NCBI GenBank assembly: GCA_031423615.1
Contig: JANPFV010000015.1
Span: 14,666 to 78,665, forward strand
Reading direction: 5' to 3'
Origin: Candidatus Omnitrophota bacterium
GTDB lineage: Bacteria; Omnitrophota; Gorgyraeia; Zapsychrales; JANLHA01
Length of the DNA: 64,000 bases
The translations under genes were made by a program, and so were the position numbers. This document shows, piece after piece, positions 1 to 64,000 of the stretch; positions within the stretch are counted from its first letter, which is position 1; each line of letters begins with the position of its first letter. The notes under the pieces are model-generated. The model made no database searches. It had not been told where the DNA came from and saw nothing but the letters and a program-made list of their open reading frames with translations.

Positions 1-33
1 TTATCAGGAGCTACTAGTCCGGTTGCCGTTTAT

Positions 34-450
34 GTGGAAGAGATTCAAAAGGACAGTAGAGAATCGCTGGTAAATTCTGCGATTTTTGGGACGAGAGGAA
101 TTTTAGAGCAACTCGATGCTGTTTATGAAGATTGTTTTTTGCCTGGCTGGGATGGGAATGGCGCAAAGGCGATTTCGCATGACGTTTTGCGTAATGCCCG
201 TCATTTTTTGGGATCGCTTCCGTTTGGAATGGAATTGCCAGAGATTGGCGCGGAGCCCGACGGGGCGATTACCTTTGAGTGGTATCGTTCTCCCAAAAGG
301 ACATTATCTGTCAGCATTAATTCCGATGGTTATGTGTATTATGCTTCTTTAACGGGGACTAGTCGCAGGCATGGCGTCGATCCTGTGCAGGGAGGTATTT
401 CCAAAGATTTGATTGTGCTTATTAATCAAGTGTTAGGAATAAGGGTATAA
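34..450 (+). CDS. hypothetical protein (138 aa); the reading frame is open back to base 1, so the 5' end may lie outside the window
   Basis: ORF track; no stop in-frame between base 1 and 34; no recognisable motif. Confidence 0.4.
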   Translation: MEEIQKDSRESLVNSAIFGTRGILEQLDAVYEDCFLPGWDGNGAKAISHDVLRNARHFLGSLPFGMELPEIGAEPDGAITFEWYRSPKRTLSVSINSDGYVYYASLTGTSRRHGVDPVQGGISKDLIVLINQVLGIRV

Positions 451-453
451 AGG

Positions 454-840
454 ATGCAAAGTGTTGTCTTGGACACTGAGTCGTTAGCGCGTTTTATTTT
501 GTTTGGCCGATGGATCCGGGCAGATGGTACGGTCAGGCAGGATGCATTTATTCCGGACGAGCGTTTGGAGTTGTCTGTCACCCGATGTTCAGGTGTTTCG
601 GACAGGGAAATTTGGAACATCGCGGAAGGAATTGCCAGGGTAAGTGGTCGTAATCTTCACGGAAGGGCGGATGTAGTTGTTGCGGTTGTCAGATCCAACA
701 ATCTTGATGTCAAATCGACTCCCCAGGATGGAAATCCACATCACGCGGATGTTGTCAATTGGCCTATCAGAAAAGATGAGCAGAAAATGGTAGCGATGGC
801 TTTAGCAGCCAGCTCACGGTTCCATCCTCCCGCCGTTTGA
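454..840 (+). CDS. hypothetical protein (128 aa), begins 4 nt after the previous ORF ends
   Basis: ORF track; tight spacing suggests co-transcription with 34..450. Confidence 0.4.
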   Translation: MQSVVLDTESLARFILFGRWIRADGTVRQDAFIPDERLELSVTRCSGVSDREIWNIAEGIARVSGRNLHGRADVVVAVVRSNNLDVKSTPQDGNPHHADVVNWPIRKDEQKMVAMALAASSRFHPPAV

Positions 841-873
841 AAATCTTCTTTTAGGATCCTCACTGTTTAATTT

Positions 874-1326
874 ATGCAAAAAATAATGACCAGATGGAAT
901 TTATTGCAAGAATTAATGATGTCTAAAGAATCGTGGGAAGCAGTTGGTAAAGCCTGGCCGCTTTTTCTTTTTTTGATTTTTAATACCAATAAATCGAATA
1001 AGTTTATTACGAACTATGCGGAATTAAAAGAGAAGCTACACGAAAGTCCGAACACCATTAAAAACTGGCGTGAATATTTAGTTAAGAATAAGGTGGTTGA
1101 GGTTTTTAAGGGAAGCGCATCAATGAGTTTTATTTTCTTGCCTCCTTATGATTCGTTGGTCACTTGTGAGCAAGATGACTGGGCCGGAATAAAAATTAAA
1201 TCAGATCCTGGAATCAAAAAAATATTGGATAAAGTTTCAAAACGCGATAATATGTCTTTGCTTCCATTAATTGTGGAGCTTTACACCAAGATTGAAAAGC
1301 TTGAGAAGAAGACAAATTCAATGTAA
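874..1326 (+). CDS. hypothetical protein (150 aa), K/N-rich, visibly AT-richer than its neighbours
   Basis: ORF track; no motif recognised. Confidence 0.35.
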   Translation: MQKIMTRWNLLQELMMSKESWEAVGKAWPLFLFLIFNTNKSNKFITNYAELKEKLHESPNTIKNWREYLVKNKVVEVFKGSASMSFIFLPPYDSLVTCEQDDWAGIKIKSDPGIKKILDKVSKRDNMSLLPLIVELYTKIEKLEKKTNSM

Positions 1327-1361
1327 GAGTCCTGAAAATTGAATTTACCAGACGGTAATAA

Positions 1362-1499
1362 ATGAATGGTAATAAAACATTGGAACAGTTAATAAATACC
1401 AAACAGAGTCATTTCGATGAGAAATTTTGGTATGATAATGAATGGGGATACTCCAAGAAAGTGATCGATCTGATTTCTTACGTTGATTCTGTCAAGTAA
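1362..1499 (+). CDS. possible small protein (45 aa, MNGNKTLEQLINTKQSHFDEKFWYDNEWGYSKKVIDLISYVDSVK)
   Basis: ATG at 1362, TAA at 1497-1499, read directly from sequence; lies just upstream of a terminator hairpin; too short for the ORF track. Confidence 0.2.
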   Translation: MNGNKTLEQLINTKQSHFDEKFWYDNEWGYSKKVIDLISYVDSVK

Positions 1500-1520
1500 A
1501 AGCGGGAACAAAGATAAAAT

Positions 1521-1553
1521 AACCAGTTATCGAAAGGTAGCTGGTTATTTTTT
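1521..1553 (+). terminator. rho-independent terminator
   Basis: 10-bp stem aaccagttat/gtagctggtt with loop cgaaag, followed by attttttt. Confidence 0.55.
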
Positions 1554-1561
1554 ACAATTCT

Positions 1562-1614
1562 TTGACAATCATTTTACTTGTCTTTGACAACACTTTTTTT
1601 GTTCCTGTCATACT
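1562..1614 (+). promoter_or_regulatory. candidate sigma70-type promoter for the rhodanese/two-component operon
   Basis: two TTGACA hexamers (1562-1567, 1584-1589) and a TGTCATACT -10-like element about 18 nt downstream of the second. Confidence 0.35.
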
Positions 1615-1660
1615 TTGATTGTGGCAAATCCAATCACCCACAACGAAAAGGAGACAGGAA

Positions 1661-2233
1661 ATGAAGAATCATTTAGTGGTCCCAGTTATTCTGTCAGTAC
1701 TGTTGTTTGTTGCAATGTTTTATGCCGGCTTGGCCTCTTCTTCCAGCGGCCGGGAAAAGATCTATAATCCTTTAATCGATTATCGAGGATTTAAAAAGCA
1801 GGTTTTAGGGGTCGAAAGTAGCAGAGAAAAAAACAAGCTCACTCTCGACGAATTCTTAAAAATTGCGAAACAAGCGGGGACCATCGTTCTCGATGCGCGC
1901 AGCAAGGATAAATTTGACATGAAACACATTGCCGGCGCAGTCCATTTGGCGTTCACCGATTTTACGCAGAAGACTTTGGCGCGAGTAATCCCGTCTAAGA
2001 ACACCAAAGTCTTAATCTATTGCAATAATAATTTTACCAATGATTCAGAAGAATTTATGACCAAGTCTGCCCCGACGGCATTGAATGTCCATACGACGGT
2101 TTCATTGGCAATATATGGTTATAAAAATGTCTCTGAGTTGGGTCCGGCGCTGGATGAAAACAATCCTAAATTAACGTTTGAATCTTCTCCTAAAGGGGAC
2201 GCTAGCATTACGGTCGAGAGTTCTGAAAGATAA
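1661..2233 (+). CDS. rhodanese-domain protein with N-terminal signal/TM segment
   Basis: the ORF track start at 1619 is a TTG; an AAGGAG RBS precedes the ATG at 1661 (MKNHLVVPVILSVLLFVAMF); rhodanese-like segment VLDARSKDKFDMKHIAGAVHL...IYCNNN. Confidence 0.7.
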   Translation: MKNHLVVPVILSVLLFVAMFYAGLASSSSGREKIYNPLIDYRGFKKQVLGVESSREKNKLTLDEFLKIAKQAGTIVLDARSKDKFDMKHIAGAVHLAFTDFTQKTLARVIPSKNTKVLIYCNNNFTNDSEEFMTKSAPTALNVHTTVSLAIYGYKNVSELGPALDENNPKLTFESSPKGDASITVESSER

Positions 2234-2270
2234 ATAATTTTGTAACTTTAAGAAGAGAGAATGTGGCATA

Positions 2271-3932
2271 ATGAAATCGTTTCTCTTTGGGAATCATTTT
2301 TTCGCCATGCCCATACTCTCTTCTGCCAGATTCGGCGTCGTTTTTATTTTGCTCATTATTGTTCCAGCAACCGTACTGTCTTTCTTTTCCCTTCATTCGC
2401 TGACGAAAGAATCGGCATACCTTGAACAGCAAGTCCAGTCTGGGTTGAAAGAGGAAGTTCGGCATGGGCATTCTTCCGTTAATCAGCTGCTTAAGCGGAT
2501 GCACCATGAATTGGACGGGTACTTTTCGGAGGAAGCCGGAGGGGAACATTTAAAGGAAAAATCGCCTTATGCTGGCATTATCTTTAAGTTGAGCAAGGAC
2601 CGCCAATTCCTTCTTCCTGATCCCGCTGCTTTGTCTTCCCCGGAGCAAGAATTTGTGTCCTCGACAAAGAATTTTTTTAATGATACGGTTCCTGTGCCCG
2701 TCTACTCCGGCCGCTATCAGGCCGATACCAGTCCCACCCAGGAAGCTTACAACGTGAATACTGACCCGCAGCCCAGCGGAAAGATTTTCTTTTCTCAAAT
2801 CATCGCCGGCCACACCAGCGGGACAATACCGTTGATTTTGAATGGCGAAAACCAGCTTTTGTTTTGGAAAGCTTGGAGTGATGGGCAGATCGTGGGATGC
2901 TTGATTGATAAGGGTCATTTTAAAAAAGAAATGAGTGATATTCTACCTCAGGCCGTGACGGAGTCCCGCATTTTGACGGTTCTTGATGACACCGCCCGGC
3001 CTATTGTTCTCGTCGATGGAATGGGATATAGGGATTGGCGGCAAACGTATCTTTCCAAAGAAATAAGCCGCGCCTTGCCCAATTGGAAAATTGCCGTTTA
3101 TTTGATAAATCCACAAGCCATATCCCTTCAGGCCAATCGCTTTTCAAAAATCATCCAGTTTATTATCCTCATGATGTTTTTAGTTATCGCTTTAGGCTGT
3201 TTGCTTGTTTATAATTTCTTGACTGAGAAAATGCGTCTCGCTCAACAAAGAATTGCCTTTGCGATCAATGTTTCTCATGAATTACGAACGCCATTGACTT
3301 CGATCCAAATGTTTGCTCAGATGCTTGTGGAGAAGAAAGGCGAGTCACACAAGAAGCAGGAACAATATTTGCAGTTTATTTTGTCGGAAACGGGGCGACT
3401 CAAACACTTAGTCAATCATCTGCTGGATTTTTCTTCTCTCGAGAATAAGCATCACCGTTATCAAAAGGAATCGATAGATATCATAAAGCTTTGCCGGGAT
3501 TTGGTTGAGTCGCAAAGGCTAAGATTAGAAACGCTCGGGTTTACTGTGCAATTTTATTCCGTGGCAGAGTCTGTTCTTGTTTGGGCAGATCAAGAGGCCA
3601 TAAAACAGTCTTTGTTGAATTTATTAACCAATGCCGAAAAATATTCCTTGGAACAAAAGGAAATGAGTTTATACATTCATGTTGTCGGGAAATTTGTTAT
3701 GATCGATGTGAAAGATGAAGGGGTTGGCATCACAAAGGAAGAACGGGAAAGAATTTTTGAAGAATTTTATCGTATTGACGCTCCGGTTAATACAAAAATA
3801 CAAGGCACGGGGCTGGGGCTTACCATGGCGCGAAAAATAATCCGCGACCATAAGGGAGATTTGCTTTGTCTCGCGGCGGTTAAAGGGGCCTTTTTTCGAA
3901 TTCAATTGCCAATCCAGAAATTTCTAAAATGA
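2271..3932 (+). CDS. sensor histidine kinase (two TM segments around a periplasmic domain, HisKA, HATPase_c)
   Basis: H-box INVSHELRTPLTSI; G-box GTGLGLTMARKII; N-box LLTNAEKYS. Confidence 0.85.
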   Translation: MKSFLFGNHFFAMPILSSARFGVVFILLIIVPATVLSFFSLHSLTKESAYLEQQVQSGLKEEVRHGHSSVNQLLKRMHHELDGYFSEEAGGEHLKEKSPYAGIIFKLSKDRQFLLPDPAALSSPEQEFVSSTKNFFNDTVPVPVYSGRYQADTSPTQEAYNVNTDPQPSGKIFFSQIIAGHTSGTIPLILNGENQLLFWKAWSDGQIVGCLIDKGHFKKEMSDILPQAVTESRILTVLDDTARPIVLVDGMGYRDWRQTYLSKEISRALPNWKIAVYLINPQAISLQANRFSKIIQFIILMMFLVIALGCLLVYNFLTEKMRLAQQRIAFAINVSHELRTPLTSIQMFAQMLVEKKGESHKKQEQYLQFILSETGRLKHLVNHLLDFSSLENKHHRYQKESIDIIKLCRDLVESQRLRLETLGFTVQFYSVAESVLVWADQEAIKQSLLNLLTNAEKYSLEQKEMSLYIHVVGKFVMIDVKDEGVGITKEERERIFEEFYRIDAPVNTKIQGTGLGLTMARKIIRDHKGDLLCLAAVKGAFFRIQLPIQKFLK

Positions 3933-4630
3933 AAAAATCAAAGATTCTTATTGTGGAAGATGACGTCGCTATATTAACCGGCCTGACCGATCTGTTAAGG
4001 GGCGAAGGTTTCGAAGTTTTTTCTGCCACCGACGGAAAGAAAGCCTTAAGCCTTTACAACCAAGAACACCCGGATGTGATGATTGTCGATATTATGATCC
4101 CTGAGAAAAATGGTTTAGAAGTTTGCAAGGAAATTCGCAAGGTAGACCCCGTGGTTTCCCTGTTGATATTGACCGCCAAAAACCAGGAAATTGATAAAGT
4201 TGTTGGTCTGCAATTGGGCGCAGATGATTACCTTGCAAAACCTTTTGGCATTCATGAATTATTAGCCAGAGTTCAAGCGCTATTAAGAAGAAAGCAAATT
4301 CGGCCGAATTTAATGAAAAATAAAGATCCCCTTACGTTTGGCCCTATTCGCATTGATGCCAGAAAGATGGAAGGTTATAAAGGGAAAAAGGTTTTTTCTC
4401 TTTCCGAGCGCGAAATCCAGCTTTTGCGACTATTTACGGCCCATGCGAATGAGGTCTTAGAAAGGGACATGATTTTAAATGTTGTTTGGGGAATTTCCTA
4501 CGTTGGGACAACGCGGACCTTAGACCAGCACATTGTCAAATTGAGGCAAAAGATTGAGGATGACCCTTCTTCTCCTAAATATATTAGGACCGTTCATGGT
4601 GTCGGTTACCGGTTCTGCCCGCCCACATGA
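3929..4630 (+). CDS. OmpR/PhoB-family response regulator (REC plus winged helix)
   Basis: ILIVEDDVAIL...VMIVDIMIPEKNG...LILTAK; C-terminal IRTVHGVGYRF; ATGA overlap with the kinase. Confidence 0.9.
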   Translation: MKKSKILIVEDDVAILTGLTDLLRGEGFEVFSATDGKKALSLYNQEHPDVMIVDIMIPEKNGLEVCKEIRKVDPVVSLLILTAKNQEIDKVVGLQLGADDYLAKPFGIHELLARVQALLRRKQIRPNLMKNKDPLTFGPIRIDARKMEGYKGKKVFSLSEREIQLLRLFTAHANEVLERDMILNVVWGISYVGTTRTLDQHIVKLRQKIEDDPSSPKYIRTVHGVGYRFCPPT

Positions 4631-5151
4631 GAAAATTGACCCATAAAGAAATTGTCAGCCGGCAGAATGAGTTGCAAAGAGAATCGGTTACCACGATTCC
4701 TTTGACTGTTGTGGTCAACAACATCCGCAGTTTACATAATGTCGGATCGATTTTCCGCACGGCCGACGGAGTCGGTGTAGAAAAGATTTGGCTTTGCGGC
4801 ATCACCGGTTATCCTCCCCATTCTCAGATTGCCAAGACGGCCCTCGGCGCGGAAACGCGCGTCAAGTGGGACCATGCCTATGACGCCCAAGATGTGATTG
4901 GTGATCTTAAGAAAAAAGGCTACCAGATTGTGCTGCTCGAGCAGACGGACAAAAGTATTTCTTATCATCGCTTTGTTCCCGCGTCTTTAGTTTGTTTAGT
5001 GGTCGGTAATGAAATCCAAGGCGTTTGCGATGAATTGGTCGCATTATCGGACGCGTCGGTTGAGATTGAAATGGCTGGCCACAAAAATTCTTTAAATGTC
5101 GGTGTGGCCTTTGGGATTGTCGCTTATCATTTTCGAAACTGTTTAAAGTGA
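4627..5151 (+). CDS. SpoU/TrmH-family RNA 2'-O-methyltransferase (minimal, 174 aa)
   Basis: SpoU_methylase motifs VVGNEIQGV and EIEMAGHKNSLNVGVAFGIVAYHF; ATGA overlap with the response regulator. Confidence 0.8.
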   Translation: MRKLTHKEIVSRQNELQRESVTTIPLTVVVNNIRSLHNVGSIFRTADGVGVEKIWLCGITGYPPHSQIAKTALGAETRVKWDHAYDAQDVIGDLKKKGYQIVLLEQTDKSISYHRFVPASLVCLVVGNEIQGVCDELVALSDASVEIEMAGHKNSLNVGVAFGIVAYHFRNCLK

Positions 5152-5519
5152 TTCTTAAAGAAAAGAATATTTGCGGCTGGGATGGGTCTCATTGCGAAAG
5201 TGGGGACGTCGCCGTCTAATCAGAAAAACTTGCCCAGCGCGTTAATCAGCCTTTTTATAACTCTTGCGAAATAGGAATTCTCTCGCTCCCTCTTACCCGG
5301 AATCCTGGACTGGCTTTATCTTAGGCCTCAGAATGGCCTTTGGCTCGGTTTCCCGCTGGAATTATTTCAGGTGATATTTTGTAAGAAAAGCGCCTGAGGG
5401 TTTTATTTTCCATAAATACTGTTATAATAATTTTGGATTTTTAATTTTTTAAGGAAAGAAATCTCGATCAATTCCGATTTTTATAAAATCAATCCTATTG
5501 GAAAGATGAAAAGGTTCTT

Positions 5520-6533
5520 TTGCCGCGCATGAAATTTATTTTTTATTTATTTGCTGGCCTATGGATCTTGATGGTCGCAGGTTGTGAAACGCTTCCTCCC
5601 GCGCCCGGGGCTTCGCGCGACCTTAAAGTCCTCTGTGAGCAATATCATGTTCAATGGTATTTAGACAGCGTTTCTCAGGTTGTTAATTTACGGGCCGCTG
5701 GACGAGAAGCAAAGGCCTTGCTGGGCAGTAATGTGGTTATTGTCGACGGCGAGAAGGTCTTTTTGAGCGATTCTTTGAGCCGGGAACGCGGCACCGTGAT
5801 TGTTCCGCCGGATTTCTTAGCAAAAGTCATCTTGCGTATTGTCGGGACGGGTCCGAGTAGCAGGATGGGGTATCATATTGTGGTGGATGCCGGTCATGGG
5901 GGAAAAGATCCCGGTTGTAAGGGTCGCAGCGGAACAGAAGAAAAGGACATTGTTTTAGATATCGCTCGGCGCTTAAAACAGGACTTGCAAGCCAAGGGTT
6001 TTAAAGTGACAATGACCCGCGACCGCGATGTTTTCATTTCGCTGGAAGAACGGACCGAAATAGCGACACGCGCGAAAGCTGACCTTTTTGTCAGCATCCA
6101 TGCCAATTCCAGTCCTTCCCGGACCGTGGATGGAATTGAGGTGTATGCGTTGCGAGATCTTAATAGTCAGGAAAAGCATGATCCCCAGCGATTGAAGAAT
6201 CAGCGTTTGTTGTGCAAGAGTTTGACGATGAAAAGCGGAGACGGGAATCTGGAATCGATCGTGAGCGATATGCTTTACAATTATAAACTTTCAGAGTCTC
6301 AGCTTTTGGCGTCTTATGTGAACAAGGGAACGAGCCTCGGTGCAAAAGTCAACAGCCGCGGCGTTAAGCGCGCTGGTTTCCATGTTTTGCGCAACACATT
6401 GATTCCCGCGGTTCTGGTTGAGGTGGGATTTCTGACGAATTCCCAGGAGGAAGGGCAATTGCGTCAGCCAAACTACCGTCAAGAAATTGCGGATGGAGTG
6501 GCGTCCAGCCTGATCAGCTTTTCAGCGAAATAA
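5520..6533 (+). CDS. N-acetylmuramoyl-L-alanine amidase (Amidase_3), probable lipoprotein
   Basis: VVDAGHGGKDPG...ADLFVSIHANS...GFLTN; lipobox LMVAGC; the ORF track start at 5520 is a TTG, so the true start may be the ATG at 5529. Confidence 0.85.
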   Translation: MPRMKFIFYLFAGLWILMVAGCETLPPAPGASRDLKVLCEQYHVQWYLDSVSQVVNLRAAGREAKALLGSNVVIVDGEKVFLSDSLSRERGTVIVPPDFLAKVILRIVGTGPSSRMGYHIVVDAGHGGKDPGCKGRSGTEEKDIVLDIARRLKQDLQAKGFKVTMTRDRDVFISLEERTEIATRAKADLFVSIHANSSPSRTVDGIEVYALRDLNSQEKHDPQRLKNQRLLCKSLTMKSGDGNLESIVSDMLYNYKLSESQLLASYVNKGTSLGAKVNSRGVKRAGFHVLRNTLIPAVLVEVGFLTNSQEEGQLRQPNYRQEIADGVASSLISFSAK

Positions 6534-6535
6534 GT

Positions 6536-7348
6536 ATGTTAAACACAAATCAAAGAAATCAACCTATCGGGGTATTTGATTCCGGACTCGGCGGATTGAC
6601 CGTCGTGAAAGCCTTGATGCGGCGTCTTCCGCATGAAGACATTGTTTATTTCGGCGATACCGCGCGTGTTCCTTACGGCACAAAATCCCGGGAGTCGATC
6701 ATTCGCTTTTCCAAGGAAAATGTTGCGTTCCTTTTAAAACAGCAGGTCAAAATGATTGTGGTGGCGTGTAATTCATCGTCGAGCCATGCTTTGGCCGCTT
6801 TGCATGAAACATTTGATTTACCGATTTTAGGCGTCATTGAACCGGGGTGCCGCGCTGCGGCTAAAGCGACCAAAAATAAAAAAGTCGGGATCATCGCCAC
6901 TCCCGCTACGATTAACAGTTATGCTTATCCACAGGAAATCGCGCGTTTGGATTCGACGATCAAGGTTTTGAGTCAGGCTTGTCCGCTTTTTGTTCCGCTG
7001 ATTGAAGAGGGCTGGTCCACAAAGCCGGTTACCGTTTCCGTCGCAAAGGAATATTTAAAGAAATTGTGTCATTCGCAAATCGATACGCTGATTTTAGGCT
7101 GTACGCATTATCCTTTGCTTAAAGCGACTCTGCGAAAAGTTTTGGGGAAAAAGGTAGGTCTGGTCGATTCCGCTGAAGAAGTCGTGCAAGATGTGCGCGA
7201 CACGCTAGAAAATAAAAACGCTTTCAATGTCCAGTCGGGGAAAGCCCGGTATAAATTCTTAGTCAGCGATGAGCCGGCCCATTTTCAAAAACTGGCGCGC
7301 CGTTTTTTAGGGTTCGACATCAAAGACGTGGAGCGGTGTCATGTTTGA
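6536..7348 (+). CDS. murI: glutamate racemase
   Basis: VFDSGLGGLTV, VVACNSSSS and ILGCTHYP motifs. Confidence 0.9.
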   Translation: MLNTNQRNQPIGVFDSGLGGLTVVKALMRRLPHEDIVYFGDTARVPYGTKSRESIIRFSKENVAFLLKQQVKMIVVACNSSSSHALAALHETFDLPILGVIEPGCRAAAKATKNKKVGIIATPATINSYAYPQEIARLDSTIKVLSQACPLFVPLIEEGWSTKPVTVSVAKEYLKKLCHSQIDTLILGCTHYPLLKATLRKVLGKKVGLVDSAEEVVQDVRDTLENKNAFNVQSGKARYKFLVSDEPAHFQKLARRFLGFDIKDVERCHV

Positions 7349-7703
7349 ATTATCCATCACCGGTGATTTTGCATCCGCGCATTTTTTAAGGGATTATGAA
7401 GGTCCCTGTAAAAATCTGCACGGTCATAGTTGGAAAGTGGAAGTCACGATCCAGTCTGATAAGCTCAACACTATCGGGCTGGTGGTCGATTTTCGCGACA
7501 TGAAACAACGCCTCAAAGAAGTTCTTTTGCCCCTGGATCATATTTGCCTCAATGACCTGCCTTATTTTCAGAAAGTCAATCCCTCGACGGAAAATTTGGC
7601 GCAGTATATTTATCGGGAATTGGCCCGTGTGGTCCATCCTTTTGTTTTAAGGCGTGTCCGCGTTTGGGAAAGTGAAACTTCGAGTATAACCTATTTTGAA
7701 TGA
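7341..7703 (+). CDS. queD: 6-carboxy-5,6,7,8-tetrahydropterin synthase
   Basis: CxxxHGH zinc motif (CKNLHGHSWKVEVT); 120 aa; overlaps the end of murI by 8 nt. Confidence 0.85.
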   Translation: MFELSITGDFASAHFLRDYEGPCKNLHGHSWKVEVTIQSDKLNTIGLVVDFRDMKQRLKEVLLPLDHICLNDLPYFQKVNPSTENLAQYIYRELARVVHPFVLRRVRVWESETSSITYFE

Positions 7704-8353
7704 TGAAAAAAAAAGCTGTTGTCCTTTTATCCGGCGGTTTAGATTCCGCGACGACACTTTTTGCCAGCCAAGCGAAAGGTTATCAAACGTTCTGTCTGAT
7801 TTTTGACTATGGTCAGCGGCACCGCAAAGAAATCCTTTGCGCTAAAAAGTTGGCGCAAGCGACCCAAAGCGATTATAAAATTGTTAAAATTGGATTGCCG
7901 TGGGGAGGATCAGCCTTAACGGACAAAAAAATCGCTTTACCAAAAAATCGCAAGAATATTCCGAATGAAATTCCCGTCACCTATGTTCCGGCGAGGAATA
8001 TTATCTTTTTGAGTTTTGCCGCCTCTTATGCTGAAGCACTCGGAGCGCAAGCGATCTTTATCGGGGCCAATGCTGTGGATTATTCAGGTTATCCCGATTG
8101 CCGGCCGTCTTTTTATAAGGCCTTTGCCCGGGTTATGAAATGCGGTTTAAAGACGGGGGTTTCCGGGCAAGTGATCAAAATTCATACCCCTCTTATCCGT
8201 AAGACCAAGGCGGAAATTATTCGGATCGGCCGCAAACTCAACGTTCCTTATGATTTGACATGGTCATGCTACGCCGGCGGGAAAAATCCTTGCGGGGTAT
8301 GCGACAGTTGTCTTTTGCGTACCAAAGGTTTCCGCGAAGCCATAAATTCATAA
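7700..8353 (+). CDS. queC: 7-cyano-7-deazaguanine synthase
   Basis: PP-loop VVLLSGGLDSATT; C-terminal Cys cluster CYAGGKNPCGVCDSC. Confidence 0.9.
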   Translation: MMKKKAVVLLSGGLDSATTLFASQAKGYQTFCLIFDYGQRHRKEILCAKKLAQATQSDYKIVKIGLPWGGSALTDKKIALPKNRKNIPNEIPVTYVPARNIIFLSFAASYAEALGAQAIFIGANAVDYSGYPDCRPSFYKAFARVMKCGLKTGVSGQVIKIHTPLIRKTKAEIIRIGRKLNVPYDLTWSCYAGGKNPCGVCDSCLLRTKGFREAINS

Positions 8354-8404
8354 TAAAATCCATACTGTTTTTAAAGACTATGTTTTGCTGCTAAAGGTTT
8401 TTCA

Positions 8405-9103
8405 ATGACGACCGCAAAAATCTCAGAAATTTTTCAATCCATTCAAGGCGAGGGCAAATATGCCGGCTTCCGCCAAGTCTTTGTGCGCTTTTTTGGTTGC
8501 CATATGCATTGCTCCTGGTGCGATACGCCCGAGTCCATTGGTGACACTACGCGCAATTATCACGAAATGACCTTGTCTGCGGTTTTTGCCAGGATTAAAG
8601 AACTTTGGCCGGATTGTCATTCGGTGAGTTTAACCGGAGGGGAACCGTTATTGCAGGCAGAATTTATAACCCAGCTTTTACCGCTTTTAAAAAAAGCCCG
8701 CATGCCGGTGCATTTGGAAACCAGCGGCGTTCTTTATAGGAATTTAGCACAAGTCATCAAGAATATCGATACCATCGCCATGGATATCAAGTTGCCAAGC
8801 TCGACGGGAGAACGGGCTTTTTGGAAAGAGCACGAGCAGTTTTTAAGGCTGGCCCGTAAGGGCAAAAAGGATGTTTTTGTTAAAGCCATTATCAGCCGTC
8901 ACACTTCCCCAAAAGATTTACTGCGAGCCGTCAAAATTTTAAAAGACGTGGATCCCAATATGCTTTTTATACTGCAACCCAATACGTTTGATTTGAATAA
9001 TGGGGTCGTACAAAAATGCCAAGATTTTCAGAGACGGTGTTTTAAAATTTTGCCCAACACGCGTGTGCTGCCGCAAATGCATAAATTTATGAAAATCCGC
9101 TAA
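8405..9103 (+). CDS. queE: 7-carboxy-7-deazaguanine synthase (radical SAM)
   Basis: Cx3Cx2C motif (FGCHMHCSWCDT) near the N-terminus; lies in the que cluster. Confidence 0.85.
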   Translation: MTTAKISEIFQSIQGEGKYAGFRQVFVRFFGCHMHCSWCDTPESIGDTTRNYHEMTLSAVFARIKELWPDCHSVSLTGGEPLLQAEFITQLLPLLKKARMPVHLETSGVLYRNLAQVIKNIDTIAMDIKLPSSTGERAFWKEHEQFLRLARKGKKDVFVKAIISRHTSPKDLLRAVKILKDVDPNMLFILQPNTFDLNNGVVQKCQDFQRRCFKILPNTRVLPQMHKFMKIR

Positions 9104-9114
9104 GGAGAGTTGCA

Positions 9115-9516
9115 ATGAAAAAAAATAAAAGTTCATACGAAGGATTGCAATCGCATGTGCGCGACTTGAAAACGCCTCCGATTGAGGTTTGGAAAAATCA
9201 GTATGCGAGCCGGGACTATACGGTGGAAATAGAAATTCCCGAGTTCACATGCATTTGCCCTAAAACCGGACTTCCGGATTTTGCCACGATCAAAATTGAT
9301 TACATCCCGGGGCAAACATGTCTAGAATTAAAGTCTTTGAAAATGTACATCGTTTTCTTTAGGGAGATTGGGATTTTTCATGAGCATTTAACAAACAAAG
9401 TTCTCGACGACATTGTTAAGGCTTGCGCTCCCCGGTGGGCCCGGGTCACGGCCGTGATGAACCCCCGCGGAGGCCTGGCGACAGCGGTCAGCGCGGAATA
9501 TGAAGGGAGGAAATAA
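9115..9516 (+). CDS. queF: NADPH-dependent 7-cyano-7-deazaguanine reductase
   Basis: [17 protein letters not shown] with catalytic Cys; ELKSLKMYI QueF motif; AAGGAG RBS. Confidence 0.85.
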
Positions 9517-10223
9517 TGATCAGGGCCGACGGAAGAAAGTTCAATCAATTGCGTAAGATTACGGTCACGTGCCCTTTTAATAAGCATGCGGAGGGTTCGT
9601 GTTTGATCGAATTCGGCGATACCAAGGTCGCTTGTACTGCGACGGTGGAAGACAGTGTCCCGCCGTTTTTACGGAATTCCGGCAAAGGCTGGGTCACGGC
9701 CGAGTATGGCATGCTGCCCCGTTCGACCCATACGCGGATGAACCGCGACAAAACATTGACGACGGGACGGACCCTGGAAATCCAGCGTTTGATCGGGCGT
9801 TCTCTGCGGGCCATTCTTGATACCAGTAAGATGGGAGAGAGGACCATTAAAATCGATTGCGATGTTTTACAAGCTGACGGCGGAACACGTACGGCGTCGG
9901 TGACCGGCGGGTATATCGCCTTGGTTTTAGCGGTTAAAAAATTATTAAAGACCGGAATCCTGACCGTTAATCCCTTGACGGATTCCGTTGCGGCCGTTAG
10001 CGTCGGGATTTATAAAGGGCAGCCGGTTTTAGATTTGCCGTATGAGGAGGATTCTGCGGCCGACATGGACATGAATGTGGTCATGGTCGGCAAAGGACAA
10101 TTTGTCGAAGTGCAAGGCACAGCCGAGAAAAATTCTTTTTCCAAGAAAGACATGGATCAGCTTTTAAAATTAGCGGAAACGGGAATTAAAAAACTAAAAA
10201 CCATCCAGAAAAAATATGCGTGA
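9516..10223 (+). CDS. rph: ribonuclease PH
   Basis: [18 protein letters not shown]... plus full-length RNase PH-like sequence; 1-nt TAATG overlap with queF. Confidence 0.9.
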
Positions 10224-10827
10224 ACTGCTCGTCGCCACCAAGAATCAGGGCAAGATGCGGGAAATCCGTGAACTTCTCAAGGAGTTTGATGTTAAAGTGA
10301 CTTCATTGGCGGATTATCCGGATTGCCCTGCGATTGTTGAAGACGGAAAGACTTTCAAAGCCAATGCGATCAAGAAAGCGATGGTCATTGGCCAGCATAC
10401 CGGAAAATTGACCTTGGGCGAAGATTCCGGTTTACAAGTCAAGGCCTTGAAAAACCAGCCGGGCATTTATTCCGCGCGTTTTTCTGGCCCGGACGCGACG
10501 GACGAAAAAAACAACAATAAATTGTTGGCCTCGTTGAAAAATGTTTCTTTGACCCATCGCCAAGCCCGCTATCGCTGTGTCGCCGCTTTATGTGAAGGAG
10601 AAAAGCTTGTCGGAGTCGTTGAGGGCAGCTGTGCGGGGATGATCATCGATAAACGTCGAGGGAAAAACGGGTTTGGTTACGATCCGCTTTTTTTAATTCC
10701 CCGTTATCAACGAACATTTGGCGAACTTGATCCGGCCATTAAAGCGCAAATCAGCCATCGCGCCCGCGCCTTAAAGAAGCTCAAAATTTTTCTGGCGCAA
10801 TATTTTAAATCCCACGGACAAAAATGA
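10216..10827 (+). CDS. rdgB: dITP/XTP pyrophosphatase (Ham1/RdgB)
   Basis: [17 protein letters not shown]...FGYDPLF; the conserved rph-rdgB pairing. Confidence 0.85.
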
Positions 10828-10921
10828 TTATTTGGATGAACTTCTCCTGAAAAGAAAAATCTCTATTAAAGCAAGACTGTTTCCCCCCCAAAGTAGAATT
10901 CTCTTTTATGTGTCGGGTCAA

Positions 10922-13768
10922 TTAATGGTCGAGAATATCTTCCATCATGCCGGTGATTCCCTGAAAGATTGATCCTGTGGTTTTTTCCAGCATTTTCAAG
11001 GGAAGGATTTTGTATTTGATCTGGGGTTCAGAAAATGTTCCGGTGAGTTTGATTCCGATGATATTCTTTACCACTTGCGAAATGATGGTGGTGGGTACCG
11101 CTTGGATAACCGAAGCCCCGACAAGCGGTGCTTCGCGAACTTTCGCAATCACGTCAAAATTGATATTACGGTCTAGGTCTATCCAGCCTCGCGCTGAAAG
11201 ATCGGCGGGAACGCTCTTTAAAATCAAATCTTCCGTGGAAAGCCGTCCCCCCGCTATTTTGAAAGACGCTTTTCCTTCGGCAAATTCAATTCTTTTATAA
11301 TCCTCCACGATCAAGCTGTTAAACAAGATCTTCCATATCCCTTTGAGCACTTCAAATTCAAGCAGTTTCCCGTTATTGACAAGGATTGCGCCGGTGCCCT
11401 TTAAATTCTTAGGGTTGAAAAAAGGTCCGCTCATTTTCAAGTTAGCTGATAAAGTCCCGGAAAAATCTTTTTTTTCTAAAGAAGGAAAATTCTTTTTCAG
11501 TTGGGATAAATCAAATCCGGAAATTTCTGCCGAGATATCCACGGGGACATTCTCCGCCGTCAGTGCTAACTTTGCATCGACAGAAAGACGGCCGTCATAA
11601 ATGACCGTGGTGAGTTTTATATCTTTCACATTTTCTTCGCGCGTCGAGCAATCCGCCGCTATATTTTGAAAATTATATCCATAAAGGGTGACAGAAGGGG
11701 AGGTGATTTTTGCCGAGAGATTCAGTTTCTGTAAAGACATGGCCGGTAAAATATATTCCCCTTTAAAGGTGACAACCCCCGCGGGAGAAATCGCTTCCAA
11801 ATTCTCCGGCGGATCTTTCAATAAGGCGAGATCGGTAAGATCGAGTTGAATCATGCCCTTGAGGTGAGCATTGGGAGGGGTGCTGCGGATTTCGATGTCG
11901 CCTGTGAGATCAAATGAGGATTTGTAATATTGCCCGCGAAGGGAGGAAAATGAAATGATGTTTTCATCTGCCGTGCCAGTTAAGGACACTTTTAAATTTT
12001 CTTTTGAAAGAGTCGCCTGGATTTGCGGGGCCTTGAAATTTTTTATTGTTCCGGATAAAGAAATGGGCTTATGCTGGAACACAAAATTTAAGTTTTCACT
12101 GGAAGCTTGGTCGCGGCTGAAAGAAAGTTTGCCTTTGAGATTTTTTATCCCCCCGATTTTTGGAAGACCCAGTAAAGTATCATCGGCGAAGAAAATGGCG
12201 CCGCTGTAATTGAGACGTCCGGAGTCGATCTGAGGGTCGCGGTTTAAGACAAGGTCAAAAGCGGGATGGCCTTCGAATTTTATTTGCGGGGACGTTGTGA
12301 TGCTCAGGTTCTGTGTCTTAAAATGCCCTTGCCCGGTAAGGACGGAATGATCATCGGTTATATTGATATTTTCTCCGTCGATATTTCCGCTGATCATTTT
12401 GTCCAGAAAAAAACCGGTCACGCTTTGAGAGGAAAAGTTCGGAACCTTTAAAACGATGTCTGCGTCCTTCTTCAGGATTTTTATTGCGGCGGTGCTGAGA
12501 CCAGCCGTGATGTCCCAAACCTCATCTTTGAAAGTCCCCTTGGTGATTTTAACAAGGCCGGAAAGGTCAAGCGCGGAACCTTGTTTGTTAAAGCGGACAC
12601 TTTTAACCTCGGTATCGCCGGTCAAGGTCTGGCCCGCAAAAATCATTTTTGCTTCCCGGTCGAATACATCCCCTGTCATGTGAAACTGATCCCCTCTTTT
12701 TTGAAAATCAATATTTGTGCCGGAGAAATTCCCCGCAAATGTTTTGTCATTATTAATGGTGATCGCTGTATTCGGGGCCAAGAACTTGCCTCGCACATCG
12801 AAATCACGGCCTTTTTTACGGTAGATAAAATTTTCCGAAATCACGGTCCCCTTCGTCCGTACCGCGGGAGAGGTCTTCGTCGTAATATCGACGGTGCCGG
12901 CCATGGAACCGGCCAGCAGAAATTCTCCATCCTTAAATTTGAAATTCAGTTCGGCTGTTGTGATCAGCCATTGATCAAAAACAACATACAGGGGGACTCC
13001 CGTCAAGCTGATAAAGGCCGGAGGGTTCAAATTTTTTATGTCAATCACCGCCTTCAATTCTTTATTCGCAGTGATAAATTCTCCGTTGGCCTTGAATGTG
13101 GAATGGCTGACCGGGACCCCAAACGCCACGGTCAAATGAACACGGTCAGGCAGAAGCGTATGGACGCTGGCTTCCAGGTCCGTGATGGTTTGCGTGGCGT
13201 GCGGGTCGGAAATGATGATCTGACCATTTTCGATATTGACTCCACCGAGGGAAAAGCGGGATTCTTGCGGTTTAATTTTGGCGGCGCCTTGGGGTGATGT
13301 TTTACTGTCGGTCTTGGGCGTTAAGAGATCGGAAAAATTCCATTGGTTGTCGGTGATACGATTGATGTGAATAAGGGGTTTCTGCAAGGTGATGGCCGGG
13401 ATAAAGACTCGTCCGGTCCGCAAAAGGTCAGGCAAAGGAACACTAAAACGGACTTCTTCGACCATGACAAAAGGCAAAGGGCTGTTTCCTTTTTCTCCCA
13501 CACGGACCCCTTGGAGTACAAAACCTTTGGCCAGATGAAAACTCATTTTATCGATCGTGACCTCACGTTTGAAAAAAATCTTGGCTTTCGTCGTAATAAA
13601 ATTCTTGGCTTGAATGGGAAGAAAAACAGTGTTGAGATAGAAGAGGGCTGTCTCTGCCAATAAAAGAAGAAGACAGAGAATGAAGATGGTCTTTTTCAAA
13701 CGGTGCATGACGGCATTATATAGAAAGTGTCCCTGCTGTTCAAGGTTCGCCCAAAATGTTCTTAACAA
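10922..13768 (-). CDS. AsmA/TamB-like large envelope protein (948 aa), N-terminal membrane anchor
   Basis: N-terminal hydrophobic segment IFILCLLLLLAETALFYL followed by a long beta-rich, repeat-like body typical of AsmA-family proteins; start is ambiguous between 13768 and the internal ATG at 13708. Confidence 0.55.
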   Translation of the reverse strand: MLRTFWANLEQQGHFLYNAVMHRLKKTIFILCLLLLLAETALFYLNTVFLPIQAKNFITTKAKIFFKREVTIDKMSFHLAKGFVLQGVRVGEKGNSPLPFVMVEEVRFSVPLPDLLRTGRVFIPAITLQKPLIHINRITDNQWNFSDLLTPKTDSKTSPQGAAKIKPQESRFSLGGVNIENGQIIISDPHATQTITDLEASVHTLLPDRVHLTVAFGVPVSHSTFKANGEFITANKELKAVIDIKNLNPPAFISLTGVPLYVVFDQWLITTAELNFKFKDGEFLLAGSMAGTVDITTKTSPAVRTKGTVISENFIYRKKGRDFDVRGKFLAPNTAITINNDKTFAGNFSGTNIDFQKRGDQFHMTGDVFDREAKMIFAGQTLTGDTEVKSVRFNKQGSALDLSGLVKITKGTFKDEVWDITAGLSTAAIKILKKDADIVLKVPNFSSQSVTGFFLDKMISGNIDGENINITDDHSVLTGQGHFKTQNLSITTSPQIKFEGHPAFDLVLNRDPQIDSGRLNYSGAIFFADDTLLGLPKIGGIKNLKGKLSFSRDQASSENLNFVFQHKPISLSGTIKNFKAPQIQATLSKENLKVSLTGTADENIISFSSLRGQYYKSSFDLTGDIEIRSTPPNAHLKGMIQLDLTDLALLKDPPENLEAISPAGVVTFKGEYILPAMSLQKLNLSAKITSPSVTLYGYNFQNIAADCSTREENVKDIKLTTVIYDGRLSVDAKLALTAENVPVDISAEISGFDLSQLKKNFPSLEKKDFSGTLSANLKMSGPFFNPKNLKGTGAILVNNGKLLEFEVLKGIWKILFNSLIVEDYKRIEFAEGKASFKIAGGRLSTEDLILKSVPADLSARGWIDLDRNINFDVIAKVREAPLVGASVIQAVPTTIISQVVKNIIGIKLTGTFSEPQIKYKILPLKMLEKTTGSIFQGITGMMEDILDH

Positions 13769-13868
13769 GAATAATCGGTGATTTTATTGATTTTGGAAGA
13801 TGGTTATAGTAAATTAAAGGCATTCAAAGAACGATCCGCGCGTCCCGTTTTTAAAAAGCCAGAGGTCT

Positions 13869-14765
13869 ATGGTTCCAAGTTCTGCACAATTATTATCGCA
13901 AGTTGCTGTTCCGCTGGACACCGATTACATCGGCATTTATCTGACCAATCGCTGCTTTTTATCCTGTCCTTATTGCATTACCAATTACAATGAACAATTT
14001 ATCAATTTAAAAATTTTTCGCGAGTTAGAACCCGACGAATGGATCGAGGCGTTGAACCGTTTGGTTCTGCCGCCGGGTGTGCCGTTGACATTTCAAGGAG
14101 GGGAACCTTTTATTTACAAAGGCATTTGGGAAATTTTAGAAAATATTCATCATAAGGTCGATATTCTGACCGCGCTTCCGCCGCAAGTCACCGTCGAAAA
14201 ATTTAAACAGCTCAAGAAGATGAACTGGCACCGCCGGGACGCCCCTTACCCAGCGATCCGGGTGAGTTATCATAAAGGCCAGAACGACTATAAGCAGCTC
14301 GTCGCTCGCATTAAGGAATTGCAGGAATTTTTAAGTATCGGTCTTTTTACCGTTGAACACCCGGCGTACCCGGAATTAATCGAAGAGGTTCGCGCTTATG
14401 CCAATGAGCATGGTGTAGAGTTTCGCACCAAATCTTTTTTAGGCGAATGGGAAGGAAAAACATACAGCCGTTACAAATATCCCGATGCCTGCGGCAGCCG
14501 TCCTATAAAAAAAAATGTCAGGTGTAAAAATACAGTCTTCCCGATCGGGCCCGATGGAAATATTTACCGCTGCCATTCGGATTTATATGGCCGCCGACAG
14601 GACATGGTCATTGGAAATCTAATGGATCCGGAATTAAAAATGGAGCACCGTCATCGCCATTGTGCTTTTTACGGGACGTGTATCCCCTGTGATGTCAAAA
14701 TCAAGACCAACCACCTTCAGCAAGACGGTTATACGTCGATTGATATTCTCTTCGAGGATGAGTAA
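13869..14765 (+). CDS. radical SAM protein
   Basis: Cx3Cx2C motif (CFLSCPYC) near the N-terminus; additional C-terminal cysteines (CHSD...HRHCAFYGTCIPCD). Confidence 0.6.
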   Translation: MVPSSAQLLSQVAVPLDTDYIGIYLTNRCFLSCPYCITNYNEQFINLKIFRELEPDEWIEALNRLVLPPGVPLTFQGGEPFIYKGIWEILENIHHKVDILTALPPQVTVEKFKQLKKMNWHRRDAPYPAIRVSYHKGQNDYKQLVARIKELQEFLSIGLFTVEHPAYPELIEEVRAYANEHGVEFRTKSFLGEWEGKTYSRYKYPDACGSRPIKKNVRCKNTVFPIGPDGNIYRCHSDLYGRRQDMVIGNLMDPELKMEHRHRHCAFYGTCIPCDVKIKTNHLQQDGYTSIDILFEDE

Positions 14766-15687
14766 TCCCAAAAGAATTCTCATAATCAAGACCGGATTTT
14801 CCGAGTTTCTTGATCGCGGCATCTCGACGACCGTGAGTCTGGGCGATGTGCTCTTTTGCACGGCGCTTTTGCATGTGTATAAGGATGACCATGTCACTTG
14901 GATGACGGCGTGGCCGGTCCGGGAGTTGTTGACGGCAAATCCTTTGATTGATGAGCTTTTGATTTTTGGTCCTAAAGTTTTCGAGGAAATCAAGAATCGT
15001 GAATTTGATATTCTGGTTAATTTGGAAAAAGACATCGGCATCTGCACCTATCTGAGCCAGATCAAAGCCAAGAAACGCTATGGATTTTATTTTAATGAAC
15101 GTCTGCACGATATCTCGACGTATAAACCATCCACGCGTTATCTGCTGGCTGGCCAGGAAAACCACCGTGGGGTGGACAAGAATTTTTTTGAGATTTTGTA
15201 TGAGACGGTCGGTCACAAGTGGCGGGGCCAAGGCGCTTGTTTGCCGGCGAGAAAAGTGCGCAAGGAAAGATTTGATTTTGGCTTTAATCACGCGGTCGGA
15301 TCCAAATGGCCGACCAAGGCGTGGTCGCAAGGGCAATGGAAAAAGTTGGAACACATTTTAGAAAAAAATTATACCATCAGTTGGCAGGAAGGATTTTCAA
15401 ACCTCAAGAAATATCAGGATTGGCTAAGTTCCTGCCGGGTCATTGTAACGTCCGATTCGTTGGGGCAAGTGCTGGGGCAGGCCTTGGGAAGAAAAGTCGT
15501 CAGTCTTTACGGTCCGACGGATTTCCGCCGGGTGAAAGGCATTCCCAATATTTTTCCGATCCCGGCGAAGATGGCGTGTCCGCATATGCCTTGCTATTTG
15601 TTAACCTGTAAACATCATCAATTTTGCATGGACACGATCATGCCGGAAGAAGTGGCCGAGGAGTGTCAAAGGGTCTTATCATCATGA
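14758..15687 (+). CDS. glycosyltransferase family 9 (heptosyltransferase-like)
   Basis: start set at the ATG at 14758 (MSNPKRILIIKTGFSEFLD..SLGDVLFCTALLHVYK), resembling the GT9 N-terminus; overlaps the previous gene by 8 nt. Confidence 0.6.
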   Translation: MSNPKRILIIKTGFSEFLDRGISTTVSLGDVLFCTALLHVYKDDHVTWMTAWPVRELLTANPLIDELLIFGPKVFEEIKNREFDILVNLEKDIGICTYLSQIKAKKRYGFYFNERLHDISTYKPSTRYLLAGQENHRGVDKNFFEILYETVGHKWRGQGACLPARKVRKERFDFGFNHAVGSKWPTKAWSQGQWKKLEHILEKNYTISWQEGFSNLKKYQDWLSSCRVIVTSDSLGQVLGQALGRKVVSLYGPTDFRRVKGIPNIFPIPAKMACPHMPCYLLTCKHHQFCMDTIMPEEVAEECQRVLSS

Positions 15688-16676
15688 AAAAAGTTTTCGT
15701 CACGGGTGGGGCCGGTTATGTCGGCGCGGTGCTGGTCCCTAAATTACTCAAGGCGGGTTATGAGGTCAAAGTGCTTGACCTTTATCTATATGGTGAGGAT
15801 GTTTTTCACGAATACAAATCCCACCCGCATCTTATCGAGATCAAAGGAGATCTTCGTGATGTCGCCTTGTTGGAAAGGGAAATCGCCGGCATGGATGCGG
15901 TCATTCATCTGGCCTGCATTTCTAATGACCCCAGTTACGAACTCAATCCCGCGCTCGGAAAGTCTATCAATTACGACGCTTTTCTGCCTTTGGTTGCCAT
16001 CGCCAAACAACACAAAGTGTCCCGTTTTATTTTTGCTTCCTCGTCGAGCGTTTATGGATTAAAAGATGATCCTCATGTCACGGAAGATCTTCCTTTGGCT
16101 CCCTTAACCGATTATTCCAAATACAAGGCGATGTGCGAGAAACATTTATTGGCAGAACAGGCTAAAGATTTTATCGTGGTCATTTTGCGTCCGGCCACGG
16201 TGTGCGGATATTCCCCGCGCCTGCGTTTGGATTTGACCGTCAATATTTTGACCAATCACGCTATCAACAAAGGACTGATCACCGTTTTCGGCGGAAAGCA
16301 AAAACGCCCCAATATTCACATTGAGGACGTCACGGATTTGTACGTGCAGACTTTGGAACTCCCCCCAGAGAAAATTGCCGGTCAGATTTTTAATGCCGGA
16401 TATGAAAATCATACCTTAGATGAGATTGCGGATATGGTCCGTCAGGTCATTAAAAATCCTCATCTTAAGATTGTCCATCAAACGACCGACGACAATCGGT
16501 CCTATCATATTTCATCAGAAAAAATCGGCCAGGCTTTGGGATTCCGTCCCCGCCATACAATTGAGCATGCGGTGGCCGATTTAAAGCAAGCCTTTGCGGA
16601 AGGTAAAATTCCGGATGCCATGACAGATTCGAAATATTACAATATTAAGACCATGCAGAAGATGGAATTGCAATGA
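15684..16676 (+). CDS. NAD-dependent nucleotide-sugar epimerase/dehydratase (extended SDR)
   Basis: start at MKKVFVTGGAGYVGAVLV (Gly-rich NAD site); YSKYKAMCE YxxxK motif; ATGA overlap. Confidence 0.8.
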   Translation: MKKVFVTGGAGYVGAVLVPKLLKAGYEVKVLDLYLYGEDVFHEYKSHPHLIEIKGDLRDVALLEREIAGMDAVIHLACISNDPSYELNPALGKSINYDAFLPLVAIAKQHKVSRFIFASSSSVYGLKDDPHVTEDLPLAPLTDYSKYKAMCEKHLLAEQAKDFIVVILRPATVCGYSPRLRLDLTVNILTNHAINKGLITVFGGKQKRPNIHIEDVTDLYVQTLELPPEKIAGQIFNAGYENHTLDEIADMVRQVIKNPHLKIVHQTTDDNRSYHISSEKIGQALGFRPRHTIEHAVADLKQAFAEGKIPDAMTDSKYYNIKTMQKMELQ

Positions 16677-18763
16677 ATTTGAAAGCCGCTCCGCGGGAGG
16701 ATATAAAGCAAAAAGATATCGTTTCGTTGTGGCGTTCCATGCTGCGGATCCGCCGGGTTGAGGAAAGGATCATTCTTCTTTATCCTCAGCAGGACATGCG
16801 CTGTCCGGTGCATTTGTGCATTGGCCAAGAGGCTGTGCCCGCTGGGATTTGTCATGTTTTATCGCCGGAAGATTTGGTGTTAAGCAATCATCGCGCCCAC
16901 GGTCACTACTTGGCCAAAGGCGGAAATTTAAAAGCGATGTTTGCAGAAATGTATGGCAAAGCCGGCGGCTGTTGTCTGGGTCGCGGCGGATCGATGCATT
17001 TGCTTGATTTGAAAGCCAACTTTTTAGGTTCAACGCCCATAGTGGGGGGCTCCATTCCTGTTGCGACCGGAGTGGCTTTCGCCGAGAAAATGCAGGCTAC
17101 CGGTAAAACCACCGTTGCCTTCTTTGGTGATGCCGCTGTCGAAGAAGGCGTCTTTCATGAAAGCCTGAATTTTGCCGCTTTAAAAAATTTATCCATTCTT
17201 TTTGTCTGTGAAAATAATTTGTATTCCGTTTATACGCCGCTCAATCAGCGTCAACCTCGTCGAGATATTGCCCAATTGGCCGCAGGACATGGTATCAAAA
17301 CCATCCGGGCTGATGGGAATGATATTTTTGCGGTTGTCGCGGCGGCGCAAAAGGCGCAAGAATATTTAGCCGCAGGCTGCGGGCCCGTCTTTTTGGAGTT
17401 TGCCACCTACCGCTGGCGGGAGCACTGCGGACCTAATGATGACAATGATTTAGGTTATCGCACTCCGGAAGAATTTTTAATTAAAAAAATGGAATGCCCT
17501 CTGGAGCGTTTAAAAGAATATATCGTTAAAGAAGACATTTTAAACGCAGCGCAGATCCAAGCCATGGAAGAAGACATCGCCGTTGAAATCGATGAGGCTG
17601 TTGCGTTTGCCAAGGACAGCGCTTATCCTGCGCAAGATGTTTCCTTAGAAGATGTTTATAGCCCATCGTTACCGGCCATACATACGGAAAGTCCAACTCG
17701 TGAGTTGACCTATAGCGCCGCGATCCGCGAAGCCACCGATCTTTTGCTGGCTTCTGATCCGAACATTTTTTTGATAGGCGAAGGTGTTCCCGACCCCAAA
17801 GGGATTTTTGGCACCACCGTCGGCTTGCAGAAAAAATATGGAGCCCAGCGGGTCATGGACATGCCGGTTTCCGAAAGCGGCATGACCGGCATTTGCATCG
17901 GCGCCGCCCTGCGCGGAATGAGGCCTTTGATGACCCATCAGCGTGTGGATTTTTCTCTGTTCGCTCTCGATCAAATTATTAACAATGCTGCAAAATGGTA
18001 TTTTATGTTTGGCAAAAAAGCTTCGGTACCGCTGGTGATCCGCATGATCATTGGTCGCGGGTGGGGACAGGGGGCGCAACATTCGCAGAATTTGGCTTCG
18101 CTTTTTGCCCACATTCCGGGATTAAAAGTCATCATGCCTGCGTTTGCCTGCGACGCAAAAGGAATGCTGATTGCGGCCGTGCGAGACAATAATCCGGTGC
18201 TGTGTTTGGAACACCGCTGGTTATACAATTTAAAATCCTTCGTTCCGACGGAAAGTTACACGATTCCTCTGGGGCAGGCGCAGGTGATCCGCCGTGGGGA
18301 TGACGCGACGGTTGTGGCCAGTTCCCATATGGTTATCGAGGCTCTCAAGGCCAGCCAAATTTTGGAAAAAGAAAATATTCATTTCGATGTGGTGGATTTA
18401 AGGACAATCAAGCCGCTGGATTATGAAACGATACGCGTTTCGCTTAAAAAAACCGGAAGGTTGATCGTTTTGGATTCCGGTTGGCCTTTTGCCGGTATCG
18501 GTTCTGAGATCATGGCCCGCGCCACCGAAGAGAATTTTAGCGACATGAAAACCGCTCCGCGCCGCGTGACCTTACCGGACATTCCGGTCCCGTCGGCAGC
18601 GGCTTTAACCAAGAATTTTTATCCCGGATTCCGGCAGATCGTAGAAAATATTTTATTGAGTTTGGGAAAAGAAATGACCGACATTGAGCAGATAGTGTCA
18701 CGCATTCCCGTCGAGCAAACACCGCACGACGTTCCTGACCCGACCTTTACCGGACCGTTCTAA
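16673..18763 (+). CDS. ThDP-dependent 2-oxoacid dehydrogenase E1 component, alpha and beta subunits fused in one polypeptide (696 aa)
   Basis: N-terminal half carries the E1 alpha ThDP-binding region (GQEAVPAGICHVL...NFLGSTPIVGGSIPVATGVAFAE); C-terminal half carries the E1 beta/transketolase-like region (VMDMPVSESGMTGICIGAALRGMRPL). Confidence 0.8.
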   Translation: MNLKAAPREDIKQKDIVSLWRSMLRIRRVEERIILLYPQQDMRCPVHLCIGQEAVPAGICHVLSPEDLVLSNHRAHGHYLAKGGNLKAMFAEMYGKAGGCCLGRGGSMHLLDLKANFLGSTPIVGGSIPVATGVAFAEKMQATGKTTVAFFGDAAVEEGVFHESLNFAALKNLSILFVCENNLYSVYTPLNQRQPRRDIAQLAAGHGIKTIRADGNDIFAVVAAAQKAQEYLAAGCGPVFLEFATYRWREHCGPNDDNDLGYRTPEEFLIKKMECPLERLKEYIVKEDILNAAQIQAMEEDIAVEIDEAVAFAKDSAYPAQDVSLEDVYSPSLPAIHTESPTRELTYSAAIREATDLLLASDPNIFLIGEGVPDPKGIFGTTVGLQKKYGAQRVMDMPVSESGMTGICIGAALRGMRPLMTHQRVDFSLFALDQIINNAAKWYFMFGKKASVPLVIRMIIGRGWGQGAQHSQNLASLFAHIPGLKVIMPAFACDAKGMLIAAVRDNNPVLCLEHRWLYNLKSFVPTESYTIPLGQAQVIRRGDDATVVASSHMVIEALKASQILEKENIHFDVVDLRTIKPLDYETIRVSLKKTGRLIVLDSGWPFAGIGSEIMARATEENFSDMKTAPRRVTLPDIPVPSAAALTKNFYPGFRQIVENILLSLGKEMTDIEQIVSRIPVEQTPHDVPDPTFTGPF

Positions 18764-19983
18764 TGAGCCCGTTGACGAAAATAGATTTTGATCAGTTTAC
18801 TGATATCGCCTTTACGACGAGAGCAGCGTGCGTGGTTTGCGACTCGCCTTGTGAGGAAGCGGTGATTGATTTGCCCCGTTTTCCTTTGACAGAAATTTTT
18901 GTCGAAGAAAAGATCGACTACGGTCTGGGTCTCGTAGACCAGAAATTCCACCTTTGCAACATTTGCGGGCATGGACAGCTGGCCCATCTCATTGATAAAA
19001 ATATTCTCTACGGGCATTGTTACCGGACACGCACTTCCGTAAGTCCCTCGGCGATCGGAGCGCTGGATGTTTTTAGGATTTTCATCGATAAAATTCTTGG
19101 AAACCATAAGGTCAAAACACTTTTGGAGATCGGTTGCAATGACCTTTATTTTCTTCAGAAGTTAAGGGACAAGGCGGACATTTTATATGGTATTGATCCG
19201 ATTCTTAAAGATCAAGATCAGACTGATGATAAAATCAAATTGATCGGCGATTTTTTTGAAAATGTAGACTTGCAGGCGGCGGGCATCCGGGCTGATATTA
19301 TTTTATCGAGCCACACCTTTGAGCATGTGGAGCGTCCGGCAGAGTTGTTGGAAAAATTGCTGGCCAGCGCCAGCGACGACGCCTTATTTTTTTTCCAGTT
19401 CCCGGGATTGGAGTCATTGGTCCGTGACGCCCGCTTTGACCAGATGTTTCATCAGCACCTGAATTACTTTTCTGAAAGTTCGATAGGATATCTTTTGAAG
19501 AAATTGGGTGCCGAGGTGATTGACATTCAAGTCAACCCGTATCACTGGGGGGCCTTGATGATTGCGTTTCGTAAAAAAAAGAATCCGGTAAATTCCGTCG
19601 GCGCCCCTGCGGTCAGCGCTAACTCAGTCAAACGCCAATATCAGGTTTTTAAAAACGGAATGACGGTGACGTCGGACAGACTGGCGGCTCTGGATAATGA
19701 ATCGCTTTATGGTTTTGGCGCCGCTCTGATGATGCCGGTTTTGGATTATTATCTTAACGGTTTGCGGCGGATCAAATACATCATTGACGATGACAAGCAC
19801 AAAGAAAATTTATTTTATTTGAATTTTCCCGTACAAATTAAAGGAACACAACAGATCAAAAATATAAAGGACGCCGTGATTGTGCTGACAGCAATATATT
19901 CTTTGACGGCCCAGCGCGCGATTCTAAAGAAATTGATCGATATGAAAATCAAGCAGATCATTCTCCCTATCAATCTCGTTTAA
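18763..19983 (+). CDS. NDP-hexose C-methyltransferase-like protein (N-terminal zinc ribbon plus class I methyltransferase)
   Basis: CVVCDSPCEE...CNICGHG zinc-ribbon-like N-terminus; about 410 aa, as in TylC3/EryBIII-type sugar C-methyltransferases; LLEIGCNDLYFLQKL SAM motif. Confidence 0.55.
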   Translation: MSPLTKIDFDQFTDIAFTTRAACVVCDSPCEEAVIDLPRFPLTEIFVEEKIDYGLGLVDQKFHLCNICGHGQLAHLIDKNILYGHCYRTRTSVSPSAIGALDVFRIFIDKILGNHKVKTLLEIGCNDLYFLQKLRDKADILYGIDPILKDQDQTDDKIKLIGDFFENVDLQAAGIRADIILSSHTFEHVERPAELLEKLLASASDDALFFFQFPGLESLVRDARFDQMFHQHLNYFSESSIGYLLKKLGAEVIDIQVNPYHWGALMIAFRKKKNPVNSVGAPAVSANSVKRQYQVFKNGMTVTSDRLAALDNESLYGFGAALMMPVLDYYLNGLRRIKYIIDDDKHKENLFYLNFPVQIKGTQQIKNIKDAVIVLTAIYSLTAQRAILKKLIDMKIKQIILPINLV

Positions 19984-20011
19984 GAAAATAAAGAAGGCAT
20001 GAGGTAGGCCC

Positions 20012-20806
20012 ATGGACTTAGGGATAAAAGGCAAAAAAGCTTTGGTCACGGGTGGTGCGTCGGGGATAGGACAGGCTATTGCCATGGATTTGGCCAAGGA
20101 AGGCGTGAAAGTTTTCATAACGTCCCGTGAGGATGCGAAATTGAAAAAGGCCATGACAATGTTAGGCGGTAAAAAGGCAGGGCACAGTTTCTTGAAATGT
20201 GACATTGCCGATGACCAGGGTCCTGAGAAACTAATCCAAGTCCTGCACAAAGATTTTGGCCATCCGGATATTGTCGTTAATAATGTGGGCAGCGCCTTTG
20301 GCATCACGGACCCTTATTGTCCGACGAGCGATTGGAGAAAGTTTTTCCGTTTGAATTTTGAAGTGGCTGTTGAGATCAATAATCTTTTGCTCCCGCACAT
20401 GAAAAAACAAAACTGGGGTAGGATTGTGACAATCACATCCGGCGCGGCGTTAGAAAACAGCGGGCCGGTGCCGTATTGCGCGGCCAAGGCGGCTTTGGGC
20501 GCTTATACCCGTTCCATGGGCCGCGTTCTCGCAACAGAAGCTCAGAATGTTGTCATGACCGCCGTCATGCCCGGCGTTGTTTTAACGGAAGGCGGACATT
20601 GGGAACATGTTTTAAAGGAGCGTCCTGAGCATGCAGAAAAGTATTTACGGGAAAGATCTCCTCTGGGCCGTTTTGGAAAAACCAGCGAGATCAGTCCCAT
20701 GGTTATTTTTTTATGTTCAAAAATGGCGAGTTTTTGTCACGGGGCGATTGTTCCTGTCGATGCTGGCCAAGCCAAACATTTTATGTCTTTTAATTATTTG
20801 TCTTAA
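20012..20806 (+). CDS. short-chain dehydrogenase/reductase (classical SDR)
   Basis: ALVTGGASGIGQAIA; YCAAKAALGAY (YxxxK). Confidence 0.85.
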   Translation: MDLGIKGKKALVTGGASGIGQAIAMDLAKEGVKVFITSREDAKLKKAMTMLGGKKAGHSFLKCDIADDQGPEKLIQVLHKDFGHPDIVVNNVGSAFGITDPYCPTSDWRKFFRLNFEVAVEINNLLLPHMKKQNWGRIVTITSGAALENSGPVPYCAAKAALGAYTRSMGRVLATEAQNVVMTAVMPGVVLTEGGHWEHVLKERPEHAEKYLRERSPLGRFGKTSEISPMVIFLCSKMASFCHGAIVPVDAGQAKHFMSFNYLS

Positions 20807-20814
20807 GGACTGTC

Positions 20815-22614
20815 ATGAAGTTAACGGACTACGTCATCGATTTTTTGGCTGCACAAGGAATCGATTGTGTTTTTGGGGTCACCGGTGGTTCGGTTGTGCA
20901 TTTGTTTGACTCCGCCGACCGAAGCGAAAAAATGCGGCCGATTTTTTGTCATCATGAACAGGCCGCGGCTTTAGCCGCAGTTTCCTACGCCCGGATCAAA
21001 AATGCTCTGGGGCTGGTCATTGTTACGACGGGGCCGGGGGGAACAAACGCCATAACGGGTTTATGTTCGGCATGGTTGGACTCCATACCTTGTATTTTTA
21101 TTTCCGGCCAAGCGCGATACGAACACACGACAAGACATAAACCCATTCGTCAGGTTGGGTCCCAGCAGATCGATATCGTTTCTATCGTAAAGCCCATGAC
21201 CAAATATGCGGCCATGGTCGAAGACAGCGCTAAGATCAAATATCATTTGCAAAAAGCCATTTATCACGCCAAGAACGGCAGGCCGGGACCCGTTTGGATT
21301 GACCTACCTTTGAACTTTCAATGGGCTGATGTAGAGCCTGAACAATTGGAAAGTTTTGAAATTCCGCAAGAGTCTTCCCAGCCACGGTCAGCTTGCGAAA
21401 ATCTCTACGGCGACGTTGCCGGCTTGCTGAAAGCGGCTGCGCGTCCATTGATCGTCGCCGGATACGGGATCCGTTTGGCGAACGCCGTAAATTCTTTCGA
21501 AAAGTTTATTGAAAAAACACAAATTCCTTTCGTCTGCACATGGGGCACCAGCGACATTATTCCGACGGACTATCCTCTTTATCTGGGCCGCATGGGCGTC
21601 TCGGGGCAACGGGGAGCTAATTTCGCAGTGCAGAATTGTGATCTACTGCTCAGTATTGGGTCGCATTTGTGCATGACATTGACCGGGGGTCGCTTTGAGG
21701 CTTTCGCCCGTGAGGCCAAAAAGATCGTTGTTGATATTGATCCTGTGGAAATGAAGCACGCGAATGTGAATATCGATTTATGCGTTCCTTGCGATGCTAA
21801 GAATTTTTTGGACGAAATGCAAAACCTTTTAACAAAAAATAATGATTTGACCTCTTGGCGCGACATCTGTGCGAAATATAAAACTTACAACGCCATCCCG
21901 CTGGAATGGCGCAACAAAAAAGATTTTATGGACCCGTATGTTTTTATGGATATCTTATCCGATGAGCTCGACTCGGATGATACCATGGTTGTAGACGGAG
22001 GCGGGACCGCGCTGTATATTCCTTTTCAAGCTTTGCGGTTGAAAAAGGGACAGCGCATGGTCGTTTCCGGCGGGATTTCGGCCATGGGCACGGGTTTGCC
22101 CGAAAGCATCGGCGCTTGTTTTGCCAATGGGCGTCGCCGGACGATTTGTTTTATTGGTGACGGGAGCATGCAGTTTAATATTCATGAATTGCAGACCATT
22201 GTTCATCATCATCTCCCCATTAAAATGATTGTTTTTAATAATCAAGGTTACCTGGCCATGCGTCACACTCAAGATGGCTTTTTGAAAAGCCGTTACGTGG
22301 GTGCGGATGCGCGCGGCGGTTTGAGTCTGCCCGATTACCAAAAAGTTTCCGCGGCTTACGGCATCAAAGCCGTGCGGGTGCAAAATTATTCTGAAGCGGC
22401 GAAAAAAATAAAATTTATGTTGGCTGAGCCAGGCCCGGTCGTTTGCGAGATCATGATTCCGCCTGATCAACAGCTCATTCCCACGGTGGGATTTAAAAAG
22501 AATATCGATGGTACGGCGACGGGCTTGCCCCTGGAGGACATGTTTCCGTATTTGAGCCGTCAAGAATTTTTGGAAAATATGATCGTGACGCCTTTGAAGG
22601 AGTGTCTGGAGTGA
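20815..22614 (+). CDS. ThDP-dependent acetolactate-synthase-like enzyme (YerE-like branched-sugar synthase candidate)
   Basis: three-domain TPP_enzyme layout: N-terminal GIDCVFGVTGGSVVHLFD, central domain, C-terminal GDGSMQFNIHELQT. Confidence 0.8.
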   Translation: MKLTDYVIDFLAAQGIDCVFGVTGGSVVHLFDSADRSEKMRPIFCHHEQAAALAAVSYARIKNALGLVIVTTGPGGTNAITGLCSAWLDSIPCIFISGQARYEHTTRHKPIRQVGSQQIDIVSIVKPMTKYAAMVEDSAKIKYHLQKAIYHAKNGRPGPVWIDLPLNFQWADVEPEQLESFEIPQESSQPRSACENLYGDVAGLLKAAARPLIVAGYGIRLANAVNSFEKFIEKTQIPFVCTWGTSDIIPTDYPLYLGRMGVSGQRGANFAVQNCDLLLSIGSHLCMTLTGGRFEAFAREAKKIVVDIDPVEMKHANVNIDLCVPCDAKNFLDEMQNLLTKNNDLTSWRDICAKYKTYNAIPLEWRNKKDFMDPYVFMDILSDELDSDDTMVVDGGGTALYIPFQALRLKKGQRMVVSGGISAMGTGLPESIGACFANGRRRTICFIGDGSMQFNIHELQTIVHHHLPIKMIVFNNQGYLAMRHTQDGFLKSRYVGADARGGLSLPDYQKVSAAYGIKAVRVQNYSEAAKKIKFMLAEPGPVVCEIMIPPDQQLIPTVGFKKNIDGTATGLPLEDMFPYLSRQEFLENMIVTPLKECLE

Positions 22615-23840
22615 AAAATCTGTCTGTGGCCGCCAGTCGGCTCGAAGGTCAAAAAATGTTTCAAGTCCTTGCGAAAGCCCAGGAACTCGAGAGGCAAGGC
22701 AAGAACATCATTCATTTTGAAATCGGGGACCCGGATTTTGACACTCCGGCAAATATTGTCGATGCCGCCTGTACGGCTTTAAAGCAAGGGGACACGCATT
22801 ACGTGAATTCGTCGGGGTTAAGCGAATTTAAAATAGTATCTGCGGATGTCACACAACGTTCGCGGGGTTTCAAACCCGATCCCGAGCAGATTTTAGTGAC
22901 GGCGGGGGGGAATGTGCAAATTTATTATGCGGTCTCTTGCCTCGTCAATCCCGGCGAGGAAGTGATCATTTCCGACCCCGGATTTGTCTCGTACAATTCG
23001 ATCATTAACTTTGTCGGTGCTAAAGCGGTCAAAGTGGCACTGCGTGAAGAAAATCAATTCCGTTTAAATCCCGATGAGGTGAAAAAAGCGATCACCGGCA
23101 AAACGCGCATGATTATTATCAATTCGCCTCATAATCCGACGGGTTCGGTGATGACTGAGGACGAAATCAAAAGGATTTATGACATTGCACAAGAGCACGA
23201 CGTCTATCTGGTCAGTGACGAGGTTTATGCGCGCATGATTTATAAAGACAGTGATGTGAAATTCAGTTCGCCAAGTCAATATGACGCTTGCAAAAAGAGA
23301 ACGATTGTCATTCACGCTTTTAGCAAGTCCTATGCCATGACCGGCTGGCGGCTGGGAGCGATGACCGGACCCGCGGAGATCATTTCTAAAATGGCTCTTT
23401 TGTTGGAAACGACCAGTTCTTGTGTGTCGCCCTTTATTCAAAGAGCGGGTATTGCCGCTTTGACGGGCAGTCAGGAACCGATCAATGCCATGATTCAAGA
23501 ACTTCGTTCTCGTCGGGATATCATGGTTGAGGCGCTTAACAAAATTCCCGGAATCCAATGTCTTAAACCGCAGGGAGCGTTTTATGTGTTTCCCAATATC
23601 CGCAATACGGGAATGACCAGTGAGGAATTCAGTGACATGATGCTTCAACAGGCCGGGGTGGCCGTTTGCCCGGGAAATTATTTTGGTGAACATGGCGAAG
23701 GGCATGTCCGTTTATGCTATGCCAATTCCGCCAAAAATATTAAACAAGGATTAGAGAGAATAGAGCAATGTTTGACCATGCAAAAGAAAAAAGTTTCGCC
23801 AGCTTTTACGGATGGAAGGCCATCGCTATGGAATTTCTAG
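22602..23840 (+). CDS. class I/II (aspartate-family) PLP aminotransferase
   Basis: PLP-lysine motif SKSYAMTGWRLG; GTG at 22602, with an alternative ATG at 22656. Confidence 0.8.
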   Translation: MSGVKNLSVAASRLEGQKMFQVLAKAQELERQGKNIIHFEIGDPDFDTPANIVDAACTALKQGDTHYVNSSGLSEFKIVSADVTQRSRGFKPDPEQILVTAGGNVQIYYAVSCLVNPGEEVIISDPGFVSYNSIINFVGAKAVKVALREENQFRLNPDEVKKAITGKTRMIIINSPHNPTGSVMTEDEIKRIYDIAQEHDVYLVSDEVYARMIYKDSDVKFSSPSQYDACKKRTIVIHAFSKSYAMTGWRLGAMTGPAEIISKMALLLETTSSCVSPFIQRAGIAALTGSQEPINAMIQELRSRRDIMVEALNKIPGIQCLKPQGAFYVFPNIRNTGMTSEEFSDMMLQQAGVAVCPGNYFGEHGEGHVRLCYANSAKNIKQGLERIEQCLTMQKKKVSPAFTDGRPSLWNF

Positions 23841-23964
23841 ATAATTTCTTTCAGGTTTTAGACGAACATCCTCGTGTTAAATTTAAATTTCTTGTGGGCT
23901 TTATTGTTTGAGTGGGTGTTGTATGGGTGGCTTTATAAAAGAATAATACGGATGCGTATTTATT

Positions 23965-24957
23965 ATGCAGCGAAAAATTTTAGTCATCGGCAGCAATTCT
24001 TTTTCCGGCAGTGATTTTATTGATCTTTTGCTGGAAAATAAAAATAATCACGTCATTGGCGTGAGCCGCTCGCCGGAAAAATCCTCGTTATTTCTTGCCT
24101 ATAAACAGAAGCCAAGTCCAAACTTTTTTTTCCAGCAGATCGACATGAATAAAGACATGGCCCGCTTTAAAACCTTGCTCACCACATTTGAACCGGAATA
24201 TATCGTTAATTTTGCGGCGCAAAGTGAAGTCGGCCCCAGCTGGGATACTCCGTGGGACTGGTTTCAAACCAATGCCGTGGCTTTGACGCATCTTTTGGAC
24301 CATTTGAAAACAGCGAAATATCTTAAGCGCTATGTGCATATTTCCAGCCCGGAAGTTTATGGGTCTTGCCAAGGAATTGTTCGTGAAGACGCCGCGCTTA
24401 ATCCCAGCACACCCTACGCCGCGTCTAAAGCGGCGGCTGATCTTTTGCTGTCGACCTATATGAAGAATTTTTCTTTTCCGCTTTCTACAGTACGATCCAC
24501 AAATGTTTATGGCGCCCATCAACAGCTTTTTAAAATTGTCCCGCGCACGATCATTAATCTTATGTCCGGCAAGATTCAGGAATTGCACGGGGGCGGCAAA
24601 GCTGTCAAGTCCTACATTCATATTCGTGATATTTCTCGAGGAGAGTTGCTGGTCATGGAGCAGGGAAAGACCGGAGAAATTTATCATTTTTCTCCCGACT
24701 GCGGTATTGCAGTGCGCGATGTCGTAGAAAAGATTTGTCAGCGTCTGGGCAAAGATTTCGAATCCGTGACCCGTGAGGTCGGGGAACGGCTGGGCCAGGA
24801 CCGGGCTTATGTGATAGATTCCAGTAAAGCCCGTCGAGAATTGTGTTGGACTCCGCAAGTGTCTTTGGACCAAGGTTTAGAAGAAGTGGTGGATTGGATT
24901 GAGCAGAACTGGGAAAAGATCAAACCTTTACCGGCGGGATATATTCATCAGGCATGA
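23965..24957 (+). CDS. NDP-sugar 4,6-dehydratase/epimerase-type extended SDR
   Basis: ILVIGSNSFSGSDFI (GxxGxxG); YAASKAAADLL (YxxxK). Confidence 0.7.
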   Translation: MQRKILVIGSNSFSGSDFIDLLLENKNNHVIGVSRSPEKSSLFLAYKQKPSPNFFFQQIDMNKDMARFKTLLTTFEPEYIVNFAAQSEVGPSWDTPWDWFQTNAVALTHLLDHLKTAKYLKRYVHISSPEVYGSCQGIVREDAALNPSTPYAASKAAADLLLSTYMKNFSFPLSTVRSTNVYGAHQQLFKIVPRTIINLMSGKIQELHGGGKAVKSYIHIRDISRGELLVMEQGKTGEIYHFSPDCGIAVRDVVEKICQRLGKDFESVTREVGERLGQDRAYVIDSSKARRELCWTPQVSLDQGLEEVVDWIEQNWEKIKPLPAGYIHQA

Positions 24958-25874
24958 AACCCTTTTTACCTAAACGTATTCTTGTCGTTGGTGCCGACGG
25001 GTTGATCGGGCGGACTTTGGTGTCTGCTCTCGATAAGACAGGCCATAAGGTGTTCGCCACGAGCCGTGGTGAGAAATTGTCAGCGGAGCGTATTCGTTTA
25101 GATTTAGAAGATAAGACGGACGCATGGTCCTTGCCGGAAAATGTTGATGTGGCATTTTTGTGTGCGGCGTATAATTCTTTAGACCTATGTCGTCGAGAGC
25201 CGATCAAGACCCGCTGGGTTAACGTGGAGCAGACCGTGAAATTGGCCAGACATTTAGCCCGGATTGGCAGTCGAGTGATTTTTCTTTCCACCAATTTGGT
25301 TTATGATGGGGCAACCGCCTTTGCAAGAGCAGGGCAACCAACCTGTCCGCAAACGGAACATGGCCGTCAAAAGGCCGCAGCGGAAAAGCAATTGTTAAAA
25401 CTGGGCAATGTCTCAGCGGTCCTTCGTCTTACAAAAGTGTTTGGGCCGGACATGCCCTTGCTCCAGGAATGGGCGACAGCTTTACGGCAAAATAAAGCAA
25501 TCCATCCGTTTAATGACAAAGTGGTAAGTCCCTTGTCGCTGGGCTTTGTCACTCAAATTTTGTTAAGTCTTTCGGAAAAAAGCGTTTCGGGAGTTTTGCA
25601 GGTTTCCGGAGAGAAAGATATTACGTATGCAGATGTGGCGTATCGCTTGGCCCATCGCTTAGGAATGAAGGAAATTCTTGTTCAGCCGATTTCTGCTAAA
25701 AAGTCAGAAATATCCTTGGAGCATTTACCGGCCCATACAACCCTGGCCACGACAGACTCAATTGTGGACAGGGGCATGGACGTGCCTGCGATGGGGGAAA
25801 CGGTAGATGAGATCATTGACCAAAATATCGCGACTCTTCAGAAAAAAAGTCTTCCGGAAATGATGATGTTCTAA
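24954..25874 (+). CDS. RmlD-like (dTDP-4-dehydrorhamnose reductase family) NAD(P)-dependent reductase
   Basis: RILVVGADGLIGRTL N-terminus; about 300 aa; ATGA overlap with the dehydratase. Confidence 0.6.
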   Translation: MKPFLPKRILVVGADGLIGRTLVSALDKTGHKVFATSRGEKLSAERIRLDLEDKTDAWSLPENVDVAFLCAAYNSLDLCRREPIKTRWVNVEQTVKLARHLARIGSRVIFLSTNLVYDGATAFARAGQPTCPQTEHGRQKAAAEKQLLKLGNVSAVLRLTKVFGPDMPLLQEWATALRQNKAIHPFNDKVVSPLSLGFVTQILLSLSEKSVSGVLQVSGEKDITYADVAYRLAHRLGMKEILVQPISAKKSEISLEHLPAHTTLATTDSIVDRGMDVPAMGETVDEIIDQNIATLQKKSLPEMMMF

Positions 25875-25875
25875 A

Positions 25876-26652
25876 ATGGGAAACGTGACCGATTTGACAT
25901 TGATAGAACTGGACGAAAAGAAAAGATTCTTAGAAAATCTCGTCGATATCACCTTTTTTATTCCCTGCCTTAATGAAGAGCATAGCATTGTTCCTACCCT
26001 CGACAAGTTAGGCAAAGTGGCCAGGGAATTGCAGTTGATATTTGAACTTCTGATTTATAATGACGGTTCAACGGACAAGACGCAAGTTTTGGTAGAGCAA
26101 TACGCCAAAGACCATCCCGGCATCCTATTACAGTTGATCAATCGCAAGAAGCGAAAAGGTCTCGGCTACAATTATATTGATGGGGCTTTCACGGGTTTCG
26201 GGAAATATTACATGATGATCTGCGGGGACAATTCAGAAACTGAAGAAAGTTTACGTGCGATTCTTGCCCAAAAAGGCAGGGCCGACATTGTAGTCCCGTA
26301 CTTCGCGGATCAGGACATGCGTAATTTTTTTCGTCGGAAATTATCGCGGGTGTTTACTTTCCTTGTCAATGTGCTCAACGGGTATAGACTGAAATATTAT
26401 AACGGCACGGTCTTGCATCAGCGCAGCAATATTATGCGCTGGCATCCGTCGAGCAGCGGATTTGCCTATCAGGCGGAAATGTTGACGATCATGCTGGATG
26501 AGCACAAAACATACTGCGAAGTTAAGGTGGCCAATCGTGACCGCGAAAAAGGTTTTTCTCGGGCGTTTCATTTGCAGAATATGTTTTCGGTGGCTCATAG
26601 CTTATTGCAGATCATATTTCGGCGTATACGTCGGACCATTTGGCCTTTGTAA
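25876..26652 (+). CDS. glycosyltransferase family 2
   Basis: FFIPCLNEEHSI...YNDGSTDKT (GT-A DxD region). Confidence 0.75.
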   Translation: MGNVTDLTLIELDEKKRFLENLVDITFFIPCLNEEHSIVPTLDKLGKVARELQLIFELLIYNDGSTDKTQVLVEQYAKDHPGILLQLINRKKRKGLGYNYIDGAFTGFGKYYMMICGDNSETEESLRAILAQKGRADIVVPYFADQDMRNFFRRKLSRVFTFLVNVLNGYRLKYYNGTVLHQRSNIMRWHPSSSGFAYQAEMLTIMLDEHKTYCEVKVANRDREKGFSRAFHLQNMFSVAHSLLQIIFRRIRRTIWPL

Positions 26653-27377
26653 TGGAAAATATTTTAAAAAGCTCCGGTTTGGTTTTAGTCGATGCCGTCA
26701 ACTATAATCGTTGGCAGTATGATCAGTTGCGTCCGCATGTTGGGAAAAAAGTTTTAGAAATCGGCTGTGGTCTGGGAAATCTGACGCAATATCTGAGAGA
26801 AGACGCAGAATTCCTTTTTTCAACGGATACGCGACCGGAAGCCGTAGAGTTTATGCGGGAACGTTGTCCTGCGACGGAAGAATTTGAGGTTCGGTGCGCG
26901 GATATTTTTAACGAGACGTCGGTGTTGCCCCACCCGCCTTTTTTTGACACCATTGTTTTTTCTAATGTGCTCGAGCACATCGAAGATGATGTTAAGGCCA
27001 TGAAGATGTGCGCAGACATCTTGCGGCCGACCCAAGGCAAACTTTTATTACTGGTGCCGGCCCATCCGTTTTTGTACGGTACACTGGATGCCGAAAGCGG
27101 ACATTACCGCCGTTATTCCAAAAAAGAAATCATCCGGTTGGCCGGGCTCGCCCATTTTAAAATCATTGATCTTTATGCTTTTAATATGACCGGCGCCTTG
27201 GGATGGTTTTTGAATTATTGTGTTTTGCGACGCAAAGGAAGCCATAATTCAACGCAAGATACCCAAGTGAGTTTTTTTGACCGTTATTGTGTGCGACCCT
27301 GCCGGTTTATAGAAGAAAAAATCCGGCCGCCCGTGGGGATTTCTTATATCGCCATTATGCAAGCCAAGGAGTTTTAA
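26652..27377 (+). CDS. class I SAM-dependent methyltransferase
   Basis: VLEIGCGLGNLTQYL motif I; start moved from the TTG at 26640 to the ATG at 26652. Confidence 0.75.
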   Translation: MENILKSSGLVLVDAVNYNRWQYDQLRPHVGKKVLEIGCGLGNLTQYLREDAEFLFSTDTRPEAVEFMRERCPATEEFEVRCADIFNETSVLPHPPFFDTIVFSNVLEHIEDDVKAMKMCADILRPTQGKLLLLVPAHPFLYGTLDAESGHYRRYSKKEIIRLAGLAHFKIIDLYAFNMTGALGWFLNYCVLRRKGSHNSTQDTQVSFFDRYCVRPCRFIEEKIRPPVGISYIAIMQAKEF

Positions 27378-28790
27378 ATGAAAAGGTTCGTCATCGTCGG
27401 GGCGGGGATTTCGGGATTGGCTTTTGCCTATGAATGTTTGTTGCGGGGGCATGAGGTTTTGCTTGTCGAGAATACCGGAGAGGTCGGCGGTCTGGCGCGG
27501 TCGGTCACCCATAATGATTGTCGTTTGGATATTGGGGTCCACGTTCTTTATCTCAAAGATCCGCAAGTCCGCGCTAAAATCGCTGAGCTCATTCCCTCTG
27601 ATCAATGGCTGCGCGTGCGGCGAAATGGGAAACTTTTTATCAAAAACCGGTACATGGATTGGCCGCCGACCCCGCGATCTTTGTTTCAGCTTCCGTTAAG
27701 TTTCAGCATTCGTGTCCTTTGCGACCAGATCTTTAAAAAGGCAAAACAAGAGGGCACGGAAAACTTTGAGAAGGAAGTCCTCGGCCTTTACGGCCCGACG
27801 CTGTACAATTCTTTCTTTCATCCTTTGACCAAAAAGTTTTTGCGCACCGATCCGCAAAAAGTGCACGCGGATTGGGCTTTTTCGAGTTTGCGGGCCGCCA
27901 CTAAAATTGAGGATAAATCTTTTAATGAGACCAATAAATATCTAACGCAGAACACGGATGCCAAGGCCAAAAAAGATTTTAATATTCTCAAATTTTTGCT
28001 CCAGTCTCTTAAGACCGACCGGAATAATGAACCCTTTTATTATTTTCACGATGGATTTGGGGCGATGGTGGATGCTTATAAGACAAAAATCCTTCAGCTC
28101 GGCGGACATATTGTCTTAAACCAAACAGTTTCGGCTTTGACGGTGCAGGACAATAAATTGACCCAATGCATCGTCAATGGCCACGCAAAGGACATTGATG
28201 AATTGGTGTGGACCGGCAGCCCCTTTGCTTTGTGCCAACTTTTAGGCATTGATTGTCCCCGCTTGGAATTTTTACATTCGCGGTTTGTTTTTGTTTTTCT
28301 TAAGAAATGCTTGAAGGACCATCAGGTGTGTTATTACGCAGATGCCGATGTTTCCTTCGTGCGCGGGACAATTCTCTCCAATCATTCCAAGACTATTATT
28401 CGTAATAAAAATGTCAGCGATGTCCTTTGCCTTGAATACACTTTTAAATCGCCGGACGAAATGAACACCCCTCTGTCTGATATGGCGCCTTCGCTCACCA
28501 GAGAATTGATTAAGGTCAAGATGATAGAGAAAGCGGATGATATCGAGAGCCTTTATGAGATCAAGGCCCCCTATTCGTACCCTATCCTCACTCCGGATTA
28601 CCGGGAAAAAGCCGCCGAGTTGCAGGAAAAATTGGCCTGTTTTGGTCAACTGACGGTTCTCGGCCGGCAGGCCACATTCAATTATGAGAACAGTGATATT
28701 ATTATCAAAAATGTTTTGCGCCACCCCCTGTTTCAGGACGCGCCGTTAGGCGAGAAAGATTTGCAAGATGCCGGGACTCATGGAAAATAA
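27378..28790 (+). CDS. FAD-dependent oxidoreductase (amine-oxidase / UDP-galactopyranose-mutase-like fold)
   Basis: FVIVGAGISGLAFAYE dinucleotide-binding motif followed by E at the end of beta2. Confidence 0.65.
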   Translation: MKRFVIVGAGISGLAFAYECLLRGHEVLLVENTGEVGGLARSVTHNDCRLDIGVHVLYLKDPQVRAKIAELIPSDQWLRVRRNGKLFIKNRYMDWPPTPRSLFQLPLSFSIRVLCDQIFKKAKQEGTENFEKEVLGLYGPTLYNSFFHPLTKKFLRTDPQKVHADWAFSSLRAATKIEDKSFNETNKYLTQNTDAKAKKDFNILKFLLQSLKTDRNNEPFYYFHDGFGAMVDAYKTKILQLGGHIVLNQTVSALTVQDNKLTQCIVNGHAKDIDELVWTGSPFALCQLLGIDCPRLEFLHSRFVFVFLKKCLKDHQVCYYADADVSFVRGTILSNHSKTIIRNKNVSDVLCLEYTFKSPDEMNTPLSDMAPSLTRELIKVKMIEKADDIESLYEIKAPYSYPILTPDYREKAAELQEKLACFGQLTVLGRQATFNYENSDIIIKNVLRHPLFQDAPLGEKDLQDAGTHGK

Positions 28791-30411
28791 AAACAAGATC
28801 ATCGGGGCTCTTTTTTTGGCCTTAGCCCTGTTTATAAATCCTTTGATTTTAAAACAGCTGTACCAGCACAATATTATTTTCGGTGAACTTTTTTTGGCCC
28901 TGGCCTTTTGTTTTTATTTTCGTCTTCCTCCGGTCAACAAAAAGTCGGTGGGGTTTTTTGAATATCTGGTCAATCGACACGGTTGGGTTTTGTTATTGAT
29001 CCAGGCCGTTTTATTTGTGGTTTATCTTGTGTTGAAAAAGGACTTCTTAACATATTCCCTGCATGCGGGATGGGGTGATGAACCCAGTTATACGGGATTT
29101 GATTTTTCGTCTTGGAAATCTGTCCTGGGGAACCACCGTACAGCAGGCTTGCCACTTATTATTCAGATGTATCACCTCCTATTCAAGGACTTTACGCTCT
29201 GGCCTTATCTGCAAATGGTTTGTTATATTTTATCGGTTTGTTATCTTTATTGGAGCTTTTTGAAATTTGGACTTAACCGGATTTTGGCGTTATTCGTCGT
29301 GTCGTTCTTGCTTTGGGATCCGACCATTTACCGGGAATTCTTGAATGTGCAGACGGAAGTTTTTGCAGCGGTTTTTGTTAATGTTGCGATCGGTAGTTTT
29401 TTTTGGGCGATGCGGGAATGGAATTGGAAATCAATCTTTGCGTTGACGTTCGGAGTGTTCTTTCTTTATCAAATACGCCCGAATTTTTCTTTTATGACCT
29501 TATTGATTCCTTTATGGGCCGCAGCCATTTTAGTCCTTACACAAAAATCCGCTGGACCGACGACACGAGGAACGATTCTAAAACTTTCGGCCTGCACAAT
29601 TTTGCCTTTGATATTATTCTGTGGCCTTCGTCTGGCGGTGGTGGGGCAATTCGGAGTTGTGTCTATGAGCGGAGGGTGTCTCTCTGGCCATGCGGTTCAT
29701 TATTTGAATGAGCAAAATGTCCAACAATTGTCCGGCGATGTTCGGGTCTTGGCGGATGAAATTTTGCTTCGTAAACGTCAATTAACGCCCCCGCATAATC
29801 TTTCACCATTCGACTGGATTCAGCCGCTTTCTGATCATAAAAAAATTGAAATGGAAGCGCAGGCGTTTGGTCCCGACTTGATGACGGCCTGGAATGTGGG
29901 AATCAAACAGCTCCGGGGGCTTGAGCCGACGAATGATCCCCAAAAAAATATTGAACCGGAAAAATATACATTGACCTTGTCGGGATTTTACGGACGCAAT
30001 TATAATTTTGAAACCGACCGTTTATTATCCCGGTTTTCTGTGGCGATTTTAAGCCGGGAATGGAAGCGCTATGTCCATTGGTTGGTGGGAGGGAGCTTTT
30101 ATGCTCTGAGGCTTTATCTGGACTCGCAAGCCTTCAGCCTCACTTGCCTCGGGCTTTTGGTTATTGCAAAATTAATTTTTCTTTTGTTCGGGGACATTGA
30201 TGCGGCGCAGTTGAAACGCTGGCACCGTGATACAGGAATTCTCTTTATGATCGGCTTCAGCCTTTTTGTCGGCGGTTTGGTCCCTATTATTGTTTTTAAT
30301 TTTCCTTTTGCCCGTCTGATGAATGTGATCAGTTTTTATTTGGTGCCGGTTCTATTTTGTTTGGCCCTTCCACCATTTTGGTTAACAAAGAAAAGTCTGC
30401 CCCATGCCTGA
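28768..30411 (+). CDS. polytopic membrane protein (547 aa), candidate glycan polymerase or GT-C-type transferase
   Basis: more than ten hydrophobic segments; no soluble catalytic motif recognised. Confidence 0.5.
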   Translation: MPGLMENKNKIIGALFLALALFINPLILKQLYQHNIIFGELFLALAFCFYFRLPPVNKKSVGFFEYLVNRHGWVLLLIQAVLFVVYLVLKKDFLTYSLHAGWGDEPSYTGFDFSSWKSVLGNHRTAGLPLIIQMYHLLFKDFTLWPYLQMVCYILSVCYLYWSFLKFGLNRILALFVVSFLLWDPTIYREFLNVQTEVFAAVFVNVAIGSFFWAMREWNWKSIFALTFGVFFLYQIRPNFSFMTLLIPLWAAAILVLTQKSAGPTTRGTILKLSACTILPLILFCGLRLAVVGQFGVVSMSGGCLSGHAVHYLNEQNVQQLSGDVRVLADEILLRKRQLTPPHNLSPFDWIQPLSDHKKIEMEAQAFGPDLMTAWNVGIKQLRGLEPTNDPQKNIEPEKYTLTLSGFYGRNYNFETDRLLSRFSVAILSREWKRYVHWLVGGSFYALRLYLDSQAFSLTCLGLLVIAKLIFLLFGDIDAAQLKRWHRDTGILFMIGFSLFVGGLVPIIVFNFPFARLMNVISFYLVPVLFCLALPPFWLTKKSLPHA

Positions 30412-31060
30412 GATGGATCTGTTAAAACATTACCCGCGCACTCATCGTAATCTGGAAGAACGTTTGCAACAGAAGACGGCAGAAGCCCGCCGTGTAGCTC
30501 GGGAGTTTGGAAAGGATTTCTTTGATGGAGACCGCAAATATGGTTATGGCGGGTTTTCTTACCATCCGAGATTCTGGCAGCCCGTCGTGCCGGATTTTCA
30601 AAAATATTATGGACTGACCAGCAAAACTTTTCTTCTCGACGTGGGTTGTGCTAAAGGATTCATGCTCCATGATTTTAGACAAATGATCCCGGGAATCAAT
30701 GTTTGCGGAATCGATGTTTCGCCTTACGCCATCGAAAATGCTCTCGGCGATATTAAACCCTTTGTGAAAGTCGCCAGTGCCGAGACCCTGCCTTTTGCCG
30801 ACAAATCTTTTGATCTGGTCATTTCGATTAATACGATTCATAATCTTCCAAAGAAAGCTTGTCTGCGGGCCCTGGGCGAAATTCAACGGGTGAGCCGCGG
30901 GCGGGCGTTTATTACCGTCGATGCGTATCGCACGCCGGAAGAGAAAAAACGGATGGAAGCCTGGAACCTTACCGCTAAAACCTATATGCATGTCGAGGAA
31001 TGGAAAATATTTTTTAAAAAAGCCGGATACACGGGTGATTACTTTTGGTTTATCCCTTAA
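30404..31060 (+). CDS. class I SAM-dependent methyltransferase
   Basis: LLDVGCAKGFMLHDF motif I; FDLVISINTIHNL. Confidence 0.75.
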   Translation: MPEMDLLKHYPRTHRNLEERLQQKTAEARRVAREFGKDFFDGDRKYGYGGFSYHPRFWQPVVPDFQKYYGLTSKTFLLDVGCAKGFMLHDFRQMIPGINVCGIDVSPYAIENALGDIKPFVKVASAETLPFADKSFDLVISINTIHNLPKKACLRALGEIQRVSRGRAFITVDAYRTPEEKKRMEAWNLTAKTYMHVEEWKIFFKKAGYTGDYFWFIP

Positions 31061-31061
31061 C

Positions 31062-32081
31062 ATGAAAACAAAAGCCGCGATTTTGGTTGAGTTGAATAAA
31101 CCGCTTGTCGTTGAGGACATTGACATCCCGGTTCTTTACGACGGACAGGTTTTGGTGCGCGTTTTAGCGAGCGGCATCTGCCGCAGTCAATTGAATGAAT
31201 ATGGGGGTTTGAAAGGTCCCGACCCGTATTTGCCGCACCTGTTGGGCCATGAAGGCGCGGGGATTGTCGAGGCGACAACATCGTCGGTGAAGAAAGTGAA
31301 GGCCGGAGATTATGTGGTCATGACATGGATCAAAGGCCAGGGCCAAGATGTGGCCGGATCGCAATACCGCTGGGGAAAGAAAACCGTCAATTCAGGTGCG
31401 ATCGCAACCTTGACCGAATACGCCGTTGTTGCGGAAAACAGGGTGGTCAAGATTTCTAAAGCTGTGCCGCCGGCGGAAGCGAGTCTTTTGGGATGCGCGG
31501 TCCCGACGGGTAGCGGGATGGTTTTAAACACATTGAATGTTAAGAAAGGAACCTCCCTCGCGGTGTTCGGGGTGGGAGGAATTGGGGCCGCCGCGATTTT
31601 AGCGGCTAAATTTTCCGGCTGTTCGACGATTGTGGGTGTCGATGTTTCTGAACGGAAATTGGAATTCGCCTCCGAATTAGGGGCGACCCACGGGTGCAAG
31701 AGCGGCCAGAGTGCAAAGGAATTTATAAAAAGGGTCGGGAAAATGGATTATGTCATTGAGTCGTCCGGCCGTAAAGAAGCCATGGAGCTGGCCTACACTT
31801 GGGTCAAGGATACGGGCACGCTCGTCATTGCGGGGAATTTATCTAAAGGACAAAAGGTGGCGATTGATCCTTTTGATTTGATCAAAGGCAAAAGAATCGT
31901 CGGAACATGGGGAGGGGAGACCGTCCCCGACCGTGATATTCCGCAATACAGCCGCGCCTATTTGCGGGGAGATATTCCCTTAACGAAATTGATCACCCAC
32001 CGTTTTGCGTTAAAGGACATTAATCCAGCTTTTGCCATGTTGAATTCCGGACGGGCCGGACGCGTGATTATTGAATTTTGA
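31062..32081 (+). CDS. zinc-type (MDR) alcohol dehydrogenase
   Basis: GHEGAGIVEA zinc/substrate motif; GVGGIGAAAILAAK Rossmann motif; start set at MKTKAAIL. Confidence 0.8.
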   Translation: MKTKAAILVELNKPLVVEDIDIPVLYDGQVLVRVLASGICRSQLNEYGGLKGPDPYLPHLLGHEGAGIVEATTSSVKKVKAGDYVVMTWIKGQGQDVAGSQYRWGKKTVNSGAIATLTEYAVVAENRVVKISKAVPPAEASLLGCAVPTGSGMVLNTLNVKKGTSLAVFGVGGIGAAAILAAKFSGCSTIVGVDVSERKLEFASELGATHGCKSGQSAKEFIKRVGKMDYVIESSGRKEAMELAYTWVKDTGTLVIAGNLSKGQKVAIDPFDLIKGKRIVGTWGGETVPDRDIPQYSRAYLRGDIPLTKLITHRFALKDINPAFAMLNSGRAGRVIIEF

Positions 32082-32094
32082 AAAAGGAGCTAAA

Positions 32095-32844
32095 GTGAGC
32101 CAAGGGATTACCGTTGTTGTTGCGGCATTTAATGAAGAAGAAAATATCGCTGCGGCGATTGACAGTGTGCATGAAGGATTTAAGGGGTACGCACAGGATT
32201 ATGAAATTTTGGTGGTCAATGACGGGAGTGAGGATGACACCGGCGCCATTGCCGAAGCGCAGGCCCAAAAGGATCCCCGTCGCGTTCGCGTTGTGCATAA
32301 TGACCGCAATCGAGGCAATGCCTACAGTCTTTATCGCGGTTATCAGCTGGCCGCGCAAGAATATGTTACGGTTTTCCCCGGGGATAATGATCTCTCGCCT
32401 TTTTATCTTCGGGATTTTTTGGCCCATAGGGGCAGCGCTGACATTCTTATGACCTACATGTTAAGCATGCAAAACCGTCCTTGGCACCGCCGCGCTCTTT
32501 CGCGGTCGTTTGTTGTTCTTCTTAATACCCTTTTTGGTCTGAAACTGAGAAATTATAATGGGGCGCCGCTTTATCGCAGCACCGATATTCGCGCCCTTAA
32601 GGTGAGATCCTCGCAAGGCATGACTCTTCTCGCCGAGTGCCTTGTCCGTTTGATCAAGTCCGGCGCAACATATAAAGAAATTCCCAGCGATTTCATCGGG
32701 CGCAAGGGCGGTCAATCCCGCGCTTTACGTTTTAGAAATTTTATCGAATGCTTCCAGGTCATCAGTTGCCTCATCTGGGATGTGTGCATCCGCAGAAAAC
32801 CACGAGGGGAACTCGCGTTTGTGGATAATCCTCTGAAATCTTAA
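32095..32844 (+). CDS. GT2 polyprenyl-phosphate sugar synthase-like glycosyltransferase (DPM1/GtrB-like)
   Basis: GTG start 5 nt after an AAGGAG RBS; VVVAAFNEEENI...VVNDGSEDDT. Confidence 0.7.
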   Translation: MSQGITVVVAAFNEEENIAAAIDSVHEGFKGYAQDYEILVVNDGSEDDTGAIAEAQAQKDPRRVRVVHNDRNRGNAYSLYRGYQLAAQEYVTVFPGDNDLSPFYLRDFLAHRGSADILMTYMLSMQNRPWHRRALSRSFVVLLNTLFGLKLRNYNGAPLYRSTDIRALKVRSSQGMTLLAECLVRLIKSGATYKEIPSDFIGRKGGQSRALRFRNFIECFQVISCLIWDVCIRRKPRGELAFVDNPLKS

Positions 32845-32847
32845 CTC

Positions 32848-35040
32848 ATGTTCTTACATTTTCTAAAATTCTTTATCCCGATTGGACTTTGGCTTTATCT
32901 TTTCCGTGACCTGTTGAGCGGGGCCGCGCCTCTGCAAACCGAGCCCTTTGCCGATCTCGCCATTTTAAATTTTTATCTCACTCATTTGCGATTGGGAATT
33001 GTCCCGTTATGGAATCCCTTTCTCTTTTGGGGTTTCCCGTGGGAAATTCTTTTGACCTATGTGGGTTTTGCCAATCCCATCTGGCTTCTGACGGTTTTTC
33101 TTAATGCATTCGGAATAAAGTTCTATTTTGCCTTCGTTTATACGATTGTGGCTTATTTTCTCATCGGGCAAGCCGGATTTTACTTTCTGGCCCACGCCCT
33201 TTTTAAAGAAACCAAAACGGCCTACATTGCCTTTTTATTTTTATTATTTTCTTCGGTGGGCCTGGTGAGCTTAGTCCAGCTCAATATGCTTTTGATTTTT
33301 GTGCCGGCGGTGTGGTTTTTTTATTTTGCGCTGCGATGGACCCGGCGTTGGGACATCACGTCCTGGCTAGGAATTGTTTTTACCCTGATGCTGGTGAACC
33401 AGGCGTATTTGCCTTTTTACTTTGTGACTTTAGCCGGATTGGCGGCCCTGTTTTGGGGAATTGTTTATGCTCGGGCGGCCTTAAATATTTTCATTGCGGC
33501 TTTGCAATTCGGTAAAAGAAATATTTTTATTGTCATTTTAAGTTTGATAGTTTTGGGTGTGACCTTTATTCCTTCCTATTTCGCGTACCGGAATACGGCG
33601 ACCCACGAAGTGGTACTGCCGTGGCGCCAAAAGGGAATGGATGTGTGGACCAAGGGATCGCATTTTGGGGATTATGATAAAACCACAGAGGGAAGCTTGA
33701 GCAGCCGCATGTCGATCGACGATCTTTATTCAAATGTCGACCAACTGCTTTATGCGAATGATGGATTTGTTTATCTTTCGGGATTTGCTTTCTTGATTCT
33801 GCTTCTGGGAGCGTTTAACCGGCTTAACCGGCGGGTGACATTTTTGGGATTACTTTTTTTAAGTCTCTTCTTTCTTAGTCTGGGGAACGCCACACCGGTG
33901 CACAGATTTTTTTATGAACATGTTTTTTATTTTAAGATGATGCGCAATATGCATTTCTTTCTTCCTTTCTTTTTGGCGGTGTTGGTGTTGTTGACGGCTG
34001 AACAAGCCCGAGGCTTGCTACAGCTTCCGGAGCAAATGAATCGACGACAAAAGTGGCTCGCCTGCGGGATCATCCTGCTCATTCATGGCGGATGCTGGAT
34101 ATTTCTCTCCAGCAAAAAGAATGTCAGCCCCGTGGCTTATGAAACGATCAGTTTGAGTTTTATTTTTGGGATCTTCACCGTATGGTCGGTTTTAAAAAAG
34201 AATGGATATGGACAAGCCTTATTTTTATTCGGCTGTATTGTTTTTCATCCGATTTATGTGCTCAATGGACACAATCAATTAGCCGCAGAAAAGCCGGCTC
34301 CAACGATTACAAAAGGAATGCAGGCCAGAGTCAGCGTTCCGCAATTTTCGTTTACGCGTAATTCTCCGGTGCTGCCGCAAAAGGCAACCGGGGAAGATAA
34401 CTTGAACCCTTTTTATTTTGACTATTTTTTCATGACCGATGTGCTTCCTCATTCCCGGACGTGGCCGTTGTGTTCGCCGGCATTCTGGTCCTATTATCTT
34501 TCTCGAAACGTCCCCGAAAATATTTTGCAGGACTATGCCCGCTATAAATTTGTTGTTTATGATTCCGTGAAGGTGGTCCCGGATGATAAGGAAAATATTT
34601 TGCCACTGATCAAGGGCTTGGAAGGAAAAATCAATATGGCTTTTGTTGCCGAAGACCGGCCGGAAACAAAAAAGGAGCTGGACGCTTTCATAAAGAATCG
34701 GGTCGTATCATCGCAGGCTATATTCATCAGCGCGGCTTCCCCGGAATTGGCCGTAAAACATTTCACTCCCAACGTTGTCCGCTTGACGACAAATTTTAAG
34801 AATGAAAAGTTTTTGGTTTATAACGACAGCTATATGAAAGCCTGGCAGGCGAAGTGTGACGGAGTACGGATTCCTCTCTATCGCGCGAATGGGGCATTCA
34901 AAGGCGTGATTTTAGCGGCGGGACATCATGAAATAGAGTTTGCGTATCGTCCTCTGGGATGGAGCAGGCTGGCAGGGATTATTTTGATTTTGTATTGGAG
35001 TATGTTTGTTATTTTATTAATCAGATTGCGAAAATCATGA
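32848..35040 (+). CDS. large polytopic membrane protein (730 aa) with a C-terminal extracytoplasmic domain; GT-C/YfhO-like candidate
   Basis: N-terminal region of about 450 aa with many TM segments, then a soluble region of about 280 aa; its position right after a DPM1-like GT2 matches the lipid-linked sugar synthase plus GT-C pairing. Confidence 0.5.
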   Translation: MFLHFLKFFIPIGLWLYLFRDLLSGAAPLQTEPFADLAILNFYLTHLRLGIVPLWNPFLFWGFPWEILLTYVGFANPIWLLTVFLNAFGIKFYFAFVYTIVAYFLIGQAGFYFLAHALFKETKTAYIAFLFLLFSSVGLVSLVQLNMLLIFVPAVWFFYFALRWTRRWDITSWLGIVFTLMLVNQAYLPFYFVTLAGLAALFWGIVYARAALNIFIAALQFGKRNIFIVILSLIVLGVTFIPSYFAYRNTATHEVVLPWRQKGMDVWTKGSHFGDYDKTTEGSLSSRMSIDDLYSNVDQLLYANDGFVYLSGFAFLILLLGAFNRLNRRVTFLGLLFLSLFFLSLGNATPVHRFFYEHVFYFKMMRNMHFFLPFFLAVLVLLTAEQARGLLQLPEQMNRRQKWLACGIILLIHGGCWIFLSSKKNVSPVAYETISLSFIFGIFTVWSVLKKNGYGQALFLFGCIVFHPIYVLNGHNQLAAEKPAPTITKGMQARVSVPQFSFTRNSPVLPQKATGEDNLNPFYFDYFFMTDVLPHSRTWPLCSPAFWSYYLSRNVPENILQDYARYKFVVYDSVKVVPDDKENILPLIKGLEGKINMAFVAEDRPETKKELDAFIKNRVVSSQAIFISAASPELAVKHFTPNVVRLTTNFKNEKFLVYNDSYMKAWQAKCDGVRIPLYRANGAFKGVILAAGHHEIEFAYRPLGWSRLAGIILILYWSMFVILLIRLRKS

Positions 35041-36026
35041 ATAGAAAAAAATCTAGCCTGTGGATCAAGCTCGTTGAGTGGACCCTGGGCCGGTGTCTGT
35101 TTTTGTACATGCTCTTGATCGGGGCGAGTCTCGTTTTAATCGACCGTCATACGGTGTTGAACAACCGGATGAATTTTTTGCTCCAGAATGAAGCCAGCGT
35201 CAAGGCTTTTTCCGTCGGGAGAGTACCGATCGACTATAGTGCTTTTAAAATGGCGGTCCGTTATTATACTGAGTTGCGAAGATTTGCTCCTAGAGATGGG
35301 CTACTCTGTGGCAATCAAGGTTTTTGCTATTACCATTTAGGCCAGAAGCAGCAGGCCTTGGAAATGTATCAAAAGGCCCTTATGCTGGAGCCTACTTGCG
35401 GCCCTTTGCAGCTGGATTTAGCGACGATGTTTTTTGAAATAGGGTGGCAGGAAAAGGCCGCGGTCATTTGGAGTAATTATTTAGAGAATAAAGAATCTAT
35501 AAAAAGATATTGCGAGGCTTTAAGAGGCCAGTTGCGGCTCATAAAAAGGGAGGATGTTCTTTTTCTTATCGACGATATGGAAAAAAGTTTTGTCGTCGAT
35601 GAGCGAGAGACGTATATCAAATTGAGCGAAGCGTATTTTTTACTGCAAAAATATTCGCTGGCTGCCGAAACCGCACTGGCGGGTCTGAAGCGTTTTCCTC
35701 AAAACCGCTGGTTGAATTTTGTCGCCGGGTTTTCACGCTACAAAGAAAGCCGTTGGACAGAAGCGGCCGGCTATTTTAGTGAAGCGATCAAAAGTGAGCC
35801 GCACGACATCAATTCTTATTATTATCGTTCTTTGTGCATGCAAAGTTTAGGAGAACCGCAAAAATTTCTGCAAGATCTTAGCCACGTCAAACAATTGCAC
35901 GCCCGCGGAGTTAGCCCTTTCCCTTTTCCTAAAGGGGATGCGGCTTTGCACTTTGATACTGAAGTCTTATTTATTCGGTATCATTTGCAAGATGCAGGAA
36001 AGCTGGAGCGTAACCGTTCGCAATAA
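35037..36026 (+). CDS. TPR-repeat protein with N-terminal TM anchor
   Basis: start at MNRKKSSLWIKL; N-terminal hydrophobic segment CLFLYMLLIGASLVLI; repeated A/Y/L spacing (MYQKALMLEP, YFSEAIKSEP). Confidence 0.6.
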   Translation: MNRKKSSLWIKLVEWTLGRCLFLYMLLIGASLVLIDRHTVLNNRMNFLLQNEASVKAFSVGRVPIDYSAFKMAVRYYTELRRFAPRDGLLCGNQGFCYYHLGQKQQALEMYQKALMLEPTCGPLQLDLATMFFEIGWQEKAAVIWSNYLENKESIKRYCEALRGQLRLIKREDVLFLIDDMEKSFVVDERETYIKLSEAYFLLQKYSLAAETALAGLKRFPQNRWLNFVAGFSRYKESRWTEAAGYFSEAIKSEPHDINSYYYRSLCMQSLGEPQKFLQDLSHVKQLHARGVSPFPFPKGDAALHFDTEVLFIRYHLQDAGKLERNRSQ

Positions 36027-36161
36027 GCTTTTCTGAAATGAGCGATAATATTTTCGCGGACCGCAGGCCAGCGCGATGCAATATATGCCTAGCTATTTGA
36101 CAGGGAATTACTTATCTGTTAAATTTTTTACAGTAACAATTATTACAGCCCATAGGAGATT

Positions 36162-39100
36162 ATGAGCGAAAAATTATTTAGGAGACTAGAAAGATTTCGC
36201 CTACGCAACACATTATCCATATTAGCTTTTTGTAAACAATTAGACACTTCCCCCGTTAATTATCACCGCTGGAAAAAAGCCCGCCACATCGTTGGCCCTT
36301 ACAAAAAAATTCTTGAGGATTTCTTAGATCGCAACGACAACCCTCAAGGCTTTCCACAATCTTCGTATAAAGTCGCGTCCAATATCGCCGTTATCGGTAT
36401 TGCTTGCTATTACCCCGGCGCTAACAATTTGAAAGATTTGTGGGGAAATATCTTAGCCCGGCGGGTTCAATTCCGTCGGATGTTGGACCAAAGACTTCCT
36501 TTGAGTCAATATTACGACGCAGATATTAAGTCCCCCGAAAAAACTTACCTCACAAAAGCCGCTTTCATAGAGAATTTCAAATTTGATTGGGATAGACTCC
36601 GTATTCCCAGAAAAACCGTTGAATCAACCGATATAGCCCACTGGCTGGCTTTAGACACAGCGTTAAAAACGTTTGAAGATGCTGGCTATAAACTCCGCGA
36701 TATTCCTCTCCAAAACACGGGAGTTATCGTTGGCAATACTTTGACTGGTGAACAAACACGATCACAATCTTTGCGTTTGCGCTGGCCATATGTTAATAAA
36801 GTTTTGAAAACGACAATGACTCATTTATCCATGGGTCAAGAGAACCAAAACCGACTTGCCCATGAGATGGAAAAGATTTATAAGTCGGCTTTTTATCCTA
36901 TTACAGAAGATTCTTTGTCAGGCGGTCTAGCCAATACGATTGCTGGCCGGATTTGTAATTATTTAAATTTAAAAGGTGGTGGCTACATTGTTGATGGCGC
37001 TTGTTCGTCGTCCTTGTTGTCTGTTGCGACGGCTGCGGATGCTTTAAAAATGGGAAATATGGATTTGGCTTTAGCTGGAGGAGTTGATGTCAGTCTTGAT
37101 CCATTCGAGTTAGTTGGTTTTGCCAAGGCAGGCGCGTTGGCAAAAGATCAGATGCGTGTTTATGATCAGCATGCCAATGGATTTCTGCCGGGGGAAGGGT
37201 GCGGGTTTGTTCTTTTAAAAAGATTGGAAGATGCGATTAAAGACAAGAATTATATTTATGCAGTAATTAAAGGTTGGGGAATTTCCTCTGATGGCAAAGG
37301 TGGGATTATGGAGCCCTCTTCAAGCGGACAATCATTTGCGATTGAACGGGCTTACAAAGATTTAGAATATAAAATATCCGATGTTGATTTTGTTGAAGGG
37401 CATGGCACGGGGACCGCGAAAGGCGATAGAGTCGAACTCGAAGGAATTGCAACAGCCATTGCCAAAGCGGCACAAAAAAATAATTCGCGCCTCTGTGGTG
37501 TTACATCGTTTAAGTCCATCGTTGGTCACACAAAAGCGGCCGCTGGTGTAGGTGGACTTATTAAAGCCATTTGTGCTGTTAATCAGCGCATTTTACCTCC
37601 TACCGCCAATTGTAGTGAACCCAATGATGTTTTTCAGGATAAAGCAAAAGGTTTATATCCGATTATGCAGGGAAGCATTTTGCTGCAAGGCACAAAAGCA
37701 AAGGCGGGCATTTCTTCGGCGGGATTCGGCGGAATTAATTGTCATATCACGGTTGAATCTAAAGATCTTCCAAAACAAACGTTAAAATCAGAAATAGAAG
37801 AACGCGCTTTATTCGTTAGCAATCAAAAGACGGAAGTTTTTGTTTTTGCTGCGAGGACGACGATTCATTTACAAAAAGTTATTCAAAAGTTTAAGGAAGA
37901 CTTAAGAAACATTAGTATTGCGGAAATGGCCGATTTGGCGGCTTTGTTGAATAAGAAAGCAAGAAATCGCCTGCCTATTAAAGCCTCTATTGTTGCAGAC
38001 TCCCCCGAGAATTTATATGAAGCTTTGAAGTCCCTTGAGAAAGAGATAACTGCAACTCCTGTGGAGGAAGGGCAAATTTATAGAATACAAGCCAATGATA
38101 GCAATACGCATATCATTTTGAGCCATACCGTCAAAACAAAACGTATAGGATTTATATATCCGGGACAGGGATCACAGCGCCTGAATATGACCAGGACTTT
38201 AGTCGAGCGTTATAAATGGGCGAGAGATCTTTTGAATTTATCAAAATTACCGCTTTATGATTTGATTTATAAATCAACAGATAAATTCTCAACCAAAGAA
38301 GATCAACAGGAATTCGAGAAGCAAATAGCGGATACCAAAATTACTCAGCCAGCGATTATTGCCAGTTCATTAATTTGGACAGAATTTCTATCTCGTCTTG
38401 GGATCGATCCTGAATGCGTGGCTGGCCATAGCTTGGGAGAATTGATTGCCTTTTATAGAGCAGGAGCTTTTAGTAAGGAGACATTAATAAAGTTTGCTGA
38501 ATTGCGAGGAAGATTGATGGCTTCCCGGGGTCGCTTTTCGGGAAGTATGGTCAGTTTATTTTGTTCAAAAAACCAAGCCGAAGAATTGATCGGTAAAGTT
38601 ACTGGCAACATTGTTATCGCCAATATCAACAGCCCTACCCAAGTCATTGTTTCTGGTGGTCATAAAGAAATCGAAAGGACAGTAGTATTGGCAGAGAAGG
38701 AAGGAATATCGTTATACCGATTGAATGTCTCCAATGCTTTCCATTCCTCGTTTATGAAAGAGGCTTCAGAAAAAATTCAATCAAGCAAAATATTACCAGA
38801 CAGTTTTAAAGTTGGGGACATTAAAGTTTACTCGGGCATGAGTGCGACTGCGCTGAGCAGTAAGGTTAATTTAAAGGAATATTTTTCAAAGCAAGTCATT
38901 TCACCGGTGAGCTTTGTCGATACGATTGAGGCAATATCGAAAAACTGTGACGTTTTAATCGAAGTCGGGCCGGGGCGGGTGGCAACGGATTTGATAAAGG
39001 CTATTAATAAACAGCAAGCCCCCCTATGTTTGCCTATTGAATCAACCTCACAAAATGATAAGGATTTGAACATTGTTTTAGCAGAATTATTTGTCCGTAA

Positions 39101-42100
39101 CATTGTGATCAAATGGGAAGAATTGTACACAAATAGGTTGATTAAAACGTTTGTCCCGGTTTCGCGAAAGACATTCATCAGGAATCAATGTGAGCATCCT
39201 TTAAAAATTGGTAGTCAAGTTCTTAGGACAGAGATTTCGTCAAATATTGAACTTAAACAAGAAGTTGAAGAAATTAAGCCGCAATCTAGGCCTGTTGCAC
39301 ACGGTCAAGATAACATTGCCGACTTGTTGGTGGACTTGATACAGGCGATGACGGGTTTTGATCGAGGATCAATTTCTTTAAAATCAAGACTTTTAGATGA
39401 TTTAAATTTGGATTCAATTAAAGCGGCTGAATTAATTGGTCAGGCGGCAAAAGTTCTTGGGATCGCCGGACAATTAGATCCTTCGCGGTTTTCCAATCAT
39501 ACTGTGGAACAAATCCGGGATCATTTATATAAATTAGTGGGTGAGACTAAGAGTAGCCAGATTGAGGAGACTACAGCGAGTCTTTTAAAACGTTATCATG
39601 ACAAAAATTGGGTTAGAAATTTTGTTGTTGATTTTAAACAAGAGGAAATAATCAGCCGTAATGTTAATCAATTAAAGAATTTAAAGAGTATCGTCATTCT
39701 GTCTGGTAAAGGTGAAGACGCATTAGTAAATTCGATTAAAAAAGAATTTAGTAATTCCAAAGCCAAATTTCAAAAGATTTATTTTGGCGACAGTCAGCAA
39801 AAATTAGAGAAGTTTGGCACAATAGACTGTCTGATTGTTGTTTTGCCTAAAGCTCCTCAGAATAAAGATTTTGATAAGAATTCTTTCCAAGAAATAGTCG
39901 AACGGCTCCATCAATCTATTAAATTAGCTAATTCAAAGCAAGTCCACAAGGATTCTTTTGTTGTTCTAGTACAGTTTAAAAATATTACATCCAGCTGTTC
40001 AAAATCTATAGCCTCGACACTTTATCTTGAAAGACCGGATTTAAAGGTTCGCATTCTTGATTTCGATGCATCCGCTTCCGAAAAACAAATCTCCCCAAGA
40101 ATTATCGACGAACTTCAAACATACGAGCGTTTTAATACCGTCGAGTATGACCTTAAATTTAGAAGAAGTGTTGGCTATTATCAAAATTCAGAACCGGCAA
40201 CATACAAGAAAAGAAACAGCTCTTGGACTTCCAAAGATGTTGTTTTGGTGACAGGCGGGGCAAAAGGTGTCACCGCGCAATGCGCTTTAGAGTTTGCCCG
40301 CAGTACTAAGGCGCGAATGGTTTTGGTCGGTCGCTCGCTGCTCCCTGGGAATCAGAAAGATGAAAACAATGAGATATTGCAGACCCTGCGTCAATTCGAC
40401 AAAGAAGGCCTAAAGGCTTATTACTATCCATGCGATGTAACTAATGAGAAACAGGTTAGCAAAACGATTCAGGAGATTGAAAAAAAACTTGGCAAGATCA
40501 CTGGATTTGTCCATGGATCTGGTTTAAATAGTCTAAAGCGATTGCAACAAGTTGCTTCTGAGGATGCTTTTGAGGAATCCCTTCCAAAAGTCATGGGTGC
40601 CGTCAATGTTTGTAAGGCCATGTCGCAACCGCCAAAGTTAATTGCTGGGATTACCTCTATTATTGGTTTGACTGGAATGGAAGGAAGCGGTTGGTATGGA
40701 CTGGCCAATGAGGTTTTAAATCTTTATCTTCATCAGTTTAAAAATCAAAATCCACAAACTGATGTTGTAACGATTGCTTACAGCGTTTGGGACGAAATCG
40801 GTATGGGGGCTAAATTAGGTAGTATTGACCGCCTTGCCGAAAAGGGCATTGGCGCTATTCCAGTCGCAGAAGGAGTAAAGCGATTTAAACAATTGATCGA
40901 AAACGATCCGGGCACTCAACAGGTCATTGTAGCAGGCAGACTCGCGGGAATAGATACTTGGAAATCGGCCACTTTAAAAATTAATTATTTTAGATTTATT
41001 GAAAAAGTCGAGTATATTCTGCCCGAGGTAGAACTCATTGCTCGAGTGCACCTTAATATCAAGGATGATGTTTATTTATTAGATCACAACTGGAAAGGTT
41101 CTTTATTGTTTCCGTTTGTATTTGGCTTTGAAGCTATGGCGCAGGGGGTCGCTTATGTCTTAGGGATTGAGAAATTCGATTACATTAAAGCTAAGAATAT
41201 TAATCTTGAACGGCCGATCTCTGTGCCGCAGGAATCAGGAACTACGATAGAGATTCATGCGCAAGTTTTAGAACGCAAGAAAAATGACGATAGCAGAGAA
41301 GTTAAAGTGGAAATTTATTCACAAGAGACAGGCTACAAAGAACCGCATTTTTCAGCAGTTTTTGAGGTTGATAAAAAGCCAAAGACTTTTGTAAAACCAG
41401 AGCATTCTTTGATGAAAAAAGCAAAAAAAGTCATTGATCTAGATATGCAGACCGATATTTATGGACCTATTTTATTCCAAGGAAAATTGTTCCAATGCAT
41501 CGAAAAAATTCACCAACTTCATTACGATAAGGACGATAAAAAAGGACAATGTGTTTTCACGGCCAGCTATAACAAATCAACCCGTATTTTTTTAAAGGAA
41601 AACAAAAAATTTAAAGGCGATTTCTTAATCGGCGACCCCTTTTTTATTGACTCAGTTTTGCAATCGATGCAACTTATTATTCCGCAGGATTTATCGTTAC
41701 CCAGGAAGATAAGATCAATAGAATTAACTCCCTTGAGCAGGAAATTTCACTCTGAAATGATATCCCAGTCTTACATAAAAAAGGTAAATAGTGAATATTA
41801 TAGTGGCGATGCCGAAGTTGCTCTGGGCGGTTTTGTTTTGAAGATTAAGAATTGCCATCTCATAATACTGGAGACCTTGAGCAATAACCTCCCTACTAAT
41901 GATCTTGTAAATCCAGCCTTAAGAGATCAAAAGATAATTCAGACTAGAGTAGACGAGTTTAGTAAAGAATTAAACTTTATTTCTCCCATTATTTGTTGTT
42001 TATATGATGAGCGATTGAAGAATACCAATAAGGATTTGCGGCGTAAAATTGAAGCACCTCTTGTTAAGGTTGCGGTAGAGAAATTATTTGAGAGAAGTAA

Positions 42101-43592
42101 GAAGCCTGTCAAAAGTTTTACACTTAGTTGGCTTAACTCAGGAAAACCAGTTATTGGAGGTAAAAATGTTCAAGACATTGGAGTATCTATTTCACATTAT
42201 GGGGCGTTTCTTATGGTGATCGTTGGTTATGGAGAGCAAGGGTGTGATGTAGAAAATATACAAGAAAGAAACATGGGCCAATGGTTGGGCTTACTGGGAA
42301 AAAACAAATATAAACTTCTAGAACAGATGATTGCTCAAGGTAATAATTTAAATGTAGCAGGCACCTCTATATGGGGTGCAACTGAAGCAATAAAGAAATT
42401 TCATGGTAAATCCGAGAATTCAGTACAGTTTGTTAATGTGAACAGCAAGTATTCCACATTTAAATCGGCAGATTTGAATGAAAATAAACAAGTGATAACT
42501 TTTGTGATTCGACAAAAGATAATTATTTCTTTAATTGTTAATTTTGTAATTTCAAAAGAAATTGGCAGGGAAGCAATAAGGCTCGGATATAACGCTAATG
42601 TTTTTAGGATAGATCTTCAGTTAACTGGATCGCAAGAACAGCCGGTTTATATCCAAAGATTTCCTATAACATTTAAGAATGTAAAAGACTTAGGTAAAAG
42701 AGTTTATTTTGCTGATTATTTTGACTGGATTGGTGAAGTAAGAGAATATGGTTTATATCCAATCAAACACGAGTTGATTAGTCTATTCGAAACCGGCAAA
42801 TGGGGAATGGCAACAAATCATGTTAAGTTGAGAATATTAGGTGCGCTGAGGATAGATGATATTGTCGAGGCGAGGTTATGGCTGAATCGTGTTTCTGGAG
42901 AAAAGAACTCTGTATTAGATTTAATGTTTGAATGGTTTAGAGTAACATCCAATGACGAATATGAAAAAGTAGCGCTTAGCGAGCAACGTGTTTCATGGAT
43001 TCAGATAACTGGCCATGGAGAAGGGAAGATTGAGTCTTTCCCAAAATCTATAAATGAATTTATTGACATGTTGGGACCGCGAAAAAAGCATGTAGATAGG
43101 GATGAGAATCAAGCGAGGTATAGAGAATTAAATCTGGGAGAACAAAGATATCTTTTAGAAAGCACGAAGAATCTTCTTTTAACAGAAGAGATTTTCTCAA
43201 CGAGCCTTGAAGAATCGAATCTGGTAGGCAATATTTATTTTTCAAATTATGCTAAATGGCTAGGAAAAACCAGAGATAATTACTTCAGGGATTTGTTACC
43301 GAGTTATTATTTAGGCAAAGGAGAAAAGGGAGAATTTATTTGTTTAGATTGTGAAATATTTCATTTAATGGAGGCTATGCCTTTCGATAAGATAAGAGTC
43401 AAAATGTTTTTAAAGAAAGCTTTTCAGTATGGACTCGATTTTTATTTCGAGTTTTTAAAATATAAGGATGGCCAGGAGTCGAAACGATTGGCTTATGGCA
43501 CTCATAGGGTAGTATTTGGTAAAAGCGATAAAGGTAAAATTGTTCGGTATGATTTGCCAGTAGAAATTTTAAAAGTAGTAAATAATACTTAA
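36162..43592 (+). CDS. iterative type I polyketide synthase with enediyne-PKSE-like architecture (KS-AT-ACP-KR-DH-PPTase) and a C-terminal tandem hotdog thioesterase-like extension (2476 aa)
   Basis: KS active site VDGACSSSL with HGTGT and GH motifs; AT GHSLGE; ACP LNLDSIKAAEL; KR VVLVTGGAKGVTAQCA; DH HNWKGSLLFP (HxxxGxxxxP); PPTase VSISHYG, GCDVENI, WGATEAIKK; two C-terminal 4HBT-like segments; GGAG RBS 6 nt upstream of the ATG. Confidence 0.85.
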   Translation: MSEKLFRRLERFRLRNTLSILAFCKQLDTSPVNYHRWKKARHIVGPYKKILEDFLDRNDNPQGFPQSSYKVASNIAVIGIACYYPGANNLKDLWGNILARRVQFRRMLDQRLPLSQYYDADIKSPEKTYLTKAAFIENFKFDWDRLRIPRKTVESTDIAHWLALDTALKTFEDAGYKLRDIPLQNTGVIVGNTLTGEQTRSQSLRLRWPYVNKVLKTTMTHLSMGQENQNRLAHEMEKIYKSAFYPITEDSLSGGLANTIAGRICNYLNLKGGGYIVDGACSSSLLSVATAADALKMGNMDLALAGGVDVSLDPFELVGFAKAGALAKDQMRVYDQHANGFLPGEGCGFVLLKRLEDAIKDKNYIYAVIKGWGISSDGKGGIMEPSSSGQSFAIERAYKDLEYKISDVDFVEGHGTGTAKGDRVELEGIATAIAKAAQKNNSRLCGVTSFKSIVGHTKAAAGVGGLIKAICAVNQRILPPTANCSEPNDVFQDKAKGLYPIMQGSILLQGTKAKAGISSAGFGGINCHITVESKDLPKQTLKSEIEERALFVSNQKTEVFVFAARTTIHLQKVIQKFKEDLRNISIAEMADLAALLNKKARNRLPIKASIVADSPENLYEALKSLEKEITATPVEEGQIYRIQANDSNTHIILSHTVKTKRIGFIYPGQGSQRLNMTRTLVERYKWARDLLNLSKLPLYDLIYKSTDKFSTKEDQQEFEKQIADTKITQPAIIASSLIWTEFLSRLGIDPECVAGHSLGELIAFYRAGAFSKETLIKFAELRGRLMASRGRFSGSMVSLFCSKNQAEELIGKVTGNIVIANINSPTQVIVSGGHKEIERTVVLAEKEGISLYRLNVSNAFHSSFMKEASEKIQSSKILPDSFKVGDIKVYSGMSATALSSKVNLKEYFSKQVISPVSFVDTIEAISKNCDVLIEVGPGRVATDLIKAINKQQAPLCLPIESTSQNDKDLNIVLAELFVRNIVIKWEELYTNRLIKTFVPVSRKTFIRNQCEHPLKIGSQVLRTEISSNIELKQEVEEIKPQSRPVAHGQDNIADLLVDLIQAMTGFDRGSISLKSRLLDDLNLDSIKAAELIGQAAKVLGIAGQLDPSRFSNHTVEQIRDHLYKLVGETKSSQIEETTASLLKRYHDKNWVRNFVVDFKQEEIISRNVNQLKNLKSIVILSGKGEDALVNSIKKEFSNSKAKFQKIYFGDSQQKLEKFGTIDCLIVVLPKAPQNKDFDKNSFQEIVERLHQSIKLANSKQVHKDSFVVLVQFKNITSSCSKSIASTLYLERPDLKVRILDFDASASEKQISPRIIDELQTYERFNTVEYDLKFRRSVGYYQNSEPATYKKRNSSWTSKDVVLVTGGAKGVTAQCALEFARSTKARMVLVGRSLLPGNQKDENNEILQTLRQFDKEGLKAYYYPCDVTNEKQVSKTIQEIEKKLGKITGFVHGSGLNSLKRLQQVASEDAFEESLPKVMGAVNVCKAMSQPPKLIAGITSIIGLTGMEGSGWYGLANEVLNLYLHQFKNQNPQTDVVTIAYSVWDEIGMGAKLGSIDRLAEKGIGAIPVAEGVKRFKQLIENDPGTQQVIVAGRLAGIDTWKSATLKINYFRFIEKVEYILPEVELIARVHLNIKDDVYLLDHNWKGSLLFPFVFGFEAMAQGVAYVLGIEKFDYIKAKNINLERPISVPQESGTTIEIHAQVLERKKNDDSREVKVEIYSQETGYKEPHFSAVFEVDKKPKTFVKPEHSLMKKAKKVIDLDMQTDIYGPILFQGKLFQCIEKIHQLHYDKDDKKGQCVFTASYNKSTRIFLKENKKFKGDFLIGDPFFIDSVLQSMQLIIPQDLSLPRKIRSIELTPLSRKFHSEMISQSYIKKVNSEYYSGDAEVALGGFVLKIKNCHLIILETLSNNLPTNDLVNPALRDQKIIQTRVDEFSKELNFISPIICCLYDERLKNTNKDLRRKIEAPLVKVAVEKLFERSKKPVKSFTLSWLNSGKPVIGGKNVQDIGVSISHYGAFLMVIVGYGEQGCDVENIQERNMGQWLGLLGKNKYKLLEQMIAQGNNLNVAGTSIWGATEAIKKFHGKSENSVQFVNVNSKYSTFKSADLNENKQVITFVIRQKIIISLIVNFVISKEIGREAIRLGYNANVFRIDLQLTGSQEQPVYIQRFPITFKNVKDLGKRVYFADYFDWIGEVREYGLYPIKHELISLFETGKWGMATNHVKLRILGALRIDDIVEARLWLNRVSGEKNSVLDLMFEWFRVTSNDEYEKVALSEQRVSWIQITGHGEGKIESFPKSINEFIDMLGPRKKHVDRDENQARYRELNLGEQRYLLESTKNLLLTEEIFSTSLEESNLVGNIYFSNYAKWLGKTRDNYFRDLLPSYYLGKGEKGEFICLDCEIFHLMEAMPFDKIRVKMFLKKAFQYGLDFYFEFLKYKDGQESKRLAYGTHRVVFGKSDKGKIVRYDLPVEILKVVNNT

Positions 43593-43615
43593 GTTTTTAG
43601 GGGATTTATCTAAGC

Positions 43616-45796
43616 ATGAACTCAGTGGCACATTTACAGATTGTTTTATTTTCAGTTTCCGGGTTGATTGTTGGCCTGACGAGTATAATTTTAGCGTTAA
43701 TTTTAATTCTTTATGGAAAATCTAAACTTCATAGAATTTTTGCATTATTTAATTTTGCTGTTGCGTGGTGGGGTATTGCTGCATTCTTTATTGGTAAGTC
43801 AACCGATGCTGGTCAAACATTACTGCTTTTTAAAATAGCTCATATAGGAATTATTTTTATTGCAGTATTTTTTTATCATTTTTCCTGCATTTTTGCGGGT
43901 ATTAATCGAAAATTCTTAATTTCTTTCGCATATTATCAAGGCATCTTTTTTAGTCTACTGGCAATCTTTGATTTGGTCCCTTTTATTTCTAAAGTGGAAA
44001 AGATCAAAGACTCTCTTTTTTACCTACAATCTTCAGGTGTTTATCCTATTTTCTTCTCTCTATGGATTTTCTTGGTTTTTGTTGCTTTAGTTGAGACATT
44101 TCTTCAGTTTCGAATAGAAAAGAATGCTATTAAAAGAAATCAAGAACTATATCTTTTATTTTGGTTTTGTGTAGGGTTTTCCGGTGGTATTAGTAACTTC
44201 TTGCCTGCTTTTCAAATAAATATTATTCCTTTCGGAAATTTTACTATTCCAATTTATTGTGGCGTTGCCTCATACGCTATTTTAAAGCATAGCCTTTTGG
44301 ATATAAAAATTGTTGTTACTCGATTTGGTGTTTTCTTTTTGGTTTATTTTTTTGTCTTGGGTATCCCATTTGGTTTAGAAGCATGGGGACAGGAATGGTT
44401 AAAAGGGATATTGGGAGCGTTTGGAAGTTGGATTCCTATGCTGGTCCTTTTGGGGTTTGCTACTATAGGCCCATTTATTTATCTTTATCTCCAACGGAAA
44501 GCCGAAGAAAATATTCTGCAAGTCGAACAGGGGACTCAGGATTCCCTGAAGCAGGCTTCCTATGGCATGAACACCATCCATCATCTCGACAAATTATTAA
44601 ATCTTATCGTTAATGTTGTCGTTAGAACACTGCGCTTAGATTCGGCAAAGATTTTTTTGTTAGACCGTGATGCACAGAGCTATATTTTAAAAGCCTCGGA
44701 AGGTCAGCAAGAAAAAGTATTGCTGGTGGGGGACCCGTTAATTTTGGAGTTAAAGAGAAAGCAATATCCCTTAGTCTATGATGAAATTAAAATGCTGACC
44801 GATGGAGGAGACAAAACTTTATTAACTGTTGAATCGCAAATGCGAGATTTATCAATCAGTGTCATCGTTCCCATCGTGCTTAACAATAGTTTATTGGGCT
44901 TTTTGACTTTAGGGGAGCGCAAATCAAAAGCCATGTATACAAGAGGTCTATTAAATACATTATCAATTCTTGGGAATCAGGCTGGCCTTGCTATCGATCG
45001 ATGCAATTATATCGACGCTGAAGCAAAACGCCTCGAAGCGGAAGGACTAAAAGAAAGAATGGTCTCTTTAGACCATATGGCCAGTTCAATGGCTCATGAA
45101 ATCGACAATCCGATGCATATTATTCGCTCCTCTTTGTCTTTCCTCAAAGATTTTGTTTTAAAAGATGCTCGCGTTTCCGTTTTGCCCCAGGAAATAAAGA
45201 ATGATTTCCAGGAAGCCATTGTGCGCAGCCTTCACGCCGGAGATAGAGTGTCGGGTATGATCAAAGCCATTTTGGATTATTCGCGGATGGGAACAGGAAA
45301 GTTGGAGTCGGTGCGGATTGGTGAAGCATGGGACGGCTTCCTCCAACTTATCCAGCCGCAGATTAGAGAAGAGAAAGTAATATTTATAAAAGAGATTGAG
45401 AATGATTTGCCGCCCGTCTTGGGGGATCGTGTTCAGTTGGAAGAAATTTTTATGAATTTTGTCCGGAATTCGCTTCACGCGATCAAACGGAATGCAGACA
45501 AGAAAATAACCCTTAAGATTTTTAAAAAAAGCAATGACATCGTCCGCATTGAATGTTCCGATAATGGTTATGGCATCCCAAAGGAAATCATTAATGATAT
45601 TTTTCTTTCTTCCATGACCACGAAGGGCTCAAGCGAAGGCACAGGGCTGGGTCTCTATCGGGTAAGAAAAATTGTCGATCTTTTTCGGGGAAAAGTATGG
45701 GCCGAATCGGAAGGCCAGGAAAAAGGTGCTACTTTCATCGTGGAATTACCCGTGTATGAGAATAGTAAAAGTGATAATGACGGAGAAGCCGTTTAA
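43616..45796 (+). CDS. sensor histidine kinase with N-terminal multi-TM sensor region, GAF-like domain, HisKA and HATPase_c
   Basis: about 8 hydrophobic segments in the first 300 aa; H-box MAHEIDNPMHII; N-box FVRNSLHAI; G-boxes DNGYGIP and GTGLGL. Confidence 0.85.
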   Translation: MNSVAHLQIVLFSVSGLIVGLTSIILALILILYGKSKLHRIFALFNFAVAWWGIAAFFIGKSTDAGQTLLLFKIAHIGIIFIAVFFYHFSCIFAGINRKFLISFAYYQGIFFSLLAIFDLVPFISKVEKIKDSLFYLQSSGVYPIFFSLWIFLVFVALVETFLQFRIEKNAIKRNQELYLLFWFCVGFSGGISNFLPAFQINIIPFGNFTIPIYCGVASYAILKHSLLDIKIVVTRFGVFFLVYFFVLGIPFGLEAWGQEWLKGILGAFGSWIPMLVLLGFATIGPFIYLYLQRKAEENILQVEQGTQDSLKQASYGMNTIHHLDKLLNLIVNVVVRTLRLDSAKIFLLDRDAQSYILKASEGQQEKVLLVGDPLILELKRKQYPLVYDEIKMLTDGGDKTLLTVESQMRDLSISVIVPIVLNNSLLGFLTLGERKSKAMYTRGLLNTLSILGNQAGLAIDRCNYIDAEAKRLEAEGLKERMVSLDHMASSMAHEIDNPMHIIRSSLSFLKDFVLKDARVSVLPQEIKNDFQEAIVRSLHAGDRVSGMIKAILDYSRMGTGKLESVRIGEAWDGFLQLIQPQIREEKVIFIKEIENDLPPVLGDRVQLEEIFMNFVRNSLHAIKRNADKKITLKIFKKSNDIVRIECSDNGYGIPKEIINDIFLSSMTTKGSSEGTGLGLYRVRKIVDLFRGKVWAESEGQEKGATFIVELPVYENSKSDNDGEAV

Positions 45797-45808
45797 AAGG
45801 AGCAAATT

Positions 45809-46213
45809 ATGGATCGGTCCAAAATAAAGATTTTGGTCGTCGATGATGAAGAGGATATTACATTTTTTACCGCCAAGATATTGCAGTACGATGGGTTTCA
45901 GGTTTATAAAGCCTTAGATGGAGCTTCGGCATTGGCAGTCTTTGAAAAGGAATGTCCGCATATTTGTCTCTTGGATGTTCACTTGGGATATTCCAAAATA
46001 GATGGAATGGAAGTTTTAGAAAAAATAAGGAAATCGGGCAGCGACACGGAATGTATTATGATTACTCGGATCACAGATCAAGAAACGATGGCAAAAGCAA
46101 AGACCCTAGGCGTAAAGGAATATTTATTAAAGCCATTGGCCATGGAGGATTGGTTAAAGAAGGTGCATGCTGTCGCAGAAAATATCGACGAGAGGAGTGC
46201 GCCCCATGGCTAA
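45809..46213 (+). CDS. single-domain response regulator (REC only)
   Basis: ILVVDDEEDI...CLLDVHLG...MITRITDQ...LLKP. Confidence 0.85.
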   Translation: MDRSKIKILVVDDEEDITFFTAKILQYDGFQVYKALDGASALAVFEKECPHICLLDVHLGYSKIDGMEVLEKIRKSGSDTECIMITRITDQETMAKAKTLGVKEYLLKPLAMEDWLKKVHAVAENIDERSAPHG

Positions 46214-46709
46214 TCCTCTTAACAATGAGCAGGCTTTGTATGACCAAATCAAGAATGAGAAAATCACCGTTCCATTGGTCATTTGGGATTTGATGTATCG
46301 CTATCTGGGTGATGAAATATCCGCGATGACGCAAATTACTTTGTCTTATTGGCGGTGCAATGAGCCGATCCCCGTCTCTGATGCCGGCAAGCTGCTTGAC
46401 CATTCCAAGAAGATCAACACCGTGATCAGAAAAATTATTTATCATGACGAGATTAAAGATGAAAATGAAAAAATTGGGGAATTAAGAAATATTAACACCA
46501 AACTTCACCCGATTCTTAATGAACTGTTCTTTCATTATATCGGTAATGATCTCTATGGAATTGACTTGATTGTCGCGTCCTATATTGATGAATCAGATCC
46601 GCAGCCGGTTCCGGTAGAAATGGCCCGTAAGATTTTAAATAAAACTGCCAGCATGAAATTGTTTATGGATAGATTAAGGGAAGCGACCAATCAGGAAGTA
46701 AGAATTTAG
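46206..46709 (+). CDS. hypothetical protein (167 aa) between two receiver genes
   Basis: start at the ATG at 46206 (MANPLNNEQ), overlapping the previous gene by 8 nt; no motif recognised. Confidence 0.45.
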   Translation: MANPLNNEQALYDQIKNEKITVPLVIWDLMYRYLGDEISAMTQITLSYWRCNEPIPVSDAGKLLDHSKKINTVIRKIIYHDEIKDENEKIGELRNINTKLHPILNELFFHYIGNDLYGIDLIVASYIDESDPQPVPVEMARKILNKTASMKLFMDRLREATNQEVRI

Positions 46710-46718
46710 GAGACAGGG

Positions 46719-47489
46719 ATGATTAAGATATTGATTGTCGACGACGAACCGGAAATTTGCGAATCGATTAAAAAACCTTTTGCTTACCTGGGGTTTACGG
46801 TGTTTACGGCGACCACAGCCAAGAAAGCCTTAAACATTTTTGAGAAGAATAAACCCAAGATTATTTTCTTGGATATTATTATGCCGGATAGGGATGGTTT
46901 GGAATTGCTTAAGAAGTTTAAAGAGCTGGATCCGAAAGTCATTGTCATCATGGTCACGGCTAAAGGCGGCGAGGAAACCCGTAAGAAAGCGATTGCGCTC
47001 GGCGCCGATGATTTTATGACCAAGGGCTTTAGTTTTGAGGATTTGCGGGATATTTCCCGGAAAAAAATTGAGATGCTTCTGGGAAAAGCCGGTCATATGC
47101 AAAAACCGCGCATTCTAATTGTCGACGATGAAGATCAGGCCCGCGATAATTTACGAAATTTTATAACTCCATTGTATGAATGCGATATTGAAGAAGCGCA
47201 GGATGGCGAATCGGCGATTGAAAAGGTCCAAAAGATGCAGCCGGATGTTGTTTTATTAGATGTGAGAATGCCCGGGGTGGATGGAATTAGGGCCATTGAA
47301 GAAATCAAGGAGATCAGTCCGGATTCGCGTATTATTGTGATCAGCGGTCACGGGACGCCCGATGTTGTTTCAAAAGCCATGGCTTTGGGAGCGTTTGATT
47401 ATTTGGTCAAGCCCATTGACTTTGAACTGTTTCCGGAAAGATTTGAACCGGCCCTGATTAGTATGGGAAAACTTATCAAAAAGACTTAG
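46719..47489 (+). CDS. tandem-receiver response regulator (REC-REC, no output domain)
   Basis: first REC ILIVDDEPEI...FLDIIMPDRDG...MVTAKG...DFMTKG; second REC ILIVDDEDQA...LLDVRMPGVDG...VISGHG...DYLVKP. Confidence 0.85.
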   Translation: MIKILIVDDEPEICESIKKPFAYLGFTVFTATTAKKALNIFEKNKPKIIFLDIIMPDRDGLELLKKFKELDPKVIVIMVTAKGGEETRKKAIALGADDFMTKGFSFEDLRDISRKKIEMLLGKAGHMQKPRILIVDDEDQARDNLRNFITPLYECDIEEAQDGESAIEKVQKMQPDVVLLDVRMPGVDGIRAIEEIKEISPDSRIIVISGHGTPDVVSKAMALGAFDYLVKPIDFELFPERFEPALISMGKLIKKT

Positions 47490-47537
47490 TCCCAATTTTT
47501 GTCAGAGGGTTTAATTTATAGAAAATTGGGATTACCT

Positions 47538-47577
47538 CGATAGACCGTTGGTCTATCGACTGTTCGGGCGGATTTTT
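47538..47577. terminator. candidate bidirectional terminator between convergent genes
   Basis: perfect 9-bp inverted repeat cgatagacc-gtt-ggtctatcg, followed 13 nt later by a T6 run. Confidence 0.35.
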
Positions 47578-47595
47578 TCTATTGAAAAATCCGGG

Positions 47596-48171
47596 TTAAT
47601 AGCGGCCGGGGTTTTCAATAGCTATAAATTTGCATTTGACTTTTGAAATATTTTTGAATTGATGTGATTTGGTGCTGTCAAAAGAAACGCTGTCCCCGCC
47701 TTTTAAAGTCATTTCTTTATCTGCAATGACGCAGACCAGTTGTCCCATGACGACATAAACCAATTTTTCATATTTCCCTCGGCCCTGAGGAGCGCGGTCT
47801 ATCGGAGTTTGCCCCGCTGGCTGAAGGACGAACTCTTGCGCTAAAAAACTGTGATTAGGGTTATTGATTATACTCGATGAAGCAGTCGGGCCGAAGATGT
47901 AGCCGCCGCTTTTTTCCCGTTCGCGCTTCCTTATTATGAGGCATTCTTCGAATTCGGTGTCCTTAAACAGTTCTTTGAGAGGAATATTTAAAAGGTAGCA
48001 AAGTGTGTTTAGTGATGAAAATTTATGGGTATGTCCGGCTTCGATCCTATTGATGGTAGGGATAGAGATACACTTCTGGGGACCTAAAATCACCAGTCCC
48101 CGCTCATAAACATCTCGCACGGTTAAGTTTAAATCCTTTCGGATTTTTTTAATCTTTTCGTAATATTTCAT
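47596..48171 (-). CDS. XRE-family HTH transcriptional regulator with C-terminal cupin domain
   Basis: start set at the internal ATG at 48171 (MKYYEKIKKIRKDLNLTVRDVYERG), where an RBS-like GAAGGG lies upstream (the track ORF runs to 48243); HTH_XRE segment at the N-terminus; cupin-like segment GQLVCVIADKEMTLKGGDSVSF. Confidence 0.7.
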   Translation of the reverse strand: MKYYEKIKKIRKDLNLTVRDVYERGLVILGPQKCISIPTINRIEAGHTHKFSSLNTLCYLLNIPLKELFKDTEFEECLIIRKREREKSGGYIFGPTASSSIINNPNHSFLAQEFVLQPAGQTPIDRAPQGRGKYEKLVYVVMGQLVCVIADKEMTLKGGDSVSFDSTKSHQFKNISKVKCKFIAIENPGRY

Positions 48172-48244
48172 CTTTTTCCCTTCACTACGTTTATACAATA
48201 ACCAAGCATTTATGTCAATCATAATTAGCACAAAAGTTCTCAAT

Positions 48245-48272
48245 TTTGATATATTTTATAAAATATATCAAA
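48245..48272. promoter_or_regulatory. perfect 28-bp palindrome TTTGATATATTTTATAAAATATATCAAA, candidate operator
   Basis: reverse-complement identity checked by hand; sits in an AT-rich divergent promoter region about 75 nt upstream of the XRE-cupin gene. Confidence 0.5.
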
Positions 48273-48323
48273 TATAAATTAGCATTAATAATTTAATTGT
48301 ATGCAATGTAATAACTTATGAGA

Positions 48324-48374
48324 TTTATAAAATATATCAAAATATGACATATAAATTTGCACTTTGATATATTG
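48324..48374. repeat. second, split copy of the operator motif (TTTATAAAATATATCAAA ... TTTGATATATT)
   Basis: the 18-mer at 48324-48341 is identical to 48255-48272; the 11-mer at 48364-48374 is identical to 48245-48255; it overlaps a candidate TTGCAC-N18-TATCTT promoter for the small ORF at 48410. Confidence 0.4.
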
Positions 48375-48409
48375 CATGTTATCTTTGAGATAAGGGAGGC
48401 GAGAATAAT

Positions 48410-48583
48410 ATGATTGAAGTCCTATTGAAATTCAGCGCAATGCTTAAAGTTCTCGGTTTGCCGTTCTTATTTCTCGTGACTTTAAATTCTAGAAAGCAGT
48501 TAAAGACACTGGAAAAATATTCTAATCATGACGATGACGTTCCTGGTGACAATTTTCCCCATGTCTTTATGAGCAAAAATTAA
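48410..48583 (+). CDS. small hydrophobic protein (57 aa, MIEVLLKFSAMLKVLGLPFLFLVTLNS...)
   Basis: strong RBS GGGAGG 8 nt upstream of the ATG; TAA at 48581-48583; below the ORF-track size cutoff. Confidence 0.4.
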   Translation: MIEVLLKFSAMLKVLGLPFLFLVTLNSRKQLKTLEKYSNHDDDVPGDNFPHVFMSKN

Positions 48584-48617
48584 TAATGCAAAGCACATTT
48601 TGAGAGGAGGTCCACGC

Positions 48618-48845
48618 ATGCACGCGCTATTGATATTGGAAAATGACAATGTTACAAATTTGCGAGTTCTTGTCACGGTAAGAAATAAGAAACTTAAAAA
48701 AGAAATTATTTTCTTACTTCAGGAAAATCGCGTGCGGGAGGCCTTTGAACTTTTAAAATCGCGCGCCGAAGTCAGGGCCTATCTTCCAAAGGGAAGTAAG
48801 CTACTGGTGACACCAGAAATTATTTTATTTGAAGATTTGTTGTAA
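48618..48845 (+). CDS. hypothetical small protein (75 aa)
   Basis: GAGGAGG RBS upstream of the ATG at 48618 (MHALLILENDN...); the track ORF starts at 48600. Confidence 0.4.
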   Translation: MHALLILENDNVTNLRVLVTVRNKKLKKEIIFLLQENRVREAFELLKSRAEVRAYLPKGSKLLVTPEIILFEDLL

Positions 48846-48969
48846 AAATTATTTCGTCTGTACAGACAAAACTCATTTCTCAAATCCCCCCTTTCCTATA
48901 AAATGAGTTGTAATAAATAAGTTTTGACATTTTTTAAGCGCTTTGTTTCTGTGGTATACTGTCAACGAT

Positions 48970-49608
48970 ATGGTCAAGAATCATCCTAAAATATTGGTGG
49001 TCGACGACGAGCCCGACGTGACAGCCTATTTTCAGAAGTTCTTTGGAAGAAAAGGATTCTTTGTCAACACGACGGCCAGCGGTAAAGATGCTTTAGGCAT
49101 GATCAAAGCATCCAAACCGGACCTGGTTTTTCTGGATTTAACTTTGGCGGAGATGACCGGACGGCAAGTGCTGCAAGCCTTGCGAAAATTTGATCGAGAA
49201 ACCAAGGTTATCGTGATTACCGGCCATACTCTGAATTCTGAAGCGGAGAGCGAAGAATTCAGGGCCTTAGGCATCAGTGCTTATTTAAATAAACCGCTGA
49301 GTTTGGATGAGGTTGATAAGATGGCCAAAATGATTTTGGGGGATAATTATCCGTTAGCGCAATTTGATCAAAATATTCCGACCCAGGAAATAAAACAAGC
49401 TTTATCGACGGCAACTCACAAATTGCGCAATCTCCTCGGCAATATTAAAGGGGAGTGTCAAGTTTATCTGATCCATAAAAAGTCGGGTAAGTACAAAAAC
49501 AAATCAAAAGATGATGTGCAGAAAATGTCTGATGTTATTATCGAAGATGTCGTGGTTACGATTAATAAGGTGATGGAAGTTCTTAATGGTGTTAAAAGCG
49601 AGAAATAG
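48970..49608 (+). CDS. response regulator receiver domain with C-terminal extension of about 90 aa (possible Hpt-like segment)
   Basis: REC ILVVDDEPDV...FLDLTLAEMTG...VITGH...AYLNKP; C-terminal STATHKLRNLLGNIKGE resembles an HxxKG Hpt motif (inference). Confidence 0.7.
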   Translation: MVKNHPKILVVDDEPDVTAYFQKFFGRKGFFVNTTASGKDALGMIKASKPDLVFLDLTLAEMTGRQVLQALRKFDRETKVIVITGHTLNSEAESEEFRALGISAYLNKPLSLDEVDKMAKMILGDNYPLAQFDQNIPTQEIKQALSTATHKLRNLLGNIKGECQVYLIHKKSGKYKNKSKDDVQKMSDVIIEDVVVTINKVMEVLNGVKSEK

Positions 49609-49610
49609 CA

Positions 49611-49985
49611 ATGCCAAAACTTTTAGTTGTCGATGATGAAATAGACATCGTTGAGGTCACAAAACGATTTTTTAAAAAGCGTGGCCTCGACGTTTTTACG
49701 GCGAGCGACGGGGAAGAAGCTCTCCGGGTGATTAAAGAGGAAAATCCAGATTTGGTTTTGCTGGATTTCAATCTGCCGATTTTAAGCGGGTTAGAAATTT
49801 TAAAAAAGTTAAGAAATGAACTGAAATTGAATACGAAAGTCATTATGGTCACAGGTTTTGAAACGGAAATGGTCATCAATGAAACCCAAGGCTTAGCTCT
49901 GGAGGGATGTATTCATAAGCCTCTGGATTTGGAAAAACTGGAAGAAGTTGTTATGTCCGCGTTAAGCAAGCCTAGCGATAAATGA
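49611..49985 (+). CDS. single-domain response regulator (REC only)
   Basis: LLVVDDEIDI...LLDFNLPILSG...MVTGF...CIHKP. Confidence 0.85.
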   Translation: MPKLLVVDDEIDIVEVTKRFFKKRGLDVFTASDGEEALRVIKEENPDLVLLDFNLPILSGLEILKKLRNELKLNTKVIMVTGFETEMVINETQGLALEGCIHKPLDLEKLEEVVMSALSKPSDK

Positions 49986-50082
49986 GCATCCTGGATCCCG
50001 CCTTTCCCGGCGATACTTTTTAAAAAGTGAGCCGGCTTAAGAATTCAAAATTGATGTAACCGATTTAATAAATAAAAAGAAA

Positions 50083-50111
50083 AGGCAACCTGATTAACAG
50101 ATTGCCTTTTC
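50083..50111. terminator. bidirectional rho-independent terminator
   Basis: aaaaag-AAGGCAACCTG-attaa-CAGATTGCCTT-ttct hairpin between convergent genes, flanked by A-run and T-run. Confidence 0.5.
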
Positions 50112-50125
50112 TATAGAGCGATGAT

Positions 50126-50641
50126 TTATTGACTCATGGCTTCTTCGTTGATTTGCGACTCTGCTAATTCGGTCAGAGTTTCATCGGTATTTTCTTCTTC
50201 TTCGATGGTCTCCTTTAATAAAGTTAGATCTTCCTGATAGCCGAGAGCGGCGGCAAATGTACATAAAGAACCATAGGCCGCGATTTCGTAATGCTCGACT
50301 TTTTGCGCCGCAACGATTATGCCGGCATCAAGTACGCTGGGAGCTGCATCTTCCTCAAGCATTTTTGCGCCTTCCTTCAACAGACCTTCCATGCCCTCAC
50401 ATTTCGGTCCGGTCGAACTTTCATCAAGGCGCTTGAAAATTTTCTCCAAGCGGACAATTTGGTTTTCTGTTTCTGCCAAATGTTTTTCAAATCCCCGTTT
50501 AAGTTCGGGATTATTTGCGGCTCTTGCCATTTTGGGCAAGGCCTTGGTGATTTGTTTTTCTGCACTCAGAATATCCTTGAGTTCATGGACATATAAATCA
50601 TGCAATGTTGCCAGTTCTTCTTTTTTCATGTCTTTTTTCAT
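50126..50641 (-). CDS. ferritin-like DUF892 (YciE/YciF family) protein
   Basis: LHDLYVHELKDILSAEKQITKALPKMA...LEKIFKRL four-helix-bundle pattern typical of YciE/YciF. Confidence 0.75.
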   Translation of the reverse strand: MKKDMKKEELATLHDLYVHELKDILSAEKQITKALPKMARAANNPELKRGFEKHLAETENQIVRLEKIFKRLDESSTGPKCEGMEGLLKEGAKMLEEDAAPSVLDAGIIVAAQKVEHYEIAAYGSLCTFAAALGYQEDLTLLKETIEEEENTDETLTELAESQINEEAMSQ

Positions 50642-50863
50642 TCCCGGCTCCTTTCGCCTGAATCAAAATCGTGGTTGACCTTGACTTACTGGAATATATT
50701 TTAGGCCATCCAGATTAAAAGACCGTTAATACAAAATTAATTTGGATTTGACGTACGAAAGAAAAGGACTCATTATCGAGATAACCTGCTATAATCAATT
50801 ATCTATTGGCCAACCGCAGGAGATACTCTAAACGAGCAAATCGCAGGATTGATTATTAAAAAA

Positions 50864-50980
50864 ATGCTAACTTCCCAAAAAGGCAGAAAATGCAAGTTTC
50901 CTCATTGTAAGCGGATATTGAGTATCTACAATCATGAAGCGTATTGCCATGTTCATGTGATGCAGATGCAAAATCGGTGA
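50864..50980 (+). CDS. possible small Cys/His-rich protein (38 aa, MLTSQKGRKCKFPHCKRILSIYNHEAYCHVHVMQMQNR)
   Basis: ATG at 50864, TGA at 50978-50980; followed by a terminator-like hairpin; below the ORF-track cutoff. Confidence 0.25.
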   Translation: MLTSQKGRKCKFPHCKRILSIYNHEAYCHVHVMQMQNR

Positions 50981-51006
50981 ATCCATAAAAAATGAGCCCT
51001 GAGCGA

Positions 51007-51037
51007 GTCCTGACAGGGTTATCTGGTCAGGTTTTTC
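51007..51037 (+). terminator. candidate rho-independent terminator
   Basis: CCTGAC-agggttatctg-GTCAGG followed by TTTTT. Confidence 0.4.
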
Positions 51038-51099
51038 CATTTTCGCCCTACCTTCAAAATTACAGTTAAAAATAATGAATTGCGTTTATAATACTCTCC

Positions 51100-54000
51100 A
51101 TGAGTTTGAACGCTTTTCATTCTGCCACATCCCGATGGTTCACAAAGACGTTTGGTCAGCCCACCGACGTGCAAGAAAAAGCTTGGCCGGCCATCCAAAG
51201 CGGCCGCCATACCCTCATTTCCGCACCGACGGGAAGCGGTAAAACCCTCGCCGCTTTTTATGCCATGATCGACGGACTTGTGCGCCGGAGTTTAGATGGC
51301 GGCCTGCCTGACGCCACCCAAATTGTTTATATTTCGCCTCTGAAAGCTTTGAGTAACGATATCCATCGCAATTTGGAAATTCCCCTTTTGGGGATAAAGG
51401 AAGAATTGGCGAAACAAGGCTACGCACCTGTTTCTATCTTAACCGCCGTGCGCACGGGCGACACCACCTCATTTGAGCGTCAGAAAATGTTGAAAAATCC
51501 TCCCCATATTCTTGTCACGACGCCCGAATCATTGTATTTGTTATTGACCAGCAAAAGCGGCCGCCAGATGCTTAAGACGGTGGGCACGATCATTATCGAT
51601 GAAATCCATGCGATGTTACAGGATAAACGCGGAGCGCACTTAGCGCTTTCTTTGGAAAGATTGGAGGCCTTGACCGGCCAGCGTTTGCAGCGGGTGGGAC
51701 TTTCCGCGACGCAAAAACCGGTGGAAATGGTCGCCCGTTTTCTCGTCGGGAATGCCAATATTGAGAAGGATGTCGCGGACTGCGTGATCATCAACACCGG
51801 TCACCGCCGGAAAATGGATTTAGCCATTGAAGTCCCCCAGGCCCCGCTGAGTGCGGTTATGAGCAATGACGTGTGGGGGGAACTTTACGATCGTCTGATT
51901 GAATTGATCAACGCGCATAAAACCACCCTAGTTTTCGTCAACACCCGGCGATTGGCGGAGCGCCTGGCCATGGCCCTGTCGCAACGTCTGGGTGAGGCCC
52001 AGGTGAGTTCCCACCACGGCAGTATGAGCAAAGAACACCGGCATTCTGCGGAGCAACGACTGAAGGCGGGACAGTTGAAAGTTTTGGTCGCGACCGCTTC
52101 CATGGAATTGGGTATTGATATCGGCTCCGTGGATCTTGTTGTGCAATTTTCTTGCCCTAAAAGTATTGCGGCTTTTTTACAGCGCGTCGGGCGAAGCGGT
52201 CATCAGGTCTTAGGAACTCCCAAAGGGATTCTTTTTCCTCTGACGCGAGAAGACTTGCTGGATTCGGTCGCTTTATTAGACAGTGTGCGCCGCGCCGAAC
52301 TTGATCATATTGTCATGCCGGAAATGCCGCTTGATGTTTTAAGTCAGCAGATCGTGGCGGAAGTCGCCAGTCAGGAATGGCCGGTTAACGAATTATATGA
52401 TGTGTTTCACCGGGCGTACTCTTTTCGCAACTTGACGAAAGAAAAATTTATGGAGATTGTTGTCATGGTTTCGGAAGGATTTACCACCCGCCGAGGACGC
52501 AAAGGCGCTTATCTGCACTACGACGCAGTCAACGGATTTTTGCGGGGACGGCGAAATGCCCGGCTTACGGCTTTGACCAACGGCGGAACGATTGCCGACA
52601 TGTTCGATTATGATGTTGTCTTGCAACCGGAAGGAATTACCGTCGGGACGCTCAACGAGGAATTTGCGTTGGAATCTTTGTCCGGCGACATTTTTAATTT
52701 AGGGACTCATGCGTGGCAGTTGATTCGGGTTGAAGGCCTTAAAGTGCTGGTTTATGATGCAGCGGGCAAACCGGCCACCGTGCCGTTTTGGAAAGGCGAA
52801 GGCGCAGGACGCAGCACGGAATTGAGTGAATCGGTGTCGCGATTGCGCGCGACAATGAGTGATCTTTTGGATAAAAACCCTCTTCCCAACATTTCTCTTG
52901 TCGATATTCCTGATGATATGACTTTGCGCTTTCATCCGGCTGTCCAATGGCTGGTCGATGAAATTGGGATCCTGCCGGATGCGGCCCAACAACTTGTCCT
53001 CTATTTAGGGATGGGGAAAGTCGGGCTGGGGATCATGCCGACTCGCCAGACGATTGTTTTGGAAAGATTTTTTGATGAAGCCGGAGATATGCATGTGGTG
53101 ATCCATTCGGTGTACGGCAGCCGGGTCAACCGGGGATGGGGACTGGCCTTGCGTAAAAAATTTTGCCGTAAATTTAATTTTGAATTACAGGCCGCGGCGA
53201 CAGAAAATTGCATTATCCTTTCTTTGAGTTCTTCCCATAGTTTTCCCGTCGATGAAGTTTTTCGCTACCTGAATACCAAAACCTTACGCGAGACCTTGAT
53301 CCAGGCCATGCTCGATGCCCCTTTGTTTGAAATCCGTTGGCGCACCAATGCCACACGGTCTTTGGCGATTTTGCGCAATCGCGCCGGACAGCGTGTGCCA
53401 CCGTATTTACAGCGCATGCAGGCTGAGGATTTGATCGCCCAGGTTTTTCCCGATCAGATCGCGTGCGCGGAAAACTTGACGGGAGAAAGAGAAATTCCCG
53501 ACCATCCTTTAGTAGAGCAAGTGATTCGAGATTGTTTAACGGAATCCATGGACATTGCGGAATTGGAAAAGCTGATCGGTCATATCCAGAATAAAGACCT
53601 GGAATTGATCGCAAAAGATTTACGCGAGCCTTCGGTTTTTGCGCAAGAAATTATCAATGCGCGGCCTTATGCTTTTCTTGACGATACAGAGTTTGCGGAG
53701 CGGCGGGTGAATGCGATCCGCAACCGTAGCTGGCTGGACCCTACGGAAGCTTCGGACTTGAGTCAATTGAGTATAGAAGCGATCGCGCGGGTTAAAGAAG
53801 AATCCTGGCCGCAGGCGCAAAATGCCGACGAGCTTCATGACATCTTGACTGTCCATTCTTTTATGACCGAAGAAGAGGGAAAGTCCAGCGGGTGGTTTCG
53901 TTTTTTTGAAGAGCTCATTGGGGCTGGGCGGGCAACGCGGATGATCATTCCCGGCGGGCGGGCTTTTTGGGTTGCTGCGGAAAGAATTTCTCACTTCAAA

Positions 54001-55494
54001 GGAGTTTACGAAAAAGCCCATTTTGATCCCGTCCTTCATTTGCCCGCCGCTTTCATCCAACCCTCTTTAGGGTTAGAAGACAGTGTCCGAGAAATTATGC
54101 GCGGCCGTTTGGAAGCCTTGGGTCCGGTGACGGAAGAGCAGTTGATAAATGATTTTCAATTATCGCCGGGCCTGATTCAGGGCGCATTGTTGGCGTTGGA
54201 AACCGAAGGTTTTGTTTTTCGGGGAAAATTTACCCCGGGATTGGGAAAACAGGAATGGTGCGAACGCCGGCTTTTGCGGCGTGTGCATAAATACAGCATT
54301 GAATCTTTGCGGCAAAGTATTCAGCCCGTGAGCGTGCAGGATTTTATGCGTTTTCTTTTTATTCATCAGGGGATGAATTCTTCCGACCAAAAAGAAGGAC
54401 CGGCGGCTTTAGAGCACGTTTTGGAAACCTTGGAAGGATATGAAGCCCCGGCCGCGGCTTGGGAGGCCGACCTCATTCCCGCCCGCATGGGTGATTATGA
54501 TCCAGCGTGGTTAGACGTTTTATGCATCAGCGGGAAAATTGTTTGGGGGCGCTATAATCTGCCAAAAGGTGATCCGTTGAAAAAAAAGTCCGGGCCATTA
54601 AAGAGCACACCCATTACTCTGGTGCGTCGCACTCAGGATCATATATGGCGAAGTCTGGCTCACAAAGGTCCCGACGGAGTTTTAAGCCATTGCGCGCAAA
54701 AGATCAGGGAGTTTTTAAAAATGAACGGCGCCAGTTTTTTTGATGACATGACGCGGCGTACCCAGCTTTTGAAAAGTGAAGTCGAGGAAGGCATCGGCGA
54801 ACTCGTTGCTAATGGCTTGGTCATCAGTGACAGTTATTCTGGGATGCGGGCGTTGTTGACTCCTCAGGCCAATAAGGTTGGGCACAATCGTCTGCGGGTG
54901 ACCCCGCGGGACCGGCAAAAGGTTTTCTTCGGCATTGAGCATGCCGGCCGTTGGACATTGATCGCAAATATTCCGTCGGAAGAAAGCAAAGAAATCCAAT
55001 ACGAAATTTTAGAACAGGTCATTTTTACCTATCTTAAGCGGTGGGGCGTTCTTTTTCGTTCGCTCTTGGAAAAGGAAGGTTTTGCTCCGCCCTGGCGGAT
55101 TCTTGTTCGTGTTTTGCGGCGGCTGGAATTAAGAGGACAGGTGCGCGGTGGTCGTTTTGTCGCCCAGGTCAGCGGAGAACAATTTGCTCTGCCCGAAACC
55201 GTCGATCGCTTGCGAAAAATCAGCAAACAACCCGGGGACAATGTGCTTATTTCTATTTCGGCCGTTGATCCTTTGAATTTATTGGGAGTGATTTTGCCCG
55301 GTCAACGCATTTCGCACTTGGCCTCTCACCGTATCGTTTTTCGTGATGGCGTTCCTTTAGCCATTTTAGAAGGAAAGGATGTCAAGTTTATGAGAAATTT
55401 TAGCCCGCAAGAAGAATGGGACATCCGCAAAGTTCTTGTCCGTCGGAGGTTTCCTTCCAAATTGCGGTATTACTTAGGTAAGAACTATGTCTGA
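51100..55494 (+). CDS. lhr: ATP-dependent helicase Lhr (full length, 1464 aa)
   Basis: Walker A APTGSGKT; DEIH box IIIDEIHAM; SAT-like motif VGLSATQKP; length and C-terminal extension typical of Lhr. Confidence 0.9.
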   Translation: MSLNAFHSATSRWFTKTFGQPTDVQEKAWPAIQSGRHTLISAPTGSGKTLAAFYAMIDGLVRRSLDGGLPDATQIVYISPLKALSNDIHRNLEIPLLGIKEELAKQGYAPVSILTAVRTGDTTSFERQKMLKNPPHILVTTPESLYLLLTSKSGRQMLKTVGTIIIDEIHAMLQDKRGAHLALSLERLEALTGQRLQRVGLSATQKPVEMVARFLVGNANIEKDVADCVIINTGHRRKMDLAIEVPQAPLSAVMSNDVWGELYDRLIELINAHKTTLVFVNTRRLAERLAMALSQRLGEAQVSSHHGSMSKEHRHSAEQRLKAGQLKVLVATASMELGIDIGSVDLVVQFSCPKSIAAFLQRVGRSGHQVLGTPKGILFPLTREDLLDSVALLDSVRRAELDHIVMPEMPLDVLSQQIVAEVASQEWPVNELYDVFHRAYSFRNLTKEKFMEIVVMVSEGFTTRRGRKGAYLHYDAVNGFLRGRRNARLTALTNGGTIADMFDYDVVLQPEGITVGTLNEEFALESLSGDIFNLGTHAWQLIRVEGLKVLVYDAAGKPATVPFWKGEGAGRSTELSESVSRLRATMSDLLDKNPLPNISLVDIPDDMTLRFHPAVQWLVDEIGILPDAAQQLVLYLGMGKVGLGIMPTRQTIVLERFFDEAGDMHVVIHSVYGSRVNRGWGLALRKKFCRKFNFELQAAATENCIILSLSSSHSFPVDEVFRYLNTKTLRETLIQAMLDAPLFEIRWRTNATRSLAILRNRAGQRVPPYLQRMQAEDLIAQVFPDQIACAENLTGEREIPDHPLVEQVIRDCLTESMDIAELEKLIGHIQNKDLELIAKDLREPSVFAQEIINARPYAFLDDTEFAERRVNAIRNRSWLDPTEASDLSQLSIEAIARVKEESWPQAQNADELHDILTVHSFMTEEEGKSSGWFRFFEELIGAGRATRMIIPGGRAFWVAAERISHFKGVYEKAHFDPVLHLPAAFIQPSLGLEDSVREIMRGRLEALGPVTEEQLINDFQLSPGLIQGALLALETEGFVFRGKFTPGLGKQEWCERRLLRRVHKYSIESLRQSIQPVSVQDFMRFLFIHQGMNSSDQKEGPAALEHVLETLEGYEAPAAAWEADLIPARMGDYDPAWLDVLCISGKIVWGRYNLPKGDPLKKKSGPLKSTPITLVRRTQDHIWRSLAHKGPDGVLSHCAQKIREFLKMNGASFFDDMTRRTQLLKSEVEEGIGELVANGLVISDSYSGMRALLTPQANKVGHNRLRVTPRDRQKVFFGIEHAGRWTLIANIPSEESKEIQYEILEQVIFTYLKRWGVLFRSLLEKEGFAPPWRILVRVLRRLELRGQVRGGRFVAQVSGEQFALPETVDRLRKISKQPGDNVLISISAVDPLNLLGVILPGQRISHLASHRIVFRDGVPLAILEGKDVKFMRNFSPQEEWDIRKVLVRRRFPSKLRYYLGKNYV

Positions 55495-56074
55495 AAAAGA
55501 AAAGGTTTTTAATAAATTGCGTGAAAAAATGCTAAACGCCAATTTGCCGTTAAAAAAGACCGCCAAGAATTTGGTTTTCGGCACAGGCAGTCTCGATCCT
55601 AAAGTTTTTTTTATCGGCGAAGCTCCGGGAGCAAAAGAAGATGTACAGGGTTTGCCCTTCGTGGGCGCGGCTGGAAAGCAGTTGGACCTTCTCCTTGAAT
55701 CAATTTCGCTTTCCCGGGAATCGGTCTATATCACCAGTATTCTGAAATACCGTCCGCCGGGAAACCGTCCACCCACCTTAGCCGAAATCCGGGCCCATAC
55801 CCCTTTTCTCGTCGAGCAAATCCGCATTCTTGCGCCGCCGGTGATTGTCACCTTGGGCAATTTCGCAACGCGATTTATTTTGGCCGGATTGAATATCGAA
55901 AATATGTCTAAGGTTCCCGGGATCACTCAAATTCACGGTCAACCGCATAAAATCCATTTTGAAGGAATGGATGTGAAGGTTGTTCCTGTTTTTCATCCCG
56001 CCGCCATCCTCTATCGACGGCCGTTAAAAGAAATCCTCCAGAACGATTTTCAGATAATCGCGCAAATTATTTAA
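55487..56074 (+). CDS. uracil-DNA glycosylase, family 4
   Basis: GEAPGAKEDVQGLPFVGAAG (GE[AG]PG motif); HPAAIL C-terminal motif; 8-nt overlap with lhr. Confidence 0.85.
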   Translation: MSEKEKVFNKLREKMLNANLPLKKTAKNLVFGTGSLDPKVFFIGEAPGAKEDVQGLPFVGAAGKQLDLLLESISLSRESVYITSILKYRPPGNRPPTLAEIRAHTPFLVEQIRILAPPVIVTLGNFATRFILAGLNIENMSKVPGITQIHGQPHKIHFEGMDVKVVPVFHPAAILYRRPLKEILQNDFQIIAQII

Positions 56075-56165
56075 ATTTCATCTGTTTTTAATCTTCCCTT
56101 AATTTTTTAGTTGTTAAGTTAAGGACAATCATTTAGCACTTATTTATCCTAAGGAGGAGAAAAAA

Positions 56166-56465
56166 ATGTCAAAGCTGAAGAAACAAAAACTCAATTCCCA
56201 AAATCAAAACTCTTTAGCGCATTATCAGGCAGATGAGCGCCCTGTCTCGGTCGGTTTACCATCGTCTGCAAATCAGCCTTCTTCGACGGTGGATTTTCAA
56301 ACGATCCAGAAGAAAGCGTATGAAATCTATGAGCGAAAAGGCGGACAGCCTTTGGATAATTGGCTGGAAGCGGAAGAATTTTTACGGCAAAACAGAAGCC
56401 GAGGAACCGCAGAGTCCGCTTCTCAGGCCGGAGAATTAGAGTCAGTCAAAAGCATGGCCAATTAA
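56166..56465 (+). CDS. DUF2934-family small protein
   Basis: IQKKAYEIYERKGGQPLDNWLEAEEFL signature; AAGGAGGAG RBS. Confidence 0.6.
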   Translation: MSKLKKQKLNSQNQNSLAHYQADERPVSVGLPSSANQPSSTVDFQTIQKKAYEIYERKGGQPLDNWLEAEEFLRQNRSRGTAESASQAGELESVKSMAN

Positions 56466-56507
56466 AGCGAACATCTTGGAATAGACTTCTTTAAACAAGG
56501 ATGGGGG

Positions 56508-57584
56508 ATGGATTTCTTACAAGTTTGGATGTCGGACGTTAATGTGGGTCGGTATCTGCAAGTTTTTATAGTTTTTGTCCTTTTGGTTTTTCTTTTTGTT
56601 TTAACCAAAAGATGGCTGGTCAATTATTTGCGCCGTATTGCAGAAAAGACACCCAATGATGTGGATGACTTAGCGGTGTCGCTTTTGTCCAAGATCACTT
56701 TGCCGGTTTTTTTGGTGATCGCTTTTTATCTGGCCTTATGGCCGCTGGATCTTTCGGTGACGGTGCGTACGCTTTTACATCATATGCTGGTCATCATTAT
56801 TACGATCAATATCGCCATGCTCATGCAGAGCGTTATTGAATATGGGTTAAGCAAGATGTATCGACGGCGCATGAAAGATGAACAATCGGTCAATTTGGTT
56901 GTCAAAAGTTTGGGCGGTATTTTGCAGTGGGGTGTGTGGATCCTGGGCTTTATTTTTGTCCTGGATAATATGGGCGTGAATGTGACGACCCTCGTTTCGG
57001 GAATTGGGATTGGCGGGATTGCCGTCGCTATTGCCGCGCAGGCCGTGCTGGGAGATGCTTTCAGCGCCTTTTCTATTTTTATGGACAAACCCTTCGAAAT
57101 CGGAGATTTTATTATCATCGATGACTATATGGGTTCAGTAGAAAATATCGGAATTAAAACGACACGTGTCCGCAGTCTGAGCGGTGAACTATTAATTTTT
57201 GCCAATTCCGATTTGACCAAAAGCCGGATCCGTAATTATCAGCATCTGCAGACCCGGCGGGTAGTTTTTACGGTGAAAATCCAGTATCAAACTCCGACAG
57301 AGAAAGTTAGAAAAATCCCATTGCTCATTAAAGAGATCATAGACCAGATGAAGGATGTGCGGCTGGACCGTGTTCATTTTCAAAGTTTGGGGGATTTTTC
57401 GCTGGTTTATGAAATTGTCTATTATGTCCTTTCCGCGGACTATAATCTTTATATGGATCGTCAACAGACCATCAACATCGCCATAATGGAAACTTTAGAA
57501 AAGCAAGCCATTCGTTTGGCTTACCCAACGCAGACCCTTAATTTAGAAAGAGTATCCTATGAATCATCTGGGCGCTTGGCCTGA
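56508..57584 (+). CDS. MscS-family mechanosensitive channel
   Basis: three N-terminal TM segments, the last being the pore helix GIGIGGIAVAIAAQAVLGDAFSAFSIF; beta domain DKPFEIGDFI. Confidence 0.85.
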   Translation: MDFLQVWMSDVNVGRYLQVFIVFVLLVFLFVLTKRWLVNYLRRIAEKTPNDVDDLAVSLLSKITLPVFLVIAFYLALWPLDLSVTVRTLLHHMLVIIITINIAMLMQSVIEYGLSKMYRRRMKDEQSVNLVVKSLGGILQWGVWILGFIFVLDNMGVNVTTLVSGIGIGGIAVAIAAQAVLGDAFSAFSIFMDKPFEIGDFIIIDDYMGSVENIGIKTTRVRSLSGELLIFANSDLTKSRIRNYQHLQTRRVVFTVKIQYQTPTEKVRKIPLLIKEIIDQMKDVRLDRVHFQSLGDFSLVYEIVYYVLSADYNLYMDRQQTINIAIMETLEKQAIRLAYPTQTLNLERVSYESSGRLA

Positions 57585-59403
57585 AGGACGGGGGTTCCAT
57601 TTTCGGGTCTGGGCTCCTCAATGCAAAAGCCTGGAAGTGGTCGTCGATGGCGGCCATATCCCGCCGATCACCTTAACTTTGCAAAAAGATGGATATTTTA
57701 CCGGAGAGGCCTCTTTAAAGCCGGGTGATTTGTATAAATTTCGCGTCGACGGCCATTCCTTGTATCCTGATCCCTGTTCACGTTTTCAGCCCCAAGGTCC
57801 ACATGGCCCGTCGATGATCGTCGACCCGCATTCTTTCAGATGGCAGGACCACGCCTGGCAGAAAAAGGGACTGCAAATGCTAGGTCAGATCATTTATGAA
57901 CTCCATGTCGGTTCGTTTTCACAGCAGGGAAATTATCAGGGAGTTGTCTCGGAATTAAAAGAGTTGAAGGACTTGGGGATCACTGTCCTGGAGATCATGC
58001 CGATTGCCGAATTTCCCGGTCGCTGGAATTGGGGCTATGACGGGGTTTCCCTTTTTGCCCCGGCCCATGTTTATGGTTCTCCTGACGATTTGCGTCACTT
58101 GATCAATGAAGCCCACAAAATAGAGATGGGAGTGATATTGGATGTCGTTTATAATCATCTAGGTCCCGACGGTAATTATTTAAAAGTTTTCAGCCCCGAT
58201 TATTTCTCGTCGCAGTATACAACGGACTGGGGTGAAGCCCTTAATTTCGACGGGAAGAATGCGCAGGGGGTAAGGGAATTCTTTATCCATAACGCCTGCT
58301 ACTGGATTGAAGAATTTCATTTTGATGGATTGCGTTTAGACGCCACCCAGAATATTTATGATAAAAGTTCTTGTCATATTCTGGCAGAAATGACGGCCGC
58401 GGCACGCCAGAGCGCTTCTCCCAAAAAAATAATTGTGGTGGCAGAAAATGAACCGCAAGAAATCATCCTTTGCCAATCTCCCGAAAAAGGGGGATATGGT
58501 ATGGACGGGATGTGGAATGATGACTTTCATCACAGCGCGCATGTAGCTCTGACCGGACACCGTGAAGCTTATTACACGGATTACTTCGGCCATTCTGAAG
58601 AATTTATTTCCATGATTCAGAAGGGGTTTCTTTATCAGGGACAGTTTTATTCATGGCAAAATAAAAAACGCGGTACTTTTGTCGGCGAAGAAATTAACGC
58701 CAGTCAGTTTATCATTTTCTTGGAGAACCACGACCAGGTGGCCAATAGTTTAGACGGACAGCGTATTACAAGCCAGCTGGATAGGGGGCTGGTCCGGGCC
58801 ATGACGGCTCTTCTTTTATTGTCCCCGCAAACGCCCATGCTTTTTATGGGACAGGAATTTGGAGCCTCCAACCCGTTTCTTTTTTTTGCTGACCATAATA
58901 AAGATTTAGCGCCTTTGGTTTTCAAAGGACGAAAAGAATTTTTATCGCAATTCCCCAGTATTCATAACACTCTGGAAACGATCGCTGATCCTAACGATGA
59001 ACAAACTTTTCAGCAATGCAAACTGAATTTTAAAGAACGACACACGCATAAAGAAATTTATCATTTGCATAAAGATCTCTTACGGTTGCGGCGGGAAGAT
59101 GATCTTTTTAATCAGCAGGACCGCACCAAAATAGACGGAGCGGCTTTAAGTGATTGCGCCTTTGTCTTGCGTTACCACGGGAAGGATTCCGACCGTCTTA
59201 TCGTCGTGAATATGGGAAATGATCTGGATTTCTCACCTTGCCCGCGGCCGATTTTAGCGCCGCGGCCCCATTCGTCGTGGGAGGGTGTGTGGTCAAGTAA
59301 CGATGTGCGTTATGGGGGAAAAGGCACGGCCTGGGCTTTTTCCGGCTACGGCTGGTATATCCCAGGTCGCTGTGCGCAAATTTTTACATCGGAGAAAAAA
59401 TGA
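57559..59403 (+). CDS. treZ: malto-oligosyltrehalose trehalohydrolase (GH13)
   Basis: N-terminal E-set segment WPEGRGFHFRVWAP; GH13 regions VILDVVYNH and GLRLDA; length of about 610 aa. Confidence 0.8.
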   Translation: MNHLGAWPEGRGFHFRVWAPQCKSLEVVVDGGHIPPITLTLQKDGYFTGEASLKPGDLYKFRVDGHSLYPDPCSRFQPQGPHGPSMIVDPHSFRWQDHAWQKKGLQMLGQIIYELHVGSFSQQGNYQGVVSELKELKDLGITVLEIMPIAEFPGRWNWGYDGVSLFAPAHVYGSPDDLRHLINEAHKIEMGVILDVVYNHLGPDGNYLKVFSPDYFSSQYTTDWGEALNFDGKNAQGVREFFIHNACYWIEEFHFDGLRLDATQNIYDKSSCHILAEMTAAARQSASPKKIIVVAENEPQEIILCQSPEKGGYGMDGMWNDDFHHSAHVALTGHREAYYTDYFGHSEEFISMIQKGFLYQGQFYSWQNKKRGTFVGEEINASQFIIFLENHDQVANSLDGQRITSQLDRGLVRAMTALLLLSPQTPMLFMGQEFGASNPFLFFADHNKDLAPLVFKGRKEFLSQFPSIHNTLETIADPNDEQTFQQCKLNFKERHTHKEIYHLHKDLLRLRREDDLFNQQDRTKIDGAALSDCAFVLRYHGKDSDRLIVVNMGNDLDFSPCPRPILAPRPHSSWEGVWSSNDVRYGGKGTAWAFSGYGWYIPGRCAQIFTSEKK

Positions 59404-61424
59404 TAGAACCCATTTTAAGAATTCCTCTGCAAACGCCAGAACATTTCCTTTCAAAAGAATGGCTGATTACAAATGGTCTCGGGGGGTATGCGTCCGGATC
59501 GCTGGCGGGGATCAATACCCGTCGCCATCACGGAATTTTTATTCCCAATTTGCCGGCCCCGCGGGGCCGTACCATGATGCTTCCTTATTTGGATGAAAAG
59601 GTCCGGATTGCGGATCATGATATTTCTTTGGGAGGAATTGAATTCGGCAATCATCAGGTTGAAGCCTCGGGTTATCCCTATTTAAAAGATTTTTGTTTAG
59701 ATTGGCAGACGCCGGTATGGACATTTGATATCAATGGTCAGATTTTAGAAAAAAAGATTTTTATGCCGTATGGACAGAATACCGTCTATGTGTCCTATCG
59801 TTTAATCCAGGGAAGCGTTCTCGATATGCGGTTAAGCCCTTATTGCGGCTGTCGTAAACACGACAGCACATTAGGTTATCCCCAGACATGGCCCTTTGCC
59901 GTGAGCCATCAAGACAACCATTATGAAGTGGCGGCTTTTGAAGGCGCCCCGCTTTTAAGGCTGACCTTAAAACCCTTTCACGGAAATTTTAAGTCCCAGA
60001 GCCAGGTCATTAAGGATGTTTTCTATCGTCGGGAATTTGAACGCGGCCTTGACCATACGGAAAATATTTTAAGTCCCGGCTCTTTCTCTTTTCAGATACA
60101 CGAAGGAGAAACGGTTTTTTTCCTGGCCAGCACGGAAGACTGGGAGTCTCTGCAAGACGATCCGTCCGGCATTTTTGAAACCGAATTTCAACGCCGGCAA
60201 AAATTATTGTCGCTGGCTACGGGGGCAGAAAATCATTTGGTCACGGCCCAGCTCACCTTGGCCGCCGATCAGTTTATTGTTTTGCCCCGCACCCGCAACC
60301 AAAAAGATGTGGTCATCGACTCGTCGGTGGAACGCGTGCGTACCGTCATTGCCGGTTATCACTGGTTTACGGACTGGGGCCGCGATACCATGATTAGCTT
60401 GGAGGGGCTGACCTTATGCACCGGCCGGCACGAAGAAGCCAAGGCGATTCTAAAAACATTCGGCCATTATGTGCGAAATGGACTTTTGCCCAATCATTTT
60501 CCCGAAGGAGAGCGCTACGCTATCTACAATACGGTTGATGCGACGTTCTGGTATTTCCACGCGATAGACCGGTATTTTCAAGTTACGGGAGACAAAGAAA
60601 CTTTGGAATCTCTTTTTCCGGTTCTTAAATTGATTATTGAATCGCATATGCGCGGGACCGATTTCGGGATTCATATGGATCCTGAAGACGGTTTGATCAG
60701 TGCGGCGGCGGAAGGTTTTCAGCTGACGTGGATGGACGCCAAAGTGGATGAGTGGGTGGTTACTCCCCGTCGGGGAAAACCGGTCGAAATCCAGGGCCTG
60801 TGGTTTAATGCGCTTAAGCTGATGGAAACCTGGAGTCAGCTTTTAGAAAAACCGGATGAGCTTTATTTCGATTTATCAAAAAAAGTTTTTGAGTCTTTCA
60901 ATCAACGCTTCTGGTATGAAAAAGGCGGGTATTTGTTTGATGTTGTGGATACCGAAAGGGGCTCTGATGATTCTTTGCGCCCGAATCAAATCATGGCCCT
61001 GTCTTTGCGTTTTCCTGTCTTGGATCAAAAATTCTGGAAACCTGTTATAGATGTCATCGAGAAAAAGTTGCTGACACCTTTGGGATTGCGAACACTTGAC
61101 CCGCTGGATAAACGATATCATGGTCGTTATACCGGAAGCCGCTGGGACCGCGACGCCGCGTATCATCAGGGTTTGGTCTGGACTTGGCTGATCGGTCCTT
61201 TTTTTGATGCGTATAAAAAGATTTACCAAGACCCGCATAAGATCGAAGACCTTTTAAAATATTTTTCCTTGCATTTGCAAGAAGCCGGGATTGGGACCAT
61301 CAACGAGATTTTTGACGGCGACGATCCTCACGCGCCGCGTGGATGTATCGCCCAGGCCTGGAGTGTCGCCGAAGTTTTACGCTGTTATATGAATCTTAAC
61401 AATGATCGAAAGAATGGAAAATAA
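59400..61424 (+). CDS. amylo-alpha-1,6-glucosidase / glycogen-debranching-enzyme family protein (GDE_C type)
   Basis: GYHWFTDWGRDTMISLEGL and NTVDATFWYF segments characteristic of the (alpha/alpha)6-barrel GDE family. Confidence 0.75.
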   Translation: MIEPILRIPLQTPEHFLSKEWLITNGLGGYASGSLAGINTRRHHGIFIPNLPAPRGRTMMLPYLDEKVRIADHDISLGGIEFGNHQVEASGYPYLKDFCLDWQTPVWTFDINGQILEKKIFMPYGQNTVYVSYRLIQGSVLDMRLSPYCGCRKHDSTLGYPQTWPFAVSHQDNHYEVAAFEGAPLLRLTLKPFHGNFKSQSQVIKDVFYRREFERGLDHTENILSPGSFSFQIHEGETVFFLASTEDWESLQDDPSGIFETEFQRRQKLLSLATGAENHLVTAQLTLAADQFIVLPRTRNQKDVVIDSSVERVRTVIAGYHWFTDWGRDTMISLEGLTLCTGRHEEAKAILKTFGHYVRNGLLPNHFPEGERYAIYNTVDATFWYFHAIDRYFQVTGDKETLESLFPVLKLIIESHMRGTDFGIHMDPEDGLISAAAEGFQLTWMDAKVDEWVVTPRRGKPVEIQGLWFNALKLMETWSQLLEKPDELYFDLSKKVFESFNQRFWYEKGGYLFDVVDTERGSDDSLRPNQIMALSLRFPVLDQKFWKPVIDVIEKKLLTPLGLRTLDPLDKRYHGRYTGSRWDRDAAYHQGLVWTWLIGPFFDAYKKIYQDPHKIEDLLKYFSLHLQEAGIGTINEIFDGDDPHAPRGCIAQAWSVAEVLRCYMNLNNDRKNGK

Positions 61425-63522
61425 TACAATGTCATCTAGGAGTAAGGAAATATCGAAAGGTTCCGCCGAGAAATTAGGAGCGGTGCTTACTCCACAAGGA
61501 GTCAATTTCGCTTTATATTCAAAGTATGCCAAAGAAGTTTTTCTATTATTGTTTGATAGGACAGACGGAGATCCAACCGATGTCATTCCGGTTGAAAATA
61601 AAACGGAAGATGTTTGGCATATTTTTATTCCGGGCCTTAAGGCCGGGCAGTTGTACGGTTATAAAGTTGGCGGTGACTACAATCCCAAAGAAGGATTGCG
61701 CTTTAATCCTCACAAACTTTTGGTTGACCCCTACGCTAGGGCTATAACACCGTTTCTTCATAAAGAGAACTTGCTGTATGCGTATGACGTGAATGCAGAA
61801 AATAAAGATCTGGTCATGGATACCCGCGACAACAGCCGTGTTGCGGCCAAATGTGTTGTGATCGACGACACTTTCGACTGGGGTGCTGACAAAAAGCCGG
61901 CCATTAAAAAAGAGGACCTCATTATTTATGAAATCCATTTGCGCGGCTTTACCGCCAGTCCTTCATCCGGCGTCAAGAAGGCCGGGACCTATCAGGGTTT
62001 TAGCGAAAAAATTTCCTATCTTAAAGATTTGGGAATTAACGCCGTTGAATTGTTGCCGATCCAGGAGTTTTATGTGCAGGATTATATAATTAAAAAGGGC
62101 TTAACGAATTATTGGGGTTATGACACAATTGGTTTTTTTACGCCCACTTCGCATTACAGCGCGGAGGAAAAACCCGGCTCGCAAGTTAACGAATTTAAAA
62201 ATCTCGTCAAGGAATTGCACAAATCCGGGATCGAAGTGATTTTGGATGTGGTTTACAATCATACGGCTGAAGGCAATGGTTTGGGTCCGACATTGTGTTT
62301 CAAGGGAATTGATAATCCGACGTATTATTATCTCGCTCGGGCAGGGGAAGACGAACCCTATCGGGCTTACCGCGATGATACGGGTTGCGGAAATACGTTT
62401 AATGTCGAGAATCCGGCCGTCATGAAACTGGTTCTGGATTCTCTTTCGTATTGGGTCGAAGAAATGCATGTCGACGGGTTCCGCTTTGATCTTGCGACCG
62501 TGTTGGGGCATAAAGAGGGAGAATTTAATAAGGAAGCGCCGTTTTTTAAAGCCATTGCCGACCATCCGGTTTTAAAGGAGGTCAAACTGATCGCCGAACC
62601 GTGGGATATTAAGACCTATCAAATCGGAAATTTTCCTAAAGGATGGATGGAGTGGAACGGAAAGTTTCGTGATACAGTGCGAAGATTTGTTAAAGGTGAT
62701 GAAGGCCAGGGGTCAGAGCTTCCCAAACGTTTTATGGGTTCTGACGATATTTATGGGGCCAAGGAACGCGATGTTTATGAGAGCATCAATTTTGTGACCT
62801 GCCACGACGGCTTTACGCTCCATGATCTATTTTCTTACAATCAGAAGCATAACGAAGGTAACCAGGAGGAAAACCGCGACGGGACCGATGACAATAGCTC
62901 CTGGAATTGCGGCGCGGAAGGGGAAGTGACAGATGAGGCCATTTTGAAACTGCGTCGACAAATGATCAAAAATGCTTTTTGCTATTTGTTTTTTTCGTTT
63001 GGAACGCCCATGGTTTTAGGCGGGGATGAGGTGATGCGCACACAAAAAGGAAACAATAATACGTGGTGTCAAGACAATGATTTGAATTGGTTTGATTGGG
63101 ACTTAGTCCAAAAGAACGCGGAGGTCCTTGAGTTTTTTAAGAAGGCCATTCTTTTTAGAAAACAATATCCTCTTTTAGGACGTCAAAAGCCAAATCCGCA
63201 GATTGAGTGGTTTGACATGAGTTTGAACACGCCTCCTAAATGGGATGACCCGACGCTGAAAACACTATGCTTTCACATGAAGTCGTCGGTGGAAGATCGA
63301 GAAGTTACTCCGAGTTTTTTCTTCATTTTCAATTCTCATTCTGAGGCGTGTCACGTACGTCTGCCTCAACATGAAAATATAACGTGGCATGAATGTGTGG
63401 ATACGTCGCGTTCGGCAAACGAGGATTTCTTTATCAATGGAGAAGAATCAGCGAGGAGCCCTCAGGACCAAAGGGAATGCCATGGCCGCAGTGTGGTCAT
63501 CCTTATGGGAAAGAAGAAATGA
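61402..63522 (+). CDS. treX: glycogen debranching enzyme / isoamylase (GH13_11, GlgX/TreX type)
   Basis: N-terminal CBM48-like region; VILDVVYNHTAEGN, GFRFDLA and EPWD catalytic regions; start ambiguous among 61402, 61414 and 61429. Confidence 0.85.
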   Translation: MIERMENNTMSSRSKEISKGSAEKLGAVLTPQGVNFALYSKYAKEVFLLLFDRTDGDPTDVIPVENKTEDVWHIFIPGLKAGQLYGYKVGGDYNPKEGLRFNPHKLLVDPYARAITPFLHKENLLYAYDVNAENKDLVMDTRDNSRVAAKCVVIDDTFDWGADKKPAIKKEDLIIYEIHLRGFTASPSSGVKKAGTYQGFSEKISYLKDLGINAVELLPIQEFYVQDYIIKKGLTNYWGYDTIGFFTPTSHYSAEEKPGSQVNEFKNLVKELHKSGIEVILDVVYNHTAEGNGLGPTLCFKGIDNPTYYYLARAGEDEPYRAYRDDTGCGNTFNVENPAVMKLVLDSLSYWVEEMHVDGFRFDLATVLGHKEGEFNKEAPFFKAIADHPVLKEVKLIAEPWDIKTYQIGNFPKGWMEWNGKFRDTVRRFVKGDEGQGSELPKRFMGSDDIYGAKERDVYESINFVTCHDGFTLHDLFSYNQKHNEGNQEENRDGTDDNSSWNCGAEGEVTDEAILKLRRQMIKNAFCYLFFSFGTPMVLGGDEVMRTQKGNNNTWCQDNDLNWFDWDLVQKNAEVLEFFKKAILFRKQYPLLGRQKPNPQIEWFDMSLNTPPKWDDPTLKTLCFHMKSSVEDREVTPSFFFIFNSHSEACHVRLPQHENITWHECVDTSRSANEDFFINGEESARSPQDQRECHGRSVVILMGKKK

Positions 63523-64000
63523 AAATTCCTTGGGCAACCTACCGGTTGCAATTGTGCCCGGCTTTTGGTTTTGGAGAAACGGAAAAAATCCTTGATTATT
63601 TATCTGATCTGGGCATTTCTGATATTTATGCCGCACCTATTTTAAAACCTGTCAAAGGATGCCCCCATGGATATGATGTCGTTGATCATTCCTTGATCAA
63701 TCCCGAATTGGGCGGATTGGAAGGCTTTGAGCGTTTGAGCCAAGCGGCCCAGAGGAAAGGTCTGGGATGGATTCAAGACATTGTCCCTAATCACATGGCT
63801 TACAGCAGTGAAAATAAAATGCTCATGGATGTTTTTGAGAACGGTCCTTTGTCGTCTTATGCCAAATATTTTGATTTTCAATTTGATCATCCCTGCGAAA
63901 ACTTAAAAAATAAAATTCTCGCTCCTTTCCTCGGAGAATTTTATGGTCATTGTCTGGAAGAGAACCAAATCCAGATCATTTATAACGAGAAAGGATTTTT
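63519..64000 (+). CDS. treY: malto-oligosyltrehalose synthase, N-terminal part (continues beyond the window)
   Basis: MKIPWATYRLQLCPAFGFGETEKILDYLSDLGISDIYAAPILK, a typical TreY N-terminus; ATGA overlap with treX. Confidence 0.8.
   Translation, partial: MKIPWATYRLQLCPAFGFGETEKILDYLSDLGISDIYAAPILKPVKGCPHGYDVVDHSLINPELGGLEGFERLSQAAQRKGLGWIQDIVPNHMAYSSENKMLMDVFENGPLSSYAKYFDFQFDHPCENLKNKILAPFLGEFYGHCLEENQIQIIYNEKGF

Follow-up and report, generated by a model that had tools for sequence, protein, structure and literature searches.

The 19 genes at positions 13869-36026 of the window (the whole stretch of 64 000 nucleotides from a Candidatus Omnitrophota bacterium that was analysed here) probably constitute a pathway of envelope-glycan decoration, built of five modules that other genomes also contain. 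Its product is most likely one or two carbon-branched, methylated sugars that are carried on a lipid and attached outside the cytoplasm. Enzymes of these types are known; their combination, one family of membrane transferases and the wide spread of the core cassette have not been described before.

Gene order and boundaries of the operon

All 19 open reading frames (g01-g19) lie on the plus strand and tile the region without a break. Using the start codons backed by homologue alignments, we counted overlaps of 1-23 nt at 12 of the 18 junctions, four of them ATGA overlaps; the remaining junction gaps are five of 0-8 nt, one of 28 nt and one of 124 nt. No intergenic ORF of at least 100 aa was found inside the cluster. 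These counts bear out the initial annotation, which had described a co-directional operon of about 19 genes with many ATGA or short overlaps. A divergent AsmA-family gene (10922-13768, minus strand) flanks the cluster upstream, while a gap of 135 nt with a promoter-like site (36097-36125) separates it from a downstream PKS gene of lower GC content. Both the AsmA gene and the promoter-like gap agree with these operon boundaries.

Annotation of each ORF with HMMs left the logic of a sugar pathway intact, and 18 of the 19 original family calls stood up to HMM, PDB and fold searches. Pfam and NCBIfam models confirmed the SDR epimerase, the 4,6-dehydratase-like, RmlD-like and classical SDR proteins, the MDR zinc alcohol dehydrogenase and the FAD oxidoreductase; the TylC3/TcaB9-like C-methyltransferase, the radical SAM enzyme and two ThDP enzymes; and, for transfer, a GT9, two GT2s, a YfhO-type GT-C, a 547-aa polytopic membrane protein and a TPR protein. 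The one call that fell was a third class I methyltransferase, which proved to be a class I/II PLP aminotransferase (22602-23840; Aminotran_1_2, E 1e-73). Plain class I methyltransferases are thus two only, at 26640-27377 and 30404-31060.

The downstream gene encodes a 2476-aa PfaA-like PKS that starts 135 nt after the cluster on the same strand, and sugar-branching enzymes of the E1 and split-transketolase types have so far been found mainly in natural-product clusters (PMC12247030). Both observations would suit a glycolipid or glycosylated polyketide, in which the sugars are placed on a lipid made by the PKS, as in heterocyst-glycolipid clusters. We regard this as very improbable. No PKS follows the cluster in the related loci L082, L086/L087 and L088, nor was a PKS homologue found in the fetched loci; GC content falls from 0.46 to 0.38-0.42 across the PKS, which has its own promoter-like site; and GT-C enzymes act outside the cytoplasm. 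Nor do we count the PKS as part of the operon.

Predicted sugar-modifying enzymes

The core cassette comprises g03, g04, g09, g15 and g16. The 696-aa product of g04 (16673-18763) is a ThDP-dependent E1 alpha/beta fusion of the alpha-KADH2 type (Pfam E1_dh, Transket_pyr and Transketolase_C), whose closest PDB sequences are the alpha and beta subunits of PDH and BCKDH E1. It is established that E1-type (alpha-KADH2) enzymes put C2 branches on keto-sugars (PMC12247030, PMC4753412), and we propose g04, by analogy with AviB1/AviB2 and KbDH, as a candidate keto-sugar C-acetylating enzyme. In related loci the E1 is encoded by split alpha and beta genes (52 loci) or by a fusion (14 loci). Its neighbours in 81 loci from many phyla include extended SDRs (60), HldE-like proteins (41), the g15-type methyltransferase (30) and GmhA (28); the 30 commonest neighbour families of these loci include none that was recognised as E2/E3-like.

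The other cassette members are found repeatedly with this E1. g03 (15684-16676) encodes a GalE-like extended-SDR NDP-sugar epimerase/oxidoreductase (Pfam Epimerase, E 2e-37; NCBIfam GalE, 110 bits) with SSSSVYG and YSKYK motifs, and its homologues lie no more than 10 kb from the E1 in 52 of the 81 loci. Homologues of g09 (23965-24957), an extended SDR related to NDP-hexose 4,6-dehydratases (Pfam GDP_Man_Dehyd, E 2e-48), occur in 44 of them and mostly adjoin the E1. The g09 protein carries YAASK and SSPEVYG motifs and scores 225 bits with the NCBIfam dTDP-glucose 4,6-dehydratase model, below the 365-bit cut-off; the motif S[ST]PEVYG is kept in 24 orthologues. Since SSPEVYG stands in place of the RmlB TDE triad, whose Asp is missing, dehydratase chemistry is unproven for g09. 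A class I SAM methyltransferase of the g15 type (30404-31060; Pfam Methyltransf_11, _25 and _31) has homologues near the E1 in 37 of the 81 loci, at identities of 40-67%, and homologues of g16 (31062-32081), an MDR zinc-type alcohol dehydrogenase/ketoreductase (Pfam ADH_N and ADH_zinc_N), in 21. The mechanically called ORF of g16 starts at 30921; homologues favour ~31062, an ATG 1 nt past the g15 stop, as their alignments begin at residues 45-51 of the long ORF in most loci (from residue 1 in L085).

GmhA or HldE-like heptose-activation genes adjoin the E1 in about two-thirds of the loci with full flanks. Because of these more distant loci and the GT9 protein, the scaffold of the core cassette in related loci is probably an NDP-heptose; the cluster and its closest relatives (L002, L003 and L083/L086) contain no nucleotidyltransferase, GmhA or HldE. 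The cassette would convert a nucleotide sugar to a keto-sugar, to whose ketone g04 would add the ThDP-bound hydroxyethyl carbanion derived from pyruvate. The resulting C-acetyl branch may then be reduced and/or methylated by the cassette enzymes.

A second branching module is formed by g05-g08. The presence of a sugar C-methyltransferase-like protein was upheld by a PDB search, in which g05 (18763-19983; Pfam Methyltransf_23, E 3e-17) matched TcaB9, sugar 3-C-methyltransferase and mycarose 3-C-methyltransferase at E ~1e-17. This TylC3/TcaB9-type NDP-sugar C-methyltransferase has a Cys4 zinc ribbon (C23/C26/C65/C68) in its N-terminal part and reaches 27.8 bits with Methyltransf_13, below the gathering score. 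Two genes further on, g07 (20815-22614) encodes a YerE-like ThDP carboligase of the decarboxylase/ALS superfamily, with three TPP_enzyme domains and the canonical GDG motif. Its best PDB score (422 bits) is with JanthE (8rph), identified as a YerE-like enzyme (PMC12188165); PpYerE (5ahk) scores 285 bits and AHAS ~250 bits. The comparison with yersiniose that had been proposed at the outset came out in favour of a branched-sugar pathway, as did the other proposed tests. The classical SDR ketoreductase g06 (20012-20806; Pfam adh_short and adh_short_C2, E ~1e-40) stands next to g07 as its YerF-like partner, and the triad of C-methyltransferase, SDR and ThDP enzyme is kept in six related loci (L002, L018, L067, L080, L083 and L088). 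The last gene of the module, g08 (22602-23840), encodes the PLP aminotransferase, which is Asp-aminotransferase-like, not DegT-type, and scores ~345 bits with the NCBIfam GntC and archaeal Asp-aminotransferase models, below both cut-offs. It has an orthologue in L088 and is split in two in L002/L082.

In the proposed sequence of events, g05 would add a C-methyl group and g07 a second acyl branch, derived from a 2-oxo acid, which g06 would reduce in the manner of YerF in the yersiniose pathway; the logic of YerE/YerF and ErwE/ErwF in LPS sugars has been described (PMC9306805). The aminotransferase may either supply the 2-oxo-acid donor or aminate the branch ketone.

The best NCBIfam names for the two ThDP enzymes are PDH E1 subunits and acetolactate synthase, and the cut-off of one PDH E1 beta subfamily model is narrowly exceeded (328.7 versus 321 bits). 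Taken at face value, these names would make the ThDP enzymes, the aminotransferase and the SDR a set of primary-metabolic enzymes (PDH or acetoin E1, ALS, branched-chain amino acids) amid glycan genes, which we find scarcely credible. The E1 equivalog models and every acetolactate synthase equivalog model in NCBIfam stay below their cut-offs, searches of the window found no E2, E3 or ALS small subunit, and g07 is much nearer to JanthE/YerE than to AHAS. In addition, E1, g07, g06 and g05 are found together with sugar enzymes in different phyla, and the junctions show translational coupling with the neighbouring sugar genes. The initial annotation had given a bona fide PDH or acetoin E1 as an example of a finding that would break the sugar pathway; this case failed, with no E2/E3 detected in the window and with sugar-nucleotide genes around the E1 in the 81 loci.

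At the 5′ end of the operon, g01 and g02 overlap by 8 nt. The former (13869-14765) encodes a 298-aa radical SAM enzyme (Pfam Radical_SAM, E 4e-11) with a CX3CX2C motif (C29/C33/C36); six more Cys, conserved in alignments of the C-terminal part, probably bind auxiliary Fe-S clusters. A PDB profile search with g01 returned only generic SPASM/MoaA matches to its N-terminal part. A gene of this type is always paired with a GT9-like gene, and the pair is present in L002, L003, L060, L063 and L083. Here the partner is g02 (14758-15687), a GT-B glycosyltransferase of the GT9 (heptosyltransferase) family (Glyco_transf_9, 35 bits versus a 22-bit cut-off), whose profile matched 3tov, a GT9 structure, over residues 26-307 (E 6e-13), and also WaaF and WaaC. 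Together, the pair may couple a cytoplasmic GT-B transfer step to a radical modification.

Predicted transfer modules

Module D (g10-g14) is kept as a block in four related loci (L082, L083, L085 and L090), with GT-C identity down to 39%. Its GT2 gene, g11 (25876-26652; Pfam Glycos_transf_2), always stands within the order RmlD-like SDR, GT2, methyltransferase, FAD enzyme and GT-C. The g11 product (258 aa, no TM helix) matches the NCBIfam ArnC model over residues 22-229 (E 7e-7), and we propose it as the putative polyprenyl-phosphate glycosyltransferase of the module. The last gene, g14 (28768-30411), encodes the second polytopic protein that had been listed as a transfer function, which agrees with the fold now predicted, a GT-C membrane glycosyltransferase of 547 aa. 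Its family is without a Pfam model; conserved motifs are Asp104 (GDEPSY, in the first predicted outer loop), RTxGxP and YQxRPN.

Three further enzymes lie in this block. The RmlD-like SDR g10 (24954-25874; Pfam RmlD_sub_bind, E 2e-30) has His in place of the catalytic Tyr (EHGRQK), as seen against E. coli RmlD and as kept in four orthologues. The NodS-like class I SAM methyltransferase g12 (26640-27377; Methyltransf_11, _12, _23 and NodS) holds its position in the four loci named above. The FAD enzyme g13 (27378-28790; NAD_binding_8, Amino_oxidase) belongs to the amine-oxidase/GR2 superfamily and reaches 144 bits with NCBIfam PRK07208, below the cut-off. UGMs account for 28 of its 31 PDB profile matches (E ~1e-6, residues 3-167), and hhalign against E. 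coli Glf gave a probability of 93.7% over residues 1-155 only; the likeness to UDP-galactopyranose mutase is thus limited to the N-terminal ~155-160 residues. A single-sequence AF2 model of g13 had a pLDDT of 33. We suggest that g11 loads a sugar on polyprenyl phosphate, that g13, the atypical g10 and g12 tailor this sugar before or after loading, and that g14 would transfer it on the periplasmic side.

Module E (g17-g19) begins with the second small GT2, g17 (32071-32844; 257 aa, no TM helix; Glycos_transf_2, E 4e-21), of the DPM1/ArnC/GtrB type. Near-full-length PDB alignments were obtained only with PfDPMS (residues 10-229) and ArnC (12-235), while GtrB (sll0501) aligned over residues 12-161; NCBIfam matches were to PgfS and ArnC. 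The whole catalytic domain aligns with Dol-P and Und-P glycosyltransferases, in keeping with the DPM1/GtrB-like GT2 first placed before the YfhO gene. The latter, g18 (32848-35040), encodes a 730-aa YfhO-family GT-C membrane glycosyltransferase (Pfam YfhO, 32.9 versus a 28.5-bit cut-off) with ~13 TM segments by hydropathy, a large C-terminal domain outside the cytoplasm and one last TM helix. Of its 40 homologues, most have PF09586, and some from Omnitrophota are named YfhO. The TPR protein g19 (35037-36026; Pfam TPR_1, TPR_2 and other TPR models), whose ATGA start overlaps the g18 stop, has a basic N-terminus and one N-terminal TM helix and is predicted to face the periplasm. The order GT2-YfhO-TPR, with the GT2 immediately upstream, is kept in L088; L086/L087 have the YfhO-TPR pair with two GT2 genes ~2 kb upstream and a methyltransferase and an MDR gene between. 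Here g17 may make a second polyprenyl-P-sugar for transfer by g18, with g19 probably selecting the acceptor.

Conservation of module D and of the GT2/YfhO/TPR block therefore points to two lipid-carrier/GT-C transfer modules plus a GT9, and two such modules probably mean two lipid-linked sugars, not one. The original prediction of a lipid-linked, periplasmically transferred, decorated sugar is supported and refined accordingly, with a heptose scaffold in related loci. We infer that the acceptor is LPS, another envelope polymer or an envelope protein. Both GT-C proteins might, like PMT/TMTC/TfpW, modify periplasmic or surface proteins recruited by the TPR protein; such protein O-glycosylation, which we think rather unlikely, would be a special case of envelope-glycan decoration with its acceptor specified.

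As first noted, a Wzx, Wzy, Wzz or ABC transporter was not recognisable; Pfam and NCBIfam searches of window ORFs of at least 150 aa detected none of these, nor an initiating phosphoglycosyltransferase, a nucleotidyltransferase or E2/E3, and there is no flippase of the GtrA, ArnE/F or Wzx type. Flippase and initiating genes must in any case lie elsewhere. PDB matches of both GT2s are weak (E 1e-7 to 1e-9), and both proteins lack the C-terminal TM helices that GtrB, CsbB or ArnC typically have; they could be ordinary cytoplasmic GT2s. Soluble GT2s, the GT9 GT-B transferase and the Wzx-like and ABC genes at some distant E1 loci would fit a conventional O-antigen or capsule pathway, in which GT2s and GT9 build an Und-PP repeat unit in the cytoplasm, the polytopic proteins stand in for a polymerase or ligase, and the genes for Wzx and the initiating transferase lie elsewhere. 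We consider such a pathway improbable and prefer the two GT2/GT-C transfer modules.

Comparison with known systems

Like the NDP-hexose 3-C-methyltransferases of the TylC3, TcaB9 and MtfC type, g05 combines a Cys4 zinc ribbon with a SAM domain, and its alignment with TcaB9 spans residues 20-278 (E 6e-18), but identity is low and the Methyltransf_14 C-terminal domain was undetected. With the yersiniose and erwiniose enzymes (YerE/YerF, ErwE/ErwF) and JanthE, g07 shares the three-domain architecture; the YerE-plus-YerF pairing is mirrored by the SDR reductase g06 directly upstream, and the operon also has a putative keto-sugar-generating SDR (g09). In contrast to those systems, the operon is without genes of the CDP-glucose pathway (RfbF, E1/E3 3-deoxygenation), g07 has GDG where JanthE has CDG, and it is coupled to a TcaB9-type C-methyltransferase alongside a second, E1-type ThDP enzyme.

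The alpha-KADH2 pairs AviB1/AviB2 (avilamycin), Pau11/Pau12 (paulomycin), AlmDI/DII (aldgamycin) and KbDH-alpha/beta (kibdelomycin) resemble g04 by domains and context: E1 alpha and beta domains, E2/E3 undetected and NDP-sugar tailoring genes around. The operon has a reductase, a methyltransferase and an aminotransferase that could modify the acetyl branch, in the ways listed for the alpha-KADH2 class (PMC12247030). Unlike the actinomycete pairs, the g04 subunits are fused, and their setting is an operon for an envelope glycan instead of an antibiotic cluster; they come from an uncultured bacterium of Gram-negative type (PVC group), and related loci have GmhA and HldE-like partners.

Module D, like the decaprenyl-phosphate arabinofuranose route (DprE1/DprE2 plus GT-C enzymes of the Aft/Emb kind), unites a GT2 for a lipid carrier with a flavoenzyme, an SDR-like protein and a GT-C. 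The structural matches of g14 include AftA, AftB and AftD, and among solved structures UGM is nearest to g13. However, g13 is not of the FAD_binding_4 family of DprE1, and there is no UbiA-type PRPP transferase here. The resemblance to the DprE1/DprE2 and UGM routes is one of logic, not of membership.

Finally, the GT2 directly upstream of the YfhO GT-C (g17-g18) recalls the three-component systems CsbB/GtcA/YfhO, GtrA/B/C, ArnC/ArnEF/ArnT and GacI/J/K/L (YfhO-type systems are reviewed in PMC8035078), with g11 and g14 as a second such pairing. The predicted logic of Und-P-sugar synthesis, flipping and periplasmic transfer is shared. The GT2s here differ in being without TM helices, and there is no GtrA-, GtcA- or ArnE/F-type flippase; instead, YfhO has a membrane-anchored TPR partner, and the g14 GT-C is joined to FAD, SDR-like and methyltransferase genes.

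Gene layout and flanks of the operon

The glycan operon occupies 13869-36026, where 19 plus-strand ORFs, with start codons chosen by alignment to homologues in related loci, are tiled end to end. Overlaps of 1-23 nt were found at 12 of the 18 junctions (four being ATGA) and gaps of 0-8 nt at five, and the only two larger intergenic gaps measure 28 nt and 124 nt. The tiling and the junctions show that the coordinates and the co-directional operon described in the initial annotation were correct. Likewise, Pfam and NCBIfam confirmed its family calls for genes g01-g07, g09-g13 and g15-g19, among them a GalE-like extended SDR (g03), a classical SDR (g06), an ALS-family ThDP enzyme (g07) and an MDR Zn-ADH (g16), while g14 encodes a 547-aa membrane protein that matches no family in either database. 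One count needed correction: of the three plain class I methyltransferases claimed, Pfam and NCBIfam recovered two (g12 and g15). The g08 gene (22602-23840, + strand) encodes a PLP aminotransferase of class I/II, which resembles aspartate aminotransferases and not the DegT enzymes that act on sugars. In the closest relative (L002 15912-17127, equivalent to 2835-4050 of contig L082), the g08 orthologue is divided between two ORFs of 186 and 212 aa, owing either to a frameshift or pseudogene or to an assembly error.

At its 5′ end, the operon is flanked by a divergent AsmA-family gene on the minus strand. Upstream envelope genes (5520-7348 and 10922-13768), this one included, encode an AmiC-type amidase, a glutamate racemase and an AsmA-family protein, which fits a diderm envelope neighbourhood; the remainder of the 64-kb window holds housekeeping, signalling and glycogen genes. 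In the relative L002, the stretch 5′ of the cluster (1125-3212) encodes an IS-type transposase and a protein whose tail is a PEP-CTERM sorting signal, suggesting that this cluster is mobile or lies in a variable surface island.

At the 3′ end, a 135-nt gap with a promoter-like site (TTGACA-17-TAAATT, 36097-36125) precedes a polyketide synthase (PKS) gene. A terminator scan revealed none that was convincing at the operon end, and Rfam and tRNA scans of the window returned no RNA families and no tRNAs. That the operon and the PKS together make a PKS-linked glycolipid is unlikely, given that no relative has a PKS next to the cluster and that the synteny is not conserved. The PKS itself (36162-43592, + strand) is a PfaA-like type I FAS/PKS contained in one protein of 2476 aa, whose domains run KS-AT-ACP-KR-DH, followed by a region of ~450 aa without assignment and a 4HBT hotdog thioesterase; its GC content is 0.38-0.42, down from ~0.46 in the glycan operon. 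Downstream of it, plus-strand genes at 43616-47489 encode a 7TM-GAF histidine kinase (43616-45796), a 180-aa protein without Pfam match (46167-46709) and a protein with two receiver domains (46719-47489), which may regulate the PKS or envelope genes.

Putative branching and tailoring enzymes

The operon encodes two ThDP enzymes of different classes. The first, g07, carries all three TPP_enzyme domains (N, M and C; Pfam E about 1e-33 to 1e-36), and its alignment displays the ThDP-binding GDG...N motif as GDGSMQFN. Against PDB entries, g07 scored 422 bits with JanthE (8rph), a characterized YerE-like aldehyde-ketone carboligase (PMC12188165), and 285 bits with PpYerE (5ahk), compared with 251 bits for the best acetohydroxyacid synthase; all NCBIfam ALS equivalogs fell under their cut-off. 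Judged by sequence, g07 is nearer to the characterized YerE-like enzymes than to acetohydroxyacid synthases. A YerF-like SDR, g06, lies immediately 5′ of g07 and is itself preceded by the C-methyltransferase gene g05; the g06-g07 pairing is kept in L002, L067, L080 and L088. Acyl-branched LPS sugars are known to be made by YerE/YerF and ErwE/ErwF (PMC9306805). The YerE-like scores, the YerF-like neighbour and the presence in the same operon of g09, a 4,6-dehydratase-like SDR that may form the keto-sugar, all fit a YerE-like carboligase, whose predicted reaction is the addition of a 2-oxo-acid-derived acyl anion to an NDP-keto-sugar.

The second ThDP enzyme, g04, is a fusion of an E1 alpha module (E1_dh) and an E1 beta module (Transket_pyr and Transketolase_C), and the solved structures nearest to it are the E1 components of PDH and BCKDH. 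The initial annotation had considered that g04 might be a true dehydrogenase E1 with E2 and E3 partners; this failed on gene context. No E2 (lipoyl acyltransferase) or E3 was detected among the ORFs of ≥ 150 aa in the 64-kb window, and no E2/E3-like family was recognized in the 30 commonest neighbour families of 81 E1 loci, of which only the commonest were scanned against NCBIfam and the others judged by eye. Roles of the two ThDP enzymes in primary metabolism are contradicted by both scores and gene context.

The sugar C-methyltransferase-like character proposed for g05 was also borne out. CxxC pairs at residues 23-26 and 65-68 form an N-terminal Cys4 zinc ribbon, which is followed by a class I SAM domain, and residues 20-278 align with the sugar 3-C-methyltransferase TcaB9, which shares the zinc ribbon. 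Pfam matched Methyltransf_23 (E 3e-17), with Methyltransf_13 just short of its gathering score (27.8 versus 31.3 bits). While the zinc ribbon and SAM domain are common to g05 and the TcaB9/TylC3-type enzymes, Pfam detected no C-terminal substrate-binding domain (Methyltransf_14) in g05, and the PDB alignments end at about residue 280 of 406.

Two further SDRs depart from their textbook relatives. In sugar-nucleotide dehydratases, the acid/base motif is TDE in RmlB and T-x-E in GMD. The g09 protein has the extended-SDR fold and a YAASK motif; its SSPEVYG motif keeps the Glu and lacks the Asp of RmlB, and S[ST]PEVYG is kept in 24 g09 orthologues of the E1 loci, as against TDEVYG in RmlB. Its score also lies under the NCBIfam 4,6-dehydratase equivalog cut-off. 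Since the catalytic Asp is missing, g09 may not be of RmlB type but instead act as a C4-oxidase or as a dehydratase resembling GMD. In the RmlD-like g10 (24954-25874), a His replaces the catalytic Tyr of the SDR YxxxK motif (EHGRQK), as it does in 4/4 close orthologues, whereas more distant homologues retain the Tyr.

Transfer genes and their conserved modules

Only 14 word-sharing homologues of the membrane protein g14 were found, whereas an exhaustive profile search yielded 853 representatives with E ≤ 1e-3, of which 375 reached E ≤ 1e-30. Among ten sampled family members, eight had no Pfam match and two had sub-threshold matches to PMT or PMT_2; the GT-C family of g14 is thus of moderately large size and not covered by a Pfam model. 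The predicted fold of the protein matches GT-C, not Wzy or WaaL, and its best match is a PMT. Like the catalytic loops of GT-C enzymes, the first predicted outer loop of g14 holds an invariant Asp (Asp104, GDEPSY).

The g14 gene closes a five-gene block, hereafter module D, with the fixed order RmlD-like protein, GT2, NodS-like methyltransferase, FAD enzyme and GT-C. This order recurs in the related contigs L082, L083/84, L085 and L090, and the block is kept down to 39% identity across these four further contigs. The closest known relatives of its FAD enzyme, g13, are UDP-galactopyranose mutases, over the first ~155 residues only (hhalign probability 93.7%, residues 1-155; PDB 3-167). The g13 protein does not have the make-up of a full UDP-galactopyranose mutase: only the N-terminal FAD part aligns, and Amino_oxidase is matched in place of the Pfam GLF substrate domain. 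It may act as a mutase or as an oxidase. Immediately 3′ of module D, the groundwater contig L090 (9762-16550) carries two YfhO paralogues (871 and 891 aa) and a 489-aa protein without Pfam match, which shows that GT-C genes multiply within these clusters.

The second transfer block comprises the GT2 g17, the YfhO-type GT-C g18 and the TPR protein g19. The YfhO-TPR pair recurs 3′ of the same sugar genes in L086/L087 and in L088, where a GT2 immediately precedes YfhO. The g19 gene has an ATGA overlap with g18; in its product, a basic N-terminus with a single TM helix puts the TPR domain on the periplasmic side. For g17, the only near-full-length PDB alignments are with two polyprenyl-phosphate glycosyltransferases, DPMS and ArnC, and are weak (E 1e-6 to 2e-8); GtrB aligns over a shorter stretch, also weakly. 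Neither g11, the GT2 of module D, nor g17 ends in TM helices like those at the C-terminus of GtrB, CsbB and ArnC; GT2/GT-C adjacency and its conservation were seen for both the g11/g14 and the g17/g18 block. At the other end of the operon, g02 scored above the Pfam GT9 cut-off and its profile matched 3tov over 282 residues (E 6e-13), with WaaF and WaaC also matching; on these alignments, it is a bona fide GT9 GT-B enzyme. Its constant partner is g01, a radical SAM enzyme with six additional conserved Cys residues.

These features bear on what kind of glycan locus this is. A classical O-antigen locus is unlikely in view of the GT-C folds and the GT2/GT-C pairing. Export of an O-antigen or capsule by a Wzx/Wzy- or ABC-dependent route is likewise disfavoured, as neither Wzx/Wzy/Wzz nor an ABC exporter nor an initiating phosphoglycosyltransferase was detected in the operon or among window ORFs of ≥ 150 aa; the earlier statement that no canonical transporter was recognizable therefore holds for operon and window alike. 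No small flippase of the GtrA, GtcA or ArnE/F type was found in the operon or the window ORFs, and no nucleotidyltransferase among window ORFs of ≥ 150 aa. Protein O-glycosylation, to which the best match of g14 to PMT and the presence of a TPR partner would be suited, is a plausible specialization of the branched-sugar and GT-C scheme favoured here.

Close relatives carry a conserved pair of small membrane proteins (~170 and ~185 aa) without Pfam match, as well as a polytopic membrane protein of ~700 aa (L002 6697-9874; L083 3115-7114; L085 3915-6068 and 13368-14431), whereas the window lacks all three. We regard the small-protein pair and the ~700-aa protein as candidates for the missing flippase and an additional GT-C.

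E1 loci across phyla and the proposed route

To place the operon in a wider context, we used a pattern scan with one genome per species, which returned at least 584 E1 relatives; the best 80, taken with 10-kb flanks, and one archaeal contig made up the 81 E1 loci. To find co-occurring families, the window proteins were compared with the loci by tblastn, and all neighbour ORFs were then clustered. Extended SDRs of the g03/g09 type lie near E1 in 60 of the 81 loci, the g15 methyltransferase in 30-37, the MDR g16 in 19-21, the C-methyltransferase in 14-16, the YerE-like enzyme in 14-15 and the g06 SDR in 11-13. In L018, L051 and L083/L086, a split transketolase replaces the YerE-like enzyme after the C-methyltransferase and SDR pair. 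Of the 73 loci that could be classified, 52 have alpha and beta of E1 as separate genes and 14 have a fusion. The g04 protein is 78% identical to that of a relative labelled Planctomycetales; further relatives are labelled Omnitrophota.

Of the neighbours missing from the window, the commonest are a bifunctional nucleotidyltransferase/heptose kinase of HldE-like type (41/81 loci, and 25/39 of those with full flanks) and a GmhA-like isomerase (28 loci). The median distance of the HldE-like gene from E1 is 1.8 kb, and in 35 of 38 cases the two share a strand. In many loci, its nucleotidyltransferase domain is N-terminal and its PfkB kinase domain C-terminal, the reverse of E. coli HldE, and this reversed gene mostly adjoins the GmhA-like gene at ~2 kb or less from the E1 genes. 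Further recurrent neighbours are GmhB, DegT-type aminotransferases, an RfbF-like cytidylyltransferase and B12-radical SAM enzymes. GmhA, HldE-like and GmhB genes, sought in the window and its closest relatives, were present only in more distant loci.

The E1 loci derive from Omnitrophota, Planctomycetota, Chlamydiota, Verrucomicrobiota (an Akkermansia-labelled MAG), Desulfobacterota, Nitrospirota, Magnetococcales, Prochlorococcus, SAR11, Alphaproteobacteria such as Roseibium, Chloroflexota, Patescibacteria, Woesearchaeota and Nitrosotalea. The core cassette (E1, a pair of extended SDRs, a methyltransferase and an MDR reductase) often comes with GmhA and HldE-like genes, and its carriers include Prochlorococcus, SAR11, Akkermansia, Chlamydiales, Omnitrophota and Woesearchaeota. 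GmhA, HldE-like and GmhB genes are all present in, for instance, the Akkermansia locus L016 and the Prochlorococcus locus L044; cultivable carriers of the cassette include Roseibium marinum DSM 17023 (L057) and Pseudodesulfovibrio karagichevae (L014).

Our working model begins in the cytoplasm, where a nucleotide sugar, probably supplied by housekeeping genes, would be converted to a keto-sugar. Related loci and the GT9 suggest NDP-heptose as the starting sugar, a tentative assignment. The E1 enzyme g04 would add a C2 branch, and g05 and g07 a C-methyl group and a second acyl branch; the branches would then be reduced, methylated and possibly aminated. The GT2 enzymes g11 and g17 would load sugars on polyprenyl phosphate for transfer outside the cytoplasm by g14 and g18, with g19 probably selecting the acceptor through its TPR domain, while the GT9 g02 would act in the cytoplasm. 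The general logic of a branched sugar with Und-P/GT-C decoration had been guessed correctly in the initial annotation.

A broader reading joins these elements into an undescribed route to a doubly carbon-branched, probably heptose-derived sugar and its delivery by the GT-C family that Pfam does not model; taken whole, we consider it rather doubtful. In it, E1-type and YerE-like or split-transketolase enzymes would act successively on one nucleotide sugar, with a C-methyltransferase; a flavoenzyme, an SDR-like protein and a methyltransferase would act on the lipid-linked intermediate together with the GT-C; and the core cassette would serve across many bacterial phyla and some archaea.

Every catalytic family of the operon is already known. 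What is new is that a single envelope-glycan operon holds two ThDP branching classes together with a C-methyltransferase, that the E1-centred cassette is so broadly distributed and linked to heptose genes, that an unmodelled GT-C family belongs to a fixed five-gene module, and that the YfhO-TPR pairing is conserved. An E1-type and a YerE-like enzyme can share a single operon. Many phyla, archaea and abundant marine and gut lineages among them, have E1-type enzymes in their envelope-glycan clusters, often beside heptose-activation genes, and some such clusters hold split transketolases; the pipeline names E1, ALS and transketolase are misleading for these genes. If confirmed, this picture would point to branched surface sugars that are widespread and have had no chemical description so far; it would also provide new carboligases for making tertiary alcohols and add a GT-C family, not modelled by Pfam, that comprises several hundred clusters at 50% identity and has fixed partner enzymes. 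No relevant paper turned up in a literature search on heptose together with ThDP branching.

Compared with three-component Und-P-sugar systems (a GtrB-type GT2, a small flippase and a GT-C), the operon shares the GT-C fold and lacks the flippase. The g04 enzyme resembles the AviB1/B2-type alpha-KADH2 in its E1 modules and sugar-gene setting, a likeness of domains and context. A 2025 review places E1-type (alpha-KADH2) branching in about 120 clusters and split transketolases in 13 cases, all Streptomyces, both mainly for specialized natural products that are antimicrobial, and YerE-like enzymes mainly in LPS; two ThDP classes in one operon are not described there (PMC12247030). Across the loci studied here, the distribution of E1-type enzymes and split transketolases is wider than in that summary.

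Follow-up and report, generated by a model that had tools for sequence, protein, structure and literature searches.

Two thiamine diphosphate-dependent carboligase-type enzymes, a fused E1 and a YerE-like protein, in a surface-glycan operon of a Candidatus Omnitrophota bacterium

A glycan operon of a Candidatus Omnitrophota bacterium contains two different ThDP-dependent enzymes, a fused E1 alpha/beta protein and an acetolactate synthase (ALS)-like protein. Sequence comparison indicates that both are probably sugar-pathway carboligases. The two enzymes recur together in many uncultured bacteria and in a methanogen, pointing to a so far undescribed sugar of heptose type with heavy carbon branching. 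The operon would build an unusual surface-glycan sugar through two ThDP-dependent C-C bond-forming modules (A and B), which act on nucleotide-activated keto-sugars. As a whole, with one or two product sugars, this two-module account is evenly balanced between acceptance and doubt; that both ThDP enzymes act on the same sugar is a tentative proposal, somewhat short of an even chance. An earlier note on this DNA had suggested a doubly C-branched sugar, or a branch built from a non-pyruvate 2-oxoacid. The sequence analyses support its interpretation, with one doubly branched sugar and two separate sugars both as candidates.

The window is the whole 64 kb stretch of DNA that was analysed. The glycan genes are co-directional on the (+) strand, from 13869 to 36026:

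13869-14765, + strand: radical SAM protein, opens the operon (Pfam Radical_SAM, 4e-11)
14662-15687, + strand: GT9-family (heptosyltransferase-type) glycosyltransferase, weak match (Glyco_transf_9, 1.2e-8, partial)
15684-16676, + strand: extended SDR, Cj1427-like putative NDP-heptose C4-dehydrogenase (PDB match 6vo6/6vo8)
16673-18763, + strand: fused E1 alpha/beta ThDP enzyme without E2, putative C2 (acetyl-equivalent) carboligase (Pfam domains)
18763-19983, + strand: distant TcaB9-like NDP-keto-sugar C-methyltransferase homologue (Methyltransf_23, 3e-17)
20012-20806, + strand: classical SDR, putative branch-ketone reductase with a YerF/ErwF-like role (adh_short, 1.6e-39)
20815-22614, + strand: JanthE/YerE/ErwE-like ThDP carboligase of the DC superfamily (domains, tree, motifs)
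22602-23840, + strand: class-I alpha-amino-acid aminotransferase, putative 2-oxoacid donor supplier (Aminotran_1_2, 1.2e-73)
23965-24957, + strand: RmlB-like extended SDR of the 4,6-dehydratase family (PDB 6bi4, 9e-50)
24954-25874, + strand: RmlD-like reductase (RmlD_sub_bind, 2e-30)
25876-26652, + strand: GT2 glycosyltransferase
26640-27377, + strand: methyltransferase
27378-28790, + strand: FAD/NAD(P)-binding amine-oxidase-like protein
28768-30411, + strand: 10-TM membrane protein with no Pfam match
30404-31060, + strand: class-I SAM methyltransferase that co-occurs with E1 or transketolase
31062-32081, + strand: Zn-dependent alcohol dehydrogenase (Zn-ADH), class III ADH-like (mechanical ORF start 30921)
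32071-32844, + strand: GT2 glycosyltransferase
32848-35040, + strand: 12-TM YfhO-like membrane protein
34959-36026, + strand: TPR protein, end of the glycan operon

The open reading frames of the fused E1 (16673-18763) and the ALS-like gene (20815-22614) agree exactly with the coordinates that the earlier note had given. The genes are tightly packed, with translational coupling in part. The stop codon of the upstream SDR (15684-16676) overlaps the E1 start by 4 bp (ATGA), the E1/C-methyltransferase junction is a TAATG overlap, and 8 bp separate the second SDR (20012-20806) from the ALS-like gene. The mechanical ORF of the upstream SDR starts at 15624, and ATG 15684 is its likely start; the likely ATG of the Zn-ADH, at 31062, lies right behind the methyltransferase stop codon. 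Module B looks like a four-gene cassette (18763-23840) between the E1 and the RmlB-like gene. Neither a nucleotidyltransferase nor a heptose-phosphate gene was found in the window, a point against the two-module account.

Pfam analysis showed that the E1 fusion is, as the earlier note had read it, one polypeptide of 696 aa with E1_dh (3.4e-71, 22-319), Transket_pyr (1.3e-33, 344-519), and Transketolase_C (4e-33, 534-655) domains. The ThDP/Mg motif (GDA-x26-NN), beta Glu401, and beta His470 are present. Across 18 E1 homologues, E401, H470, N181, and N182 are invariant, and D153 is nearly invariant. The C-terminal tail has 36 aa and ends with DVPDPTFTGPF. E1 beta proteins from glycan/heptose clusters have such an FxGP[FY] tail, as do those from the actinomycete deoxysugar cluster L059 (with an NDP-sugar synthase, an EryCIII-type glycosyltransferase, and RmlC); it is not present in a Ralstonia E1 beta adjoining an E2 gene. 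A Streptomyces E1 pair in a deoxysugar cluster has 45% identity to the window E1 and carries the tail. Cluster-associated relatives share 46-51% sequence identity with the window E1, and E2-linked canonical PDH E1 enzymes about 41%; this second value is only slightly lower, which was counted against the two-module account. The beta half also scored 328.7 against one NCBIfam PDH-E1-beta subfamily model, just above its threshold of 321. The E1 is fused in all of the best 120 database matches. Unfused forms occur in the closest genome relative (L004, 60% identity), in L168 and L170, and in the Azospirillum and Streptomyces pairs. Since the closest relative is unfused, the fusion is non-essential, and the fusion state varies within the group. 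A close E1 pair of S. griseofuscus has an NRPS condensation domain and an ACP as neighbours, not sugar genes; the E1 subfamily is thus not sugar-specific.

The earlier note had reported no E2/E3 genes nearby and had counted adjacent E2/E3 genes among the findings that would speak against it; the search came out in its favour. Sugar genes flank the E1 on both sides. No lipoyl, 2-oxoacid_dh, or Pyr_redox_dim protein was found in the 64 kb window by Pfam annotation of large ORFs (size floor 100-150 aa, by region), and tblastn searches for E. coli AceF, E. coli Lpd, and a Ralstonia E2 gave no window match. With the same queries, E2/E3 were absent from 83 related E1 loci and from all 166 loci (L001-L166). 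The positive control, a Ralstonia plasmid, has consecutive pdhA, beta, and E2 genes. E1 alpha and beta subunits without E2 are also described for AviB1/AviB2, Pau11/Pau12, and KbDH-alpha/beta, with which the window was compared by description. For these pairs, transfer of a pyruvate-derived two-carbon unit to a keto sugar has been either proposed or demonstrated. They come from actinomycete antibiotic pathways; the window E1 instead forms one polypeptide, belongs to the surface-glycan operon of an uncultured diderm-like bacterium, has a link to heptose genes, and has a YerE-like enzyme as its partner.

The heptose link comes from the upstream SDR and its relatives. Among solved structures, only 6vo6/6vo8 is close to this SDR (E 4e-44, ~40% identity across 305 residues); the PDB match that follows is at 3e-25. 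PDB 6VO6 is presumably Cj1427, the GDP-heptose C4-dehydrogenase. In the capsular heptose pathways of Campylobacter jejuni, the Cj1427 4-keto sugar is epimerised and reduced back; to our knowledge, no C-C bond formation occurs on it. Cj1427, itself an SDR, converts a nucleotide-heptose by oxidation at C4 into a 4-keto intermediate on which later enzymes act (PMC10680097). Homologues of the upstream SDR (at least 40% identity) are present in 30/83 E1 loci and immediately precede E1 in 11 of these; HldE-like and GmhA-like heptose genes are present in 35/83 and 24/83 loci, respectively. These sequence relationships moderately favour a heptose-derived scaffold, an NDP-heptose oxidised at C4 by the Cj1427-like enzyme, rather than a plain 6-deoxyhexose. 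The nucleotide-sugar context assumed in the earlier note thus stands, but its 6-deoxyhexose scaffold gives way to a more likely heptose, given the Cj1427-like SDR and the heptose genes at related loci. The radical SAM gene (66% identity in L004, 82% in L084) is conserved at these two loci together with the two genes after it. Homologues of the GT9-family protein are found there (59% and 67%, respectively); the protein scored 23 bits against TIGR02195, far under the cut-off.

Several downstream genes recur with the E1. The RmlB-like SDR has homologues (at least 40% identity) in 19/83 E1 loci, nine of them directly downstream of E1. It scored 225 bits against TIGR01181 (cut-off 365), and S-P-E replaces T-D-E in its sequence 'HISSPEVYG'. 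The RmlD-like reductase scored 99.8 bits against TIGR01214 (cut-off 224). Homologues of the 30404-31060 methyltransferase (at least 35% identity, typically 40-67%) are present in 24/83 E1 loci, and this type of gene directly adjoins a split transketolase or E1 in L084, L085, L168, L169, and L170. The Zn-ADH travels with this methyltransferase and the E1/transketolase, with homologues (at least 35% identity) in 17/83 E1 loci and in 8/9 other close ALS-like loci; it is absent within reach in L080, and none was detected in the truncated L004. The GT2-YfhO-TPR order at the end of the operon is repeated in L084.

The ALS-like protein has 599 aa, within the YerE-like range of ~560-620 aa, and its TPP_enzyme_N, _M, and _C domains each matched at ~1e-33 to 1e-36. 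It scored 360 bits against TIGR00118 (cut-off 538), and was below every NCBIfam ALS cut-off, far below for the other models. Alignment to E. coli IlvB showed that RFDDR is replaced by HLCMT, and QMW by ALY (Trp to Tyr). We take the RFDDR motif and the conserved Trp of AHAS to be the binders of the 2-ketoacid acceptor. The protein matched JanthE with 401 bits (37% identity), PpYerE (presumably PDB 5AHK) with 287 bits (33%), and IlvB with 249 bits (29%); the best PDB match is JanthE (3e-125). In the NJ tree (52 sequences, 200 bootstraps, three characterised references), AHAS and Gcl split from all others with 100% bootstrap. The window clade was supported at 94%, with JanthE outside it. The ThDP motif is the canonical GDG in the window protein versus CDG in JanthE. 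The phylogeny proposed in the earlier note thus separates the protein from IlvB/IlvI and groups it with JanthE and PpYerE. Its placement in the carboligase family of YerE was confirmed, but the protein is nearer to JanthE than to YerE itself. No gene for an AHAS regulatory small subunit was found in the operon. Acetolactate synthase was considered as an identity for the protein and ruled out, because its scores are below the cut-offs, the RFDDR motif and the Trp are missing, and it groups with JanthE and YerE.

The closest characterised protein is JanthE (Janthinobacterium sp. HH01; PDB 8rph), which accepts ketones as acceptors and C3 to C6 2-oxo acids as donors. YerE is a flavoprotein. In the YerE/YerF (yersiniose A, Yersinia pseudotuberculosis) and ErwE/ErwF (erwiniose, Pectobacterium atrosepticum) systems, a DC-superfamily ThDP enzyme acylates an NDP-4-keto sugar with a 2-oxoacid-derived group, and a reductase follows. 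The operon similarly pairs the ALS-like gene with keto-sugar genes and a ketoreductase (the Cj1427-like SDR, the RmlB-like SDR, the TcaB9-like methyltransferase, and the classical SDR). Unlike the yersiniose and erwiniose systems, the window lacks CDP-3,6-dideoxyhexose genes, and its operon adds a C-methyltransferase and another ThDP enzyme; the carboligase is only 33% identical to PpYerE. L162 contains a distant member of the ALS-like clade within a complete set of CDP-3,6-dideoxyhexose pathway genes, immediately preceded by the same aminotransferase gene. The non-pyruvate donor of erwiniose is made by a dedicated enzyme pair, ErwI/ErwJ (PMC9306805). This aldolase and acetaldehyde-dehydrogenase pair is also found in sister loci, but the window itself has an amino-acid aminotransferase instead.

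The C-methyltransferase and the SDR that the earlier note had placed between the two ThDP genes are indeed there, as the TcaB9-like protein (18763-19983) and the classical SDR (20012-20806). The best solved relatives of the former are TcaB9 and other sugar 3-C-methyltransferases (E 6e-18); its N-terminal zinc-binding Methyltransf_13 region scored 27.8 bits, under the gathering score of 31.3. The methyltransferase-SDR-ALS-like gene order is repeated in L084, L085, L086, L169, and L170. In L080, L084, L086, L169, and L170, an SDR homologue with 63-77% identity immediately precedes the ALS-like gene; in L085 an aminotransferase gene lies between the two. The best PDB matches of the window aminotransferase are the P. 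horikoshii aromatic AT and AspAT (E 2e-90). Its homologues adjoin ALS-like genes in 10 other loci (51-75% identity), and a 47% homologue is found in L169.

Comparison of related loci showed that the pairing of the two ThDP enzymes is conserved. Among loci with an ALS-like gene at least 53% identical to that of the window, 10/10 contain a further ThDP enzyme, which is either a fused E1, a split E1, or a split transketolase. Six of these loci were found via the ALS-like protein alone, and in four sister loci the split transketolase takes exactly the place of the E1. In 9/10 there is also a matching methyltransferase and/or Zn-ADH, the exception being the truncated L004. Next to the ALS-like gene, each of the ten loci has one, and only one, of three gene sets for 2-oxoacid supply: a class-I aminotransferase (as in the window), an ErwI/ErwJ-like aldolase and acetaldehyde-dehydrogenase pair, or a sugar-acid dehydratase. 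Across these loci the aminotransferase, BphI/BphJ-like, and GD_AH genes are mutually exclusive. The non-pyruvate alternative of the earlier note gains support, because ErwI/ErwJ-like genes or a sugar-acid dehydratase replace the aminotransferase in sister loci; that the aminotransferase supplies the 2-oxoacid donor is slightly favoured. The combination is unusual within the literature searched, as had been remarked, but not in nature. Each module also occurs alone: most E1 loci lack the ALS-like gene, and most of 80 metagenome loci with the ALS-like gene lack E1. Transketolases are a third ThDP superfamily proposed to branch sugars (PMC12247030). The split transketolases of miharamycin and amipurimycin, proposed to add hydroxyacetyl to a keto sugar, are of the gene type seen in the sister loci. 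The window has E1 in place of a transketolase, and the known split-transketolase examples are all from Streptomyces and by proposal.

The domain content, the lack of E2/E3, the family assignments, and the linkage of the genes between loci were observed; for the substrates, the order of steps, the position of attack, and the product, we infer the following. In module A, the Cj1427-like dehydrogenase would oxidise C4 of an NDP-heptose. The E1 fusion, without E2 or lipoamide, might then decarboxylate pyruvate and join the two-carbon acyl-anion equivalent to the C4 carbonyl; the Zn-ADH would reduce the new side chain and the 30404-31060 methyltransferase would methylate it. In module B, the class-I aminotransferase may convert an amino acid to a 2-oxo acid, which the JanthE/YerE/ErwE-like enzyme would decarboxylate, adding the acyl group to a second ketone. 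The SDR would reduce the new ketone, and the TcaB9-like enzyme would add a C-methyl group. In the reading that we prefer, both modules would act on one heptose-derived scaffold, with module B using the ketone made by module A, to give a doubly C-extended sugar. A C4 ketone is the most natural target for both modules, and one sugar offers C4 only once; this was also counted against the two-module account.

More speculatively, the loci may share a mix-and-match conserved cassette that forms C-C bonds twice in succession on one nucleotide-heptose, each time with a thiamine-dependent enzyme. Its parts might be a heptose C4-dehydrogenase; an E1 or split transketolase with the methyltransferase and Zn-ADH; and a YerE-like enzyme with the SDR, the C-methyltransferase, and an exchangeable 2-oxoacid supplier. 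If so, many uncultured lineages (Omnitrophota, Elusimicrobia, Planctomycetota, a Methanospirillum), and perhaps picocyanobacteria, would display doubly branched surface sugars of a new, higher-carbon class. What the neighbouring gene provides, be it an amino acid, an aldol product, or a sugar acid, would dictate the side chain.

The strongest alternative, itself unlikely, is that two independent branched monosaccharides enter the same glycan, with module A giving a C2-branched heptose, and module B a C-methylated, acyl-branched 6-deoxy sugar by way of the RmlB-like enzyme. A candidate keto-generating enzyme, a carboligase, a reductase, and a methyltransferase can be named separately for each module, and the operon has three or four glycosyltransferases. 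The occurrence of each module alone in many loci fits two independent sugars, as does the stand-alone CDP-dideoxyhexose pathway of L162. However, the E1/transketolase module is kept in all ten window-clade loci, including the six found without reference to E1. There is usually one set of sugar-nucleotide genes, the modules are interleaved, and the RmlB-like gene lies behind E1 even where the ALS-like gene is lacking.

An improbable alternative is chain elongation instead of branching. The Zn-ADH would oxidise a primary alcohol (C6/C7) to an aldehyde, to which the E1 or split transketolase would add C2; the product might be an octose- or nonose-ulose with a new ketone that could serve as the acceptor of the YerE-like enzyme. 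Aldehydes are the usual and preferred acceptors of the E1, DXS, and transketolase superfamilies in established enzymology. The E1 and the split transketolase are interchangeable at one position, and a class-III-type Zn-ADH, typically interconverting primary alcohols and aldehydes, is the regular companion. The gene translationally coupled to E1 is, however, a C4-dehydrogenase homologue and not the ADH, and sugar-modifying E1 pairs and split transketolases, whether characterised or proposed, target ring ketones (PMC12247030).

It is similarly doubtful that the aminotransferase aminates the branch ketone instead of supplying the donor, as was proposed for the transaminated branch of the kibdelomycin sugar. 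Transamination is one known fate of acyl branches (PMC12247030), and two aminotransferases lie right after the Azospirillum E1. The Azospirillum enzymes, however, belong to the DegT type of sugar aminotransferases. The window enzyme is an amino-acid transaminase of the AspAT/aromatic-AT type that alternates with aldolase or dehydratase genes making 2-oxo acids, and the operon also has a ketone-reducing SDR. Finally, misplaced primary metabolism, with E1 as part of a pyruvate or acetoin dehydrogenase and the ALS-like protein as a biosynthetic or catabolic acetolactate synthase, is most improbable: the E1 beta half passes one PDH-beta subfamily cut-off and the ALS models are the best named models for the ALS-like gene, but E2/E3 are missing from the window and from beside the 83 E1 relatives, the AHAS score, signature residues, small subunit, and tree position are all lacking, and both genes lie within conserved glycan cassettes.

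The glycan genes form a co-directional, tightly packed run in the ORF map of the window (13869 to 36026), preceded by a divergently oriented AsmA-family gene. The gene order was assigned with Pfam and NCBIfam. The coordinates and domain calls of the earlier note, checked against ORFs, Pfam and NCBIfam, were all correct.

Genes of the glycan operon (Pfam/NCBIfam)
within 13869-15687, +, radical SAM protein, first gene
within 13869-15687, +, weak GT9 glycosyltransferase, second gene
15624/15684-16676, +, extended SDR
16673-18763, +, fused E1 alpha/beta
18763-19983, +, C-methyltransferase-like protein
20012-20806, +, classical SDR
20815-22614, +, three-domain ThDP enzyme (ALS-like)
22602-23840, +, class-I/II aminotransferase
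23965-24957, +, RmlB-like SDR, then an RmlD-like SDR
after the RmlD-like SDR, in this order: GT2, methyltransferase, FAD protein, 10-TM membrane protein
30404-31060, +, methyltransferase (220 aa)
31062-32081, +, Zn-ADH
operon end, after the Zn-ADH: GT2, YfhO-like 12-TM protein, TPR protein

The junctions ATGA (SDR/E1) and TAATG (E1/methyltransferase) indicate translational coupling. The nearest loci by synteny are the Omnitrophota MAGs L004 and L170. The pair of radical SAM (~300 aa) and weak GT9 genes precedes the Cj1427-like extended SDR gene in the window (13869-15687), L004 (7147-9004) and L084 (70-1894), with 66-82% identity for the radical SAM protein and 59-67% for the GT9; B12-binding radical SAM genes are present in the related loci L001, L004, L086, and L168. 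The FAD/NAD(P)-binding protein (within 27378-30411, +) is amine-oxidase-like, and its N-terminus is weakly similar to UDP-galactopyranose mutase. For the 547-aa protein encoded next, about 10 membrane helices are predicted and neither Pfam nor NCBIfam gave a match; a polymerase, ligase or flippase function is possible.

The ALS-like protein (599 aa) fell far short of all curated ALS cut-offs (TIGR00118, for instance: 360 bits vs 538). Its best PDB match was 8rph (JanthE, E 3e-125), a YerE-like enzyme that couples C3 to C6 2-oxoacid donors with ketones. The second solved relative was 5ahk (E 8.5e-84), which we take to be PpYerE; the true AHAS structures ranked after it (~1e-73). Sequence identity was 37% to JanthE, 33% to PpYerE, and 29% to IlvB. 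In the alignment with E. coli IlvB, the RFDDR motif is replaced by HLCMT and the conserved Trp by Tyr, residues presumed to be functional in AHAS. Its ThDP motif reads GDG, the canonical form, compared with CDG in JanthE. A neighbor-joining tree of 52 sequences (200 bootstraps), with only three characterised references, split IlvB, IlvI, and Gcl from all others at 100% bootstrap, placed PpYerE outside the remainder (99.5%), and supported the clade of the window protein (at least 53% identity) at 94%. With JanthE and PpYerE as the YerE-type references, the proposed YerE-family membership was borne out by the JanthE match, the sub-threshold ALS scores and the absent AHAS motif, and the separation from IlvB by the tree. 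Judged by sequence, the protein is a putative YerE/JanthE-type carboligase, not an acetolactate synthase. Phosphonate biosynthesis was rejected, as there is no PEP mutase and the ThDP enzyme keeps its full three-domain form.

In the fused E1 (696 aa) the ThDP/Mg motif (GDA-x26-NN) is intact, as are the Glu and the His of the beta subunit. Residues E401, H470, N181, and N182 are invariant in 18 E1 homologues, and D153 nearly so. An E1 relative is encoded in at least 588 species genomes of the genome collection, and the best 120 database matches are all fused (647-745 aa). Fusion was nevertheless rejected as the defining trait of the subfamily, because alpha and beta are encoded by two genes in the closest genome relative (L004, 60% identity). 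E1 is likewise unfused in L168, in L170, on an Azospirillum oryzae plasmid (50.8%) and in Streptomyces pairs. One of these pairs (L059) is flanked by an NDP-sugar synthase, an EryCIII-type glycosyltransferase and an RmlC homologue, surroundings of the same type as those of AviB1/AviB2.

The absence of E2/E3 genes near the fused E1, as previously claimed, was upheld within the 64-kb window. No lipoyl/E2 or E3 protein was found by Pfam among its large ORFs (at least 100-150 aa, depending on region), and tblastn with E. coli AceF, E. coli Lpd, and Ralstonia E2 gave no match in the window or the related loci. As a positive control, pdhA, E1 beta, and E2 were consecutive on the Ralstonia plasmid. 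A pyruvate or acetoin dehydrogenase plus an acetolactate synthase was therefore rejected, given also the sub-threshold scores of the ALS-like protein. The fused E1 is about 41% identical to canonical E2-linked E1s and 46-51% to cluster-associated ones; identity level alone has no power to separate the two types. The window E1 carries a C-terminal extension ending in FxGP[FY] (residues 661-696, DVP..FxGP[FY]). This tail, 25-36 aa long across the group, is common to other fused members, unfused beta subunits of heptose clusters and Streptomyces beta subunits, including L059, L168, L170, L171, and L172. It is missing in the canonical, E2-linked Ralstonia E1 beta, and extends past the end of solved E1 beta chains. 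The tail is apparently a clearer mark of the E2-less E1 group than identity level, and might obstruct the surface that binds E2 or form a lid over the active site. The fused E1 appears to be a member of this E2-less group from sugar and natural-product clusters. In L172 (Streptomyces griseofuscus plasmid pSGRIFU1, 8923-14453), an E1 alpha/beta pair of 48.7% identity with the same tail type adjoins not sugar genes but a condensation-domain (NRPS) protein, an ACP and a phosphopantetheinyl transferase. The group is thus not limited to sugars, and the neighbours of this pair point to a function outside sugar chemistry, for example passing a C2 unit to a carrier protein.

Window proteins were used as tblastn queries against 83 E1 loci; many are incomplete, and the co-occurrence counts are lower bounds. 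Homologues of the upstream SDR (at least 40% identity) were found in 30 loci (11 directly upstream of E1), the 220-aa methyltransferase in 24, and the Zn-ADH in 17. Heptose genes were also detected: a HldE-like kinase/nucleotidyltransferase in 35, a GmhA-like isomerase in 24, and a GmhB-like phosphatase in 20. The sole close solved relative of the upstream SDR is 6vo6/6vo8 (E 4e-44, ~40% identity; next PDB match 3e-25), and we take 6VO6 to be Cj1427. Cj1427 oxidises GDP-D-glycero-D-manno-heptose at C4 (PMC10680097). In the simplest mechanism, C4 of an NDP-heptose would be oxidised, E1 would join a pyruvate-derived C2 unit to the C4 ketone, and the Zn-ADH and methyltransferase would complete the side chain. 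Such C2 addition to a keto sugar by E1 pairs was proposed for AviB1/B2 and shown for KbDH. An RmlB-like gene occurs in 19 of the 83 loci (9 directly downstream of E1), and copies of 61-74% identity come after E1 in many loci. The window copy has Ser-Pro-Glu in place of the Thr-Asp-Glu of dTDP-glucose 4,6-dehydratases, and may therefore be no standard 4,6-dehydratase.

The closest ALS-like relatives in the protein search were in L084 (72%), L085 (61%), L086 (Methanospirillum, 59-60%), L168 and L169 (60%), and L170 (56%). The order C-methyltransferase, SDR, ALS-like is kept in four of these six loci (L084, L086, L169, and L170); L085 has an aminotransferase gene between the SDR and ALS-like genes, and no C-methyltransferase homologue was detectable in L168. 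Together with the window and L004, L080, and L081 from the E1 scan, they make ten close loci (at least 53% ALS-like identity). A second ThDP enzyme lies within 10 kb of the ALS-like gene in all ten: a fused E1 (window, L080, and L081), separate E1 alpha and beta (L004, L168, and L170), or a split transketolase (L084, L085, L086, and L169). In 8/10 this second enzyme comes with both the methyltransferase and the Zn-ADH. L080 has the methyltransferase only. The available L004 stretch breaks off within the ALS-like gene, and similarity searches with the window proteins showed neither companion there. The split transketolase (L084 4473-6217; L085 1907-3645; L086 2331-4113; L169 1-1677) consists of an N-terminal part of ~273 aa and a C-terminal part of ~306 aa, occupies the same position as E1, and is followed by the same methyltransferase and Zn-ADH. 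Since these companions are kept, E1 and the split transketolase look like functional substitutes, as if an enzyme of one ThDP superfamily had been exchanged for a non-orthologous one from another. The interchange fits a review in which enzymes from three ThDP superfamilies are proposed to add branches to keto sugars (PMC12247030).

Exactly one of three 2-oxoacid-generating sets adjoins the ALS-like gene in each of the ten loci: a class-I aminotransferase (window, L084, L085, and L169), an aldolase with an acylating acetaldehyde dehydrogenase (L004, L080, L081, L168, and L170), or an altronate/galactarate-type dehydratase with a mannitol-dehydrogenase-like gene (L086). The second set has the same arrangement as ErwI/ErwJ, which make 4-hydroxy-2-oxopentanoate for ErwE in erwiniose synthesis (PMC9306805). 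The window aminotransferase is of the AspAT/aromatic-AT type (1dju, 1gd9; E 2e-90), not a DegT-type sugar aminotransferase. In eight ALS-like loci of lower identity (40-47%), the gene immediately upstream is the same aminotransferase (51-60%). In L162, the aminotransferase and ALS-like pair lies within a textbook CDP-3,6-dideoxyhexose pathway (cytidylyltransferase 470 bits, CDP-glucose 4,6-dehydratase 515, RfbH 740, plus an AscD-like reductase), which yields the acceptor of YerE and ErwE. The supply sets, the aminotransferase type and the L162 context support the idea that the ALS-like enzyme transfers an acyl group from a 2-oxoacid other than pyruvate onto a nucleotide keto-sugar; the donor in the window would be derived from an amino acid. 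An archaeal cassette version is seen in L086 (Methanospirillum sp., GCA_053578395.1, 1-21812): split transketolase, sugar-acid dehydratase, mannitol-dehydrogenase-like gene, C-methyltransferase-SDR-ALS-like and methyltransferase-ZnADH. Further genes there encode a transaldolase/FSA aldolase, a CMP-sugar synthetase-like protein and NeuB, and this content hints at a link to ulosonic-acid-type sugars.

The two ThDP enzymes might act on a single scaffold, with the YerE-like enzyme taking the ketone made by the E1 module (Cj1427-like SDR, E1, methyltransferase, and Zn-ADH). We favour this reading tentatively, at somewhat below even chances. It is suggested by the linkage in all ten close loci, six of them ascertained independently of E1, by the interleaved gene order, and by the usual presence of one set only of sugar-nucleotide genes. 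A separate second ALS-like clade (99.5% bootstrap) likewise adjoins E1 (L001, L002, L010, L011, L016, L018, L064, L070, and L077). Two separate sugars are a less probable reading, consistent with the occurrence of each module alone elsewhere, with a candidate keto-forming enzyme, reductase and methyltransferase in each, and with the one C4 available per single sugar. The modules also move independently, as the E1 and RmlB-like genes adjoin in L004 and are separated in the window by the ALS-like module (18763-23840). Chain elongation at an aldehyde is improbable.

Both enzyme types, or a transketolase for E1, occur together in the window, nine sister loci and about 12 of the 83 E1 loci, a count ascertained through E1 and thus no population estimate. 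Thiamine-dependent sugar branching is documented in few instances, in which the YerE type is assigned to Gram-negative LPS and the E1 type to actinomycete antibiotics (PMC4753412, PMC12247030). This literature leaves heptose unmentioned in this connection, and searches on clusters joining heptose, ALS, transketolase and related terms, and on fused E1 in O-antigen clusters, returned no report. Both enzyme kinds and their reactions are already known or proposed (YerE, ErwE, and JanthE; AviB1/B2 and KbDH). The new elements are the apparently regular pairing of both kinds (or of the YerE type with a split transketolase) in a heptose-linked glycan cassette found in several phyla; the fusion of E1 alpha and beta; the C-terminal tail signature of E1; and the seemingly exchangeable donor-supply genes, an amino-acid aminotransferase among them. 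They offer candidate natural roles for the JanthE-like family and a simple donor-prediction rule, in which the neighbouring supply gene would name the donor. E1 and transketolase enzymes may accept nucleotide-heptose ketones, and enzymes of these kinds are wanted as biocatalysts for chiral tertiary alcohols. The predicted sugars would be new surface antigens. The proposal is open to testing in cultured carriers: Synechococcus sp. MIT S9508 has both ThDP enzymes, and Roseibium marinum DSM 17023 and Azospirillum oryzae KACC 14407 have the E1 module.

A full 7-deazaguanine (preQ) set lies upstream (7341-9516, +; PTPS/QueD-like, QueC, QueE-like radical SAM, and QueF) and looks like ordinary housekeeping. 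A 2476-aa type I polyketide synthase (36162-43592, +; KS-AT-KR plus a C-terminal 4HBT-type thioesterase) shares the strand of the glycan operon and begins 136 bp past its end, where GC drops from about 46% to 34-39%. Its product might be a lipid decorated by the sugars (a glycolipid), or unrelated.

Follow-up and report, generated by a model that had tools for sequence, protein, structure and literature searches.

The window, meaning the whole 64,000-nucleotide stretch of Candidatus Omnitrophota DNA analysed here, encodes on its forward strand a 2476-aa protein with the domains of an iterative type I polyketide synthase (PKS). Upstream lie 22 kb of genes for sugar-modifying enzymes, a GT2 and a YfhO-like protein, and downstream a membrane histidine kinase (Pfam), a context that a sequence-only reading of this DNA had described correctly. 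The gap between the upstream gene and the PKS start measures 135 nt and contains a promoter-like site; such sites are no more numerous around it than shuffling would predict. GC content from the PKS to the response regulators (0.34-0.42) is lower than in the glycan operon (0.44-0.49). The features of the PKS gene are as follows:

36097-36125, forward: promoter-like site (TTGACA, 17 nt, TAAATT, TG extension); a consensus match only, weak evidence
36162-43592, forward: whole PKS open reading frame, 2476 aa, RerAB-like/PKSE-like iterative type I polyketide (putatively polyene) synthase
36162-36377, forward: N-terminal extension of ~72 aa, HTH-like; alignment, conserved in the Omnitrophota-type clade
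36378-37613, forward: ketosynthase, KS (C281, H414, H456); Pfam PF00109 and PF02801, motifs, tree
38151-39002, forward: acyltransferase, AT (GHSLGE, S757; NAFHS, a malonyl-type motif); Pfam PF00698, motifs
39324-39527, forward: single ACP (LDDLNLDSIK, S1085); Pfam PF00550, alignment to the SgcE ACP and RerA ACP2
40242-40793, forward: ketoreductase, KR (TGGAKGVT; Y1512); Pfam PF08659, motifs
41040-41870, forward: dehydratase, DH (H1642 in HxxxGxxxxP; D1830xxxQ1834); Pfam PF21089 and PF14765, SgcE alignment
41988-42554, forward: Sfp-type phosphopantetheinyl transferase, PPTase (GKP, SxSH, QGCD2029vE2031, W2071xxxE2075xxK); profile, SgcE and RerB alignments, model
42609-43076, forward: hotdog 1, the 'domain Y' of RerB, degenerate 4HBT-like; model, double-hotdog fold matches, internal repeat
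43143-43589, forward: hotdog 2, enediyne-type (SgcE10/CalE7/DynE7-like) acyl-ACP thioesterase (TE); PDB matches, Pfam 4HBT_2, RerB alignment

Domains of the polyketide synthase

The open reading frame and all motifs quoted in the sequence-only reading were recovered, and the order it proposed, KS-AT-ACP-KR-DH-PPTase followed by two hotdogs, was borne out by Pfam, motif, profile, pairwise and fold comparisons, with every catalytic motif intact. Pfam places the KS at aa 73-484 (E 3e-55 and 2e-31; DGACSSS at 278-284, EGHGTGT at 412-418), the AT at aa 664-947 (PF00698, E 8e-29; GHSLGE at 755-760), the PP-binding domain at aa 1055-1122 (PF00550, E 9e-5; LNLDSIK at 1081-1087) and the KR at aa 1361-1544 (PF08659, E 2e-22; TGGAKGVT at 1364-1371). 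By the established GHS[LV]G / xAFH rule, the AT would be specific for malonyl units. PKS_DH_N and PS-DH both match weakly at aa 1627-1903 (HNWKGSLLFP at 1642-1651), and the DH aligns with that of SgcE (E 4e-27). The ACP motif and the DH residues H1642, D1830 and Q1834 are >90% conserved across the PKS family, which comprises a few hundred 50%-identity clusters from many phyla. Pfam gives no significant match to the N-terminal extension of the window PKS; the homologues P0034 and P0038 match PF12728/PF00376, and their N-terminal extensions align at the same place. The single-polypeptide form, which had been presented as noteworthy, is common in databases, being found in 118 of the best 120 homologues.

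Pfam is blind to the PPTase and to hotdog 1; both assignments rest on profile, pairwise and fold evidence. Scanning the PKS with Pfam, including the ACPS model, yielded no PPTase match, but when a profile built from 24 family sequences over aa 1940-2135 was compared with the PDB, Sfp (1QR0) ranked first (E 3.8e-6, covering Sfp residues 49-160), ahead of AcpS proteins. The region also aligns with the PPTase region of SgcE (SgcE 1806-1877, E 8e-8), matches NCBIfam AcpT weakly (E 1.6e-4) and is confidently modelled by AlphaFold as two alpha/beta subdomains. All motifs of Sfp-type (group II) PPTases are found (GKP, (S/T)xSH, G(I/V)D(I/V)E and WxxKE(S/A)xxK), with VSISH at aa 2008-2012, QGCDVE at 2026-2031 and WGATEAIKK at 2071-2079; the integrated PPTase proposed from the sequence is thus upheld.

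The fused tandem hotdog (motifs at aa 2182-2197 and 2353-2375), likewise proposed earlier, is confirmed by the double-hotdog fold that AlphaFold predicts for aa 1940-2476 (pLDDT 91.4) and by an internal repeat, hotdog 1 aligning with the second hotdog of homologues at E values down to 1e-8. Hotdog 2 (aa 2328-2476) matches 4HBT_2 at aa 2353-2461 (Pfam, E 2e-9), and a sequence comparison of the C-terminus with the PDB is headed by the three enediyne thioesterases SgcE10, DynE7 and CalE7 (entries 4I4J, E 2.9e-13; 2XFL, 7e-11; 2W3X, 2e-10). The N...GN.Y...W...R segment of the SgcE10/CalE7/DynE7 group occurs in this second hotdog only, where R2371 corresponds to R415 of RerB; the arginine is not invariant in the PKS family, being absent from loci L005 and L002. 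Hotdog 1 has no Pfam match and lacks the N...GN motif, and it carries an invariant Arg-Glu pair (R255/E256). Foldseek matches the model to double-hotdog acyl-ACP thioesterases (E 5e-14 to 1e-11, 290-335 columns, target-normalised TM 0.6-0.76); the matches that support the tandem hotdog span 290-330 columns with TM 0.69-0.76. Plant FatA/FatB, bacterial TE14, ACOT7/12 and LnmK have in common this fold of two tandem hotdogs forming a pseudo-dimer. However, sequence identity between the C-terminus of the window PKS and the double-hotdog acyl-ACP thioesterases is merely 7-12%, Pfam Acyl-ACP_TE does not match it, and its catalytic half belongs by sequence to the 4HBT_2/enediyne-TE group, in contrast to FatA-type enzymes. 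The double hotdog probably represents a duplication independent of FatA-type thioesterases.

Kinship with RerAB and the enediyne synthases

RerA and RerB of Rhodococcus erythropolis PR4 (Chem Commun 2024) form hepta- to nonaene polyenes of C15-C22, seen in E. coli and in vitro; a native-host product has been reported for no family member (PMC11563203). Inactivation of the KS or the PPTase abolished colour, while TE inactivation left an orange, possibly enzyme-bound species (PMC11563203). RerB comprises a PPTase, with D48/E50 designated as its active binding residues, a 'domain Y' left unassigned in the paper, and a TE; rerA and rerB sit in a 39-gene actinobacterial cluster, and the authors fused the two proteins artificially (PMC11563203).

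Aligned by BLASTP with the RerA and RerB sequences from the supplement of that study (PMC11563203), the window PKS matches RerA at aa 75-1008 (43.6% identity) and 1049-1972 (31.8%) and RerB at aa 1985-2452 (28%, E 7e-63). Domain set and order are identical (KS-AT-ACP-KR-DH, with PPTase, 'domain Y' and TE after it), homology extends throughout, and the residues flagged in RerAB are kept, namely C281 (KS), S1085 (ACP), D2029/E2031 (PPTase) and R2371 (TE). The systems differ in that RerA and RerB are two proteins, split within the N-terminal part of the PPTase region, whereas the window PKS is one polypeptide; RerA has two ACPs and the window PKS one; the HTH-like extension of ~72 aa is additional to RerA; and the window PKS lies beside a 7TM kinase cassette instead of in an actinobacterial cluster. 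Judged by its sequence, the window PKS is a natural RerA+RerB fusion, a variant of an already known enzyme kind. As RerA and RerB had been biochemically characterised in the same clade, the sequence-only reading over-rated how new the enzyme was. In the predicted structure, 'domain Y' is a degenerate hotdog that pairs with the TE into a FatA-like double hotdog, which explains this domain of RerB as half of a releasing domain.

A neighbour-joining tree of KS domains (200 bootstraps, four PKSEs included) unites the PKS family and RerA in one clade (100% bootstrap), with RerA nested among family members. The four enediyne polyketide synthases (PKSEs) form their own clade (100%), sister to the first, and the two together are separated from PfaA-type and modular KSs (100%). 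The window KS is 47-50% identical to those of PKSEs versus 35-36% to PfaA/Hgl-type KSs; plasmid tblastn with it likewise gave 47-50% identity to KSs adjoining UnbU/SgcE5 genes, then ≤36%. The KS groups with PKSEs and away from the polyunsaturated fatty acid (PUFA) type, as the sequence-only reading required, but it lies outside the PKSE clade, and membership of that clade is rejected in favour of the sister clade with RerA.

With the PKSEs (SgcE, CalE8, DynE8), the window PKS has in common the order KS-AT-ACP-KR-DH-PPTase, colinearity over ~2000 residues (BLASTP to SgcE: aa 73-2079, 30% identity, 874 bits) and the expected chemistry, which would yield ACP-bound conjugated polyenes. However, the PKSE thioesterase (SgcE10/CalE7/DynE7) is discrete and acts in trans, whereas that of the window PKS is part of the same chain and has been doubled into a tandem hotdog; canonical PKSE genes directly adjoin UnbU/SgcE5, whereas the window holds no E2-E5 cassette; and the host is non-actinobacterial. 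It is highly improbable that the locus encodes a genuine enediyne synthase, with the conserved E3, E4 and E5 genes, of DUF1702, CRTAC1-like and UnbU/RnfD-like type respectively, elsewhere in the genome and an enediyne core as product. The domain order, the colinear SgcE alignment and the E10/E7-type thioesterase speak for it, as do the many homologues named 'enediyne polyketide synthase' by JGI and a DUF1702 (SgcE2/E3-like) gene adjoining the PKS in one family locus, L065. However, tblastn and phmmer searches with SgcE2, E3, E4 and E5 found no credible match in the window, in keeping with the earlier claim that the cassette is absent from it; a sub-threshold SgcE4 match (E 4.8e-4) falls inside an alpha-amylase gene 15 kb from the PKS. 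Across the 80-plus family loci, with up to 10 kb of flank each, an E2-E5 homologue occurs in L065 only, though canonical PKSEs keep E5 directly adjacent; the fully supported sister clade includes RerA, itself not tied to enediynes, and hosts are often uncultured groundwater or sediment lineages.

Least credible of all is a PUFA-synthase or heterocyst-glycolipid (PfaA/HglE) enzyme whose product would be a methylene-interrupted or saturated chain: the window KS is distantly related to that of PfaA, as PKSE ketosynthases are in general, an iterative type I KS-AT-ACP-KR core is common to both kinds and TIGR02813 (PfaA) matches partially over the KS-AT region (532 bits), but the score of 531.9 bits lies below the curated cutoff of 1010.1 and resembles that of SgcE (456 bits), against 2530 and 1499 bits for the Persicobacter PfaA and Nostoc controls, and this identity is further contradicted by the KS identities and tree, by a single ACP in place of tandem ACPs, by a PKS-type DH with integrated PPTase and TE and neither an ER nor a FabA-type DH, and by the absence of PfaB/C/D partners among the Pfam-scanned window ORFs (mainly 13.8-63.5 kb).

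The window PKS is therefore probably an iterative, highly reducing type I PKS of a RerAB-like family sister to the PKSEs, with all functions on one chain, an assessment that covers the enzyme and is separate from any signalling role. The internal PPTase (D2029/E2031) would activate the single ACP at S1085, giving holo-ACP, and the AT (S757) would load malonyl units. Repeated action of the KS (C281), KR and DH without an ER would give a fully conjugated polyenoyl or beta-hydroxy/keto-polyenoyl chain still attached to the ACP. Release would follow through hydrolysis by the C-terminal double hotdog, acting as a pseudo-dimer of the degenerate 'Y' half fused to the SgcE10/CalE7-type catalytic half, with decarboxylation and dehydration probably next, yielding hydrocarbon polyenes or polyenones. 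Polyene chemistry, self-priming and TE-dependent release are thus predicted by analogy with RerAB and PKSE biochemistry, and homology suggests that malonyl-CoA and NADPH would be converted to conjugated polyenes of C15-C22. The self-priming, self-releasing, non-enediyne polyene synthase envisaged in the sequence-only reading is supported by HMM and fold matches, KS identity and the KS tree, its chemistry being drawn from homology.

Ketosynthases of the "enediyne type" also abound in organisms other than actinomycetes, above all in sediments, where what they do has been posed as an open question (PMC10308959). The present locus places such enzymes in a RerAB-like polyene-synthase sister family, not in enediyne pathways. 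Because the whole system is commonly fused in nature into one self-sufficient protein, it is attractive as a means of obtaining conjugated polyenes from a single gene.

The downstream kinase cassette

The histidine kinase starts 23 nt after the PKS stop and heads the following set of genes:

43616-45796, forward: histidine kinase (HisKA_7TM sensor, GAF, HisKA, HATPase); Pfam, synteny, reciprocal test
45809-46213, forward: single-domain response regulator; Pfam, syntenic at 67-72% identity in L097, L098, L100, L104 and L008
46167-46709, forward: 180-aa ORF; same position in 7 related loci, 41-72% identity
46719-47489, forward: double-REC protein; Pfam, syntenic in L097, L100, L008 and L104, 69-75% identity
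47596-48243, reverse: HTH-cupin transcription-factor-like protein; Pfam, conserved in L097, L008, L104 and L100
48943-49608 and 49611-49985, forward: two further response regulators; Pfam

The 180-aa ORF has no Pfam match and no known domain. HTH-cupin genes occur in six family loci, and another lies beside the type II locus L173, in which a double-REC gene of this type also follows the kinase. The second of the two further response regulators (49611-49985) is the orthologue of the one after the kinase in most other loci (48-60% identity to that of L003, L005, L015, L113 and others).

Seventeen loci, from two clades, have enough downstream sequence to be assessed. In every one of them the PKS precedes genes for a HisKA_7TM-GAF histidine kinase and for REC proteins, the kinase lying directly downstream in 12/12 Omnitrophota-type and 5/5 FAD-fused loci. 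The earlier suggestion of a link to the upstream glycan operon finds no support in synteny, since relatives carry other genes upstream; the conserved partner is the downstream 7TM kinase cassette. No such kinase accompanies the family's members in cyanobacteria, Thermoactinomycetaceae and other groups, where halogenases or flavoproteins are found instead, and the link is therefore specific to some clades. The reciprocal test could evaluate 70 metagenomic relatives of the kinase sensor, and in 13 of them this PKS lies directly upstream. A stand-alone KS gene ends ≤225 nt upstream in a further 11, KS genes lie within 6 kb in a further 15, and the DNA at hand for the other 31 has no KS gene; by chance, KS genes are assumed to lie near roughly 1-2% of kinases.

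The same kinase-response regulator cassette also follows type II KS/CLF/ACP/FabA/KR sets (L173, L108, L105), and in the kinase tree type I-linked and type II-linked kinases are mixed in one clade (92% bootstrap). These sets, likened by gene content to aryl-polyene systems (KS/CLF, ACP, FabA/Z-type DH, KR), consist of dissociated enzymes with an organisation not homologous to that of the window PKS, and are absent from the window. However, both kinds of synthase lack an ER, and an unsaturated chain is therefore to be expected from each. The enzyme itself is of a known kind; its coupling to the kinase cassette is the new part of the locus.

Possible roles of the product

The conserved neighbour suggests a module of lipid-signal synthase and receptor. 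Tentatively, the PKS may work as one unit with the products of the genes downstream (HisKA_7TM-GAF kinase, REC proteins, HTH-cupin protein), its unsaturated lipid product serving as ligand or membrane cofactor of the kinase; this signalling role is read from gene neighbourhood only. More speculatively, and with somewhat greater doubt, the locus could exemplify a previously undescribed lipid-signalling module of Omnitrophota, Desulfobacterota and related uncultured lineages, in which a polyene or polyunsaturated acyl product would be sensed or held by the kinase and its signal passed on to stand-alone REC, double-REC or HD-GYP proteins, with either a type I megasynthase or a type II KS/CLF/ACP/DH/KR set as the synthase. 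The coupling, kept even with a type II synthase in place, is a more interesting lead than the enzyme, as it yields a testable hypothesis on the role of polyenes and on what the orphan HisKA_7TM sensor detects. Such a module, if true, would provide the first ligand class for the HisKA_7TM domain and a physiological role for non-enediyne PKSE-like synthases.

A functional analogy may be drawn with the DSF system (RpfF/RpfC/RpfG), in which an enzyme freeing an unsaturated acyl product from ACP is likewise encoded with a multi-pass sensor kinase and a REC protein. HisKA_7TM has no known ligand, and the analogy is our inference. The HD-GYP protein has a counterpart in related loci only (following in L003, L005, L007 and L108). 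However, no window protein is homologous to RpfF or RpfC, and neither a crotonase (RpfF-type) nor an HD-GYP gene is present among the Pfam-scanned ORFs of the window, which sets the locus outside the DSF-type Rpf systems.

The product might instead be structural or protective (a membrane polyene pigment, an antioxidant or the lipid anchor of the upstream glycan), with the kinase merely regulating its synthesis or co-regulated; we consider this unlikely. Polyenes are known pigments and antioxidants (PMC11563203), the sugar-modifying enzymes, GT2 and YfhO-like protein upstream would suit a lipid anchor, and a FadL/Toluene_X outer-membrane channel upstream of the PKS in three related loci fits transport of a hydrophobic product. 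However, the glycan operon does not adjoin the PKS in relatives, and in the window the two are set apart by the 135-nt gap with its promoter-like site and by the drop in GC. The response regulators have no DNA-binding output, making simple transcriptional regulation of the PKS by them unlikely, and retention of the same kinase cassette beside non-homologous synthases points to a tie with the product.

A somewhat more improbable role is that of a bioactive secondary metabolite that diffuses, for example a toxin or antibiotic, perhaps modified further by unlinked enzymes and directed at hosts or competitors, with the kinase sensing an unrelated cue that triggers production. Enediyne relatives are cytotoxins, and other clades of the family lie in typical natural-product clusters, which also encode halogenases, flavoproteins, ABC/MacB exporters and alpha/beta hydrolases. 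However, neither the window PKS nor its closest relatives have genes for tailoring or export beside them, and the pairing of kinase and synthase survives exchange of the synthase.

Domain structure of the synthase

The open reading frame at 36162-43592 (+) is intact and encodes a complete iterative polyketide synthase (PKS) of the RerAB-like/enediyne PKS (PKSE)-like type, with a built-in phosphopantetheinyl transferase (PPTase) and a double-hotdog thioesterase. The motifs quoted in the sequence-only reading are all found in the 2476-aa product, in the order stated, and the catalytic residues are invariant or >90% conserved across 56 aligned homologues; the enzyme is apparently active. Two genes are central to the analysis:

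36162-43592 (+), PKS, KS-AT-ACP-KR-DH-PPTase-hotdog 1-hotdog 2
43616-45796 (+), histidine kinase, HisKA_7TM-GAF-HisKA-HATPase

Table. Domains of the PKS, with residues or motifs that are invariant or >90% conserved among 56 homologues
KS, residues 73-484 (Pfam): C281, H414, H456
AT, residues 664-947 (Pfam): S757
ACP, residues 1055-1122 (Pfam, weak): S1085
KR, residues 1361-1544 (Pfam): Y1512
PKS-type DH, residues 1627-1903 (Pfam, weak): H1642 and D1830xxxQ
PPTase, residues 1940-2135 (family profile): SxSH, QGCD, WxxxE..K
Hotdog 1, residues about 2150-2305 (alignment and fold model)
Hotdog 2, residues 2353-2461 (Pfam, 4HBT_2)

Pfam scans gave no significant match for the N-terminal extension, the PPTase, hotdog 1 or a 180-aa ORF of the downstream cassette. 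When a 24-sequence family profile of the PPTase region was searched against the PDB, the best match was Sfp (1QR0; E 3.8e-6), spanning Sfp residues 49-160 with the GKP, SxSH, GxDxE and WxxKExxK motifs, and AcpS proteins ranked after it. The same segment aligns with the PPTase region of the enediyne synthase SgcE (E 8e-8), and the proposed integrated Sfp-type PPTase is thereby borne out.

The C-terminus was modelled with AlphaFold (aa 1940-2476, 57-sequence alignment, mean pLDDT 91.4). Over its last 330 residues the model superposes on acyl-ACP thioesterases of the double-hotdog type, including FatA/FatB, bacterial TE14 and ACOT7/12 (Foldseek E ~5e-14 to 1e-11, target TM 0.6-0.76, 290-335 columns). 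Hotdog 1 can be aligned with hotdog 2 of homologues (E down to 1e-8), which, together with the double-hotdog fold, identifies the two repeats as an internal duplication. Hotdog 1 also carries an invariant Arg-Glu. The closest sequence relatives of hotdog 2 are three enediyne thioesterases of solved structure: SgcE10 (4I4J; E 2.9e-13), DynE7 and CalE7. The predicted tandem hotdog holds, and the initial observation on the PKS as a whole is confirmed in full. Stand-alone proteins of ~340-380 aa that consist of the double hotdog without a PPTase (P0141, P0144, P0167, P0168 and others) represent another way of splitting the module, though some may be gene fragments.

Ahead of the KS lies an extension of ~72 aa (36162-36377) that is conserved in the Omnitrophota-type clade, with the consensus ...LSILxLCKxLxxSxVNYHRWKKAGKITGPYKKI.... 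It aligns where the homologues P0034 and P0038 show HTH_17/MerR-type Pfam matches, and an N-terminal extension of this kind occurs in about 40 of ~100 homologues. PKSs do not usually carry a DNA-binding-like domain.

Relation to enediyne, PUFA and RerAB synthases

The PKS is not a PUFA synthase, and its locus is not an enediyne cassette. A tblastn search of plasmids led to SGLP1, whose C-1027 cluster supplied the reference sequences (SgcE, SgcE10 and SgcE2-E5). SgcE is colinear with aa 73-2079 of the window protein (30% identity, 874 bits). In the PDB copy searched, the KS-AT structure of DynE8 is absent from the best 60 sequence matches of the whole protein and from those of the KS N-terminus at E ≤10. 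Matches to the KS by tblastn among 72,556 plasmids fall into three tiers: the first is one family member (59% identity), the second comprises all canonical PKSEs, as told by an adjoining UnbU/SgcE5 gene (47-50%), and the third, after a sharp fall, holds the remaining KSs, all at ≤36%. PfaA-type proteins share 35-36% KS identity with the window protein. Against the TIGR02813 model (cutoff 1010), true PfaA-type proteins score 1499-2530 bits, compared with 532 for the window protein and 456 for SgcE. A neighbour-joining tree of 46 KS domains (466 columns, 200 bootstraps) places the four PKSEs in one group and the window's family in another, and joins these two apart from PfaA-type and modular KSs, each with 100% bootstrap support. 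The KS therefore groups beside the PKSEs and away from PfaA-type enzymes, the alternatives between which its phylogeny was to decide.

No credible homologue of SgcE2, E3, E4 or E5 is present within the window, in agreement with the suggestion that the PKS has no enediyne partners there. Among >80 family loci, only one carries a DUF1702 gene: in L065, from a Xenococcaceae cyanobacterium MAG, the gene at 9223-10266 lies directly downstream of the PKS and encodes an SgcE2/E3-like protein (E 6e-48). A separate observation concerns an unannotated stretch of Sinorhizobium meliloti T073 pSymA (L089; NZ_CP021805.1 242869-262275), which has the appearance of an enediyne-type cassette carried by a symbiosis plasmid of rhizobia. 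It contains a PKSE-size ORF of 1919 aa, whose KS is 43% identical to that of the window, followed by a 171-aa ORF at the site of a thioesterase match and preceded by ORFs of 358, 638 and 465 aa.

The family has a characterised member, and the PKS is in this respect less novel than the sequence-only reading supposed. RerA (KS-AT-ACP-ACP-KR-DH) and RerB (PPTase, 'unknown domain Y', thioesterase) are two Rhodococcus erythropolis PR4 proteins described in 2024, which together produce hepta- to nonaene polyenes, with chains reaching C22, both in vitro and in E. coli (PMC11563203). Inactivation of the KS or PPTase abolishes colour, while inactivation of the thioesterase gives orange cell pellets, possibly reflecting enzyme-bound species according to the authors; an artificial RerA-RerB fusion outperforms the two separate proteins (PMC11563203). 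RerA, compared using the sequences in the supplement of that study, shares 43.6% identity with window residues 75-1008 and 31.8% with residues 1049-1972, and RerB shares 28% with residues 1985-2452 (E 7e-63). In the KS tree, RerA is nested within the window's clade. RerA and RerB are two proteins, the former with two ACPs, whereas the window protein is one chain with one ACP; given these matches and the position of RerA, it corresponds to a natural RerA-RerB fusion with a single ACP. It adds a new variant, a natural fusion, to a family in which one member has been characterised, and the 'domain Y' of RerB is a degenerate first hotdog. By homology, the PKS would prime its own ACP, use malonyl-CoA and NADPH to build a conjugated polyene, and release this by hydrolysis. 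The earlier overall reading, of a self-priming, self-releasing polyene synthase with a non-enediyne role, is accordingly supported.

At E ≤1e-3, the PPTase-Y-thioesterase region has 689 matches among 1.84 billion 50%-identity representatives (263 at E ≤1e-30), and 83 of 185,579 GTDB species representatives contain it. The closest homologues of the window protein point to an Omnitrophota-like source. Hosts include Omnitrophota, Ca. Troglogloeales, Planctomycetota, Desulfobacterota, Methylococcales, Bdellovibrionales, Thermoactinomycetaceae, many cyanobacteria and a few actinobacteria. 'Enediyne' KSs were noted in these phyla, without explanation, in a metagenomic survey (PMC10308959), and no prior description of the fused family was found in the literature. 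Four architectures are represented. Most frequent is a single chain of ~2430-2735 aa; many cyanobacteria have the protein divided behind the AT domain; a third form is split as in RerB; and the fourth, ~3200 aa long, ends in an amine-oxidase/phytoene-desaturase-like flavoprotein. The C-terminus is fused in 118 of the best 120 homologues.

The flavoprotein fusion occurs in Desulfobacterota and in Ca. Methanoperedens matches, and in other lineages the flavoprotein is encoded by a separate gene immediately downstream of the PKS (flavoprotein-linked loci L019 11621-13150, L066, L016 and L067 11582-13243). Between one and three genes for flavin-dependent halogenases lie alongside the PKS in cyanobacterial loci (L002 21119-26794 and 24 others), among them those of Microcystis, Okeania, Nostoc, Gloeothece and Aetokthonos. 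This suggests halogenated products in this clade; the same loci also encode a DUF4347-RTX protein and an alpha/beta hydrolase.

Pairing with a 7TM sensor kinase

The membrane histidine kinase reported downstream of the PKS is present, beginning 23 nt past the PKS stop codon. Among loci with enough downstream sequence, the PKS-kinase order recurs, with gaps of -4 to +24 nt, in 12/12 of the Omnitrophota-type clade and 5/5 of the flavoprotein-fused Desulfobacterota clade. The cassette runs kinase, response regulator, 180-aa ORF, double-receiver protein, HTH-cupin gene (opposite strand) and another response regulator. Most or all of it is found in the five nearest loci, within contig reach, at 51-75% identity; in other relatives, the response regulator is followed by an HD-GYP protein. 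In one Omnitrophota relative (L004 15411-18380), the kinase is a 989-aa protein with two tandem 7TM sensor copies.

The pairing was also examined from the kinase side, by scanning metagenomes with an alignment of the sensor (7TM and GAF). Seventy of the best 80 loci were evaluable, with at least 400 nt of upstream sequence. A PKSE-like C-terminus lies directly upstream of the kinase in 13 of these 70, and a stand-alone KS gene ends within 225 nt upstream in 11; KS genes occur elsewhere within 6 kb in 15, and the available DNA around the kinase holds no KS gene in the remaining 31. As a general expectation, a random 12-kb stretch would hold a KS gene in perhaps ~1-2% of cases. In three annotated loci (L173 1-10911, L108 1-10937 and L105 1-8638), Pfam identifies dissociated type II sets of KR, KS, chain-length-factor-like KS and ACP, with a FabA-like DH in L173 and L108 and no ER in any of the three. 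The same kinase and a response regulator follow, and then double-receiver and HTH-cupin genes in L173 or an HD-GYP protein in L108. In a neighbour-joining tree of the sensor region, kinase relatives linked to type I synthases are intermingled with those linked to type II synthases, and mixed clades are supported at 92% (L012, L103 and L105) and 75% bootstrap.

This gene neighbourhood raises the possibility, which we consider somewhat unlikely, that there is a functional link between the PKS product and the 7TM kinase, in the simplest case with the product serving the kinase as ligand or membrane cofactor. The logic would be similar to that of the DSF system (RpfF/RpfC/RpfG); no ligand for HisKA_7TM is given in the publications found. 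Alternatively, the product could be a bioactive metabolite, with the kinase merely accompanying its production, or it could serve as a pigment or antioxidant, or as a lipid anchor. What makes the system interesting is that synthase and sensor kinase are conserved as a pair, and that the RerB 'domain Y' can be assigned.

Upstream context of the synthase

The 22 kb upstream of the PKS encode sugar-modifying enzymes, a GT2 protein, a YfhO-like protein and a TPR protein, as expected of the glycan operon described there. The operon does not adjoin the PKS in relatives, and the proposed link of the product to it, as a glycolipid, is rejected because conserved synteny is absent. In its place, the gene directly upstream of the PKS in three Omnitrophota loci encodes an outer-membrane channel of the FadL/Toluene_X type, for hydrophobic compounds (L003 8570-9865, L004 6410-7720 and L005 5768-7093); an HMM built from these three proteins finds no match among the window's ORFs. 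An amine-oxidase-like flavoprotein (27378-28790) sits inside the glycan operon and was considered as a possible equivalent of the flavoproteins that go with the PKS in other clades. Orthology is rejected, since the dinucleotide-binding motif alone matches. TPR-repeat proteins lie upstream of the synthase in the window (34959-36026), in the Omnitrophota locus L003 (3460-4545) and in the type II locus L105 (3-665). GC content across 36-50 kb, which spans the PKS, kinase and response regulator genes, is 0.34-0.42 versus 0.44-0.50 on both flanks, and this stretch (36000-50000) may be a horizontally acquired island.
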